A stretch of 49,869 nt of DNA from Thermoproteota archaeon (GTDB lineage Archaea; Thermoproteota; EX4484-205; JAAOZP01). The notes under the pieces are model-generated. The model did no database searches. It was not told the DNA's origin and saw only the letters and a program-made list of their open reading frames with translations. The DNA is taken from contig JBNAVT010000014.1 in assembly GCA_049700215.1 (NCBI GenBank), positions 1-49,869 on the forward strand, written 5' to 3'. Shown piece after piece: positions 1 through 49,869 of the stretch; within the stretch, counting starts at the first letter, position 1, and each line of letters begins with the position of its first letter. A program made the position numbers and the translations under genes.

Positions 1-1
1 T

Positions 2-694
2 TATTCCCACATAGCTGTCCACCCGCATGTCGGGGAGGAAGACTTGATCCCTCTCTTGAAAAAATGGAATGATGATAGGGTTTTGGATCTTTCCCCTGCC
101 TACAGGTTGAACATCGGGGAGGGCTTCTACGTTTTCGCCGGGGTTCCTCATGCCCCCGGAACGGCTCTAACGCTAGAAATACAGGAGGAGTCTGATGTTT
201 ACAATATTCTCCAGGCAGTATGTGGGGATAGGAGAATTCCAAGGGAAGACATGTTGCGAGGCCTGCCTAACGAGGAGTCTGTCGCCGGGTTGATTGACTG
301 GAGGAGGTCGCGGGACCCGTTTTTCTACAAGAAGTATCACGTGGTTCCAACGGAGGTTGAAGCACTCGAGCTCGAGGGCAAGGCTGTTGAACACTGGGTT
401 TTCCCTCCTAATCGTACGAGGAAATTCTGCGGGAAGGAAACCAGGTTGTTTCCAGGAGAAACTGTTGAAAGCGTTGAAAATAATGCTTACCTCGCTTTCG
501 TTTGGAAGGGGGAGGGCAAAATCGGGAATCTCAGGGTCCAGGGTCAAAACCCGGGTTTAGACGAGCTCTTCGTATCCGCCGACGCAGCAACTCAGCCTCA
601 TAAAATTGTTAACACTGGGAAAGAGGACCTTGTGCTCTATAAGATCTTTGGCCCCGATGTCTATAAGACCAGCATAATTTTCAACGATTATTAA
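2..694 (+). CDS. Phosphomannose-isomerase (type I)-like cupin protein, 5' truncated by window edge
   Basis: Frame is open from base 2 (YSHIAVHPHVGEEDLIPLL...). GVPHAPGTALTLEIQEESDV resembles the PMI-I H...EIQ.SD metal-binding segment, followed by a second cupin-like C-terminal region. Confidence 0.6.
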   Translation, partial: YSHIAVHPHVGEEDLIPLLKKWNDDRVLDLSPAYRLNIGEGFYVFAGVPHAPGTALTLEIQEESDVYNILQAVCGDRRIPREDMLRGLPNEESVAGLIDWRRSRDPFFYKKYHVVPTEVEALELEGKAVEHWVFPPNRTRKFCGKETRLFPGETVESVENNAYLAFVWKGEGKIGNLRVQGQNPGLDELFVSADAATQPHKIVNTGKEDLVLYKIFGPDVYKTSIIFNDY

Positions 695-750
695 CAGCCT
701 GGCTAACTAGATTAAATATTCTTATATTCTGGTTGATAGCTTGACACAGC

Positions 751-3645
751 ATGGTGGGCGAATGGAGGGCTAAGTGGATTTGGGTGAATAACCAGGACGA
801 GACGGCGCGAAACATTTACGTCTATGCGCGTAAGGCCTTCCAGGTTCCTAGCGATGTTGAAGCCGCTGAACTTAAAATAACTGCTGACGCGCGATACGTT
901 CTTTTTATAAACGGTCGGAGGGTTGGCAACGGTCCTATAAGAGGATGGCAGCATTCATGGTTTTACGATGTGTATGATGTAATGCCCCATTTAAACACTG
1001 GTCTAATAAACACTGTTTCCGTAATTGTCTGGCATCCTGGCGAGACTAATTTCCAGTACCCGCTTGGCCGAGGCGGCTTGCTTGCACAGTTGAGCATGAA
1101 GACCAGGAGTGGGAGGGAAATTATTGTTGCGACAGACAGGGATTGGAGGGTTTCCGTCAGCACAGCATACGACCAGCATACTCCACGCATATCTTGCCAA
1201 CAGGGTTTCGTCGAACACTATGACGCATCTGGGGATCCGGAGTGGAAGAATAATGGTTTCGACGATAGTTACTGGCAGCATGCGATCGAGCTTGGCGATG
1301 CCTCGACACATCCATGGGTGAAACTTGTTAAGAGGCCAATACCGTTTCTCACGAGTGAACCGGTCTATCCTGTGCGAGTAATACGTGCACGCGTAGTAAA
1401 GCCTCCAGGCATAGTTTACAGTTTCGACCTTCGTCCAAGCCTCGTTCCAGGCGACCGCTTGTCAAACCTTCAGCAAATTACTGGGCTGGCTGTCACAGTC
1501 GTGGAAACGTCGGAAGCAAGAGAAGTTAAGGTTACCGGGGTGAATGGAACCGGTCTCGGTGCGCGTCGCGTCCGTGTTAACGGTGAGGATATGCTGGTCG
1601 ACGGGAACACTGCGGTGCTCAGGCTTAGAAAGGGTGGGAACCTGGTTGTTTTCGACGTTACTGGTCTTTATCACGACTGGTGGTTTACAACTGTCTGGGA
1701 TGGTGAAGACCTGAGTTTTAGAAGCCCACTGGGTAAAACAGGTACTCAATGGGCTACGGCCGGCCCGTTTCCGACACGCGATGACGCCGGCTTCAAGGCC
1801 GTCTTGGATGCGAAGACGGTTGAAGAGATTCTGAAAGCACCTTTCGTACAGCCCGTCTCGCCTGAACATTTTGCATCAGACCACGTTTTTGCAAGAATTG
1901 TTTTCGCAAAGGAGGTTGATGAGGGTCTTTTCTCTGAAGGCATTGAGAATCTTTGTTTTCCGAACGAGGAGGTTGCAACCGTTTGGCCTACGGAGGAGGG
2001 TGATGCTGAGCTGCTGATAGATTTCGGCCGCGAGCTAGCCGGCTTCATAGATTTTGAAGTTAATGCTCCGAAGGGTGTTATGCTGGACTTCTATGGGTTT
2101 GAAGCTTTACACCCCCGAGACGATTACGGTTTCGACATACAGCATACCTTCGGCCTAAACAACGTGCTGCGTTACACTACTAAAGAAGGGTGGCAATGCT
2201 ACACCAGTTTGGTCCGCCGGGGATTCCGCTACCTGATCCTAACCATCCGTTTCCCGAAGGGGGTGAAGACGCCTGTGCGCATCAAGCTTGTAAGATGCTT
2301 TCTGAATACTTATCCTTTCGAGGAGGCTGGGGAATTCGCTTGCAACGATTGGAGGCTCAACAGTATTTGGAGAATGTGTCGATACACTCTGCGCCTCTGC
2401 AGTGAAGACACTTATGTAGACTGCCCGGCTTACGAGCAAACCTTCTGGGTTGGGGATGCTAGACACGAGGCTTTAGTAACTTACGCTGCTTACGGTGGCT
2501 ATGCTTTAGCCAGAAGATGCTGGCTTCTAGCGGGGGAGTCGCTCTTCCGGTCCCCGCTGGTTGAGAGTCAAGTGCCAAGCGGCTGGGAAAACATCTTGAC
2601 CGCCTGGGCGTTGCTCTGGGTTTGGGCGTGCGAGGAATACTATCGATACACCGGGGATGAAGCCTTTCTGAAAGAAGTATACCCGTTTGTTTCCAAGCAG
2701 ATGCGCAATATCGCTGAGAAGTTTATGCGTAGCGATGGCCTGATGGAGATTGAGGCTTGGAATATGCTTGACTGGGCGCCGATGGATACTCCGAGCAGAG
2801 GAATAGTGACGCATCAAAACGCGATGCTTGTGGAGGCTTATCAGCGTTCAGCAAATATCGCGAGAAAAATAGGCGAGGAGGGTGATGCTAAGGAGTTTGA
2901 AATGCTTGCTGAAAGGGTTAAACAGGCTATCAACCGGCACCTTTGGGACGGGCGGAGAGAAGCCTACGTTGACGCGATGCATCACGACGGTACGAGTAGC
3001 AGGGTCTTCAGCCTGCAAACCCATACAATGATTTATCTTTGCGACGCAGCGGAGGACAATAGAAAGAGTATCGTACGAAAGTATATCTATGAATGGCCTG
3101 AAGACTTTGTCAAGTTTGGAAGCCCGTTTGCACTGGCCTTTCTCATCGAGGCGTATGCTAGAGACGGTGAGACTGGAAAGGCATTGGATTTAATAAGGCG
3201 GGAATGGGGTGCTATGCTGGATTACGGTGCAACAACCGCGTGGGAGATTTTATCGTCGAGAACCAGGAGCCACTGTCACGCATGGAGTGCCATGCCAGCA
3301 TTCTTCCTAAGCAGCCATGTTCTCGGCGTAAAGCCCAGAGGCATAGTTTCGAACGGCGTGGTGATCGCGCATGAGCCTGTTGACTTAACGTGGGCGCGAG
3401 GATCTTTCCCGACGCCTAAGGGTGCTGTAAAAGTGTTATGGAGCCGGGGGGAGAAAAGTTTTACACTATGGGTGGAGTTGCCCAGTGGCCTTAATGGGGA
3501 AGCAGTAATGCCGTCATTCATTCCCGCTTCGGCGGAAATAAGCATTAAGGCTAGCTGCGGGTCTTTGAAAGCGTTTTTTGAAAATGGACGCTGGAAGGCT
3601 GAGCTGCCGGCTGGCGTGAAGGCATGCGTTAAAGCAACCTGGTGA
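751..3645 (+). CDS. Alpha-L-rhamnosidase family (GH78) glycoside hydrolase
   Basis: N-terminal ITADARYVLFING..GNGP; DFGRELAG; catalytic-region DTYVDCPAYEQTFWVGD; GATTAWE and SHCHAWS; C-terminal GSFPTPKG. Confidence 0.9.
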   Translation: MVGEWRAKWIWVNNQDETARNIYVYARKAFQVPSDVEAAELKITADARYVLFINGRRVGNGPIRGWQHSWFYDVYDVMPHLNTGLINTVSVIVWHPGETNFQYPLGRGGLLAQLSMKTRSGREIIVATDRDWRVSVSTAYDQHTPRISCQQGFVEHYDASGDPEWKNNGFDDSYWQHAIELGDASTHPWVKLVKRPIPFLTSEPVYPVRVIRARVVKPPGIVYSFDLRPSLVPGDRLSNLQQITGLAVTVVETSEAREVKVTGVNGTGLGARRVRVNGEDMLVDGNTAVLRLRKGGNLVVFDVTGLYHDWWFTTVWDGEDLSFRSPLGKTGTQWATAGPFPTRDDAGFKAVLDAKTVEEILKAPFVQPVSPEHFASDHVFARIVFAKEVDEGLFSEGIENLCFPNEEVATVWPTEEGDAELLIDFGRELAGFIDFEVNAPKGVMLDFYGFEALHPRDDYGFDIQHTFGLNNVLRYTTKEGWQCYTSLVRRGFRYLILTIRFPKGVKTPVRIKLVRCFLNTYPFEEAGEFACNDWRLNSIWRMCRYTLRLCSEDTYVDCPAYEQTFWVGDARHEALVTYAAYGGYALARRCWLLAGESLFRSPLVESQVPSGWENILTAWALLWVWACEEYYRYTGDEAFLKEVYPFVSKQMRNIAEKFMRSDGLMEIEAWNMLDWAPMDTPSRGIVTHQNAMLVEAYQRSANIARKIGEEGDAKEFEMLAERVKQAINRHLWDGRREAYVDAMHHDGTSSRVFSLQTHTMIYLCDAAEDNRKSIVRKYIYEWPEDFVKFGSPFALAFLIEAYARDGETGKALDLIRREWGAMLDYGATTAWEILSSRTRSHCHAWSAMPAFFLSSHVLGVKPRGIVSNGVVIAHEPVDLTWARGSFPTPKGAVKVLWSRGEKSFTLWVELPSGLNGEAVMPSFIPASAEISIKASCGSLKAFFENGRWKAELPAGVKACVKATW

Positions 3646-3710
3646 AAACCAGCATAATTAAGGTAAATTCTAAAGCAACTCTTAAATAGAATTTAAGGCA
3701 AAACGTTCCG

Positions 3711-4514
3711 ATGGAAGAGAGCATAAGGGTGGTTGAGGCTTCTGAGAGTAATCTGGATGATCTTTGCGGGCTGTGCGTCCCGTCGGGGAGGCAGGCTGAC
3801 CCGGGTTTCATGATGGGGGTTGAGCTGAAGAAAAATTGGGCTAGGGGCATGCTTAAGCGTTGGGGATCGGTCGCTAAAATCGCATACTTGGGTGAGACTC
3901 CCGCAGGGCTGGTTCAGTATGTTCCTGTTCCTGAGGAGATGATTGTCCACATCACTTGCATATTTGTTCCCCACAGGGAGCATTGGAGGAAGGGTGTTGG
4001 CAAGCGCCTTTTGACAAGTCTTATTGAAGAAATGAAGCGTCCTAAAAGCTGGTTCGGCGGCGAACCACCGTCGGCGCTCGTGACTCGTCCTTTTCCAGGG
4101 GAGAAACCCGGCCAGTATCCAGCCATTAGCTTCTTTAAAAACATGGGTTTCAAGCAGGTGGAGGAAGACCCTGGCTTACTCTACTATCCTCTTAAGCAAG
4201 GCTTCGTCTACCGGCCAGTTAGGCGAAGGGAACCGGCTTACATGCCGCAGGAGGATGACAAGGGCAAGTTGGTGATAGTTTACAGCCCCTCCTTCTGTCC
4301 ATGGTCCTATTTTTTCCTGAAGAAGTCTGAGCAAGAAATAGAGAAAGCTGTGCAGGGCCTGCATGTCAGGTGGATAAACAGTTCGGAGGAGCCTGCTGAA
4401 GCTGAGAAACGCGGTATTTCTGAAGGCGTGATCGTAAACGGCAGGCTCATAAGGTCATTCATACTCGACGATAGAGAGGCTTTTATTAAGGAGGTTCTTG
4501 CTGCATTAGAATGA
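3711..4514 (+). CDS. GNAT acetyltransferase with YoaP-like C-terminal domain
   Basis: HITCIFV...HWRKGVGKRLL acetyl-CoA motif A; FFKNMGF; C-terminal YSPSFCPWS and VIVNGR thioredoxin-like/YoaP segment. Confidence 0.75.
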   Translation: MEESIRVVEASESNLDDLCGLCVPSGRQADPGFMMGVELKKNWARGMLKRWGSVAKIAYLGETPAGLVQYVPVPEEMIVHITCIFVPHREHWRKGVGKRLLTSLIEEMKRPKSWFGGEPPSALVTRPFPGEKPGQYPAISFFKNMGFKQVEEDPGLLYYPLKQGFVYRPVRRREPAYMPQEDDKGKLVIVYSPSFCPWSYFFLKKSEQEIEKAVQGLHVRWINSSEEPAEAEKRGISEGVIVNGRLIRSFILDDREAFIKEVLAALE

Positions 4515-4573
4515 AAAGTATTGCATGGAAAGACATATGGGCTTTGACGAGCAAAATATTGGTATGACATTGT

Positions 4574-5066
4574 CTGAGTCTTGAAGAGCTATGCGAAATA
4601 GCGGTGAAGCTTGGGGCAGCAAGGTGATTAATGCTAGCGACGTGGTGGTCAGGGACTGGGTTAGGTTGAAATGCCAGTATGGTTGCGACGGATATGGTAA
4701 ATGCCTTACATGCCCTCCCTACTCGCCAAACCCCGAGCAGATGAGGAGAATACTAAGCGGGTATTCCTCAGCTATGTTGTTGCGTTTCGAACCAGAGTGG
4801 GAAAACGTGCATAAAGTGGTTGCAAGGCTTGAGCGAGAAGCATTTCTCTCCGGATACTACTCTGCATTCGGGCTTGCATCCGGATCCTGCCCACTCTGCA
4901 AGGAATGCAACTTGAAGAACTGTGTTCATCCTGAGCTTGCAAGACCATCGATGGAGCATGCGGCATACATGTTTATGCTACAGCTAGAGGAGCGGGCTTT
5001 ACGATAGGGGTTGTGAGGACACGTCAGGGAAAGCCGAGCTATTTTGGACTTTTGCTAGCAATTTGA
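4574..5066 (+). pseudogene. DUF2284 family Cys-rich metal-binding protein, two apparent frameshifts
   Basis: Core ORF 4591-5007 has LKCQYGCDGYGKCLTCPP and GSCPLCKEC..C..PELARPSME. The expected continuation ACGIHVYATARGAG...SYFGLLLAI* is in the -1 frame (4956-5066). The expected N-terminus LEELCEIAVKLGA is in another frame (4580-4618). Confidence 0.75.
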
Positions 5067-5088
5067 TTATCATGTGACTGCACACTAA

Positions 5089-7164
5089 TCATTTTTTCTC
5101 AGTAAACTCCGTAATCTCTGCATCTTTAGGTCCTATCGATTGGTGCAACTCAACTTCTCCTCCCTCTATGGTTCCTTCTCTTCCTGTTCTTAACTCTTTG
5201 AAATTGAAGCTTCCGGAAGGCAGGTTTAGCTTTGTTGAAACAATTTGCCTGTAGGGTGCAGCATTTATGACAAAAGCAACATATCTCGATTCAGTTTCAA
5301 CATCTTTCTGTAATGAAGCAAAAGACATGGGTGAGGTTGTTCCCGCCGGTAGCTTGATGTTGAAAGCTTCTAAAAGGAATTTCAACAAGGATACGCTTGG
5401 ATCCAGCCCGATTACTGTCATTCTGCCTTCTCCAAATTTTCTTGTTAATCCAACCACGTGCTCCCTTAACTTCGGCATGACGTCGACGTAGGGTGATTCC
5501 ACCTCGACCCCAGACATTGTTATAGATTCTTCCCACGACTGGTCAAAGAATTCAAAGCCCAACGTTTTTATCTTTTTCATCAGTTTTCTGAAAGAGATCT
5601 GGAGGACCATGGGTGAGCCCCTTGGCTCCGCCCTGCTTCCAATCGGCTTAGGTGTCCCCGAGAATTCTTTAACTTCCGCTCCGACGAAATCTGTAAGCGG
5701 TATTCTTCGGAAAAATACAATGTGGCCTCCTTCGTAGCAAGACTTAACAAGGTTCCGTGCATCTCTTGCCCACATCAGCCCATCGCCAGCGTAAAGCAGA
5801 AGCGGCCTTTTTTCACGGTCGGCCTCGGGATTGTAGAAGGTGAAGTCTAACCCCGCCTTATGAAGGCTGGAGAAGCAGCGTCCCCAGCCCCATCCTTCTG
5901 AAAGTACTTCAGAAGGGTGTCTAAGCAGCATCTCCGGCCTATAGTGAACCAGTGAAATAGAGGTTAATCTTTCAAGAGCATAAGGCTTAACGCGTTTGTA
6001 TATTTTCGAGAGACCCCGAATAGATTGGTAGACATCCGGGTTTATTAACCCCCATTCGTTTACTGGTGCACATGTCCAATTATCTCTTCCGACAGCCATA
6101 TACCAGTTCCATCCCTTCAGACCCCATGCCATTGCAAACAATCCCAGCATCCTCTCATGCTTGCCGTCGATTGGCCCGGTTGTGTACAAAGCATCGATCC
6201 AGATTCCTGATTGAAATTCTGTAGCAATAGGAAAAGCAGTGTAGGCAGCATAAGACTTAACCCAGTATGAAAGCTTCATCATTTCGCTTTTAGGTAAATG
6301 CTTCTTCAGGTAAATGTCCATGCTGGGCAGGTCTACAATCCTGCTTAGCTTTGTCAAGTCATGGAAGACCGGGTCGTCGTAAGTGTTTACCAGCATGGGT
6401 ATCTCAACACCATTCCTCCTATACTCATCCCTAGTCCAAGATATTATTTGTTCAACACCCCAGTCTAGGAAAGCCCTGTAATCCAAGTATTGGATGATGT
6501 TCTCATACTCCCTGCTTCCTCTTGCTAAGGGATGTTCTTCGTAAGCCTCTATTTCTTCAAAGCTCTTGTATTTGCAACCCCAAACATTATTCAGCTTATT
6601 GATCTCTCCATATTTTTCCACCAGAAAGTCTTTGAAGGGGCCTTTTCCTCTGCATAATCCAAGTTGGTCTCTGTAATATCTTACCCAAGGGTCAACCTCA
6701 TTATCCACTTGGAGGACGAATATTGGGCCTCCCTTAGTAGCTTGATTGGGCACTATGGATTTCTGGCATACCGCTTTTATATATTTTGATGCGAGCCTCC
6801 TGAATTCTTCACTGAACCTGTGGTGTCTGAACGCCTCCTCGGGAACACCGCCATATTTCCACTCCGCATATATGTATGGCCCGGGTCTAATCATCATTAG
6901 GAAGCCCTTGCTCTCAACGAGATCTATGAAGCGGTTTAATGCTCTTTGAGGGTCAGTGTCTCCTTCGAAATCAAACTTGTCGCCGATTTTATGGAATTCC
7001 CAAGGTATATAGGTTGAGATGATTTCTAAACCCGCCTCTTTTAGCTTACTCATTATTTTATCCCAGTTCTCTCTTTTGACTCGCCAATAATGGAACTCTC
7101 CAGATAGGAACTCGATCTCCTTTTCGTCTAACGTAAAACCGTGACGGTTTATACTAATCCTCAT
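5089..7164 (-). CDS. GH35 family glycoside hydrolase (beta-galactosidase / GlmA-like exo-beta-glucosaminidase)
   Basis: SGEFHYWR, STYIPWEFH, RPGPYIYAEWKYGGVP, QVDNE (acid/base), TEFQSG (nucleophile). Start moved to ATG 7164 because an AT-rich TATA-like tract lies at ~7186-7200. Confidence 0.85.
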   Translation of the reverse strand: MRISINRHGFTLDEKEIEFLSGEFHYWRVKRENWDKIMSKLKEAGLEIISTYIPWEFHKIGDKFDFEGDTDPQRALNRFIDLVESKGFLMMIRPGPYIYAEWKYGGVPEEAFRHHRFSEEFRRLASKYIKAVCQKSIVPNQATKGGPIFVLQVDNEVDPWVRYYRDQLGLCRGKGPFKDFLVEKYGEINKLNNVWGCKYKSFEEIEAYEEHPLARGSREYENIIQYLDYRAFLDWGVEQIISWTRDEYRRNGVEIPMLVNTYDDPVFHDLTKLSRIVDLPSMDIYLKKHLPKSEMMKLSYWVKSYAAYTAFPIATEFQSGIWIDALYTTGPIDGKHERMLGLFAMAWGLKGWNWYMAVGRDNWTCAPVNEWGLINPDVYQSIRGLSKIYKRVKPYALERLTSISLVHYRPEMLLRHPSEVLSEGWGWGRCFSSLHKAGLDFTFYNPEADREKRPLLLYAGDGLMWARDARNLVKSCYEGGHIVFFRRIPLTDFVGAEVKEFSGTPKPIGSRAEPRGSPMVLQISFRKLMKKIKTLGFEFFDQSWEESITMSGVEVESPYVDVMPKLREHVVGLTRKFGEGRMTVIGLDPSVSLLKFLLEAFNIKLPAGTTSPMSFASLQKDVETESRYVAFVINAAPYRQIVSTKLNLPSGSFNFKELRTGREGTIEGGEVELHQSIGPKDAEITEFTEKK

Positions 7165-7269
7165 CCAGTGATTATTGTCTCTCAATTTTATATGTTTTAT
7201 GGTCCTCGGCTTAAATGATCGACGGCTTCCGATGTATTATCCATGGCTTACTGAAAAACGCAAGCATGC

Positions 7270-8280
7270 TTAATCTATTAAGGGTAGCTTAACCAGCTTT
7301 CCTTCTTTACAGCTTTTCTCAGCAGCTACTGCTGCCTCCATCGCCTTTAATCCTTCTAAGGGTGTAGCGAAAACCTGCTTATCTTCCAATATGCTTTTTA
7401 CGAAATCTTCCATCTCTTTCTCATACATGACTATGGGGTCTTCCTCTATTTTTACTTCCTCCACGCCCTTACTCCTGCTGCTGACCTCCATCGTTCCTAA
7501 GACGTATCCTTTTATGCTTACGGTGCCCTCCTTGCCCACTATACCCCAAGACTCATACGTGTGAGTAGCAGTCCAACTTTGCAGTATGCTTGAAAAAGCA
7601 TTGTTACGATGAGTGAATACTATGTAAGCATTATCCTCTATGTTTATTCCCATCCTCTCCGTTTTATACTGTGCTAAGGCTGAGATAATGTCACCGGCGA
7701 ACCATCTGAACGCGTCTATCATGTGTATCGCGTTTTCAACTACCATTCCGCCGCTCCTCTTCTTGTCGGTCAGCCACCCCATCGGGGGTAGAACACCAAT
7801 AGCGGTTCCTATGGCTATTCTCCAGAGAGCGACTGGTTCTCCAACCGTGTTGTTTTCGACAAGTTCCTTAGCATACTTGAACATCCCGTGGTGTCTTAGG
7901 CAGAAGCCGACTGCAAATTTTACCTTGCTCCGCTTCCACTGGCTGTAAATTTCGTAGGCATCCTCCAGGTTTGCGGCTAGAGGCTTCTCCAGAAACACAT
8001 GCTTGTCGGATTTTACTGCGTCTACAGCTATTTCTTTATGAGTGTCAGGCGGAGTAGCTATTATGACTCCATCAAGGTCTTTTAATTCAAGGACTTTTCT
8101 ATAGTCTGTGAAAAACCTATCGGCTTTAAACTTCTCAGCAGCCTGCTTCGCCTTTTCCTCTACTATGTCACATGTAGCGACCAATTTTTGTCCAGTTTTC
8201 AACAGGTTTGGCAAGTGAGCATAGTTGGCAATGTTGCCGCAGCCAATAACAGCCATATTCAGACTCTTCATCCTAATCAT
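7270..8280 (-). CDS. Gfo/Idh/MocA family NAD(P)-dependent oxidoreductase
   Basis: AVIGCGNIA Rossmann motif, IATPPDTH, HVFLEKP, SGGMVVENAIHMID. Confidence 0.93.
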   Translation of the reverse strand: MIRMKSLNMAVIGCGNIANYAHLPNLLKTGQKLVATCDIVEEKAKQAAEKFKADRFFTDYRKVLELKDLDGVIIATPPDTHKEIAVDAVKSDKHVFLEKPLAANLEDAYEIYSQWKRSKVKFAVGFCLRHHGMFKYAKELVENNTVGEPVALWRIAIGTAIGVLPPMGWLTDKKRSGGMVVENAIHMIDAFRWFAGDIISALAQYKTERMGINIEDNAYIVFTHRNNAFSSILQSWTATHTYESWGIVGKEGTVSIKGYVLGTMEVSSRSKGVEEVKIEEDPIVMYEKEMEDFVKSILEDKQVFATPLEGLKAMEAAVAAEKSCKEGKLVKLPLID

Positions 8281-8357
8281 TCTACATATAGAGAAAGTAT
8301 TTTAAGGTTTCTCTTTAAAGGTTGAAATATTGTTCCGAAAAATTATTGGAGAGCTTT

Positions 8358-10925
8358 CTATGTTATTACTATTTCAAGTGAATCCCCGCTGCCGAGAGAG
8401 ACAGGCTCTTTAAATAGGATAGTTGCATACTTCTCTTCAATATTCAAGAGAGCATCTAGCTCTCCCTTGCTCGAATGCTTCACCTTGAAACCTACAGCTG
8501 GTGGTCGATCAACGACCAGTCTAACCTTCTGGAGTTCAAGCCTCCCGTAACGGATCTCTATTACCTCTTTCTGAAGACCCTGTTTGAGCTGCCTGCTGTA
8601 GCTTCCCCAGCATCCTCCTGTGGAAAAGAAGCATCTGAAATTGTTCTTAGACACTCTTGGCGCAAAACCTATCGTTTTTTCGGGCGCACTATACTCGAAC
8701 CCGCTTAACGCTAGGAGTAGAGACCAGCTTGACATGGCTCTCGCATAATGGTGGCCGCATTCAGCCTCGTCCCACGGGTTCCTCTTAACACCGTCATGCC
8801 TATCCCTAGCTCCCTTGACTATTTTAAGCCCCTCGTTAACAAAACCCTCGTAAATCAAATGGGCTGCCACCTGGTACTCTATGCCTGTCCAAACCTCGTC
8901 GCAGTATGGAAAAGGATAGTTTGGTTTACCTCCCTTAGGCCAGGAGCAGAGAACCAGTCCACTCTCGTCGTTCAAAGCGTAAGTCCTTTGACAGTTCTCG
9001 TGTTCTAAAAGGCTTTCCTTCCAATTATATCGGAAAACAGCCATTAGTGCGGATTTAACCTGTTCCTCAGGCAGAAGGTATCCTAGCCCTACAACATGGC
9101 TGAACCATTGTCCGAGAAGCTGGTCTGAAAGACATCCTTCTCCAAACTGGTACCTGATGTTTGGGTTGCCTTGAAACCTTTGCACGAAATACTCGCCATT
9201 CCACAATAGCTTGCTGAAATTGGCTCTGCCCTTTTCGAAAACCTCCCTATACTTTTCAGCAGACTCTGAATCGCCTAGGCGTTTAGCCATCTCCTCCGCC
9301 GCCCTTAATGCTCCAAGATATAGAGATGTAACCATGGGGTTAGGCCCATAAAACTCAATATCGTACGTATTATGCTGCTCCCCCTCCATGAGGCCGTCGC
9401 AATCCTTGTCCCAGGTTTTCCAAGCATACTCTAACGCCTTTTTAGCATTGGGCCAAAGCATTCTTAAGAATTCTTCATCTCCACTGAGCTTCCACTCCCT
9501 ATATAGCTTCATGATGCACCCCATCTGCCCGTCAGCCGCAGGCTTAAACCTCCATCTCGCACCCGTAAGCGGAACTAGAGTTCTGAAGACCATATTTCCA
9601 TTCTCATCAGTATTGTTTAGAAAATCCGTTAGACGCATCGTTCTCTCCAGACTTGGGAAAAGATGTGCCAGGGTCTGCTCGTAGTTCCAGACGTGCGTAC
9701 AGTTCATCCAGCAGCATCCACTGTTGTCACTACACCCTTCAAAAGCGTAAAACCTTCCGTCCTCAGCCCATAGGCATGTTGGAGTCCTTATGGTTGAAAC
9801 CTGGCTGGATACGGCGTCGAGAACATAGTCTGGAAGAGTGCTTTCGAAAAGCGTCCTATGGAAAAGCCTAGTCTCTCTTTCAAGTCTCTCGAATTCTTTA
9901 ACAACATACTTGGCAACGTCTAAAGCATCTTTGAATAGCTTAGCATAAAAGTTTCCAATCCTCTTCCCCCGCACCTCCTCCTCCCTGTTCCAATAATTAA
10001 CCAGGTTTGGGAAATACCATGTAAGTATGAATGGAAGAACTACTTCCTCTTTCGGATCAAGTGTGGCCAGCAACCCAAGGGTCCCGACGTCTGTCTCCCC
10101 CTCCATAGAGGGGTCGGCTGAGGGCTCCTCAGCCAGCAGCCCGTCTTCAGAGAAATCTCTCCAAAAGCTTTGGACATCATCCCACCAGACAGATCTCTCC
10201 CATCTAAGAGTATATGTTATTTCCTTCCAGCTTGTTGCAAGAATCATTGAGCCAAACTTCGGATCCTCTCTCGGATACTTGCTACTGCTCATCCTTATGC
10301 CGGTTAAACCTGTGTCTCTAACCAGTTCATTCAAGTTCTGCCCGAACAGGTCGTTAAACCTGTTGACGAGTGTCGAAGTGCCGTCGTATCCAACGGGGTT
10401 GAAAAGGCTCATTGCTAGGGTTAGGCGAATTCTTCTCGCAGACCTGTTTCTCACCTTCCATTTGAAAATCGCCACGGGTAGGCCGGAATCTTTTTCGTTG
10501 AGAGGAATCAGAGGGTTAAAGGCTTCTAGCGAAATCTCAAGCGGAATGTTGTCTTCGAAATCTATTCGTGCAAAAGGGTATTCGCCTCTGAACCTTGTCT
10601 TCGCGAGCCTAGGGAGACCTGGCACGTAGGACCAGGGGATTCCGTGGCTGCCCCGGTAGGGTGGGGGGATTCTTGACTCTAATACTCTTGAAACTGGTTT
10701 CGACCCTTCCTCGCGAAACCAGATTGAGAAAAAAGTGTACGGCAAATCTTTTCCTTTACCCGGCCTGTTGAATATCTCCCAGTCTCTAAGGTTTCCCCTT
10801 CCACCCAGGGAAACTGTACCAGTGCCTATGCCTCCTATTGGGAAAGCTATTTCGGAGAGCATATTGCCCTCGAAGGAACGTGTTCTTCCATCCCTCAAGC
10901 CTGGACACTTGGAGTCTAAGACCAT
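8358..10925 (-). CDS. GH116 family beta-glucosidase / non-lysosomal glucosylceramidase-like
   Basis: FPIGGIGTG, GEYPFA, NCTHVWNY, AADGQMG, QHNTYD, DQLLGQW, EVWTGIEY, HYARAMSSW. Confidence 0.92.
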   Translation of the reverse strand: MVLDSKCPGLRDGRTRSFEGNMLSEIAFPIGGIGTGTVSLGGRGNLRDWEIFNRPGKGKDLPYTFFSIWFREEGSKPVSRVLESRIPPPYRGSHGIPWSYVPGLPRLAKTRFRGEYPFARIDFEDNIPLEISLEAFNPLIPLNEKDSGLPVAIFKWKVRNRSARRIRLTLAMSLFNPVGYDGTSTLVNRFNDLFGQNLNELVRDTGLTGIRMSSSKYPREDPKFGSMILATSWKEITYTLRWERSVWWDDVQSFWRDFSEDGLLAEEPSADPSMEGETDVGTLGLLATLDPKEEVVLPFILTWYFPNLVNYWNREEEVRGKRIGNFYAKLFKDALDVAKYVVKEFERLERETRLFHRTLFESTLPDYVLDAVSSQVSTIRTPTCLWAEDGRFYAFEGCSDNSGCCWMNCTHVWNYEQTLAHLFPSLERTMRLTDFLNNTDENGNMVFRTLVPLTGARWRFKPAADGQMGCIMKLYREWKLSGDEEFLRMLWPNAKKALEYAWKTWDKDCDGLMEGEQHNTYDIEFYGPNPMVTSLYLGALRAAEEMAKRLGDSESAEKYREVFEKGRANFSKLLWNGEYFVQRFQGNPNIRYQFGEGCLSDQLLGQWFSHVVGLGYLLPEEQVKSALMAVFRYNWKESLLEHENCQRTYALNDESGLVLCSWPKGGKPNYPFPYCDEVWTGIEYQVAAHLIYEGFVNEGLKIVKGARDRHDGVKRNPWDEAECGHHYARAMSSWSLLLALSGFEYSAPEKTIGFAPRVSKNNFRCFFSTGGCWGSYSRQLKQGLQKEVIEIRYGRLELQKVRLVVDRPPAVGFKVKHSSKGELDALLNIEEKYATILFKEPVSLGSGDSLEIVIT

Positions 10926-12235
10926 TATAAACCCTCCTGCCTGGAAACCAGTATCTCCGCCCTCTTAGCAAGCTCCTTCTTCTTCCAATCTATGTCATGA
11001 GGAATGAAGATGGCCGCCGTGCTTAGAAGGACTATGCATATTGCCCAGGTAATGTTTACTATCGTAACTATCCCCCATTCTAACCCCATAGTGTCTGCAG
11101 CATAACCAGTGATGAGTGGTGCGAAAGCCGATCCAACATTGTAGAAGAATAGCAGCATGGCCATGGCTGACCCTCTTATCTCCGGAAGGGCGACGTCTTG
11201 AACAGAGGATGAGACGCATGGCCCAGCCATAGGCATGAATAAGGCTGTCATAGCGCCAAGTATAAGGAAGAGCTCCACGCCACCCTTAGTCAGGAAGGCC
11301 ATGTTGAAAAAGACTAGGCCTATGACTACGGTTAGAGTTGCGAATACGACTCTCCCCCTCTTGTTTCTCCTAAAGGCCCAGTCTCCAGTCAAGCCCGCCA
11401 ATATGTTTCCAGCAACCATGGAGAGGAGGGCGGCCAGCATTACGAGTAGCTGAGAGCCTGCTTCAAAGCCCCTGACGTCAGTCATATAGGTGAAGAGCCA
11501 GTAGGAAAGTATGTTCCACGGGAAGACTCCGAAAAACCCTTGAAGGTATAGAAACAAGACTGATTTTCTTTCGAAAAGCTTTTCCAGAGATTTTAGTGAG
11601 AAAGTGTCCTTAAGCCTGTCCCTAACGTTTACCAGCTCGGGCTCGGTTCCTCCTCTTGGAACATCCTTCACAGTGAACAGGACTACGAAAGCTAACAGTA
11701 TGCCTGGGATTGCCGTTATGAGGAAGGCGTTGCGCCATCCGGAGCTAATCCCGATTACGAGGCCTATTACGACGCCAATTAGAGCTCCAAAAGTTTCAGC
11801 AGCCTGCAGGACTCCCAGTGCTGTAGCCCTCTTCTCAGGGGGGAAATAGTCTCCTAGGAAAGACATTAAACCGCTGGTAGCCTGATTATCGACCCCCGTC
11901 ACGGATCTCGTGAGAATCAGCTGAGTATAGTTCACTGAAAAAGTGGAGAGTATTGTCGTACACCCCCAGATTATGCTCGCAAGAGCGACTAAAGGAGGTC
12001 TAGCATACTTGTCGAAAAGATAGCCCCAGAGTGGCATGAAAGCGACAGCAATTAGAATAGTACTCGTCTCGATGGCTCCCAGCTCCGTGTAGCCTAGTTT
12101 GAACTCGTCTCTTATTAAGGGTAGTAATGGGGATATGAGGAACTTGTCTGCATAATGCAGCACGATGAAGACGAAGAAGATGAGCGTTACATACCATGCG
12201 CCGCTTAATGCTCCGCTCTCACGCTTCCTGTTCAT
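10925..12235 (-). CDS. MFS transporter
   Basis: About 12 hydrophobic segments; GYLFDKYAR motif A; DYFPPEKRATALG; GWRNAF. Its stop overlaps the GH116 start. Confidence 0.92.
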   Translation of the reverse strand: MNRKRESGALSGAWYVTLIFFVFIVLHYADKFLISPLLPLIRDEFKLGYTELGAIETSTILIAVAFMPLWGYLFDKYARPPLVALASIIWGCTTILSTFSVNYTQLILTRSVTGVDNQATSGLMSFLGDYFPPEKRATALGVLQAAETFGALIGVVIGLVIGISSGWRNAFLITAIPGILLAFVVLFTVKDVPRGGTEPELVNVRDRLKDTFSLKSLEKLFERKSVLFLYLQGFFGVFPWNILSYWLFTYMTDVRGFEAGSQLLVMLAALLSMVAGNILAGLTGDWAFRRNKRGRVVFATLTVVIGLVFFNMAFLTKGGVELFLILGAMTALFMPMAGPCVSSSVQDVALPEIRGSAMAMLLFFYNVGSAFAPLITGYAADTMGLEWGIVTIVNITWAICIVLLSTAAIFIPHDIDWKKKELAKRAEILVSRQEGL

Positions 12236-12356
12236 GAAAAGAATACGATAATATTAAACCTATATATAACGTTAAAGGTTGTTCCGGAGTAAGCGGAAAA
12301 TGCTTTTAAAAGCCTTTTATTCAAAAATCAACACTGCCTCATTAATGATCCATAGG

Positions 12357-12370
12357 AAAAACTTTATATT
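12357..12370 (+). promoter_or_regulatory. Archaeal BRE/TATA-like promoter (AAAAACTTTATATT)
   Basis: Purine-rich run followed by TTTATA, ending ~26 nt before ATG 12396. No obvious SD, so possibly a leaderless transcript. Confidence 0.5.
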
Positions 12371-12395
12371 GGTGTAAAGGCCTACTTTAATCGAA

Positions 12396-12773
12396 ATGAT
12401 CCCTGCGTTCATGTTGAGACAGCTGTATGAGAAGGGGTCTTTGAAAAACGTTGTCGACGAAAAAGGAAATACGGTTGCCTTCAGCTTCTCCCTGTTTAAC
12501 AGGCTGGGGTCGGGTACTATTGAGGGCGGTTTCAAACTTAAAGTAGATGGTGAAGAGGTTCCCCTGGAGAAAATAACTATTGAGAAAGGCGGGGTGATGG
12601 CTAAAGCAGAGGAGTTCGCTAAGACTTCTACGCTCTTTACTGTTGGAGATAGGATTAAATTCACTGTTGAAAAGCCCGGAGGCCTACAACCAGGGCTTCA
12701 TAAAATAGTCGTCAGCACGATGACGATGGAGTATGGAAAAATAGAGTTCGACTTTTCAGACACTGTCTCCTAA
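12396..12773 (+). CDS. Small beta-sandwich protein, DUF6379 (C-glycoside deglycosidase beta subunit)-like fold
   Basis: SLKNV...F.F...LKVDGEEVPLEKITI...FTVEKPGGLQPGLHKI matches the remembered DUF6379 pattern but lacks its R.PYYRG motif. Confidence 0.5.
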   Translation: MIPAFMLRQLYEKGSLKNVVDEKGNTVAFSFSLFNRLGSGTIEGGFKLKVDGEEVPLEKITIEKGGVMAKAEEFAKTSTLFTVGDRIKFTVEKPGGLQPGLHKIVVSTMTMEYGKIEFDFSDTVS

Positions 12774-13966
12774 CTTTTTTTATTTTTTCCACCAATAGCA
12801 TCATGCCTTTTCACCAAAGCATTCCGGATCCTAACGGCAGCCTCCTCAATTATCTCCAGGGGGGAGCAGAAGTTTATCCTCACGTGCCCAGCACCACCGT
12901 CGCCAAAGCCGCTTCCACCATAAACCAATACTCTAGCCTCTTTCAAAAGATATTTCACAGCATCCTCGTCTTTCTCAAATAGTAAGCTTAGGTCAGGGAA
13001 AGCGAAGAACGAGCCCTCAGGTGGGGAGGCAATTATCCCCGGGGTTTCGCTCAACACCGCTATAAGCCTGTTTCTAACCCTTTCTAAATAATTCTTCAGG
13101 AAAGCAACGTAGTAGTCGCATTTCCTGAGCGCTGCTGCGGCACCTATCTGTTCAACTGTTCCGGGATGAATAACTATGCCCGCGTTCTCCTCCCTCATGA
13201 GTCTAATTATTTTCTTCTCAGCGACAATATAGCCTATGCGCAGCCCAGACATGCCGTATGTTTTCGTAAATCCGAAAGCCGTGACCGTCCGCTCGAACAT
13301 ACCTGGCAGCGAAGCTATGCTAACATGGTTTCTACAGTCGTAAGTAAGGTTCTCGTAAAGCTCGTCGGAGAAAACGTAGAGATCATGTTTCACAGCTATT
13401 TCCGCCAATTGCTCCAACTCGTCTCTAGTGTAAACCGTTCCAGTGGGATTATTGGGATTACAGATAGTAATAATCCTGGTTTTGCTGGTTACCGACTCTT
13501 CGATCCTAGCCATGTCTAGATGCCCATCCACCTTTGTCTTGACTTCCGTCACCTCAGCCTGAAAGCTCTTTGGTCTGCCTGTTAGAGGCGGGTAGGTTGG
13601 AGTGACTACGATAACATGGTCGCCAGGCTTTAGAAGAACCCTGTAAGTCAGCCATATTCCATTCATAACCCCTACCGTCGGAAGTATCTCCTCCTCGCCG
13701 GCTGAAATGCTGTTGACCCTGAGCAGCTTTTCTCTAGCCGCGTCCATGAACTCTGCAACCCCATTCATCTCATAATGGTACCTTCCACTCATGATCGCTT
13801 CAACCATCGCTTCCTTAACTTCCCTAGGCATTTCGAAATCGGATTCAGCTAAACCCAGGCTTATCACGTCTCTCTCGAGCCCAGCATACTTGCTCGGCCT
13901 ACTTCTCCTTATTTCTTCGAGGCTCGGTTTCTCTATTAAGCTCGTTTTCCAAGCTAGAAAGTTCAA
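12770..13966 (-). CDS. PLP-dependent aminotransferase class I/II (AspC or MalY/PatB-like)
   Basis: LGLAESDF, CNPNNPTG, VFSDELY, GFTKTYGMSGLRIG (PLP lysine), HVRINF. Exact start uncertain. Confidence 0.9.
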   Translation of the reverse strand: MNFLAWKTSLIEKPSLEEIRRSRPSKYAGLERDVISLGLAESDFEMPREVKEAMVEAIMSGRYHYEMNGVAEFMDAAREKLLRVNSISAGEEEILPTVGVMNGIWLTYRVLLKPGDHVIVVTPTYPPLTGRPKSFQAEVTEVKTKVDGHLDMARIEESVTSKTRIITICNPNNPTGTVYTRDELEQLAEIAVKHDLYVFSDELYENLTYDCRNHVSIASLPGMFERTVTAFGFTKTYGMSGLRIGYIVAEKKIIRLMREENAGIVIHPGTVEQIGAAAALRKCDYYVAFLKNYLERVRNRLIAVLSETPGIIASPPEGSFFAFPDLSLLFEKDEDAVKYLLKEARVLVYGGSGFGDGGAGHVRINFCSPLEIIEEAAVRIRNALVKRHDAIGGKNKKS

Positions 13967-14018
13967 ACCTATTTAAGAATATGCCTGACGTTACCCTAGG
14001 GCCCGGTAACGAAATCAA

Positions 14019-16457
14019 CTATTTTCGTCTGGCGAGCTCAAGCATGCCCAGCTCTTTTATCCTTCCTCTAGCCTTGGGAATCAGAATCGTCTTTATCTCG
14101 AATGGTTTAAACCTCGCTTTAAACCTCTTGCCGACAGAGAGGAGGTTAATCACTGCCTCCGTCTCCTCCCCATTCGTCTCGTAGAGACGCATTACGAGGT
14201 TTCCAGAATCCTCGTGTTTTTTAAGCACGCTGACTATCAAGCTATCCTGGTTGACCTGGATCAAAGAGCAGCGTGGTGGCAGAATGCCTTTATGCGGGTA
14301 ATCGACGAAAACTATTGGTTTAGAGTTTAACTCTTCTGCATGTCTCACGGTGTAGGCTGGTTTCCACGAACCGGCATGCGGTATAAGCATTAGGTTGAAG
14401 TCTTGCCATCCTTGATCAATATAACTGTAGGTCTGGCTTGGGTCAAGCTTGTAAGGCTGATGATGTGCATAGGGTGGGCTTCTCAGAACCGTTATCCTTA
14501 TTTCCGAGCCTTTAGCATCATAACTATACTTACAGTCGTTGCATATGCTAAGCCCATAGTCCTTTGTCTCGCCGTCAACGCTCATTATCCTCCCAGCCAT
14601 GTCTACCCATTTGTGCATCGGCTCCTCCTCCCCGTTGCAGGGACGCTTGGCCCACCCATACGGGATTGAAGAGGCCAATACTGGTTGGTCAACGTTTACT
14701 GTGAAGCTCAGTTTAAGCATTTTATGCTGCTCGTTCCAGTTTAATGAAAACCTTAGCTCGACATAGGGCAGCCCCCTGTAGATTGAGACGTGCATACGCA
14801 TGAACGACTTGTTATAACTGCTTTCAACTCTTATGGTGGCGCGTACCGGACCCTTTTCAACAAGCTTCACATTCGCGTTTCCAAATGTTCCCACATCCTT
14901 CCTAAACTCGTCAACCCCGTGGCTCCAAGTGTCACTCTGGTCTTCAACGACAACAGGGATGCAGGAGTCTTTGCGGAATACTTCCACCCTGTTTCTCTTG
15001 TCGTGGAGGCGTTTAATATAGCCGTTTGCCGGGTCTATTTCCAAGCGGACCCACTCGTTCTCGAGAAGATTATCTGAAGCCACAAGCCCTTCCATAGGAG
15101 TAGTCAAACTATTCTTTTTACTAGTGTTGCGATAAACCCTGTAGCCTAGGGCTGGAACATCTGCGATAAAGACTATTCTCTGCCTCCAGTCTCCAACGTT
15201 TGCCGAGGATTTTACACGCTGCATAAGTACTGCCTGACCATTTTCATCAGTCAGACTGCCCTCGCCATCGACGTCTTCAACCTCCACCGGGGAAACCGTG
15301 TTCCACGAATGCGGGTTGAAAACTATTATCGGGATGCCTTCTCCCTCAGTATTGATTTTAGACGCTATTGCTTGGACAGCCTTGTTTAGGACGGCTCCAC
15401 CCGTGTTTAAGACTTCGCCGTGAATGTTCCGAATGTCTTCGTATGCTTCTGGAATGGATGTTCCGCATAGCGCATCATGGAATTGCGTGAACAACAGGTT
15501 TTTCCAAGCCCGGGTAAGATCTTTCTGGGGGTATTCCTTACCCAAGAGTAGGTAAGCCGCGGAGGCTATTTTCTCCGCGGTGCATAGCAATTCTTCAGCC
15601 CTGCGATTATTTCTCTTAACCTCAGAGTGGGCTGAGTAGCAGCCTCTCGCATGATGCTGCATTTCTCCATGGAAAACGGGCAAACGTTGTCTCCGCCTTA
15701 CTCTGCTGAAAAACTCGTCGAGCGAGCTGAAAACAATCTCTACATCACCTTTTTCTCTTCTTCGGAGAATACTCAGTATGTTTTCCCTAGTGGGTCCTCC
15801 TCCATGGTCTCCCACGCCATAGAAACACATAGCCTCTGTAAAAGGAGGCTTGATTTTACTGATCGTTCTATCTATGTGATCAGTAATATCTCCACCACTC
15901 GTACAGTAGGCTAGGGGAAGCCTGTAGCAAAGCACTCTTGAGCCATCGTAACCCTCCCACCAGAAGGCGCTCTCCGGAATATCTTTGTTTTCAGATACTC
16001 CAGGGCGCATAAAAACGTAGTTCTTTAATCCGCATTTACTTAGTATCTGAGGCAGCATGCCGTTGTGCCCAAAAGAATCAATGTTGAATCCTGTGATCAC
16101 CATTATCCCAAACTTCTTCCTAAAGTATCTCTGTCCATACAAAGCTTGTCGCACAAAGCTTTCTCCACTCGGTATGTTACAATCAGGTTCCACTATCCAT
16201 CCCCCTGTGACTTCCCAACGCCTCTCCTTAATTCTCCTTCTCATCTCTCTGAACATTTCAGGTTCGCTTGCTTCAATCCACTCGTAGAATGCTGCTGAGG
16301 AAGCTGTGAATACGAAAAAGTTAAACTCGTTCATCAAATCTAAAGCTTTTCTGAAAGTTGACCTTACAACCCGATACCCCTCCTGCCAGCTCCACAGCCA
16401 TATCGGGTCTATGTGAGCGTTTCCAACCATGTGTATTCTAATCTTTCTTCCATCCAT
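14019..16457 (-). CDS. Alpha-mannosidase (GH38)
   Basis: GNAHIDPIWLW, GGWIVEPDCN, DSFGH, GVGDHGGGPT, QFHDALCGTSI, RLYETNG. Confidence 0.95.
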   Translation of the reverse strand: MDGRKIRIHMVGNAHIDPIWLWSWQEGYRVVRSTFRKALDLMNEFNFFVFTASSAAFYEWIEASEPEMFREMRRRIKERRWEVTGGWIVEPDCNIPSGESFVRQALYGQRYFRKKFGIMVITGFNIDSFGHNGMLPQILSKCGLKNYVFMRPGVSENKDIPESAFWWEGYDGSRVLCYRLPLAYCTSGGDITDHIDRTISKIKPPFTEAMCFYGVGDHGGGPTRENILSILRRREKGDVEIVFSSLDEFFSRVRRRQRLPVFHGEMQHHARGCYSAHSEVKRNNRRAEELLCTAEKIASAAYLLLGKEYPQKDLTRAWKNLLFTQFHDALCGTSIPEAYEDIRNIHGEVLNTGGAVLNKAVQAIASKINTEGEGIPIIVFNPHSWNTVSPVEVEDVDGEGSLTDENGQAVLMQRVKSSANVGDWRQRIVFIADVPALGYRVYRNTSKKNSLTTPMEGLVASDNLLENEWVRLEIDPANGYIKRLHDKRNRVEVFRKDSCIPVVVEDQSDTWSHGVDEFRKDVGTFGNANVKLVEKGPVRATIRVESSYNKSFMRMHVSIYRGLPYVELRFSLNWNEQHKMLKLSFTVNVDQPVLASSIPYGWAKRPCNGEEEPMHKWVDMAGRIMSVDGETKDYGLSICNDCKYSYDAKGSEIRITVLRSPPYAHHQPYKLDPSQTYSYIDQGWQDFNLMLIPHAGSWKPAYTVRHAEELNSKPIVFVDYPHKGILPPRCSLIQVNQDSLIVSVLKKHEDSGNLVMRLYETNGEETEAVINLLSVGKRFKARFKPFEIKTILIPKARGRIKELGMLELARRK

Positions 16458-16576
16458 TTTTCTAAGTTTTCTGCAATACTGATTAAATAAAGTTTCTGCT
16501 AGCGTATAATAACCGAATAGGCTTCATACAGGTTTTTCACGAATTTAAAAACGAATATTTTTCGAAATAGTGTGAG

Positions 16577-17308
16577 CTATGAATCTATGGTGCTGGAAAA
16601 CCCGTGCTTCTTTATCAGCCTATAAAGTTCATCCGGTTTTGAACTATAGAGCCTGATCCGTTGCGGCTTCTTCTCGTCTCTACTGACTAGTTCCACGAAT
16701 TTCCTCTTAGAGTCGAGCTTGACTTCATAGTTATCCATAGGGGGTTTTATGACTATTCCTTGAGCAACCAGTCCTTGCTCGAAAAGAGCATAGCTTCGAG
16801 GAATCTGGGCAAAGTTTTTCGACGCTTTGTTCTGCTTGAAGCTTATTACCGCCATTACGGCGTAGGGGACCTCGTAGCCGATCAGGAAGACCGGGAATCT
16901 GAACGAGTCTAAGGATGATTCGCCTGTCAGGCTGCTTGCGAAACTGAAATACACTTGATACCAGATCAGTATAACTACTATCGCGAGAATGGATAGTAAG
17001 GAGGAAACTGCTAGTGGCTTCATTTCCTGCGTGAGCTGCGCATCCAAAGCTATAAGTCTCGAAACCTCGGTGCTTTCCTCCTCATAGATCTTTTTGCCTT
17101 CCCTTATCTCCTTAAGCTGCTCGGGTGACGAGCCTTTCAGCTGGGATCTCATTCTTGAAAAAGTCAGGATCATGGAGATTGCTAGGAACGCTATGAAAGT
17201 ATGGGTGAGGTACTGAGGATAGTAGGTGTTTAAAACTGCGAGCGTCAATATCATGATCTGCCCGTATACCTGGTTTAGCGCGAAGCTTCTCTTATCTTGA
17301 TAAGCCAT
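16577..17308 (-). CDS. Membrane protein, DUF2208-like
   Basis: Two pairs of TM segments separated by a charged linker, plus a soluble C-terminal KRKFVEL..IRLY tail typical of this crenarchaeal family. Confidence 0.55.
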   Translation of the reverse strand: MAYQDKRSFALNQVYGQIMILTLAVLNTYYPQYLTHTFIAFLAISMILTFSRMRSQLKGSSPEQLKEIREGKKIYEEESTEVSRLIALDAQLTQEMKPLAVSSLLSILAIVVILIWYQVYFSFASSLTGESSLDSFRFPVFLIGYEVPYAVMAVISFKQNKASKNFAQIPRSYALFEQGLVAQGIVIKPPMDNYEVKLDSKRKFVELVSRDEKKPQRIRLYSSKPDELYRLIKKHGFSSTIDS

Positions 17309-17478
17309 GCGGATAATATGGGTGGTTGTTGATATGGTTTTTATGCTTTTCCGTATGGGCTGAAGGGTTGCAATAACCTGCTACTTTTACGAGGCAGTAG
17401 TGTGGAGCGTTTCAAGGGTTTAAGCTGGCCGGCAGTAGGATTTTTAAACCGAAAAAAGAATTAAGGTTCGCGTTACGC

Positions 17479-18888
17479 TTATGCTCTAACCACTTTTATC
17501 CCTAGAAATCTGCATGCGCTCTCCATCTCTCGAGAAATATCTCCGTGAACCATGCTTGCGTGATGTATGAAACCCTCGTTTACAAGCGTCCTATACACTT
17601 CGTCAAGGTTTTTAATCCTAACCCAGCTGTACGAGCCCCTCGTGTAAGGTCCTTCCTCAACAATCTCTCCGTTAACGCTCAGCATTTTGAATTCTCCATC
17701 GTACTCCACAAGCCTGTTGATCGTAACTGGACCCGGTTTAAGCCTGAACTCGCCAGTCCCCTGCGACCTGTCTTTGCCAACCGCCCTGTAAAGTATGCTG
17801 TGATACCTTACAGTTATCTTGCAGCCGGCGCAAGCCAGGGAAGGCGGTGCGTTCCCACAGTGCCACATTAAGACGAGGTCCTCTTTCTCCGGATGCTTGA
17901 TAGTCCAGTCTACGAAATGGGGCGCTGATTTTCCTAGTGTCGCCCAGTACTGCATAAGCATGGTTAGCGCTCCGTAAACATCGGATTCGCATGCGGAGAC
18001 CAGACCCTGCTCCGTCAACCTGCCTAGCACGTGGCAAACCGATATTCCGTAGAGGTCCTGTATCTCGGTCCAGCATCTGAAGCCGAGTGCCGACAAACCG
18101 TCTCTCTCCGCCATTTTTTTCAGCAGAACTTCAAGCTTCGCCATCTTCAACAGGTTTTCAACAGGTATCCCTGTAACCTCAGCATAAGATTTCATTTGCT
18201 CAACGACTCTCGCCACATCCGGGTCGTTATCAGGGATCTTGTTCAAGCCGAGTATGACTCCCGTGAGATCGTAGGGTACGGCTCTCTGCCCAAACTTGTT
18301 TATCATCGCCACCTCGTTGTAAGTGCAGGTTTCGAAGCGTTCGGGTCTAGGTCCAAAAACGCCAACCCTTGCTCCGAGGAAAGCTCTAACCAGGGAGCAT
18401 GCTCTCGCAAAGATCCTGACTTTCTCCAGGAAATGATTCTCCTCTGGGAAAACTATGCCGGCGAAGTCGAAGGGTATTTTTCTCCTGTAGAGCCCTGAGG
18501 TTAGGGAAAGGGTTCCGCAGAACGAGTCGGAGCTTCTAAAGCCTTCGCTCGATATCGGCGGCTCCCTTGTTCCGAAAACTAGAGTGGGGACGCGTAGAGC
18601 TTGGGCTATTGAAGAGCCTGCGACCTCGTCTCCGAAAGTCATCGTGCCAAGTATCAGCCCGTGTATCCCCTGGTCTTTAAAAAGCCCTATTGTTTTCGAA
18701 GCGTCTTCATCATTCCTAACCAGCCCGTTTCTAGTGAGTTTTTCATCCGGATATACTAGTATTACTTCTTCTAGACCGGAGAGCATGTTTATCGTCCTGC
18801 TCCGTAGCTTCTCAGCCCATTCCTCGTCGAAAGGTTCCCTGTGGAGAGGAACAAACCCCAGCTTAACTTTACCGGTTTCCCTAATCAT
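17479..18888 (-). CDS. L-fucose/L-arabinose isomerase family protein
   Basis: TFGDE, DSFCG, RCWTE, ACESDVYG, WHCGNAP, GFIHH motifs. Confidence 0.88.
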   Translation of the reverse strand: MIRETGKVKLGFVPLHREPFDEEWAEKLRSRTINMLSGLEEVILVYPDEKLTRNGLVRNDEDASKTIGLFKDQGIHGLILGTMTFGDEVAGSSIAQALRVPTLVFGTREPPISSEGFRSSDSFCGTLSLTSGLYRRKIPFDFAGIVFPEENHFLEKVRIFARACSLVRAFLGARVGVFGPRPERFETCTYNEVAMINKFGQRAVPYDLTGVILGLNKIPDNDPDVARVVEQMKSYAEVTGIPVENLLKMAKLEVLLKKMAERDGLSALGFRCWTEIQDLYGISVCHVLGRLTEQGLVSACESDVYGALTMLMQYWATLGKSAPHFVDWTIKHPEKEDLVLMWHCGNAPPSLACAGCKITVRYHSILYRAVGKDRSQGTGEFRLKPGPVTINRLVEYDGEFKMLSVNGEIVEEGPYTRGSYSWVRIKNLDEVYRTLVNEGFIHHASMVHGDISREMESACRFLGIKVVRA

Positions 18889-19082
18889 TTTTCTTCAATA
18901 TTTCCTCTGCAAAATCCTGAGATAAATCTTTAGCTGGGTGGTTACGCCACCTAGAGCAAGTCTTCCGACGAATTGGGAAAAGAACTGAAGACTTTTTCGC
19001 CGGGGTTGAGACTGGAAGAAGATCTTATACGTTTCCAACTCCACTGCTTTACAAAATCTTGGAATCACTCGTTAAAACAGCT

Positions 19083-20119
19083 CTAAGAATAAGTTACTCC
19101 GAGCTTCACGCATTCCCACGGCTGTTCATCTATCTTCCTATAGGCTTCAACCACTTGGCTGAACTTCACGATCGGGTCGATTATTCCTTTAACATCTAGT
19201 TTCTTCCTGGTGAAAAGCTCTATTACTGTAGAGTAGACCCTCTCCCTATCCCAAAGAGGATAATCCCTATAGGGCTCGCTTTCAACGCGTGCCCCGGAGA
19301 CTAGTGTCAGCCGGTTGAAGTGAAACTCTTCGCCGAGGTAAAGATCCTTGGCTTCCCCATGATACCAGGAGACAGGTATTACGCTTCCCCCGTATCGGGT
19401 TGCCCTAACAGCCTGATGCAACGCTCGATAACTACCACTGATCTCCAGAGAAACATCCACTCCTTTCCCGTTCGTCAACTCCCTAATCTTCACTCCTACG
19501 TCAACAGAATTCGGGTCAATCACGTAGTCTGCCCCAAGTTTTTCAGCGAGGCCTCTCCTCTTCCCCACTGGTTCCACGGCGATGACGCATAGGCTACCGG
19601 ATATTTTGCACATCTGGAGCGTTAAAAGCCCTATTGCCCCCATCCCGAAAATCGCAACCCGGTCGCCCAGCCTTACATGTCCCTCTCTAACAGCCATGAG
19701 GGCTACGACCGCTGGGTCGACGCAGACAAGCTCTTCATCACTTACCCCCTCCGGAGCAGGCATAACCCGCTGCTCTGGAACAACATGCGTCTCCCTTATT
19801 GGAAGATAGCCGTAGACCCTGTCGCCTACTTTAAACCTTGAAACCTCCGGAGAAACCTCTTCAACAATACCCACCGTCATGTTTCCAAGGGGGAATGGAA
19901 AATAGATTCTTCACCTTTCCTGCTCACGAAAAGCATACGCTCCTGATCATAATGCTTGTTGAAGAACGGTGCTTCCCCTCTGTAAAGCAGCAGAGTCGTG
20001 CCGTGTTTCTCAGCTGAGAAGACGCTTCTTATTCGGAGCTCGCCTTTTTTAAGCGGTCTCTCCTCATACTCTAGGAGCGCGGGTTTCCTGGGCCCTAGGG
20101 CAACTAACTCTTTAGGCAT
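19083..20119 (-). pseudogene. Zinc-binding (MDR family) dehydrogenase split by one frameshift
   Basis: ORF 19877-20119 (SAEKHGT) and ORF 19083-19880 (FGMGAIG Rossmann). The downstream frame reads IYFPFPLGNMTVG before its ATG, so one extra base near the A4 run at 19899-19902 would join them. Confidence 0.8.
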
Positions 20120-20163
20120 CGGTCTTTAAAACAAACGTGGATTTTAAGCCTTTCCAATCAGGT

Positions 20164-20179
20164 TGAAACATTTGTTTCA
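20164..20179. promoter_or_regulatory. Palindromic operator-like site TGAAACA-TT-TGTTTCA
   Basis: Perfect 7-bp inverted repeat between the divergent dehydrogenase and GH31 genes. Confidence 0.45.
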
Positions 20180-20236
20180 CGGATTAGTTATGGACTGTGG
20201 TAAAGCTTTAATTCTCCATGTCCAGAGTACACTGGC

Positions 20237-22618
20237 ATGGAGAATGATTATTTCAGTAAAAGGTATTACCTAGAGTATCTTCATAAGACTGAAAGAGAGC
20301 CTGTTTTCGACAAGACTCGTTGGAAGTATCACTATGCTTCGCAAGTGGATTCATGGAGTATTAAGGATGGCATGGTTAAACTTGTGGTTGGAACAGAGCC
20401 TAAGGCTAATCCTCTGCACGTCGAGGTTTCCTTCCTCGGTGAGCAGGCACTGATGTTGAGAGCAGGCATAGGCGGGGTTCCGGCGTTCGAGCCTGAGCCC
20501 CTTATGGTGAAAACAGTCTTGGAGCCGGTGGAAGCCAGCGTCGTAGAGTCTAATGATGGTCTATCTTTTTCATCTGGAAAAGTGTCTTGCGAGATCCGGC
20601 GGAGGCCTTGGTGTCTCAAGCTGAAGGATGAAACGGGGAGGGTTTTTTTCGAAGAATATCTTTCAGGTATTCTTCGCAGCTGGTTTCCAGTTTATCCTCT
20701 CGGCTATAAAATTGCAGATGGTGGGAAGTGTTTCTTTGAAAGTGTTTATTTGAGACCGAATGAATCGGTCTATGGTTTCGGCGAGAGGTTCGGGCCTCTC
20801 GATAAAAGGGGCCAGGCTCTTCTCCTCTGGAATACTGATACGACTTTAACCTCTTCCGATAGAAGCTATAAGAGTATACCTTTCTACGTTACGAGCGAGG
20901 GCTACGGTTTATTCGTGAAAACAGGGAGCAAAACGCTTTTCGAAGTGGGCTCCGAATACTGCTACAATTCCATCTCGTTTGAGACTTGGGACGATTGCTT
21001 AGAGTACATTGTTTTCTACGGTCCTGACTTGAAACGTGTTTTGAAAATGTATACTGAGCTCACGGGGCGTCCCAGCCTACCGCCTTTATGGTCATTCGGA
21101 CTCTGGATGTCGAGGGCAACATACCGGAATAGGAGGGAACTCGAGGAGGTTGCTCAAAGACTGAGGAGCCAGCAGATACCTTGCGACGTGCTGCATATAG
21201 ACCCGTCTTGGATGAAGCCTAAGCATTATTGCGACTTCGAATGGAATGAGGATGCTTTTCCAGATCCAGATGATATGTTTGAGAAACTGAGGGAAATGGG
21301 TTTCAAAATATGCTTATGGGAGCAACCGTATGTTCCCAATGGGACAGCCATGTATAAGGAGGGCCTTGAAAAAGGCTTTTTTCTGAAAGATAGGGATGGC
21401 AGAGTAATCCATATACCCGACTTTGAGCTTTGCGAAGTCGCCATAGTTGATTTCACCAACCCGAAGGCCAGGGAGTGGTATAAGAATAAGCATTCGAGTC
21501 TACTCAGAAAAGGTGTTTCAGTCTTCAAATGCGACATGGGTGAAGCCGTGCCTGAGCAAGCAGTCTTTCACAACGGTAAGACCGGAGTGGAAATGCATAA
21601 TCTTTACCCTCTCTACTATCAAGGGACTGTTTTTAAAGCGGTGGAGGAGGTTTACGGAAGGGGTAACGGCCTCGTCTGGGGTCGTTCAGGATGCGCTGGA
21701 ATACAGAGATACCCGGTTCAATGGAGTGGTGACAGCCACGCTACTTTTGAAGACATGGCGTGCGTGCTGCGCGGCGGGCTTAGCTACTCGTTGTCTGGAG
21801 TGCCTTTCTGGAGTCACGACATCGGTGGTTTTCAAGGGCCTAAGCCGAGTCCAACTCTCTACGTCAGATGGGCCCAATGGGGTCTTTTAAGCCCACTCTC
21901 CAGGTGTCATGGGACAACGCCTCGAGAACCATGGGAGTACGGGGAGGAGGCCCTGAGAATATTTAGGGAGTTCGCCCGCCTCAGGTATAGTCTCCTACCC
22001 TATATTTACTCCTATGCGTATGAAGCGTGTGAAACAGGTATTCCAATAGCCAGGCCGCTGGTGTTAGAGTATCAGGATGATCCGAATACGAGGAAGGTTG
22101 ACTTAGAGTATCTGTTCGGCCCATCCCTGCTTGTTATTCCGGTTCTAAACGAGGAGGGATACGTGGAGTACTACCTGCCAAAAGGTGAATGGTTAAACTG
22201 GTGGAGTAGGGAGTCGATTAAAGGAGGATACTGGGTTAAGGAGAACGTCCCGTTACACGTAATACCATTATTCGTCAGGGAGAACTCGGTGATACCTAGA
22301 GTGACTCCTATGCAGCATGTTGGTGAAAAACTTGAAGAAATGATTCTAGAAGTCTTTGTGAAAGACAAGGCGTTCTTAAACTACTTTTTCGACGAGAGTT
22401 TTCCGATAGAGGCTTCAAGAGAAAACAATGTTTTAAGGCTGAAAATTGGGCCTTCGAGAAAAACGTGGAGGATAGTTTTCTACTATGAGAATAAGCCGCT
22501 GAGGGTCGACTGCACAGGAGGAGACCTTGCCTCATACGAGTATAACAGTGGGTTGAAAGCCATAGATTTGAAGATTCTTCTAAAAGGTGAACCATGCCTC
22601 ATCGAAGTGGTGGAATAG
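20237..22618 (+). CDS. GH31 family glycoside hydrolase, alpha-xylosidase (YicI-like)
   Basis: YGFGERF, YKSIPFY, PPLWSFGLWMS, FKCDMGE (nucleophile), WSGD, FWSHDIGGF, RCHG...REPW. Confidence 0.9.
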   Translation: MENDYFSKRYYLEYLHKTEREPVFDKTRWKYHYASQVDSWSIKDGMVKLVVGTEPKANPLHVEVSFLGEQALMLRAGIGGVPAFEPEPLMVKTVLEPVEASVVESNDGLSFSSGKVSCEIRRRPWCLKLKDETGRVFFEEYLSGILRSWFPVYPLGYKIADGGKCFFESVYLRPNESVYGFGERFGPLDKRGQALLLWNTDTTLTSSDRSYKSIPFYVTSEGYGLFVKTGSKTLFEVGSEYCYNSISFETWDDCLEYIVFYGPDLKRVLKMYTELTGRPSLPPLWSFGLWMSRATYRNRRELEEVAQRLRSQQIPCDVLHIDPSWMKPKHYCDFEWNEDAFPDPDDMFEKLREMGFKICLWEQPYVPNGTAMYKEGLEKGFFLKDRDGRVIHIPDFELCEVAIVDFTNPKAREWYKNKHSSLLRKGVSVFKCDMGEAVPEQAVFHNGKTGVEMHNLYPLYYQGTVFKAVEEVYGRGNGLVWGRSGCAGIQRYPVQWSGDSHATFEDMACVLRGGLSYSLSGVPFWSHDIGGFQGPKPSPTLYVRWAQWGLLSPLSRCHGTTPREPWEYGEEALRIFREFARLRYSLLPYIYSYAYEACETGIPIARPLVLEYQDDPNTRKVDLEYLFGPSLLVIPVLNEEGYVEYYLPKGEWLNWWSRESIKGGYWVKENVPLHVIPLFVRENSVIPRVTPMQHVGEKLEEMILEVFVKDKAFLNYFFDESFPIEASRENNVLRLKIGPSRKTWRIVFYYENKPLRVDCTGGDLASYEYNSGLKAIDLKILLKGEPCLIEVVE

Positions 22619-22666
22619 GTTTCAACTGTGCAGAACCGGTGATACAGTGCACCAGGGTTAAAGCCT

Positions 22667-22810
22667 TTGAAAGCTTCAGTAAGATGGTGCAGCGTCTGCA
22701 ACGTGCTGCTCCTCGGAGAGAAACGCGACGTGTGTGGAGACAAGGGTTTTCATTTAAAGACTAATGGGAAGACTGATTTAAGACCTTTTTTCGAAGAAGA
22801 GAGAAAGCTA
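22667..22810 (+). pseudogene. N-terminal fragment of an archaeal PAPS-reductase-family (Zn-ribbon/PUA/ferredoxin) gene
   Basis: WCSVCNVLLLGEKRDVCG...DLRPFF resembles the family N-terminus WC..CNVPLL...C..CG...D.RPAF, with C>R and P>L decay. Similarity ends at the GC palindrome. Confidence 0.65.
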
Positions 22811-22819
22811 GCGCGCGCT
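22809..22819. repeat. Junction palindrome copy 1, TAGCGCGCGCT
   Basis: Read directly; AGCGCGCGCT is self-complementary; lies at the end of the PAPS-reductase-like N-fragment. Confidence 0.85.
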
Positions 22820-22912
22820 CAAATCCCACCTCCGCATTCTCCTCATAATACCGGCATAAACCATGTTGTGGCATGTCATTAAACCGTTAGGTTTTAATAT
22901 GGTTGCTGCGAG

Positions 22913-23467
22913 ATGGTTGCTCGATTAGTCTTGGTTAGCAGGTTCGAGTCAGTGAGAGTTTTGGCGTCGAGAATCGTTTACAGTAAGCATGGCTTTACTG
23001 TTGTTGAAGACACATTGGGTTTTGCCGATGGATCAACCTATGAATACATATATTTTAAAAGTAGCGGGACCGTTGCTGTGGCTGCTTTCGCCGAAGACAA
23101 TAAGATTATTCTAACGAAGCAGTATCGTCATCCTCTTCGGAAAATAGTTTACGACTTGCCTGGAGGCGGCGTCAAGGCTGGGGAAACTCCTATGCAAGCC
23201 GCTTTAAGGGAACTTGAGGAAGAAACGGGCTATACCGCGGAGAAGCTTGAATGGATAGGACGATTCAGTCGTGGTCCAAGCACGGAAGCGGTTACGGACC
23301 TCTTCTCGGCTAAGGCGAGGAGAAAAGGTGTTTTCGACTCTGCGGAGATAGTAGGAGTAGAGCTGGTAGATTTTAATCAACTTGTGCAGAAGGTTCTTGA
23401 CGGAGAATGCTTCGACGCTGCATTAAGTATCGCTACCCTAATCATTCTGGCTAAGAAACTTGTATAA
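22913..23467 (+). CDS. NUDIX hydrolase (ADP-ribose pyrophosphatase-like)
   Basis: KQYRHP and Nudix box PGGGVKAGETPMQAALRELEEETGY. The true start may be TTG 22931. Confidence 0.92.
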   Translation: MVARLVLVSRFESVRVLASRIVYSKHGFTVVEDTLGFADGSTYEYIYFKSSGTVAVAAFAEDNKIILTKQYRHPLRKIVYDLPGGGVKAGETPMQAALRELEEETGYTAEKLEWIGRFSRGPSTEAVTDLFSAKARRKGVFDSAEIVGVELVDFNQLVQKVLDGECFDAALSIATLIILAKKLV

Positions 23468-23491
23468 GTCCTTTTACACAGTAATAGGCCG

Positions 23492-23503
23492 TAGCGCGCG
23501 CTA
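23492..23503. repeat. Junction palindrome copy 2, TAGCGCGCGCTA
   Basis: Perfect 12-bp palindrome immediately before the ferredoxin-like gene remnant. Confidence 0.85.
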
Positions 23504-23504
23504 A

Positions 23505-23702
23505 TATAGGAATAGAAAAGTAATTAGCGTTGTTTTCAGAGCAGCATACTGTTTAGGATGCGGTTCTTGCGAGGTTTGGTGACCGCAAGATGCCTTGTTC
23601 CTAGATGAAGACGGGAAGGTTCATGTGGATGAAACCATGTGCAAAGGATGTGAAACCTGTATGGAGAAATGTCCAGTAGTCGAGTTTCTCCTCCTGTTCT
23701 GA
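23505..23702 (+). pseudogene. C-terminal 2x[4Fe-4S] ferredoxin-domain remnant (tail of the PAPS-reductase-family gene)
   Basis: Not in ORF track. Translates YRNRKVISVVFRAAYCLGCGSCEVW*PQDALFLDEDGKVHVDETMCKGCETCMEKCPVVEFLLLF*: two CxxCxxCxxxCP motifs, the first with TGA (23580-23582) at its fourth Cys; no start codon at its 5' end. Confidence 0.75.
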
Positions 23703-23753
23703 AATCTGCAGGCCCACTTATGGTGTTGCATGCCTAGAATTGCACTTGGACAC

Positions 23754-23771
23754 GGAATAACTTTTTATTCC
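23754..23771. promoter_or_regulatory. Inverted repeat GGAATAA-CTTT-TTATTCC overlapping the transketolase TATA-like box
   Basis: 7-bp arms read directly, ending ~21 nt upstream of ATG 23793. Confidence 0.4.
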
Positions 23772-23792
23772 TCTGATTGAGTTGTTCCCTTC

Positions 23793-25721
23793 ATGAATTC
23801 TCCTGGGAGATGGATATCGGATGAAGACCTTGAAAAGCTAAGAGAAATAGGCAGAATCGCGCGAGGAGATATAATTAAGATGACAACTCTCGCCGCCTCA
23901 GGACACCCCGGAGGATCCATGTCCAGTATCGACATTTATCTTACTCTCTTCTCTTTCGCAAGAGTCAAGCCTAAAGAGCCCTGCTGGCCGGCTAGGGACA
24001 GGATAGTCGTAAGCCACGGTCATACTTCTCCAGGTGTTTACGCTGCCTTAGGCAGGCTCGGGTTCTTCGACATTGATGAAGCGATAGCCACTTTCAGGCT
24101 TGCCGGCAGCCGTTTCGAGGGTCATGTGGAGAGATGCGTCCCAGGGGTGGAATGGTCCACTGGGAACCTTGGCCAAGGGCTCTCTGCCGGATGCGGCTTC
24201 GCCGTCGCAGGAAGGATTAGAGGCGTGGACTACCATGTTTTCGTCACTATGAGCGACGCAGAGCAGGCTAAGGGACAGGTGGCGGAGGCCAGGAGGTTCA
24301 TCCATAAGTATGGTTTTTCAAACATTACTGTCATAGTCGACTACAATGAGAGGCAGATAAGTGGTAAGACGTATGAGGTGATGCCGGTTAACATTAAGGA
24401 GGGGTATGTGTCAGACGGCTGGAGAGTTGTTGAGACGGATGGTCACGATTTTAAAGCTCTGCGAAGCGCGTTGGACGAGGCTGTGACCGACGGTTCTCCA
24501 ACAGCCATAATCGCTCGAACAGTAATGGGGAAGGGGGTTTCCTTCATGGAGGGCAATGAGGAGTACCACGGTAGACCGTTGAAAATAGACGAGTATAAGA
24601 AGGCTGTTCTGGAGCTAGGTGTTGAGGATGACCTGGACAAGTATAGGGCGTTGAGAAACAGACTCGCCTCAGAGCTTAAAAGTTCACGCCGCAAGGCTTA
24701 CGAATTATGCTCGGAAACAGTAACCCTTAAGCCGGGGGTGCCGAGAACATACCGGGCTGGAAGCCAGGTGGAAACCAGGCAGGCTTTCGGCAATGCTTTA
24801 ATCGACCTTGCTGAAGCCCAGGGGGTAGAGAAACCGTTAATCGCTGTTTTTGACTGCGACCTGGCGGAGTCCGTCAGGACGGTGGAGTTCGCAAAGAAAT
24901 TCCCCGGCAATTTCTTCCAAGCCGGTGTTCAGGAGCACACCACGGCGACTATTGCAGGGGCAGCGTCAATCCAGGGGGTTGTATCCTTCTTCGCGGACTT
25001 CGGGGTTTTCGGCGTTGACGAGACCTATAACCAGCATAGGCTTAACGATATTAACCATACGAACCTTAAGGTTGTTGTTACACACTGTGGTTTAAACGTC
25101 GGCGAAGACGGGAAGACTCACCACTGCATTGATTACGTGGGTGTTTTCAGGAACCTTTACGGCTTCAGGGTTATAGTGCCTGCTGACGCTAATCAGACTG
25201 ACAGGGCTACGAGGTTCATTGCGTCGACACCCGGAAACTTCCTGCTCGCCGTAGGGAGGTCGAAGCTACCAGTAATCACCGATGAGGCCGGTAAAGAGGT
25301 GTTTGCGGGAAACTACGTTTTCAAGTATGGTAGGGCAGACGTTTTGAGGAGCGGCGGGGATGCTGCAATATTCACCATGGGCTCAATAGCTCACAAGGCT
25401 GTCTCAGCCTGGGAGAGGCTGAGAGATATGGGTGTCAACGTTATGGTTGTTAATGTTTCCAGTCCTCTCGAGATTGACGAGAAAGTGTTGGAGGAGGCTG
25501 CTAAAACAGGCAGGATTGTAACCTACGAGGATCATAATGTTAACACTGGGCTGGGCTCTTCCGTCTCACAGGCTATTGCTGAGCTTGGCTACAGTGTTAG
25601 AATAAAACGGTTGGGAATCCGTGAGTACGGCGCCTCTGGGGCGTTTGAAGACCTTTACAGAATGGCGGGGTTGGATGAGGATTCGCTGGTTGAAGCCGTT
25701 ATGAAACTTGTCCGCAGCTAA
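23793..25721 (+). CDS. tkt: Transketolase, single-chain (fused N- and C-terminal domains)
   Basis: SGHPGGSMS, DRIVVSHGH, STGNLGQG, TPP-site variant SDAEQAKG, DLAES, GEDGKTH, TYEDHN. Confidence 0.9.
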   Translation: MNSPGRWISDEDLEKLREIGRIARGDIIKMTTLAASGHPGGSMSSIDIYLTLFSFARVKPKEPCWPARDRIVVSHGHTSPGVYAALGRLGFFDIDEAIATFRLAGSRFEGHVERCVPGVEWSTGNLGQGLSAGCGFAVAGRIRGVDYHVFVTMSDAEQAKGQVAEARRFIHKYGFSNITVIVDYNERQISGKTYEVMPVNIKEGYVSDGWRVVETDGHDFKALRSALDEAVTDGSPTAIIARTVMGKGVSFMEGNEEYHGRPLKIDEYKKAVLELGVEDDLDKYRALRNRLASELKSSRRKAYELCSETVTLKPGVPRTYRAGSQVETRQAFGNALIDLAEAQGVEKPLIAVFDCDLAESVRTVEFAKKFPGNFFQAGVQEHTTATIAGAASIQGVVSFFADFGVFGVDETYNQHRLNDINHTNLKVVVTHCGLNVGEDGKTHHCIDYVGVFRNLYGFRVIVPADANQTDRATRFIASTPGNFLLAVGRSKLPVITDEAGKEVFAGNYVFKYGRADVLRSGGDAAIFTMGSIAHKAVSAWERLRDMGVNVMVVNVSSPLEIDEKVLEEAAKTGRIVTYEDHNVNTGLGSSVSQAIAELGYSVRIKRLGIREYGASGAFEDLYRMAGLDEDSLVEAVMKLVRS

Positions 25722-25850
25722 GCAAATGAGGGTTGCAGAGTAGAAGTATCCTAGACCTTCAGGGCTCTGAAAAACCGGTTGGCAGCGGGCTCGTGAGCCT
25801 TTCTATCGCCGTTAAGAATAAATGTTTCTCCTCGTCTTGCATACTGGTGT

Positions 25851-27134
25851 ATGAGGGTTCAGGACCTGGTGTGTTTCATACCGGTGGGTGGTCAAGCTAA
25901 AAGGCTGAGGCCTCTGTCCCACGATGTTTCCAAGCCGTGTGTAAGGTTTCTCAACAGGCCTCTGATAGAATTTTCAATGATCGCCTTGGCCGAGCAGGGC
26001 GTTAGGAATTTCATATTCGGGGAAATGGGCTATACTAATTATGCTAATCTTTTCGACCAGTATGGGGAGGGTATTGGCTTCTCAGCCAAATATAGGATTG
26101 AGCCTAGGGTCCATATTAAGCATCAGCCTAATCTTGATGATCTGGGAAGCGCCGACTCATACCGTATAAACATGGATTACTACGATATTCGTAGACCCGT
26201 GATTGTAGTGCAGGGTGATAACCTGTTTAACATTGATCTGGAGGACTTCGTCAGAAAACATGAGGAGAGGAATGCTGTAATGAGCATCGCATTAACAAGG
26301 GTGGAGGACGTTGAGAAGTATGGTGTTGCAGAGCTTGAAGGGGATTATAGGATTAAGCGTTTCGTGGAAAAGCCTAGGCCTGGGGAGGCTCCAAGTAAGC
26401 TTGCAAACGCTGGAATATACCTCTTGTCCCCGGAGATGAGAAGCATAGTGAGCAGCGAAGAGTTGCTTAAGATTAGGAACGAGAGGAATAGGCTTGACTT
26501 CGGGTACGACTTAATACCGTATCTTGTAGATAATGGTTTTCCGGTTTACGGCTACGAAATCCCAGTCTGGTTTGACATCGGTTCTCCTGAAAAATATCTG
26601 GAAGCCATGGTTAATGTTCTCAGAGGAGCGTTAGACATCAGGATAACGGAGGAGAGAATTGTTCCCGGCAGGAATATCTGGGTTCAAGGGTATAGTGAAG
26701 AATCGATGAAAAGAAGGGAGGAAATCGTTAGAAAGCATAGGGAGAACAGGCTTGGCTTAGAGGGTGCAGTGTTAATCGGGCGGCATACGAGAATAGGCGA
26801 CTACTCTACAATCACCGATTCCTCGATAGATAATTTCTGCATTATAGGTGAACACGTAGCTATTGAAAGGTCCGCGATTATGGATGCGGCAAAAATCGGC
26901 GACTATGCACGCATATATGACAGCATTATCGGTAGAAAAGTCGTGATCGAATCCTCGCAGGGAAACCCGACTAGCATAGAGTCTTTTTCAACTATTGGAA
27001 ACTCCGTCAGGATACGTGAGGGCTGCAGGCTCGTGAACACTAGGGTGAACCCTGGCCTGATTCTCCCTCCCGGCATGGTTTATAAAGACAAGTTTCTCCA
27101 AACCTATGAGGATGTTGTTAGAATGGCGGAGTAA
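25851..27134 (+). CDS. NDP-sugar pyrophosphorylase (glucose-1-phosphate adenylyltransferase-like) with C-terminal left-handed beta-helix
   Basis: GGQAKRLRPLS..VSKP, QGDN, YGVA..RFVEKP, ANAGIY, DFGYDLIP, WFDIG; hexapeptide repeats. Confidence 0.88.
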   Translation: MRVQDLVCFIPVGGQAKRLRPLSHDVSKPCVRFLNRPLIEFSMIALAEQGVRNFIFGEMGYTNYANLFDQYGEGIGFSAKYRIEPRVHIKHQPNLDDLGSADSYRINMDYYDIRRPVIVVQGDNLFNIDLEDFVRKHEERNAVMSIALTRVEDVEKYGVAELEGDYRIKRFVEKPRPGEAPSKLANAGIYLLSPEMRSIVSSEELLKIRNERNRLDFGYDLIPYLVDNGFPVYGYEIPVWFDIGSPEKYLEAMVNVLRGALDIRITEERIVPGRNIWVQGYSEESMKRREEIVRKHRENRLGLEGAVLIGRHTRIGDYSTITDSSIDNFCIIGEHVAIERSAIMDAAKIGDYARIYDSIIGRKVVIESSQGNPTSIESFSTIGNSVRIREGCRLVNTRVNPGLILPPGMVYKDKFLQTYEDVVRMAE

Positions 27135-27207
27135 GAGCGCAGCTCTAGCGGCATCTAAGCATTTTTAGACCGGCTTTTTAGAATGGCTGCTTCCACTACG
27201 TTAAGAC

Positions 27208-28437
27208 TTATTTGGCGAGCGACTCGTATATCTTGATAGTCTGCTGAGCCACCTTGTCCCAGGTGAAGTAGTTTAAAACCCTCTTCCTGCCGTTTTCACC
27301 CATTTTAAGCGCTTTATCTTTATCCGACAGTATCAGGTTGACGCCCCACGCTATGTCTACAGGATCATTACCATTTATGTGGACACCGTTTTGATCCGGC
27401 CCGCTGCTTATCACTTGCTCCCTGAACCCGCATACTCCACTCGCGCCAACGACGATCGGCTTCTTCATCGCCATCGCCTCAAGCGAAACTATTCCAAACG
27501 GCTCGTAGATGCTTGGAAAAACGCACAGGTCCGCTGCCGCGTAATGCAGGATGCGTTCGTTCTCCGGTATAAACTCATACCTGTAGTAAACGTTGTTTGA
27601 AAGCCCCAGGCGGCTCGTCAACTCCTCAATATCCTTCTGCTCTTCTCCTCTTCCAAGTATCACCAGCTTCGTATTGGGGTGCTCCTTGAGGATCAGGGGC
27701 ATTGCTTGAATCAGGTTTCTAACGCCCTTAACCCAGGTCAACCTGCCAATGAAAAGCAGCATATTCTCTTCTCTACTTATATTATACTTCCTTCTAACTG
27801 CCTCTATGTCTTCAGGCCTGCATTTATCAGGATTGTAAACGTTAGCATCCACACCGTTCCAGACTACGCTTATCTTATCCTCAGGCCAACCGTGCTTAAC
27901 CAGGTCCTCTTTCATCGCGTAGCTTACTGTAATTATCCTCTCCGCCGTTGAAGCAGCCTTCTCCTCTAAGTATTTTATTACTTGGGATCCGTCTCCAGTC
28001 CTACCCCATTCCGTTGAATGCACATGGAAAACCATTGGTATGGTTGTGTGTTTTCTCGATATTAACGCCCCTATGCAGCTCAACCAGTCGTGAAACGAGA
28101 TTATGTCGATTTTAGTCTCCCTAATCTCTGCAACAAGGTCTGACGCAGTCATCACGTTGTAGATGAAAATATCGCTGAAGAACCTTATGTAGGTGCCCCA
28201 GTGCTTCAAATCCTCAGTCACTATAGGGGCGAAAACGTCGCTCGCATCCACCGTCGGGTATCTCCTGATTTCAACGCCTCCAGTTATTTCTCTTAATTGA
28301 GTTGCTCCCCTATGCATGGTGAAAACAGTAACATCGTGCCCAAGCTTAACGAACTCCTTTGTAATGTACTGCGCGTATGTTCCAAGCCCCCCCACGAGAT
28401 ACGGTGGGTATTCGTACACCATGAACGCTATCTTCAA
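27208..28437 (-). CDS. GT4 glycosyltransferase (probable alpha-glucan/glycogen synthase type)
   Basis: EYPPYLVGGLG, HDWL, HSTEWGR, GRLTWVKG, PSIYEPFGIVSLEAMA. Confidence 0.9.
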   Translation of the reverse strand: MKIAFMVYEYPPYLVGGLGTYAQYITKEFVKLGHDVTVFTMHRGATQLREITGGVEIRRYPTVDASDVFAPIVTEDLKHWGTYIRFFSDIFIYNVMTASDLVAEIRETKIDIISFHDWLSCIGALISRKHTTIPMVFHVHSTEWGRTGDGSQVIKYLEEKAASTAERIITVSYAMKEDLVKHGWPEDKISVVWNGVDANVYNPDKCRPEDIEAVRRKYNISREENMLLFIGRLTWVKGVRNLIQAMPLILKEHPNTKLVILGRGEEQKDIEELTSRLGLSNNVYYRYEFIPENERILHYAAADLCVFPSIYEPFGIVSLEAMAMKKPIVVGASGVCGFREQVISSGPDQNGVHINGNDPVDIAWGVNLILSDKDKALKMGENGRKRVLNYFTWDKVAQQTIKIYESLAK

Positions 28438-28523
28438 GGGGTGTTCTTCACTAAACGTGTAATTATCCTTTATATGTTTTTAACTTCTCAAGATTTATGT
28501 AGTCGTCCAGCGACGTATTCATT

Positions 28524-29564
28524 ATGATTAACCCGCCTTCCGGCGAGGTGGAAAGCGAGGTGAGGTTCGACGATTTCACTGGCAGGATTGTTATAGTTGC
28601 GAGAGGAAGACGGAAAAGGCCTCACTTCTACCGTGAGGAATTTAAAGAGGATGATAAGGAGTGCCCGTTCTGCCCCGGTCGCGAGAGCAAGACTCCTAAG
28701 GCAAGTCTTCTATACATTTCGGAGGATGGGCAAAGCGTTCTGAAGACTTTTGACGAGAATGGGCTTAGGAGGAGCGACTGGTCTGTTAGGGTTTTCCCCA
28801 ACATGTTTCCCGCGCTTAGCACTAGGGTAGGGTCCTCCGAGCCAGGATGCTTTAGCCCGTATGGTTATCACGAGGTTGTTGTAGAGAATCCGAATCACCT
28901 CTGGAGCTATGAGACGGCTGAGCCTAGGAGTATTGAGCTGCCTCTACTAGCACTACTGGACAGGGGGAGATTCATGGAGTCTGACGAGAATGTTAAGCAT
29001 GTTGCTGTTTTCAAGAATCACGGTAAGGAGGCTGGAGCCTCCATCGCGCATCCTCATTACCAGATTATAGGCGGCTCATTTGTTCCTCCTTTAGTTTCAA
29101 AAGAGTTAGAATCTTTCTCAAGGATTACACGGGTTCGTGGTGAATGCTATTTTTGCGCGTTGATCACGGGGGCTCAGGAAGGCGGTCGGCTTGTGTCAGC
29201 TGGTGAACGCTTTACGGTTATAACTCCTTTTGCAAGCATCTTCCCGTATGAGTGCTGGATTGTGCCGAAGCGTCACACCAGCTCTTTCCTTGATTCCCGT
29301 GAGGAGGAGATCAGTGATCTTGCGCTAATCTTTAGAGAGCTTTTTTCCGCCTACAAAATCGTGTTGGGCGATTTTTCATTCAACATTGTTTTTCATTCAA
29401 GGCCTGTGGGTTACAGGGATTTTCACTGGCACATCGAGGTGTATCCGCGTGTTGCTGTACACGCCGGCTTCGAACTCGGGTCTGGCGCGTTTATAAACAT
29501 CGTATCGCCGGAGGAGGCTGCTTTTCAACTGCGTCAAGCTCTCCACGCGTCTAACAATGTTTAA
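28524..29564 (+). CDS. galT: Galactose-1-phosphate uridylyltransferase family (GalT-like)
   Basis: CPFCPG, RVFPNMFPAL, HEVVVE, FKNHG..AGASIAHPHYQ (HxHxQ), HWHIE. Confidence 0.88.
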   Translation: MINPPSGEVESEVRFDDFTGRIVIVARGRRKRPHFYREEFKEDDKECPFCPGRESKTPKASLLYISEDGQSVLKTFDENGLRRSDWSVRVFPNMFPALSTRVGSSEPGCFSPYGYHEVVVENPNHLWSYETAEPRSIELPLLALLDRGRFMESDENVKHVAVFKNHGKEAGASIAHPHYQIIGGSFVPPLVSKELESFSRITRVRGECYFCALITGAQEGGRLVSAGERFTVITPFASIFPYECWIVPKRHTSSFLDSREEEISDLALIFRELFSAYKIVLGDFSFNIVFHSRPVGYRDFHWHIEVYPRVAVHAGFELGSGAFINIVSPEEAAFQLRQALHASNNV

Positions 29565-30826
29565 TACACGGCCTTCCTCTCCTGACTTTTCCTGTTGTAC
29601 GCTCTTCGAACTCTGAGTTCAAAGTCAAGCAGCGCCTCCATCATATTGTTGTACGCGTTCAAAGGATTAGGGTATGGGTTAAAATAGCTGTGGACTTCAC
29701 CTGCTCCCCCTGTTTTAGTGCTTAAATAATAGTAATAGTCGCTAGTTGTAAGCCTTCTCCACAGCTCTAGGGCATCATTGTCTCCAACAGCCTTTACTAG
29801 GGGCTCCAAAGCCTTAATTCTTTCGAAAAGAAAAATTTGCATCGGGTTCTGCAGCCATGCCGTCAAATCCTTTTCCTCGTCAGCCCAAGACACGGTTCCG
29901 CCAAGCTCGAAAACATCTATCTCGTCCTTTGCGTCGAAAAGTTCCACTACCTCGCTTGGAAGCATGAAAGAAAGGTTCTCGTATTCAAGTACTTTCTCAG
30001 GTAGGGCTCTTAGAAAATCGAATATGCCGGTCTCCTTCCAATGGTGTTCCCCGAAGGTTTCATAGTCCATGAATATGTTGATACAGTCTCCAGGTGTGGC
30101 GGCAAGCCAGGACGCGTATTTTTCAGCGGTCAAAGGATACTGCTCCCACCTGGTTGATGAAAACCTGAAGCCTATGTCGTCAGTAAGCCTGTAGTTTCTA
30201 AGCAGCAGCCTCAACCTGGATGCTCCCTTTGGAGAATAAACGTAGTTCGGAGACCTCCAGCCAAGAATTCTTTCAACGCCTTCAGTGAAAATAGCCTTAA
30301 AACCCATTTTTTCAACCGTTCTGGCTATGGAATTGTTATAGATAAGCTCAGTGTTTTCGAAGACGGTGGGTTTCTGATTAAATTCCTCGCCTACAGCTTT
30401 CACGTGCTTCCTAACCTGCTCTATAAACTCAGGCCTATCCTCCGAGTAGAGGCTTACAAGCGAGTGGTAATAGGTCTGAGCTAAAAATTCGACTCTACCA
30501 GTGTCAGAGAGGTTCTTGAAGGCTTGAAGCACTCTTTCATCGTATTTTCTAGCCTGCTCTATGAAGAGCCCGCTCAGGCTGAAAGCAACCCTTAACCCTC
30601 TGTCTTCAGACTTCTGCCTTTCAATAATGTCGAGCAAGACTTCACTGGCCGGCAGATAGCATCTCTCCGAAACCCTCTTGAATATCTGTTTATTAAGCTC
30701 CTCGTCAAAATACATCTTCTCAAGGTCTCTGAACCTTACTATTTGCTTTGAAGCTATCCGCTCTACTATCCTTTGCCCTATCCTGTAAGGCTGGTGGGCT
30801 TCGAAGCATAATACCACTCCCTTCAT
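29561..30826 (-). CDS. GH57 family alpha-amylase
   Basis: FEAHQP, QTYYHSL, FENTELIY, TDDIGFRFS, MDYETFGEH, SWAD. Confidence 0.93.
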   Translation of the reverse strand: MKGVVLCFEAHQPYRIGQRIVERIASKQIVRFRDLEKMYFDEELNKQIFKRVSERCYLPASEVLLDIIERQKSEDRGLRVAFSLSGLFIEQARKYDERVLQAFKNLSDTGRVEFLAQTYYHSLVSLYSEDRPEFIEQVRKHVKAVGEEFNQKPTVFENTELIYNNSIARTVEKMGFKAIFTEGVERILGWRSPNYVYSPKGASRLRLLLRNYRLTDDIGFRFSSTRWEQYPLTAEKYASWLAATPGDCINIFMDYETFGEHHWKETGIFDFLRALPEKVLEYENLSFMLPSEVVELFDAKDEIDVFELGGTVSWADEEKDLTAWLQNPMQIFLFERIKALEPLVKAVGDNDALELWRRLTTSDYYYYLSTKTGGAGEVHSYFNPYPNPLNAYNNMMEALLDFELRVRRAYNRKSQERKAVY

Positions 30827-30850
30827 CCTTAATACGGGGCGGGAAGACTT

Positions 30851-30866
30851 TATTTAAGCTTAAATA
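30851..30866. promoter_or_regulatory. Perfect 16-bp palindrome TATTTAAGCTTAAATA; probable bidirectional TATA region or operator
   Basis: Centred in the ~60-bp gap between divergent GH57 (start 30826) and wHTH (start 30887/30893). Confidence 0.55.
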
Positions 30867-30886
30867 GAACGCCTGAAATAAACGTA

Positions 30887-31153
30887 TTGTGGATGGCTGA
30901 ACCAGATGCTTACGAGGATACTGATGTAAAGATACTTCTGCAGCTTCATAACTTGGCGGCAGTAGACCCTGGGAAAGCCGTGGACGCTGAGGATGTTGCT
31001 AAGATCCTTATGATAAAACCAGAGGAATTGATTCATAGGCTGTTCGACCTTGTTAGCAGGGGCTACGTAGCATCTCTTCAGGACAGGGTTGGTAAGAAGA
31101 AGTTTCATTTGACGGGTCTAGGCCTGATAAAGATAGAATCCCTGTTCTCGTGA
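30887..31153 (+). CDS. Small winged-helix DNA-binding protein
   Basis: AEDVAKILMIKPEELIHRLFDLVSRGYV...FHLTGLG wHTH pattern. Start may be ATG 30893. Confidence 0.7.
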   Translation: MWMAEPDAYEDTDVKILLQLHNLAAVDPGKAVDAEDVAKILMIKPEELIHRLFDLVSRGYVASLQDRVGKKKFHLTGLGLIKIESLFS

Positions 31154-31162
31154 TACGTAGCA

Positions 31163-31777
31163 TTGAGGATCGTTCTACTTACTACTGAATTTCCTCCCCG
31201 CGTAGTAGGCGAGCTCTCGAACCTTGTCAGTTTTATCGCAAGATCTCTTTCGAATAAGGGGTTTGATGTTAATGTCGTGGCCTTCGACGACTGGAGGAGC
31301 GGGTTTGAGGTGAAGGGCGGCATAAAGGTATACTATGTTTCCAACAAGGTTTCGTCTCACGTTAACCCTTTCACCTGGGCATCAAGCCTAAGCTGCGAGT
31401 ACACTAGAATACTGGCCGACCTGCTGTGGGAGCAGCCTAGTATTGATATAATTCATGCTTTCGAATGGAGTTCTGCCTTACCGTTGATTTCATTAAGGGA
31501 GGCTGTTCCAACCCCCTACGTTCAAAGCTTCCTGTCTCTAGAGGAGCTCAGGTCTCATTCTAATCTCTCCCTCCTAGGCCAGACTATTAAATGGGTTGAA
31601 TCCTTCTCTGCGAGTCTTGCAGACCGCATCATGGCGCACTCGGTGGCAACCTACAGTATGATTAGAGCATTGTATCCCTGGTGTGTTAAAAAGCTGCACC
31701 TAGTAGATTTCAACGATACGAATGCTGTTGAAGAATTAATTAGGGTTTACGAGGAGGTTTCTGAGAGGCGTGGATAA
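31163..31777 (+). CDS. Stand-alone GT4 N-terminal domain protein
   Basis: TEFPPRVVGEL, DIIHAFEW. Lacks the C-terminal donor-binding domain (no EPFG motif) but keeps the terminal helix ELIRVYEEV. Confidence 0.75.
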   Translation: MRIVLLTTEFPPRVVGELSNLVSFIARSLSNKGFDVNVVAFDDWRSGFEVKGGIKVYYVSNKVSSHVNPFTWASSLSCEYTRILADLLWEQPSIDIIHAFEWSSALPLISLREAVPTPYVQSFLSLEELRSHSNLSLLGQTIKWVESFSASLADRIMAHSVATYSMIRALYPWCVKKLHLVDFNDTNAVEELIRVYEEVSERRG

Positions 31778-33002
31778 GCTAAGGGTTCTTATGTTGTCTT
31801 GGGAGTATCCTCCACGGGTAATCGGGGGGTTAGCTACTCACGTCAAGCATCTTACGGAGGAGCTGCGGAACATCGGTGTAGAAATAATCTTGCTCACGTG
31901 CAATTATCCAGGGGCTCCTGAGACGGAGAGGCTTGGAAACATGACGGTGAAAAGGGTTGAATCCTATACTGCGCCGACGTCGGATTTCGCATCCTGGGTC
32001 CTCCTTATGAACATCAATATGGAGCGCGAGGCTGTGAAAACAGTTAAAGAATGGGGCCGTGTCGACATTGTTCACGCGCACGACTGGCTTGTTGCTAAGC
32101 CAGCGATATCGATAAAACACCTGTGCAGGATCCCGCTCATATCCACTATACACTCAACCGAGCAGGGCAGGCGGCGCGGGTTACACACTGATTACCAAAG
32201 AATGATACACCAGATAGAATGGTGGCTAACCTACGAGTCTTGGAAAGTGGTTTGCTGCAGCAATTACATGAAGGAGGAGGTGGTGAGGTTCTTCAACACG
32301 CCTCCTGACAAGATACTAGTGATACCGAATGGTGTGGATAAAAACAAGTTCGACGGCTATTCTTGCAAGAGGGACTTCAGGTCGCGGTACGCTGCAGACC
32401 AGGAGAAAATGATTCTTTACGTTGGGAGGCTCGTCCCGGAGAAGGGGGTAGACGTGCTCTTAGGTGCGATGCCGAGTGTGCTGAATTCTCATCCCGAAGC
32501 CAAGCTGGTGGTTGTTGGAGAAGGGTATTATAAAGAGGAGCTGATGCGGATTGCGGGGCAATTAAGCATTTTCCCCAAGGTGCATTTCACCGGCTACGTG
32601 GATGACGAGACTCTCAGACGGCTCTATAAGTGTGCTTCAGTAGCCGTATTCCCAAGTCTATACGAGCCTTTCGGCATAGTTGCTTTAGAGGCGATGGCTT
32701 CCGGGGTTCCAGTAATAGTTTCCAATGTAGGGGGTCTCTCAGAGATCGTTGAGGACGATGTAAACGGCCTGAAGGTGGAGGCTAACAATTCAGACTCGTT
32801 GGCGCGCGCGATCTCTTACTTGCTGGATAATCCTGACGCGGCGGAGCGTTTAAAGCAGAATGCTTTTAAAAAGGTTGCTGAGACGTATGATTGGAGGTCT
32901 ATTGCTGAGAGAACTAGGGCTCTTTACCTGAAGACGCTTGAGGAAGCGAGGGTAAACCCGTGGATGAGGGGAAACCTGCCGGCTGCGTCGGAAGCACTTT
33001 AG
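31770..33002 (+). CDS. GT4 glycosyltransferase
   Basis: WEYPPRVIGGL, HAHDWL, HSTEQGR, GRLVPEKG, PSLYEPFGIVALEAMA. Confidence 0.92.
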   Translation: MDKLRVLMLSWEYPPRVIGGLATHVKHLTEELRNIGVEIILLTCNYPGAPETERLGNMTVKRVESYTAPTSDFASWVLLMNINMEREAVKTVKEWGRVDIVHAHDWLVAKPAISIKHLCRIPLISTIHSTEQGRRRGLHTDYQRMIHQIEWWLTYESWKVVCCSNYMKEEVVRFFNTPPDKILVIPNGVDKNKFDGYSCKRDFRSRYAADQEKMILYVGRLVPEKGVDVLLGAMPSVLNSHPEAKLVVVGEGYYKEELMRIAGQLSIFPKVHFTGYVDDETLRRLYKCASVAVFPSLYEPFGIVALEAMASGVPVIVSNVGGLSEIVEDDVNGLKVEANNSDSLARAISYLLDNPDAAERLKQNAFKKVAETYDWRSIAERTRALYLKTLEEARVNPWMRGNLPAASEAL

Positions 33003-33051
33003 GAAAAACATGAATCCTCAAGGTTTAACTTGAGTCTGGCTCAGAAGGTTT

Positions 33052-34134
33052 CTAAGTGTATGCTCCATACTTCTTAACCAGCTCTATGACTCTCCTATAG
33101 TTTGCGAAGCTCACGTTTTTCGGTATCGAGTGGTCAGAGTGATAAATGTATCCTCCACCCTGTTTCGCGAGGGATATTTTCCGCTTTATCTCATCCTCAA
33201 GTGGAGTAGGGTCGTCTAAAGCCATCAGCCTCACGTCTATTCCCCCCATGAAGCAAAGCTTATCGCCATACTGCTCCTTAAGCTCGGCGAGGTCCATACC
33301 CGCCTTTACTTCAAGCGGCTGCAAGCAGTCAATGCCCTCCTCTATGAAGAAGGGTATTAGGTCCTTAACTCTTCCGCAGCTGTGAAGCAGGACCGGCATG
33401 TCTCTACTGTGGAAAAACCTGCAAAGCTCTTTAAAAACAGGGTGAAGCTGCTGTTCATAGTGTTTCGGAGAGAACAATAGGCCGTTCTTATAGCCTAGGT
33501 CGCAGAAGAGGAATGCTCCGTCAAACTTCAACCCGGCCCTCATCATTCTATCGCACATCTCCATTGCAAGCTTAGCGTCAGTCCAATACATGTCTACCAC
33601 CCAGTCTGGCTCCATTACGATCGCTTTCAGAAGTCTCACAGTGGCAACGTAATTCTGAATCTTATCGTATCCTACAGCCGCGTTGTAAGTTATGAACCTT
33701 CCTAGGCTCCTCTGGTAATGATAATTGTTGAAAGTCGAAACCCAGTCAACCCTCCAGTCGCTCGGCTGAAGCCGTGGCTTAAGCTTCTCCCAGTCAGCCC
33801 TGCTCTTACAGGGGTAATCTATTATCTCTGGCGTGGTTGACCTGTCTCTATGATTTCTCCTAACCCCTCCGTAAGAATCTCTTTCAACTATGTACTCTTC
33901 ATCCTCCCTAATTACCTCAACGGGGAGCTGTGGCGTAGTGTCGGCTGAGAACCCGGCCAGCTCGTAGCCAAAATAGTCGGCGGGTGAAACGCCTGAGGGT
34001 AGGCCTTCACTCCTCCACCTGTCGACAGTAGCGCCCCAGGGGCTGTCATGCATCGGTATCCTGTCGGCTTCTTTATGCTTAAGAGCCATCAACACTCTTT
34101 CCCGCGATGTCAGAGCCATTTTAAAACACGGCAT
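33052..34134 (-). CDS. Uroporphyrinogen decarboxylase / MtaA-CmuA methyltransferase superfamily protein
   Basis: LTSRERVLMALKHKEADRIP, DLGYKNGLLFSP, LHSCG, CFMGGID, GGYIYHSDHSIP. Start may be ATG 34119. Confidence 0.85.
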   Translation of the reverse strand: MPCFKMALTSRERVLMALKHKEADRIPMHDSPWGATVDRWRSEGLPSGVSPADYFGYELAGFSADTTPQLPVEVIREDEEYIVERDSYGGVRRNHRDRSTTPEIIDYPCKSRADWEKLKPRLQPSDWRVDWVSTFNNYHYQRSLGRFITYNAAVGYDKIQNYVATVRLLKAIVMEPDWVVDMYWTDAKLAMEMCDRMMRAGLKFDGAFLFCDLGYKNGLLFSPKHYEQQLHPVFKELCRFFHSRDMPVLLHSCGRVKDLIPFFIEEGIDCLQPLEVKAGMDLAELKEQYGDKLCFMGGIDVRLMALDDPTPLEDEIKRKISLAKQGGGYIYHSDHSIPKNVSFANYRRVIELVKKYGAYT

Positions 34135-34265
34135 ATGAGACCTGCATATATGTTTTTAGAAGTCCAGTGGCGGCGAGCTTCTAAAAGGTTGCATGATTCT
34201 AGGTTTAGCGGTTATTGAAGAGTTAATATGCTGGGTTTAGCCATGCTTTAACGTTTTCACGTGTT

Positions 34266-36509
34266 TCAAACCCTGACCTCGTCTTCCCAGGAATCCCACT
34301 TCGTTTTAAGCTCAAACTCCCAGTATTCCTTCTCAGTCTTAAACGTTCCTTTGCGGTCAATGTCTGGCCGGTTGGTAAGGTCGATAACACTCGGCTCCTC
34401 GGATGAGAAGATCGTCTTGTCTCTGAACAGAAGCCTCATCCCATCTATGAAAGCGTATTTTAGCAAGCTACCGTTAAGCCTCGCGTAGAGGTAGGCTGCA
34501 TCGGTTGCAAACTCGTCGTATCGAACCTCCCCGGCTTCATACGTGTAGACGGGTCTAACCTCTGGTCTAACTAGCCCGATGGAGAGGTCGTGCTTAACGC
34601 ACACGTATGCTGCTCCGTTGGGCTGCTCTATTCTTATAGCGGTGGCATTCGGATACTTGTCTACTTTAACTCGCTTAAGTTTCCCGAGCATAGTGTCAAC
34701 AGCCTCGTCCTCCCTGTGGGGCCATAGGAAAGTTGTGAAGGAGGCGTATTCTCCTTTTTTGAAGCGGTTCGAATAAGTCTGGTAGACGCATTTCTCGGGA
34801 AGATAGCATCGCATGGTCTCGTCAACCCCTTGCGTCTTGCCCCCATCAGGGTGGAAATAGATCAGAAGTCTCTCTCCCTTCTTATTAGGCCATGCGAAAA
34901 GTTTTCTCTCCTCGAGAGTTATATCCGGTTTGTTCATGGCTCCAACCATCCCTATTAAGTCGATCGAAGTGTCGAAGAACTCTTCGCCAGCAGCATGAAT
35001 GTTCTGGGTCCATAGTAGGTTGCTGACTGTAAACTCGCCGTCTCCTAGAATCTTAACTCCGTCATGTATTACGAATGCCTTCAAATCCTTCAAGTATGTT
35101 ACAACCCTGTCCCAATGATACCCATTCTTACCATCCATCACTTCAGTCCTGCTCACATCAACGTCTCGGAATGTTTTGAAATGAACCCTCCTGGTTCTAA
35201 CAGGCTGGTAAACCCCTTTATCATGAAGAAATTCGAAAAGCCTTTTGCGCGACGGTGTTCCGGGCCGAACGACTATGCGATTATGGTAGACGTCAGCCCT
35301 GTAGGCCCCGTTCGGCAGAGCCTCGCGGTAACCCCCATCGTGAAGCAGGAAAGCCCCGTTTTTAATGAGGGTGACGATAGAGTTTTCGTCAGCATGACCG
35401 TGATGCATCTTCTCAGCGGTTACTACAAGAGTGTTACGCAAGTGCTCCTTGTAATACCAGCCGATGTCTCCCTCATCCATATAGTTGAGAAGCATGTAGG
35501 CTGCGTTCTCATCCCAGCCTTCTCTGAAAACAATCTTCTTCCCAATAGCCTCGTCCAGAACCTCTTGGCTGAGGGATGCTGGAACCTTGGCTTCAACACT
35601 ATCGTCTGACCAGAGGTATGCGAATATGGCGTAGACACCCAGCCTTTTCTCCTTAACGGCGAACCTGAAGATTCTGTCCGCGGCATACTTCATATAGGGA
35701 TCCCTATACACGCTGGCCCCCTTCTCCAGGATCGCTAAGTATAGCTCGGCGTTTGCACCCCATGTCGCATCGCCGAAATCCGGGATCATTCCGAGTGGGC
35801 AGAGCAAGTATGTAAAATAGTGGAAATAGTATTTCATAATGGGCGAGTCGAGTACTTCACGGTCTCCGGTAACGTCTAGATATAGCAATAGGTCTGAGAG
35901 CCAGATTGGAACATAGAGCTCACTGTCTTCAAGCGACCAGTGTTTCAAGCTGGGTTCAACCATGAGTTTTCCAAGTCTGCTCCACTTCGAAGCATCAGGA
36001 TGATCTGGAAAAACCTTTGCAGCGTAGGCTAGTGCTAATCCTCTTTTAATTGCACGGTTATGCGGTCCCCACTCCGGGAAGGAGAAGAATGGTTTAAGAC
36101 TGTTTCCAACTATATGCTTAAAAACTTCCCTGTCCTCCACCCCTATAACCCCGCTGTTTCGAATGAATTCGTAGGCTCGCAGAAACAGGGTGACTCCTCC
36201 AAACCAATTTAACATCGGGTGTATCCCTTTAACGTACTTCGGCATTCTCCGCATGCGGTCTGGAACCATTTCAGGCAGCTTCTGGTATGTGAGCATCGCT
36301 TCCCTAGCTTTTTCAGCATACTCCTTAATTCCTGTAACAGAGTAGAGAAAGCCCTCGACAAGAGCGCGTGCAACCGGAGCCATGGGTGGGTCAAAGGAGT
36401 CAGCGGTCTCCATCCTTTTCTCCCAGTCTTTCAACGACTGGTCGTAGTTTCTCAACAATTCTTCGTAATACTTCTTGATGAAGTCGAAGTAGTCTTTCTT
36501 CGTCGCCAT
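34266..36509 (-). CDS. Large hypothetical protein with heparinase II/III-like (alpha-toroid plus beta-sandwich) features
   Basis: PDFGD, HGHADENS, LHDGGY, YHNRIVV, WDRVV motifs typical of oligosaccharide lyase-like proteins. No signal peptide seen. Confidence 0.6.
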   Translation of the reverse strand: MATKKDYFDFIKKYYEELLRNYDQSLKDWEKRMETADSFDPPMAPVARALVEGFLYSVTGIKEYAEKAREAMLTYQKLPEMVPDRMRRMPKYVKGIHPMLNWFGGVTLFLRAYEFIRNSGVIGVEDREVFKHIVGNSLKPFFSFPEWGPHNRAIKRGLALAYAAKVFPDHPDASKWSRLGKLMVEPSLKHWSLEDSELYVPIWLSDLLLYLDVTGDREVLDSPIMKYYFHYFTYLLCPLGMIPDFGDATWGANAELYLAILEKGASVYRDPYMKYAADRIFRFAVKEKRLGVYAIFAYLWSDDSVEAKVPASLSQEVLDEAIGKKIVFREGWDENAAYMLLNYMDEGDIGWYYKEHLRNTLVVTAEKMHHGHADENSIVTLIKNGAFLLHDGGYREALPNGAYRADVYHNRIVVRPGTPSRKRLFEFLHDKGVYQPVRTRRVHFKTFRDVDVSRTEVMDGKNGYHWDRVVTYLKDLKAFVIHDGVKILGDGEFTVSNLLWTQNIHAAGEEFFDTSIDLIGMVGAMNKPDITLEERKLFAWPNKKGERLLIYFHPDGGKTQGVDETMRCYLPEKCVYQTYSNRFKKGEYASFTTFLWPHREDEAVDTMLGKLKRVKVDKYPNATAIRIEQPNGAAYVCVKHDLSIGLVRPEVRPVYTYEAGEVRYDEFATDAAYLYARLNGSLLKYAFIDGMRLLFRDKTIFSSEEPSVIDLTNRPDIDRKGTFKTEKEYWEFELKTKWDSWEDEVRV

Positions 36510-36598
36510 GCTTCGGCCTCCGAATCGTCTCGATTAATAAAGATTTCTAACGACTCGCGTAACCTTTAATAGAATCGAAGGATGGAGGTAGCGTAGGG

Positions 36599-37843
36599 TT
36601 GGAAGAATTAGCTATTCACGGTGGTCCAAGAACTAGGTTGAAAGAGCTTCCCAGCAGGAGGGACATAGGTGGCGAGGAGATGAAGGAGCTTGTGGACGTC
36701 ATCTGGTCCGGTAATTTAAACAGGGTGGGCGGGACAAAGGTTTTAGCCTTTGAAAAAGAGTTCGCTAAGCTCTACGGGGTTAAACACGGGGTTGCCTCAA
36801 CATCCGGAACAGCCTCAATCCACGTTGCTCTAGGGTCGATTAACCCTGATCCCTGCTCCGAGATCATAACTGGCCCTATTAGCGACATAGGGAGCATAGT
36901 TCCAATACTCTGGCAAAACTGTATCCCTGTGTTTGCCGACATCGACCCGGAAACCTACGGGCTGGATCCTGAAGACGTTGAGAGGAAAATAACGGATAGG
37001 ACTGTGGCTGTAATCGCGATACATCTTTTCGGCCAGTGTTGCGACATGGACCCGCTTGTTGAAATCTGTAGGGCTCATGGGCTTTATTTGATTGAAGATG
37101 CTTCTCAAGCCCATTTAGCTGAGTATAAGGGTAGGCTGGCGGGAACAATGGGTGATCTAGGCTGCTTCAGCCTCCAACAGTCGAAGCAGATGACTTGCGG
37201 AGACGGTGGAGTAACTATTACGGATAATGATGAGCTTGCTGAGAGGGCGCGTCTATTCGCGGACAAGGCTTGGCCCAGGGGTCAGGCTGGGGAAAGAGGG
37301 TATCTTTTCCTAGCTATGAATTACAGGATGACTGAGCTCCAGGGGGCCGTAGCGCTCGCCCAGTTGCGCAAGGTGCAGAATATAGTTGCTAGGAGGAGAA
37401 GGGTTGGGGATACTTTAACGAAGCTTTTAAGCGAGGTTGAGGGCGTGAACCCGCCAAAAACCCTTCCTGGGTCGAAGCACTCGTACTGGCTTTACCCTCT
37501 GACGATCAACCCTGAAGTTATCAGGGTTACTCCGGAGGAGTTTGCTAAAGCTGTTTCAGCGGAGGGGATACCTGCTTCCACCGGATACATTAAGAGGCCG
37601 CTCTACATGTTCAGCATTCTTAAAGAACAGGCTACGTATGGCTCCTCGCACTGCCCGTTTGACTGCCCACGCTACAGCAGGAGGATTCAGTACAGGGAGG
37701 GAGACTGCCCCAATGCTGAGAAGGTTCTTAGAGAGATAATAACTATTCCTGTGAACGAGTTTTACACGGATGAGGATATTAACGACATATTTAAGGCTAT
37801 AAGCAAGGTGGCCAGCTATTATAGGGAGAATCCTAAAGTCTGA
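36599..37843 (+). CDS. DegT/DnrJ/EryC1/StrS family PLP aminotransferase
   Basis: LAIHGG, SGTASIH, PVFADID, IHLFGQ, IEDASQAH, FSLQQSKQMTCGDGG, NYRMTELQ. Confidence 0.93.
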   Translation: MEELAIHGGPRTRLKELPSRRDIGGEEMKELVDVIWSGNLNRVGGTKVLAFEKEFAKLYGVKHGVASTSGTASIHVALGSINPDPCSEIITGPISDIGSIVPILWQNCIPVFADIDPETYGLDPEDVERKITDRTVAVIAIHLFGQCCDMDPLVEICRAHGLYLIEDASQAHLAEYKGRLAGTMGDLGCFSLQQSKQMTCGDGGVTITDNDELAERARLFADKAWPRGQAGERGYLFLAMNYRMTELQGAVALAQLRKVQNIVARRRRVGDTLTKLLSEVEGVNPPKTLPGSKHSYWLYPLTINPEVIRVTPEEFAKAVSAEGIPASTGYIKRPLYMFSILKEQATYGSSHCPFDCPRYSRRIQYREGDCPNAEKVLREIITIPVNEFYTDEDINDIFKAISKVASYYRENPKV

Positions 37844-38585
37844 AAACCCTCTTAGCGTTTAAATAGAATATTTTTTCTTTATCGTTTTCCGAGATCTCAG
37901 CATCCATAACCATTCCGATCGTGTGAGCAGGGTTTAAAAGTGTTAGGTCGCTGCCGAACATGATTTTTTCAGCACCCGCCTTTTCGACAGCCTCCTCGAG
38001 CTTCCCCCTTTCAAAAAGCGTCATGCATATCTCTAAATAAAGGTTTGAATACTCTTTAGCGGCAGCAATCGCCTTCCTCCAGCTTAACCCGGTTCCAGAC
38101 GCGACTGTCCCACCCATGTGTCCAGCTATGAATATGTTGTCAGGAAATCTTTTAACGAGTTCAATAAGCACCCTCACGTTGTCCAAACTGTAAGTATGTA
38201 TTAGAAACGGCTTTCGGTATTCCGCTGCTTCGCTTATCACCGAGATGCTGTCCTCAGAGTCTACTGAAACCCCGGAGTAATCCGGATGTATTTCGCCCAC
38301 GCCTTTGAAAAGCGGGTTGCCAAGATACTTCTTTACCTCAACCTTAGAGAGCTCGGGATAATTCGGGTTAACATACAAGTAGCCGTATAAACCTTTGTTT
38401 GAATCAAGGATACTGCTTAAATCCATGTTTCCCTCCACCATGTCGTAGGTTATTGCTTTGCTTGATGATAGAATAATCGCCTCAATACCGTGGCGATTCA
38501 TCAGCTCCTCTATATCCTTCTTCGTCGACCTGTAGATTGGGAAGAACCATTCCCCGTAGTGAGCATGCGCGTCGACTATGGTCAA
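37833..38585 (-). CDS. Amidohydrolase family (Amidohydro_2) protein
   Basis: IVDAHAH, EIHP, LIHT, GHMGG, MFGSD, NAKRVF. Likely TTG start at 38585 after AGGAGG (38595-38600). Confidence 0.88.
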   Translation of the reverse strand: MTIVDAHAHYGEWFFPIYRSTKKDIEELMNRHGIEAIILSSSKAITYDMVEGNMDLSSILDSNKGLYGYLYVNPNYPELSKVEVKKYLGNPLFKGVGEIHPDYSGVSVDSEDSISVISEAAEYRKPFLIHTYSLDNVRVLIELVKRFPDNIFIAGHMGGTVASGTGLSWRKAIAAAKEYSNLYLEICMTLFERGKLEEAVEKAGAEKIMFGSDLTLLNPAHTIGMVMDAEISENDKEKIFYLNAKRVFRL

Positions 38586-38586
38586 G

Positions 38587-39342
38587 TCAGCAAGCCTCCT
38601 TAATAATCCTGAGAATGTTTCCACCGAGAATCAAATCCTTGTCTTCCTCCCTGATTCCAGCCGATTCGATCATCCTGTAGGAGGCATTAAAGTACTCGAG
38701 GAGTATTTCGGAGCCGAATATGAGCCTGCTGGCACCAACTTTTTCAACAAGAACCTCGACAGCGTCAGTAGAGGCTAGAAGACGAGTTTCAACATACAGG
38801 TTCCTGTTCCTCCTGGCTGAAACTATGAACTCGCTTAGAAGAGAGTATGTGCATCCAAGAATTATCACGGGGTAATCCTTATCCGCAGTAAGCCTCGAGA
38901 GAACGGTTATACACCCGTATTCATTGCAGGGAACCAAGAGTGGCACTCCTAATCCCTTCATGCTTTCAGCGATCTCGATTACGGGGGAATAGTCCAGCGG
39001 GTAGCCTTGAAACTCCCTGAAAAGCCTGAGCCCTTTAAAACCCTGTTCAACCAGGTTTTCAATCTCCCTCCTCCCTTCCAGAAACCTTCTAGGGTCGACC
39101 GTAGCTAGAGGAATAAGCCTCTTATCCGTGTAGCATGCTTTAAGGGTTTCCTCGTTTCCCTCCTCATAGCTGTAGAAAGCCCCTTTCAGAGAAGCTGTTA
39201 GGGCTTTTTCAATCCCGTGAAGATCCAGGGTCTTAAGCAGGTTTTTAAGCGAAGCATCTATCTTCCTCTTCGGATATGACCCGAAGACAGTGTTTGCATC
39301 AACTATCAGCCTTTTATCCGCACGCATCACTACTAGAAACAT
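38587..39342 (-). CDS. Amidohydrolase-fold protein with degenerate metal ligands
   Basis: IVDANTVFG, LIFGSE, ILGGNI. Same fold pattern as its neighbour, but HxH and the other His ligands are missing. Confidence 0.75.
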   Translation of the reverse strand: MFLVVMRADKRLIVDANTVFGSYPKRKIDASLKNLLKTLDLHGIEKALTASLKGAFYSYEEGNEETLKACYTDKRLIPLATVDPRRFLEGRREIENLVEQGFKGLRLFREFQGYPLDYSPVIEIAESMKGLGVPLLVPCNEYGCITVLSRLTADKDYPVIILGCTYSLLSEFIVSARRNRNLYVETRLLASTDAVEVLVEKVGASRLIFGSEILLEYFNASYRMIESAGIREEDKDLILGGNILRIIKEAC

Positions 39343-39411
39343 TATCTGCTAATTAAAAAGATTATTGGGGATGCGGCTTGACCAAAATTTCTGGGCTGTG
39401 AAGACTAGGCC

Positions 39412-40017
39412 TCATGTTCTTAAGAGCTCCCTTACTTCCCTAAATATTCTTTTCTTCGAGTCTCTTAACAATTCGTACATCAACATTTCTGTTGAAGAAA
39501 TTATGACGCCAGCATCCCTCATCCTTTGCAGAGCGAGATCAACGTTTTCAATTCTACGGGAGGAAACCGCGTCAGCCACGACGCAGGTTCTTATTCTCCT
39601 AGGGGTTTCAAGCGCTGTCTGCATTATGCAGACATGCGCCTCTATTCCTACAATTATTAACGTACTTACCCTCGTCTTTCTAACAGTGTCCCTGAATTCT
39701 TGAGACCCGAAACAGCTGAAGCTTGTCTTCTCAATGGGCTTAATGTCCCCCAGCTCGCTCCTTATTTCATGCACAGTTCTTCCAAGCCCCTTGGGGTACT
39801 GCTCAGTCAGTATGACGGGTATTTCACACTTTTTACAGAAACGTATCAGTTTCACAATGTTTCTCAGGATCTCTTCCCTCCTGCTCATTAGGGGAACCAG
39901 CTTCTCCTGCATGTCGACGACCAACAATACAGATCCCTCTATATTAATCAGTTTTGAACCAGCCTTCATCTTAATAGGGACGATTGTGGAAGGTCTTAAG
40001 CTTTTTCCAATTCTCAT
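39412..40017 (-). CDS. Isochorismatase family hydrolase (YcaC/ISOC-like)
   Basis: VVDMQEKL, TEQYPKGLG, KTSFSC, GIEAHVC, DAVSSR. Confidence 0.92.
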   Translation of the reverse strand: MRIGKSLRPSTIVPIKMKAGSKLINIEGSVLLVVDMQEKLVPLMSRREEILRNIVKLIRFCKKCEIPVILTEQYPKGLGRTVHEIRSELGDIKPIEKTSFSCFGSQEFRDTVRKTRVSTLIIVGIEAHVCIMQTALETPRRIRTCVVADAVSSRRIENVDLALQRMRDAGVIISSTEMLMYELLRDSKKRIFREVRELLRT

Positions 40018-40102
40018 CTGAGAATCCCTTCGCCATAGGCGGTTTAAACAGTCTGTTCAACCTGTTGGAAAAGGATTTAAACCAGCTGCTTAAGACATCG
40101 TT

Positions 40103-40915
40103 ATGCAAAAAACAGTGTTAAAGATACCTGCAAGATACTATAGGCTTTATCTTGAAGAGAAGCCCTACGGGTGTCTAGAGGGAGATTTTCATTATTTTCA
40201 GGAACTGCTTGAAATACCTGTTGTCGAAAGCGCTTTAATCTTGGTGGACTGTTGGAGCATACATTACTGTGAAAGCTATCTTTCAAGGTCGAGAAAAATA
40301 ATAGAGGAAAAGATCGTTCCAGTGGTGGAAGCTGCTAGAGAAACCGGTGTGACAGTGGTACACGCTCCCTCGTCGAACGTGGCTGAAAAATACTCTCAAT
40401 CATCCAGGTTCTTCGAAAAGGGGGATGAGGAAAGGTTCCCTACCTATGCCTCCATAGACCCCGAGTGGCCTCCTAGGGAATTCGTAGAGCGGAGGGAAAA
40501 CTATTCTGTGTTCAACAGGGTTTTTTCACCGCCGCGTGAAACTTGGGAGGAAGTTTACAGGGAGAAACTATTGATAGCTGAGCCTCTGACTCCTAAGCCG
40601 GAGGATTACGTGGTCAGGTCTGGAAGACAATTGCATAAGATACTTAAAAGTCTTAGGAAACTCCATCTCTTCTACGCCGGCTTCGCTACCAACATGTGTC
40701 TGCAACATAGGGATTATGGGGTTAGGGCTGCAAGCGAAATGGGTTATAACGTGATCCTTCTGAGGGATTGTACTGCGGCAATTGAAGCTCACGATACCGT
40801 TGGCCAGCAGCTGGCGACAAGAATATTTGTTCAAGAGATTGAAACTAAGTATGCTTGGTCAACAACCTCCAGGGATTTTATAGAGGCTTGCAGAAACCGT
40901 TCAAAGAATCCTTGA
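40103..40915 (+). CDS. Isochorismatase / cysteine hydrolase family protein
   Basis: ALILVDCW, VVHAPS, YAGFATNMCL, LRDCTAA. Confidence 0.8.
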   Translation: MQKTVLKIPARYYRLYLEEKPYGCLEGDFHYFQELLEIPVVESALILVDCWSIHYCESYLSRSRKIIEEKIVPVVEAARETGVTVVHAPSSNVAEKYSQSSRFFEKGDEERFPTYASIDPEWPPREFVERRENYSVFNRVFSPPRETWEEVYREKLLIAEPLTPKPEDYVVRSGRQLHKILKSLRKLHLFYAGFATNMCLQHRDYGVRAASEMGYNVILLRDCTAAIEAHDTVGQQLATRIFVQEIETKYAWSTTSRDFIEACRNRSKNP

Positions 40916-40926
40916 CTCTAACAGTT

Positions 40927-42273
40927 TCAACTCGTGGGAATGCTAGAGGAATAGTTTGCCGAACTATAAAAGTTGCTTCCAATCTGATTTTTTATGAAAT
41001 CCTCCAGCTCGTTTGCGAGTCTTTCCACCTCGTCCTTCTTGTGAGCCGTTGACACTGCGAAATGAGGGGTCTCGGGTCTTAGATACGCTATCCCCTTCTG
41101 AAGCATGTGGTAGAATAATTTTCTACCCAGTTCCCTGTTCTTAGTTCTCTCAGCCGTCAAACCGTTAACCGGCCTCTCTTTTGTAAAATGCAGTCCGAAC
41201 ATCGACAGTAATCCGGTAACGTATGCTTCAAACCCTGTTTCCTCAAGGATCTCTCTAATCCTCTTCCTCCCGTATTCTGCAAGAGAATTAACATAGGGAT
41301 ATATTTCATCACTTCTCTTCTCGAGCTCGCTTATTGTAACGTATCCGGCACGCATCGTCAAAGCGTTGCCGACGTAGGTTCCACCGTGGAATGACCGGCT
41401 CCAGAACTCCGGCCTATTAAGCTGGTCTAGTAGACTCATTATCTCCCTGTCTCCACATATCCCTCCTGCTCCAGCGAAATACTGCCCGCCGGCCGTTTTA
41501 CCTATTGTTATTATGTCCGGCTTAACTTTGAAATAATTCTGCATACCACCGGGATGCCTAAACCCAGTGATAACCTCGTCGAATATTAACACTATGCTCC
41601 TTCTGCTGCAGAATTCTCTAAGGCCTTTCAAGTAGTCTTCGCTCGCCGGAATAACTCCCGCGGATCCGAGAACCGGTTCCAAGATTATGCCGGCCAGATC
41701 CTCTTTCTCAACTATTCTTATCGTTGCCTCAAGATCGTTGAATGGAAGTGGAACAATGTTTTCAACACTGGCTAAGCCTAAGGAGGATGGCTTATCATAG
41801 GGATAGTTAACCGCCTTATGCAGCCCGTCGTATCCTCCATGCCATCCCCCCTCCATCTTGCCGATTTTCCTCCTTCCAGTGTAGGCTCTCGCAAGCCTGA
41901 CAGCATACATGTTTGCCTCCGTCCCACTGTTCGCCGGCTTGGCCATATCCATATTGAACCATCTGCACACTGCCTCCGCCCACTTCACCTCCCATTCGTT
42001 GCACCATCCGAAGTGCGCCCCGTAGTCAAGCTGTTCCCTAACAGCGTTAATTACCGGTTTATAGCCGTGTCCAAGTATGGCTGCGAAATGAACCATCCAG
42101 AAGTCAATGTATTCATTGCCGTCGACATCCCAAATCCTGCTGCCTTCAGCCCGGTTGACGTAAAAAGGATAGGGCTCGAAATACCTTATGGAGTATGCTG
42201 ACCCGCCTGGAATATGTTTCTTTGCTTTTTCGAAAAGCTCCCTAGAGACTCTCGTTCTTTCCCCGTAGCTCAT
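40927..42273 (-). CDS. Class III PLP aminotransferase (glutamate-1-semialdehyde aminomutase-like)
   Basis: WDVDGNEYIDF, ILGHG, NSGTEA, GGWHG, FDEVITGFR, IGKTAGG, HGGTY.GN. Confidence 0.9.
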   Translation of the reverse strand: MSYGERTRVSRELFEKAKKHIPGGSAYSIRYFEPYPFYVNRAEGSRIWDVDGNEYIDFWMVHFAAILGHGYKPVINAVREQLDYGAHFGWCNEWEVKWAEAVCRWFNMDMAKPANSGTEANMYAVRLARAYTGRRKIGKMEGGWHGGYDGLHKAVNYPYDKPSSLGLASVENIVPLPFNDLEATIRIVEKEDLAGIILEPVLGSAGVIPASEDYLKGLREFCSRRSIVLIFDEVITGFRHPGGMQNYFKVKPDIITIGKTAGGQYFAGAGGICGDREIMSLLDQLNRPEFWSRSFHGGTYVGNALTMRAGYVTISELEKRSDEIYPYVNSLAEYGRKRIREILEETGFEAYVTGLLSMFGLHFTKERPVNGLTAERTKNRELGRKLFYHMLQKGIAYLRPETPHFAVSTAHKKDEVERLANELEDFIKNQIGSNFYSSANYSSSIPTS

Positions 42274-42292
42274 CTTCCTGGTCTTAAGGTGG

Positions 42293-43306
42293 TTAACCGC
42301 CTTTTAAATCTAAGAAGGCTGATGGCAGAGGGATATCCGTTATTCTGAGCAAGCCTGTTCTCGCCCCTAAAACTTTAGGGATAAGGTTCACTACTACTGC
42401 GGCGGTGGCGGTGTCGCCGGCAATACCTGTGCTCCTCCACTTAACCGGTGGCTCTCCCTCTATCACTACTTCTTCAAACTCCTCCCCACCGGCTTCAGCT
42501 AGAAGCTCAACCCTGACGAGCTCTTTTTCCCCGGCATAGCCGATTCCGTAGCCGTGCACTCCCGAGACTCTTCCCGGCGTTATTTCAAAGTATTGTGTTT
42601 TCAACGGTTTCGTCGACACTATTGGCTCCTGTTTTTCAACTATCCTAGTAAGGTTTACGCCGAGGGCGGACGCGATTAGGTCGACGGATTCACCATAACC
42701 TATGTGCGCCGTTATCTCGCCGCTCTCCATTTTACGCGTGAACTCCTGGACGCTTAAGGCAAGCCCATACTTCTTTTGGAACGAGAGTCTTCTTTTCCCA
42801 GCGTCTAAAGACCTTGTGACTCTTAAACGGTTTATTCTCGCGCATACCAGTGTCATGAGTATGGGCAGGGCGTCGAAAACAAACCCAGGGTTTACGCCGG
42901 CACCTATGATTGAAACATTGTTTTCCCTAGCCATTCTGTCTATTTCCGTGGCCAGCTTAGGATAACGATACCAGGGATTAGCCAGTGTTTCTGAAGTCGA
43001 GATTAAATCCGTCCCGGCTTCTATACACTTAACTATCTGCGGATAAATTTTCTCCAAATGCGAGGAGGTTGCGTGGAGCACAATATCGGCTCCGCTTCTC
43101 CTCAGGATTTCAGCCGCTTCCGACTCTCTTGAGATAGTGACGCCAATCCTACTGTTGACTCCAATCACTTCGCCAACATCCCTGCCTATTTTAGAATCAT
43201 CGACCTCGAAAGCCGCTACTAGTTCAAGGCTCTTTCTCTCCAAAACTTTTCTGGCTATAAGCATTCCGATGGGGCCTAATCCATAGACTGCCACCCTGAC
43301 CAGCAT
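42293..43306 (-). CDS. 2,4-diaminopentanoate dehydrogenase (Ord) / DapB-like NAD(P)-dependent oxidoreductase
   Basis: YGLGPIG, HATSS, ISTSE, GVNPGF, HIGYGES, GDTATAA. Confidence 0.8.
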   Translation of the reverse strand: MLVRVAVYGLGPIGMLIARKVLERKSLELVAAFEVDDSKIGRDVGEVIGVNSRIGVTISRESEAAEILRRSGADIVLHATSSHLEKIYPQIVKCIEAGTDLISTSETLANPWYRYPKLATEIDRMARENNVSIIGAGVNPGFVFDALPILMTLVCARINRLRVTRSLDAGKRRLSFQKKYGLALSVQEFTRKMESGEITAHIGYGESVDLIASALGVNLTRIVEKQEPIVSTKPLKTQYFEITPGRVSGVHGYGIGYAGEKELVRVELLAEAGGEEFEEVVIEGEPPVKWRSTGIAGDTATAAVVVNLIPKVLGARTGLLRITDIPLPSAFLDLKGG

Positions 43307-43395
43307 GCTTTACCACAACCCTTAATAGATATTTAAGGGTTCGTGAACCATGATTCAACGCTTAAATACGAATTCCTAGGAATGGGTTCAGCGTA

Positions 43396-44967
43396 ATGAT
43401 GAAAACTGTCTCCTCTTGGATTGATTTCATCAGCTCCGGTCCTGGAGCAAGTAGGCTGGCAGAGATATATGGGCCGGGTTTCGTTGAAGAAAGGAGAAGA
43501 GTGGTTCTGAAGGTGTTGAAGACGTTTGGTGAAACATATGGTTTTGAAAGAAAGGTGATTATAGTCCGGGCTCCGGGTAGGGTGAACATGATGGGTAGGC
43601 ACGTGGATCACAGGGGTGGGTTCGTAAACCCGATGGTGATTCCGAGGGAAGTCATAATGGTTGCCGAGGGAAGAGGAGACTCCTGCATTGAGATTCATAA
43701 TGCAGAGGAGAAGTTTGAATCTGGAAAATTTGAAATAGGAGAAGAATTACCTGGCAAGAAAATATCTACACTAGATGAATGGAGGAGATGGACTCAGGAA
43801 AACCTTGAGAAGAAGCCTGAGAGGGAGAGGAAATCCTGGATAAACTATGTTAAGTCAGTATGCTACTTGCAGAATGTTTACACTGGGGAGGGGTCGCACG
43901 GGAAAAAGTTGCTGGGGGCGAACATTGTCTGCTATGGTGACATACCCCGGTCCGCAGGGCTTTCCTCATCGTCAGCTTTAGTCGTCGCCACATTCTTGAC
44001 GGTTTCAAACCTGAATGGTCTTGAAATCCCGAGGGAGAAGATGGTTGAATACACGGGCATCGGGGAATGGTACGTGGGAACCAGGGGTGGATGGGGGGAT
44101 CAGGCGGCAATGCTCTTCTCGAAAAGAGGCTTCGTAAGCCACATAGGCTTCTTCCCATTCCGAATATCCTACATACCGTTTCCAAGCGGGGTCAGCATTA
44201 TTCTTTGCAACTCCTTCGTTGCGGCAAGCAAGATGACGGGGGCCAGGAGTATTTTCAACGAGAAGGTTTCTACCTACGAGTTCGGGTTTGAACTAATGAA
44301 GAAGTTTAACCCGAGGCTAAAAGGCTTCGAGTATTTGAGGGATATTAATCCTGAGAATTTTGAGACTGCTGAAATATACCGGATGGTCAAATCCCTGCCT
44401 GAGAGAATAAGCAGGAGCGAGCTTAGAAGCCTCCTTCCGGAGAAAGAGGAATGGTTGAACAAGATGTTTAAGGAGCATGAGGAGCCGAGGGAGGGCTATG
44501 ATTTGAGGGGAGTATGCTTATTCGGGATTTCAGAGTGTGAACGGAGCAGGAGAACCCGGTGGATCCTACCCGGGGACGTGGAGCTTTTCGGAAGGCTGAT
44601 GAATATTTCTCATGACGGGGATAGGGTGGTTAAGTCAGGCTTGAAATGGCGTGTCAGGGTGACTGATGAATACCTGGAGAGGCTTACCCGTTCTGAAGGC
44701 GAGACTAGGCTGGAGTTTCAGTCAGGCTACTACGGGTGTGGGGCTGAGGAAACTGATTTCCTCGTCGACACCGCGTTAAAAGTCCCGGGTACCATAGGGG
44801 CGTCAATAGTTGGTGCTGGCCTAGGGGGTTGTGTAGCGATCCTCGCGTATACGGGTGCTGTGAATGAGATTGTAGATAGGCTGGAGAGAGACTATTATTG
44901 TGGCGAGAGCAAGCCGAAAAGCGGGGTCATGCTTGTCAGCCCTGTCGAGGGTGCTTGCCTAATTTGA
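43396..44967 (+). CDS. GHMP kinase, galactokinase family
   Basis: APGRVNMMGRHVDHRGG, IPRSAGLSSSSA, GGWGDQ, GAGLGGC. Confidence 0.88.
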   Translation: MMKTVSSWIDFISSGPGASRLAEIYGPGFVEERRRVVLKVLKTFGETYGFERKVIIVRAPGRVNMMGRHVDHRGGFVNPMVIPREVIMVAEGRGDSCIEIHNAEEKFESGKFEIGEELPGKKISTLDEWRRWTQENLEKKPERERKSWINYVKSVCYLQNVYTGEGSHGKKLLGANIVCYGDIPRSAGLSSSSALVVATFLTVSNLNGLEIPREKMVEYTGIGEWYVGTRGGWGDQAAMLFSKRGFVSHIGFFPFRISYIPFPSGVSIILCNSFVAASKMTGARSIFNEKVSTYEFGFELMKKFNPRLKGFEYLRDINPENFETAEIYRMVKSLPERISRSELRSLLPEKEEWLNKMFKEHEEPREGYDLRGVCLFGISECERSRRTRWILPGDVELFGRLMNISHDGDRVVKSGLKWRVRVTDEYLERLTRSEGETRLEFQSGYYGCGAEETDFLVDTALKVPGTIGASIVGAGLGGCVAILAYTGAVNEIVDRLERDYYCGESKPKSGVMLVSPVEGACLI

Positions 44968-45015
44968 AAACCTATTCCTCAAACTTTAAAAAAGCTCTTT
45001 CTTCCCAGGTTCAGC

Positions 45016-47349
45016 ATGCGTGAGGAGTCTGAGGGAAAGATTAGGGAGAATACTGTTGCGATTGTTCCTGCAGGCGGCTCAGGCTTCAGGTCTACACCGC
45101 TCTGGACTAGGTTGGACCCGTATACCGACACTATTTCGAAGCCTGCGATGAGAGACCTCTTCTGGAGAAAAACGTATTTAGACACTATATTCGAAACTAT
45201 AATGCGCTCCGGCCTGGTTAAGTCGATTCTCCTGTCAGTCGGCAGAAGAGTAGGGGGGAGCGTTGAAGAGTGCAGGGATGAAAGGGACCTAATAGATCTT
45301 AAGGCACTGATGGATTTGAAAGCGGTTGTGGCGAAATGGAGAGGTGTTGAGATTTTCTTCGACAATCCTGGCGACAAGGGTACTGGTGCTGCGGCAACAA
45401 GCGTGGAGGGTAAGAAACTGGTTAGGGAGAGCGGTGCGAAATACGTTTTCATCTACTATGGGGATGTGCCGACTGTACCTCCCGAAGAAATAAGGAACAT
45501 TATAAGGAGCCACGTGTCTTCTGGCGCGAAGATCACTGTAGTCACTTGCGACAAGGGTGATCCATTCATGTACGGGAGAATAGTCAGGTACCCGAAGAAG
45601 GTTTTAGGCGTTGTTGAGGAGAAGGATGTTAAGGATGGGAAGTCGCTAGAGATAAACAGGATGCTTAAAAGCGGAGAGCTGATCGCTGTTAGGCTTCCCG
45701 AGGTTGACACAGGGAAATACGGCGAATGGGCTTCATACGTGTTCCTCAGGAAGCAGGATGTTGACAAGGCTGGCGGCGAGATCTGCATATACCACCCCAT
45801 AAGAGAGGCTCTCCCGGAGGGGAAAATAGTTATTTCAAGAAAACAGCTTGAGGAGAGACGGGTTAAGCTAGACGGGAGGGCCCTGCTTTTCCACCCTATG
45901 TCAGACGAGTTCCTAGATATAAAGGAGCAGGATGAAATCGGGGTTACTGCGGAGCAGAGGAGGAGCATCGGTTCTCTGGAGGTTAACCTTCTGGACTTCA
46001 GGGTTTCAACAGACTATCTTAACGCGATAAGGGAGAGGAACACGGGGCTGATGGTGATGAACGCCGAGGTTTATCTTAACGTGATAAGGGATGTTGACGC
46101 GCCCAACTATGGGCGGGTTTTAAGAGGCGATTCGGAGATTGTGGTGCCTAACCCTGATGTTTTCTCTCTAAAACCCGGTGAGAGGAGACACGGGTTATCC
46201 AGGGAGGAGCTGCTCTCGATAAGCGAGTGCAAGAGGATTGGTCCAAGCCCGCCCGGAGTATACGTTTTAGAGAGGCACGCTGGAGGCGAGTACTTCCTTC
46301 CAGAGGTCTCTAAGGAGGCTGTTTCAAAGGGGGAGAGGGTCAACATATATTTGCTTAAGGGTGAGGAGGGTGTTGGCGAGGGATACGATTATAGGAGTGA
46401 GGCTAGGGTTGGGGCGATGCTCCAGTCTAGGAGAATGGCCAGGATGCTTGTGGAAAAGGGGTGCGTCATGGAGGGGGAGGCTGTAATAACCGTTGGCGGG
46501 GATTTTGACGCGAGCAGGGTTGGGAGGGGGACTGTTTTCACAGGCAGGGTTGACATAAGGGGGAGCGTAACGATAGGCGAGGGCTCCCGCATAAGCAACT
46601 CCTTCATTATCGCTCTGCCCCCAGGTGTTGCCAGCATTGGGAAAAACACTAGGATAATTGATTCCGTTATAGTTGGCTCAAATATTGGAGACAACGCTGT
46701 AGTGGAGAGGTGTGACGTCTATAAGGCTGAAGTTGATGCCTCAGCGTTTCTAAGGAATATGGTGGTCTGCTCGAAAAACGGTGAATCATACGTGGCGGTG
46801 AGGGAAGCCCCGGAGCTGGATCACGCCGGCCTGGAAGTGTTGGAGGGGCCTTCCCTGGAAGCGCTCGAGAAGATTTTCGGAGTTACTGTTGACCTGGGTG
46901 CAAGAATATACGTGGAGAGCAGGGTGAAGAGTTTTCTACGCGACATGATGATGGTTGCTGAAAAGGAGGGTGGCTTAAAGAAGTTTGACAAGAAGTTCAC
47001 TAAGCAGTTAAGGTCTCTAGCGTTCAGCGAGATACCCGGGCTACAAGAGTATAGTGATGTCCGCTTCTACGTTGGCGTCAATTCCTTTCTGAGCGGGGAA
47101 ATCGTTTTCAAGGGGGAGGTTCACGTCAAGCCCTGGTGCGTCATACACAACTCGATGATAGAGGAAAGCAGGGTTGAAAGGGGTGCTATAGTTTGGAACA
47201 GCATCCTGAAAAGATGCTTGGTTAACAGCTCGCTTGCGAAAAGGACGGTAATCGACAGGGAGAGCCTTAGCAGCATGGTTATTGACGAAGGGTGGAAATC
47301 ACCGGGGAGCGAATGGAAAAGCTTAATAATCTTTAAACACGGCGAGTAG
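45016..47349 (+). CDS. Enlarged GlmU-like sugar-phosphate nucleotidyltransferase with left-handed beta-helix domains
   Basis: VPAGGSGFR, KP, GTGAA, YGDVP, YGRIVR, ERNTG, EYFLPE; C-terminal hexapeptide repeats. Confidence 0.75.
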   Translation: MREESEGKIRENTVAIVPAGGSGFRSTPLWTRLDPYTDTISKPAMRDLFWRKTYLDTIFETIMRSGLVKSILLSVGRRVGGSVEECRDERDLIDLKALMDLKAVVAKWRGVEIFFDNPGDKGTGAAATSVEGKKLVRESGAKYVFIYYGDVPTVPPEEIRNIIRSHVSSGAKITVVTCDKGDPFMYGRIVRYPKKVLGVVEEKDVKDGKSLEINRMLKSGELIAVRLPEVDTGKYGEWASYVFLRKQDVDKAGGEICIYHPIREALPEGKIVISRKQLEERRVKLDGRALLFHPMSDEFLDIKEQDEIGVTAEQRRSIGSLEVNLLDFRVSTDYLNAIRERNTGLMVMNAEVYLNVIRDVDAPNYGRVLRGDSEIVVPNPDVFSLKPGERRHGLSREELLSISECKRIGPSPPGVYVLERHAGGEYFLPEVSKEAVSKGERVNIYLLKGEEGVGEGYDYRSEARVGAMLQSRRMARMLVEKGCVMEGEAVITVGGDFDASRVGRGTVFTGRVDIRGSVTIGEGSRISNSFIIALPPGVASIGKNTRIIDSVIVGSNIGDNAVVERCDVYKAEVDASAFLRNMVVCSKNGESYVAVREAPELDHAGLEVLEGPSLEALEKIFGVTVDLGARIYVESRVKSFLRDMMMVAEKEGGLKKFDKKFTKQLRSLAFSEIPGLQEYSDVRFYVGVNSFLSGEIVFKGEVHVKPWCVIHNSMIEESRVERGAIVWNSILKRCLVNSSLAKRTVIDRESLSSMVIDEGWKSPGSEWKSLIIFKHGE

Positions 47350-47366
47350 CATCCGGAGGATTAGAA

Positions 47367-48956
47367 ATGCCAGAATACTCTGTTTCACCAGAGGGGATTA
47401 AATACAGGATTCCCACTAGGGATGAGTTGAAGGCTGAGCTTGCAAGCATAAGCAGGGTTGTGGAGGATCAGCGGGCTAAGGGGAGGGAGATAGTTACAGT
47501 CATGGGGCTGGGTTTCGTCGGAGCAGTCATGGCTGCAGTCGTCGCGGACGCGAAGGATTCTCCATACTTTGTGCTCGGCTACCAGAGGCCTTCGAAAAGA
47601 TCCTACTGGAAGATTCCCTACATAAACTCGGGTAAGCCTCCCGTCAGCGCGGAGGATCCTGAGATACCTGAAATATTCAGGAGGACCGTTATCGAGAAGA
47701 AGACCCTGATGGCTACGGGCTGCGAAGAGTCGCTGGGGCTTGCTGACGTAATAGTGGTCGACATACAGCTGGACGCTGCTAAGCCTATTTTCGGAAAAGC
47801 TGAAGCAGGATACGTTGAGCTGGATGCTTTCAAAGCCGGCTGCAGAACAATAGGGAGATACATGAGGGAGGATGCACTCGTACTGGTTGAAACCACCGTG
47901 CCCCCCGGAACCTGTGAGAGAATCGTCCTCCCAATACTGAGGGAGGAGAGGGAGAAAAGGGGCATAACTAAGCCGCCGTATCTCGCTCACTCTTACGAAA
48001 GGGTCATGCCCGGTAGGAAATACGTCAGCTCGATAAGGGACTTTTGGAGAACCTGGGCTGGGATAGACAGGGAGAGTGCTGAGCGTGCAAGGAGGTTCCT
48101 TTCCCGCGTGATAACCTATCCCCTCTACGAGGCTGAAAACACAACAGCCTCTGAAGTCGCGAAGGTACTGGAGAACTCCTACAGGGCTGTTAACATTGCT
48201 TTCATCTACGATTGGACGCTTAGGGCTGAGGAAATAGGTATAGACCTTTGGAAGGTTCTGCCCGGGATAAGGGTTCGCCCAACCCACAGCAACATTATGA
48301 ACCCTGGGCTGGGCGTAGGCGGATACTGTTTAACGAAGGACAGCGTGCTGGCTAACTGGGCTTTCAAGGAAATATTTGGATGCAGCGATGGTGTGCCATA
48401 CACTATAGAAGCGATAAACATAAACGATAAAATGCCCCTTCACACCGCCGACCTTGTTGCGGACGCTCTTAAGGAGAGCGGGAGGAATATTGAGGGTTCA
48501 ACCGTAGCGGTTCTCGGAGCCTCCTACCTTGCTGACATAGGTGATACTCGCCACTCGCCTTCAGAGATCCTGATAAGAAGGCTTAGGGAAATGGGTGCAG
48601 AAGTAAGGGTTCACGACCCCTATGTGAAGTCCTGGCCGGAGTTCGCTCAGCAGGATGAGGACGAGTTCTCGCTTGCAAAGCAATTCAGGAACCAGGAGGA
48701 CTTGAAGAATTTGAGTGTTGAGCAGGACCTTAATAAGGTTGTTAAGGGTGCTGACGCCATAGTCTTCGCCGTTAGGCACAGCCATTACCTTCAGCTTGAG
48801 CCTAAGGAGGTTCTAAGGATCAACGGGGGTACTCCAGCAGTCGTGGATGCTTTCAACATAATCGATGACGACAAGATAATCGAGTACTTGAGGAACGGGT
48901 GTGCTGTCAGAGGAGTTGGAAAGGGACATATAAAGAGGCTTAAACAGCTAGTATAG
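47367..48956 (+). CDS. Nucleotide-sugar dehydrogenase (UDP-glucose/GDP-mannose dehydrogenase family)
   Basis: GLGFVG, ETTVPPGT, ERVMPG, KVLENSYRAVNIA, GVGGYCLTKD (catalytic Cys), DTRHSP, HDPYV. Confidence 0.92.
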   Translation: MPEYSVSPEGIKYRIPTRDELKAELASISRVVEDQRAKGREIVTVMGLGFVGAVMAAVVADAKDSPYFVLGYQRPSKRSYWKIPYINSGKPPVSAEDPEIPEIFRRTVIEKKTLMATGCEESLGLADVIVVDIQLDAAKPIFGKAEAGYVELDAFKAGCRTIGRYMREDALVLVETTVPPGTCERIVLPILREEREKRGITKPPYLAHSYERVMPGRKYVSSIRDFWRTWAGIDRESAERARRFLSRVITYPLYEAENTTASEVAKVLENSYRAVNIAFIYDWTLRAEEIGIDLWKVLPGIRVRPTHSNIMNPGLGVGGYCLTKDSVLANWAFKEIFGCSDGVPYTIEAININDKMPLHTADLVADALKESGRNIEGSTVAVLGASYLADIGDTRHSPSEILIRRLREMGAEVRVHDPYVKSWPEFAQQDEDEFSLAKQFRNQEDLKNLSVEQDLNKVVKGADAIVFAVRHSHYLQLEPKEVLRINGGTPAVVDAFNIIDDDKIIEYLRNGCAVRGVGKGHIKRLKQLV

Positions 48957-49004
48957 GATCTTTCAAATAACCTTTATAAATGACTATTCAAGGGGCAGGA
49001 ACAT

Positions 49005-49350
49005 ATGAATTCGCATGAAAGACTCCATACCACGTTTTTGCATAAGGAACCCGACAAGGTTCCGATATTTGAGCAGGGCATTGCCTCTAATGTTGCTTCG
49101 GAAATTCTCAAAAGACCAGCCTTTACAGGCTCAGGTGGTACGGGATGGTTTGAATTAGCGAAATATCTTTACGAGGGACGACGAGATTTCTTAGTAAGGC
49201 GGATCGGTGAAGATACTGTTGAACTATATAATAAGCTTGATATGGATCTTGTTCGTGGTCGCCTAGTACCATTAAAGGGGCCCTCCAAGAAATTGGATAA
49301 GTTAACATATTACTATGAAGATGATTACGGTTTCTGGTCCATTAGACGAT
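49005..49350 (+). pseudogene. 5' fragment of a URO-D/methyltransferase-superfamily gene
   Basis: MNSHERLHTTFLHKEPDKVP N-terminal signature (compare LTSRERVLMALKHKEADRIP of 33052-34134). TATA-like TTTATAAA at 48973-48980. Truncated at ~115 aa by the GC palindrome. Confidence 0.7.
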
Positions 49351-49363
49351 TAGCGCGCGCGCT
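49351..49363. repeat. Junction palindrome copy 3, TAGCGCGCGCGCT
   Basis: One GC unit longer than copies 1 and 2; lies precisely between two unrelated gene fragments. Confidence 0.85.
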
Positions 49364-49659
49364 GTAAGGAAGGCATACCACTCATGCGCCCACTCTTCTT
49401 CGACTTCCCATTCGATGAGAACGTTTATGATGTAGAAGATGAATTTATGTTCGGTTCAGATGTTTTGGTAGCACCAGTATATGATGAAGGAGTGAAGAGT
49501 AGAAGGGTGTACCTTCCAAAAGGAATAAGATGGATCGATGCTTGGAACAGCAATGTTTATGAAGGAGGACAATGGATTAGCCGTGCAACCCCGCTAGAAA
49601 TAATTCCGATATTTCTGCGCGAGGGTGCAAAAATATCGCTTGCAAAATTGAATAAATGA
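49363..49659 (+). pseudogene. 3' fragment of a GH31 glycoside hydrolase gene
   Basis: CKEGIPLMRPLFFDFP..EFMFGSDVLVAPV..VYLPKG..PLEIIPIFLREG aligns by eye with CETGIPIARPLVLEY..YLFGPSLLVIPV..YYLPKG..PLHVIPLFVREN of the intact GH31. Catalytic domain absent. Confidence 0.85.
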
Positions 49660-49780
49660 AAAAACTATAATTTTATGATTTAACTTAATTCCTTATCAGC
49701 GTGCGCTTGTATCAATCGCTGGTAAAGCCCCCTTGTTGAAGCATCTCGGTAAGCCTATCTAATTCCCTATTAGTGGCGTG

Positions 49781-49869
49781 CTACTTCAAGTGATAGATGT
49801 TTAACGCGTTCTCGTAAAGCAGGTTTCTAGCAGCTTCAAGAGCAAGCTCCACATCCAAATAATCTTTTT
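49781..49869 (-). CDS. C-terminus of a probable amidohydrolase-family protein (runs off window)
   Basis: Minus frame reads KDYLDVELALEAARNLLYENALNIYHLK*, a typical amidohydrolase terminal helix (L..NA..Y.L). Confidence 0.5.
   Translation of the reverse strand, partial: KDYLDVELALEAARNLLYENALNIYHLK

Follow-up and report, generated by a model that had tools for sequence, protein, structure and literature searches.

A short perfect palindrome, the ten-letter A(GC)4T and sometimes a longer form with n of at least 5, appears to have been written hundreds of times into the genome of a hot-spring archaeon precisely at points of DNA breakage, loss, or patching with foreign sequence, which points to an undescribed form of end joining. 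We read the motif as a scar of breakage and rejoining left by a self-complementary GC linker, with a primase-like protein, AEP-X, as its proposed writer, and assign this reading a probability of about 0.5. The evidence comes from a window of 49,869 nucleotides (the whole stretch of DNA that was analyzed), from the 2.09-Mb genome to which it belongs (G000), and from comparisons with related genomes.

An earlier sequence-only reading had noticed the motif at three places in the window, and all three matches are present: TAGCGCGCGCT occurs at 22809-22819 and 23492-23502, and TAGCGCGCGCGCT at 49351-49363, where 0.02 matches per window would be expected by chance and none of 100 shuffles reached three. 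That reading had further claimed that a recognizable gene is cut at each site, which homology to intact relatives bears out. The first two copies lie within a broken PAPS-reductase/ferredoxin gene (22667-23699). In sister species, an intact 583-aa gene with PAPS_reduct and 2x4Fe-4S domains occupies the corresponding position (the G008 orthologue matches PF01507 at 2.6e-37 plus Fer4); in the window the order runs N-terminus, motif, NUDIX segment, motif, ferredoxin tail, with ~1.39 kb of the gene body replaced by the NUDIX segment. The N-terminal remnant (22667-22808, plus strand, ~47 codons) is 76-89% identical in DNA to the first part of the intact sister gene, and homology to G008, G002, G007, G013, and G009 stops at 22809, where motif copy 1, T-A(GC)4T (22809-22819), forms the left junction, and resumes at ~23504-23510. 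The captured segment of 672 bp (22820-23491, plus strand) holds a complete NUDIX gene (22913-23467; PF00293 at 8e-19) and none of 16 genus genomes has homologous DNA at this locus; its closest relative, at 73% aa identity, comes from another Bathyarchaeia MAG, in which no motifs flank it. Motif copy 2, the 12-bp palindrome TAGCGCGCGCTA (23492-23503), forms the right junction with the 2x[4Fe-4S] ferredoxin C-terminal tail of the same gene (23504-23699, plus strand), which matches the Fer4 dicluster PF14697 at 1.7e-11 with an internal TGA read through. This TGA, at 23580-23582 within 23505-23699, stands where a Cys codon is expected, and the tail is therefore a pseudogene. The window junctions are supported by assembled contigs only, not raw reads; a second-study contig (run X2) equals 22787-22973 without differences, reaching only 22 nt to the left of motif copy 1.

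Motif copy 3, TA(GC)5T (49351-49363), lies inside a composite insert of ~826 bp (48968-49793) that is absent in G002, G007, and G008, which have 17-70 bp there, and G009 carries a different insert of 1.15 kb at this position. The copy joins the N-terminal 115 codons of a URO-D-family gene (49005-49350, plus strand), cut at the motif, to a C-terminal fragment of a GH31 glycosidase (49364-49680, plus strand). The URO-D fragment exhibits 74% identity at 100% coverage to the N-termini of PF01208 proteins of 382-390 aa over the aligned stretch 49005-49349; a Pfam search of the fragment alone gave no match. The GH31 fragment (ORF 49384-49659; PF21365 at 4.4e-28) has 83-85% DNA identity to the 3'-terminal part of full-length GH31 genes in other Bathyarchaeia (L081-L083), with the homology beginning at 49363/49364, the first base past the motif, and those full-length genes lack the motif at the cut point. 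It is foreign to the genome's own GH31 gene (20237-22618), and no further copy of it was found in G000. Just past the fragment, at 49698-49707, the sequence reads as a degenerate motif, AGCGTGCGCT, with one C-to-T change. Intact motifs are absent at the outer borders of the 826-bp insert, and therefore the motif does not stand at every join. A fourth (GC)4 run, at 32802, comes in addition to the three sites noticed earlier and is ordinary coding sequence that arose through two substitutions. Those three sites are real, but they form a tiny sample of the 264 (GC)≥4 runs found in the genome as a whole.

Across G000, these runs share the consensus tA(GC)4-5Ta, with nothing conserved outside it. 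GCGCGCGC is the second commonest 8-mer (339 occurrences against a mean of 32 per 8-mer), and AGCGCGCGCT occurs 118 times against once for the reversed word. Maximal runs number 3891 for (GC)2, 273 for (GC)3, 204 for (GC)4, 53 for (GC)5, and 2 for (GC)6, indicating that the motif is a discrete unit and not slippage noise. The varying number of GC units already remarked upon in the window holds genome-wide, with a sharp peak at n=4 and a tail up to 9. The flanks are A and T in 155 of 264 runs; T at -2 and A at +2 are mutually independent, half-junctions behave independently, and no mirror symmetry is seen. The description of the window flanks as unrelated and free of terminal repeats or duplication also stands, as nothing beyond ±2 nt is conserved, inverted-repeated, or duplicated. 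Only 2 of 155 motif sites fall in the interior of a long ORF, against 57% of random positions, and 54% of the sites lack an adjoining 80-codon open frame on both sides, a state seen at 10% of random positions.

Comparisons with sister species revealed that joins acquire the motif de novo. It is missing from the orthologous or donor position of each of the three window sites, including the junction positions aligned with intact sister orthologues; the motif was therefore not inherited from the genes, in agreement with the earlier proposal that the linker was added during joining. Comparing G002 with G000 and G008, we observed a clean +10-bp insertion at L070:4322 without a target-site duplication, the exchange of TTCG, TCCT, and a 20-mer each for the 10-mer, and the replacement of ~55 bp by the motif, such that deletion-plus-motif events span 4-55 bp. 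Elsewhere in G002, TAGCGCGCGCTA stands in place of a 949-bp stretch of gene sequence whose two endpoints are free of the motif in G000, and precise joins were observed between DNA located on different G000 contigs. The motif is associated with deletions, replacements, and captured fragments, and its placement at breakpoints is far from random. Within 15 nt of a homology breakpoint lie 15 of 64 G002 sites, against 1.5 expected from random placement within the same motif-centered loci, an about ten-fold enrichment; homology spans only 8 of 64, against 33 expected. The corresponding values for G000 are 6 of 28 (0.7 expected) at breakpoints and 1 of 28 (20 expected) spanned. The motif also turns over and decays: six of nine aligned G000/G002 sites are insertions or replacements and three differ only by substitutions or a 1-nt indel, none is intact in both genomes, and degenerate orthologous copies are present at three. 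Almost no motif site is common to species of ~90% DNA identity, and one-mismatch copies genome-wide are transition-biased.

The distribution of the motif is lineage-restricted. Seven sister species carry 6-88 copies of the 10-mer and 0-3 copies of a reversed control word, and seven other genus members carry no 10-mer. Many species-level genomes carry the motif, some with contigs of 280-900 kb and one (G105) as a single contig; as background outside the genus, at least 16 copies occur in 6 of 384 genomes.

Several of these observations would also be compatible with the palindrome being the crossover site of a site-specific recombination system, in which two-copy segments are excised, inverted, and re-integrated, and solo copies are excision remnants. 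Motif-bounded segments do exist, among them the NUDIX segment and those of arrays spaced at 66-1500 bp; of 204 neighboring motif pairs, 77 are separated by no more than 1 kb, where 24 would be expected. G002 and G008 arrange a ~960-bp motif-bounded module of G000 in another order, and in G008 its neighbor is inverted. At L049 / G000 C29, both species have the motif after the same left flank followed by different right flanks, a pattern also expected if existing copies recombined. We nevertheless regard recombination as unlikely, because new copies appeared without a motif at either partner site in the sister (L052, L053, and the window junctions), the donor genes of captured fragments lack it at the cut, and insertions are accompanied by variable-length deletions, as in break repair. 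The recombinase sites known to us are, moreover, far longer than 10-12 bp without flanking conservation. A further view holds that the motif is an iterated or REP-like functional palindrome that arises mostly from point mutation, is kept by selection, and is merely sited in fast-changing non-coding DNA, for which the avoidance of ORF interiors, the three aligned sites differing by substitutions or a 1-nt indel alone, and the origin of the 32802 run would speak. This appears distinctly improbable in light of the insertions or replacements at the other six aligned sites, the ten-fold excess at breakpoints over random placement in the same loci, the breakage of genes mid-ORF (PAPS reductase, GH31, UroD, and the 949-bp deletion), and the scarcity of sites common to closely related species. 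C5 methyltransferases were likewise not found in carriers, and PF00145 was detected only in two motif-free genomes.

A footprint made from both termini of a transposable element is inherently palindromic, and its length varies with the repair register. The peak at n=4 with its tail to 9 could accordingly suit a cut-and-paste transposon with inverted termini starting (A)GCGC, whose imprecise excision would leave deletions and filler, yet we consider this source very unlikely. No element with motif-like ends and no high-identity repeat family was found in G000, the clean insertion lacks a target-site duplication, captured fragments bear a complete motif at both ends, and TnpB copy number does not track the motif (G002 and G009 have none). 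In addition, the 36 viral contigs with the 14-mer TA(GC)5TA hold it once each, and none has more than two A(GC)≥4T copies in the stretch examined. Finally, a linker or chimera introduced by library preparation or assembly might explain why 29 of 155 motif sites lie within 1 kb of a contig end (against 7.4% of random positions) and why the distance to a (GC)≥5 run is 53-54 nt for four contig ends, as k=55 graph breaks would give; the coverage of the window by assembled contigs is in line with this as well. Such an artefact is, in our judgment, extremely improbable, since the motif is present in many species, including those with long contigs and the single-contig G105, but in none of seven genus members, and the second-study contig is identical across the left window junction. 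Degenerate orthologous copies, transition-biased decay, and rare sharing between species indicate biology and not artefact, and the avoidance of long open frames is unlike random chimeras.

The scar reading nominates AEP-X, a small PriS-like primase paralogue of 270 aa (G000:C17:241-1059), the gene for which lies in this genus directly behind a second RadA recombinase gene. All 42 database members of its family are annotated as hypothetical. Based on its match to PF01896 (DNA_primase_S; 32.2 bits, cut-off 26.8), catalytic motifs, and modeled fold, AEP-X is predicted to belong to the archaeo-eukaryotic primase (AEP) superfamily. The catalytic motifs of this superfamily are I (DxD), II (SGxGxH), and III (D), and residues D97, D99, S147, G151, H153, and D205 of AEP-X are invariant in 33 sequences. 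The best PDB matches of the model (pLDDT 81.8, pTM 0.81) are archaeal PriS structures (1g71, 9f28, 5of3; E 3e-10, TM 0.55-0.61), and its profile matches replicative PriS at E 1e-12. AEP-X and the motif co-occur: with kinship ignored, 7 of the 8 genus genomes that have at least six motif copies hold a full or remnant gene, compared with 0 of the 9 that have three or fewer, and G011 lacks both although it is nested inside the carrier clade. Among distant homologues (38-45% identity), all five whole genomes, a sample of AEP-X holders that may be interrelated, carry 16-74 exact 10-mer copies, and the 193 kb examined near distant AEP-X genes contain 73 alternating G/C runs, whereas 126 kb of control loci contain none. 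AEP-X is not detectable in the carriers G010 (16 copies), G389 (35), G105 (22), G395 (14), G363 (10), G285, and G351, and G142 holds a fragment only; G023 has a full AEP-X, yet the 10-mer occurs there three times (reversed word nine times). The involvement of a primase suggested by the sequence-only reading has acquired a concrete candidate that co-occurs with the motif but is missing from some carriers, and the role itself stays a proposal.

A scenario of this kind would begin with a break, after which a short self-complementary alternating-GC stretch would be placed on the ends, possibly by end tailing or by ligation of a palindromic oligonucleotide, with AEP-X, a small PriS-like primase-polymerase paralogue, as the candidate maker; the flanking A and T may reflect a purine start or one-base microhomology. 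Two GC-bearing ends could then pair via 8 G:C base pairs, followed by fill-in and sealing. The outcomes would be a bare +10 bp, a small or large deletion with the motif, or a stray fragment with the motif at each end, and such fragments would include gene pieces from other strains. Under selection, scars would persist chiefly in intergenic DNA and dispensable genes, where they would decay through C-to-T transitions. The more specific proposal, in which a dedicated AEP-X writes a fixed self-complementary GC linker that serves as a Ku-independent, heat-stable universal splint for joining any two ends and capturing stray fragments, is one that we put forward only tentatively and with considerable doubt. 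The splint, envisaged before these comparisons, fits the independent half-junctions and the n=4 peak with its longer tail, but the tailing step is the conjectural part of it. No dedicated joining machinery is visible. A search for Ku (PF02735) matched the positive control, B. subtilis, but 0 of 17 genus genomes, and two ATP ligases occur in carriers as well as in non-carriers.

Known systems resemble this motif in part. Primase-family enzymes of non-homologous end joining (NHEJ), such as the Mycobacterium LigD PolDom and the Methanocella paludicola polymerase, work at double-strand breaks, where they hold ends together and extend them with nucleotides, but the additions known from NHEJ are a few bases, templated or not, instead of a single fixed palindrome. 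The AEP-X model matches these enzymes (5dmu and 2r9l/2irx/4mky) at TM 0.50-0.53 and is nearer to replicative PriS, and the Ku of canonical Ku-LigD NHEJ was not found in the genus. In eukaryotes, V(D)J P/N nucleotides, transposon footprints, and de novo telomere addition leave extra bases at repaired breaks; footprints and P nucleotides are palindromic, and telomere healing adds one fixed repeat. The motif differs from P nucleotides, which mirror the flank, from footprints, which need an element (none was found in G000), and a search for reverse transcriptase, which would bear on telomere healing, found none in any of five carriers. REP/BIME sequences with RAYT transposases and Neisseria dRS3/NIME are intergenic interspersed palindromes in hundreds of copies. 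In NIMEs, short repeats delimit a series of short variable segments, and these arrays are linked to rearrangement of the genome. The arrays here likewise hold segments bounded by short repeats. REP/BIME and dRS3 repeats, however, are imperfect repeats of 20-40 nt on which known transposases act, and REP/BIME units have a conserved head and a Y1 (RAYT) transposase, whereas this motif is a perfect 10-12-mer with random flanks, added at arbitrary break points. The cyanobacterial HIP1 palindrome is found mostly within genes, propagates through substitution, and is associated with orphan methyltransferases. Like HIP1 (GCGATCGC), our motif is a short perfect palindrome, at least ten-fold over-represented, lineage-restricted, and unexplained in origin, but it avoids ORF interiors and arises mostly as insertion or replacement at breakpoints instead of through within-gene substitution. 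Among methyltransferases, the search covered the C5 type, which was not found in carriers. A term search of the HIP1 paper PMC4390886 gave neither "GCGCGC" nor "archaea", and one of the RepRanger paper PMC12306157 gave no GC-alternating or Bathyarchaeia entries. In the literature searched, we found no described counterpart of the motif as a junction sequence.

Template-free synthesis of palindromic repeats offers a precedent in chemistry for A(GC)nT oligonucleotides, and we know of no link between it and genome scars. As cited in PMC13061963, thermophile DNA polymerases are reported to make palindromic repeats without template or primer (Ogata & Miura 2000; Liang et al. 2004, both cited therein), through hairpin or slippage elongation and in vitro only.

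These results bear on two questions, namely how ends are joined in most archaea, which lack Ku, and how foreign DNA is taken up without homology. The same 10-bp palindrome appears to mark such events, so that breaks, deletions, gene decay, and capture could be read directly from genomes, with 264 marks in this genome and tens in its relatives. It offers a simple computational handle on recent rearrangements and horizontally acquired pieces in uncultured Bathyarchaeia and Brockarchaeota, and it nominates a testable enzyme, AEP-X, paired in this genus with a second RadA. Should the enzyme link fail, the motif would remain an unexplained, lineage-specific junction sequence. If the tentative splint proposal is true, double-strand breaks would have a new repair route that serves at the same time for gene capture, with each of its events legible in the genome, and the writing of a defined linker by AEP-X would add a new activity to the primase superfamily and possibly provide a tool to tag or bridge DNA ends.

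The genome (G000) comprises 2.09 Mb in 85 contigs, of which the window is all of contig C14, and an alternating GC palindrome of the A(GC)4T type occurs in it three times, as TAGCGCGCGCT at 22809 and 23492 and as TAGCGCGCGCGCT, or TA(GC)5T, at 49351, the positions at which a sequence-only reading had reported it. Chance would supply 0.02 copies per window, and three copies were reached in none of 100 shuffles. A degenerate copy, AGCGTGCGCT, one transition away from the motif, lies at 49698, 3' of a GH31 gene fragment. A fourth GCGCGCGC run, (GC)4.5 at 32802-32810, falls within an intact glycosyltransferase ORF (31770-33002), where it encodes L-A-R-A-I; because four sister species read ttgtcccgcgcg at this position, the run there derives from two substitutions (Ser to Ala) rather than an insertion, and it is not the same thing as the motif.

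The sequence-only reading also held that the motif cuts recognisable genes, and homology comparisons upheld this at all three sites. In four sister species (G008, G002, G007, and G013), an intact gene stands between GH31 and transketolase; its G008 orthologue encodes 583 aa with a PAPS_reduct domain (2.6e-37) and a 2x[4Fe-4S] tail. The window retains the first ~47 codons (22667-22808) and the ferredoxin tail (23505-23699) of this gene, its ~1.39-kb body being replaced by the motif, a 672-bp segment that contains a complete NUDIX gene, and the motif again, and sister homology ends and resumes at the bases adjoining the two motifs. In the tail, TGA (23580-23582) has taken the place of the fourth Cys codon in its first CxxCxxCxxxCP motif, and the stranded gene end is decaying. 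G011 and G005 are wholly without the gene, and other insertions adjoin it in G008 and G002, where the motif is again found at a border. At the third site, ~826 bp of the window correspond to just 17-70 bp in G002 (96% identical here), G007, and G008. Within this insert, a URO-D-family gene is represented by its first 115 codons (74% identity to PF01208 proteins of 382-390 aa), followed by TA(GC)5T and the final ~105 codons of a GH31 gene, whose DNA is 83% identical to full-length GH31 genes of other Bathyarchaeia. The URO-D/GH31 fusion noted with the motif at its joint is borne out by the homology of both parts; the GH31 match begins one base past the motif, and the full-length relatives lack the motif at that point; the sister positions of the window sites likewise read without it. 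No intact motif is present at the outer borders of the insert, and no relative of the URO-D fragment was found in genome_contigs. The last 55 bases of the contig (49815-49869) are identical to the first 55 of another contig (G000:C12:1-55), an assembly-graph branch just past the insert and a hint that the sample contains both cells that carry the insert and cells that lack it.

Genome-wide, G000 contains 264 maximal (GC)≥4 runs: 204 of four units, 53 of five, and 7 of more than five. The series of maximal runs, (GC)2 3,891, (GC)3 273, (GC)4 204, (GC)5 53, and (GC)6 2, indicates a discrete unit at n = 4, and GCGCGCGC ranks second among all 8-mers of the genome by count. A and T flank 155 of the 264 runs, with T at -2 in about half and A at +2 in about half, each independent of the other. 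Beyond these positions, the G000 sites showed neither conservation nor mirror symmetry (3.08 mirror matches in 12 positions vs 3.19 after shuffling). The exception is a G002 locus (L070:6138-6169) with a 32-bp perfect palindrome centered on the motif (ATAAGGAGGTTA-GCGCGCGC-TAACCTCCTTAT). The expectation of a non-random genome-wide distribution held, as 77 of 204 neighboring pairs lie <1 kb apart (24 expected) and only 2 of 155 sites fall inside gene interiors, compared with 57% of 3,000 random positions, the gene calls being long-ORF approximations. The sites are not merely fresh cuts through long genes: for the longest open frame adjoining each site, the median length is 52 codons, compared with 155 at random positions. 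Genes next to motifs encode PIN, HEPN, AAA ATPases, and glycosidases, as well as housekeeping functions, and neither a nuclease nor a polymerase was prominent among the 25 of 82 Pfam families listed. Elsewhere in G000, a single frame (C10:347-3223) resembles an aspartate kinase over its first ~120 aa and from there on belongs to a multi-copy surface-protein family; the changeover, at about C10:716, carries no GC motif and could reflect either a true fusion or misassembly.

Comparison with the sister species G002, the only one sampled densely, at 39 loci chosen around its own motifs, revealed that 15 of 64 sites are no more than 15 nt from a homology breakpoint with G000 (1.5 expected), that homology spans only 8 (33 expected), and that the remaining 41 are in DNA with no match in G000 (29 expected). 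From the G000 viewpoint, 6 of 28 sites are at breakpoints (0.7 expected) and 1 is spanned (20 expected). Individual events include a clean 10-bp insertion (CCT|TCC to CCT-TAGCGCGCGC-TCC), the 10-mer in place of TTCG, of TCCT, and of a 20-mer, AAGCGCGCGCTT in place of ~55 bp, and TAGCGCGCGCTA in place of 949 bp in mid-gene, where both G000 endpoints are without the motif; in other cases, the motif joins DNA found on different G000 contigs. In five of six clean right-hand joins, the flank itself supplies the T following the run, and in two left-hand joins the A is not native; the added piece is therefore (GC)4 with or without A/T, as if a 1-base microhomology were often used. The absence of target-site duplications, remarked on from the window sequence, extended to the G002/G000 events compared.

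The sequence-only reading had invoked the terminal transferase activity of primases, and our search for extra primases revealed, besides the canonical 377-aa PriS, a small divergent paralogue, AEP-X (G000:C17:241-1059; 273 aa), scoring above the PF01896 cut-off. Across 33 family members, conservation of the DxD, SGxGxH, and D motifs and of the HxH...CxxC cluster is complete or nearly so. The structure model (pLDDT 82) is closest to archaeal PriS (TM 0.55-0.61), with NHEJ polymerases scoring lower (TM about 0.5). A database of 5.8 billion proteins holds 42 members, all annotated as hypothetical. Within the genus, AEP-X is complete in G000, G008, G002, G007, G006, and G013, is represented by broken remnants only in G009, and was not found in the ten other genomes. 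It thus occurs in 7 of 8 genomes with at least 6 motif copies and in 0 of 9 with at most 3 (Fisher p = 4e-4, which, like the other co-occurrence tests here, ignores shared ancestry). G011, which has neither AEP-X nor the motif, falls inside the carrier clade in the radA tree. AEP-X also occurs as many additional fragments; in G000, two of them adjoin motif sites. The genus AEP-X gene always lies directly behind, and overlaps, that of RadA2, a RadA paralogue ~50% identical to canonical RadA and likewise absent from non-carriers. In G008 (L161:639-4752), the cluster consists of Dpo4 (a Y-family polymerase) with RadA2 next to it, AEP-X, whose frame overlaps the RadA2 3' end, and a HEPN/nucleotidyltransferase pair; its G000 equivalents lie at the end of C59 and the start of C17.

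Other Bathyarchaeia encode distant homologues (38-45% identity); RadA2 does not accompany these, and their neighboring genes are not conserved. At one such locus (L194:6713-9395), a DEAD-box helicase and a Vsr-type mismatch endonuclease precede the homologue, an arrangement that the other distant loci did not show. Alternating G/C runs of 8-10 nt number 73 in 193 kb around distant AEP-X genes and 0 in 126 kb of control loci, and all five distant whole genomes tested hold 16-74 copies of the exact 10-mer, AGCGCGCGCT. In the phylum sample, only 6 of 384 non-genus genomes reach 16 copies, and only 9 of 401 genomes have AEP-X. In the distant AEP-X lineages, the runs are 8, 9, or 10 nt long, start in either phase, and can be bordered by A or T at each end, which suggests that the unit is less strictly phased outside the genus; the reversed word T(CG)4A, itself alternating, is also abundant in G285, G267, G057, G159, G300, and G023. 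The proposed co-occurrence with a primase stands only in part: AEP-X follows the motif in 7 of 8 genus carriers and 5 of 5 distant genomes, but G389, G105, G395, G363, and G010 are clear carriers without it, which, like its rarity in the phylum sample, speaks against AEP-X as the writer. The search detected only PriS-type matches (350-452-aa ORFs) in G389, G395, G105, G363, G285, G351, G267, and G159, no match at all in G057, and a pseudogene fragment in G142, and G023 has AEP-X with few copies of the 10-mer. AEP-X predicts the motif well; either other routes exist or it has been lost in some lineages.

Other candidate agents did not track the motif. None of the 17 genus genomes gave a match to Ku (PF02735), and the two that matched C5 methyltransferase (PF00145), G001 and G004, are free of the motif. 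Reverse transcriptase (PF00078) was found in 0 of 5 carriers, and Prim-Pol (PF09250) in 2 of 5. TnpB (PF07282) is present in G011 (3 motif copies) and absent from G002 (70) and G009 (33). ATP ligase (PF01068), a suggested companion, gave one to three matches in all 17 genomes, two in most, carriers and non-carriers alike, and its copy number does not follow the motif. A TGT-fold element gave weak, patternless matches. Among viral contigs, the 14-mer TA(GC)5TA occurred in 36, a single copy each, with at most two A(GC)≥4T per fetched stretch; no virus was motif-rich among these as fetched.

The evidence favors biology over an artefact of assembly or library construction, in which a linker or chimera would produce the motif and which we regard as very improbable. 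Contig ends are enriched near the motif, partly because four lie 53-54 nt from (GC)≥5 runs, where the assembly graph, built with k = 55, has its effect. Against this stands the spread among species: the 10-mer has 118 copies in G000, 88, 70, 33, 32, 18, 16, and 6 in seven sister species, and 0 in seven others, with the reversed control word occurring 0-3 times. In addition, a 96.5-kb G002/G000 alignment shows none of nine sites intact in both and degenerate orthologous copies at three, and C-to-T and G-to-A changes dominate among one-mismatch copies. Carriers include genomes with 280-900 kb contigs, one single-contig genome (G105), and genomes recorded under other habitats and projects. One contig from another study matches the first window junction without differences, although it extends only 22 nt to its left; run X2 of that study covers this junction and has holes over 22983-23528, so that the second is covered by the likely source run at most. 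No contig of run X3 matched the window. No RNA run is listed for the genome.

Among biological readings, we consider it roughly an even bet (about 0.5) that the GC palindrome is a linker added while broken DNA is rejoined. Site-specific recombination at pre-existing copies would suit the cassette-like modules and one case with a shared left flank, yet it fails where neither partner had a motif copy; we consider it unlikely. Less likely again is a selected motif of the HIP/REP type arising by mutation: it agrees with three of the nine aligned sites but not with the breakpoints or mid-gene cuts. The excision footprint of a transposon, the least probable of these, has no element to match; self-BLAST of G000 returned no high-identity IS-like repeat, its repeats being surface-protein paralogues, so that the elements ending in the motif that had been envisaged did not appear.

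Under the linker reading, broken ends would acquire a self-complementary stretch of alternating GC, by 3' tailing or by ligation of a blunt A(GC)nT duplex that had been synthesized de novo; the latter would account for a purine start and its templated complement. Two ends could then pair over eight G:C pairs, out-of-register pairing giving n = 5 or more, before gaps are filled and sealed. Resection ahead of joining would yield deletions, and stray fragments treated alike would be captured with the motif on each side. We infer the chemistry of GC addition, and AEP-X as its candidate enzyme, indirectly from evidence that is comparative and computational throughout. The nearest known systems are HIP1 of cyanobacteria, the REP/BIME and Neisseria dRS3/NIME arrays, the AEP polymerases of NHEJ, eukaryotic junctional additions, and the in vitro de novo synthesis of palindromic repeats by thermophilic polymerases. 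We found no description of the motif in the literature searched or by term searches within relevant papers. None of these systems appears to join a fixed 10-bp palindrome with de novo addition at arbitrary breaks and fragment capture. In these archaea, the motif appears de novo, is linked with deletions, replacements, and captured fragments, turns over, and co-occurs with AEP-X.
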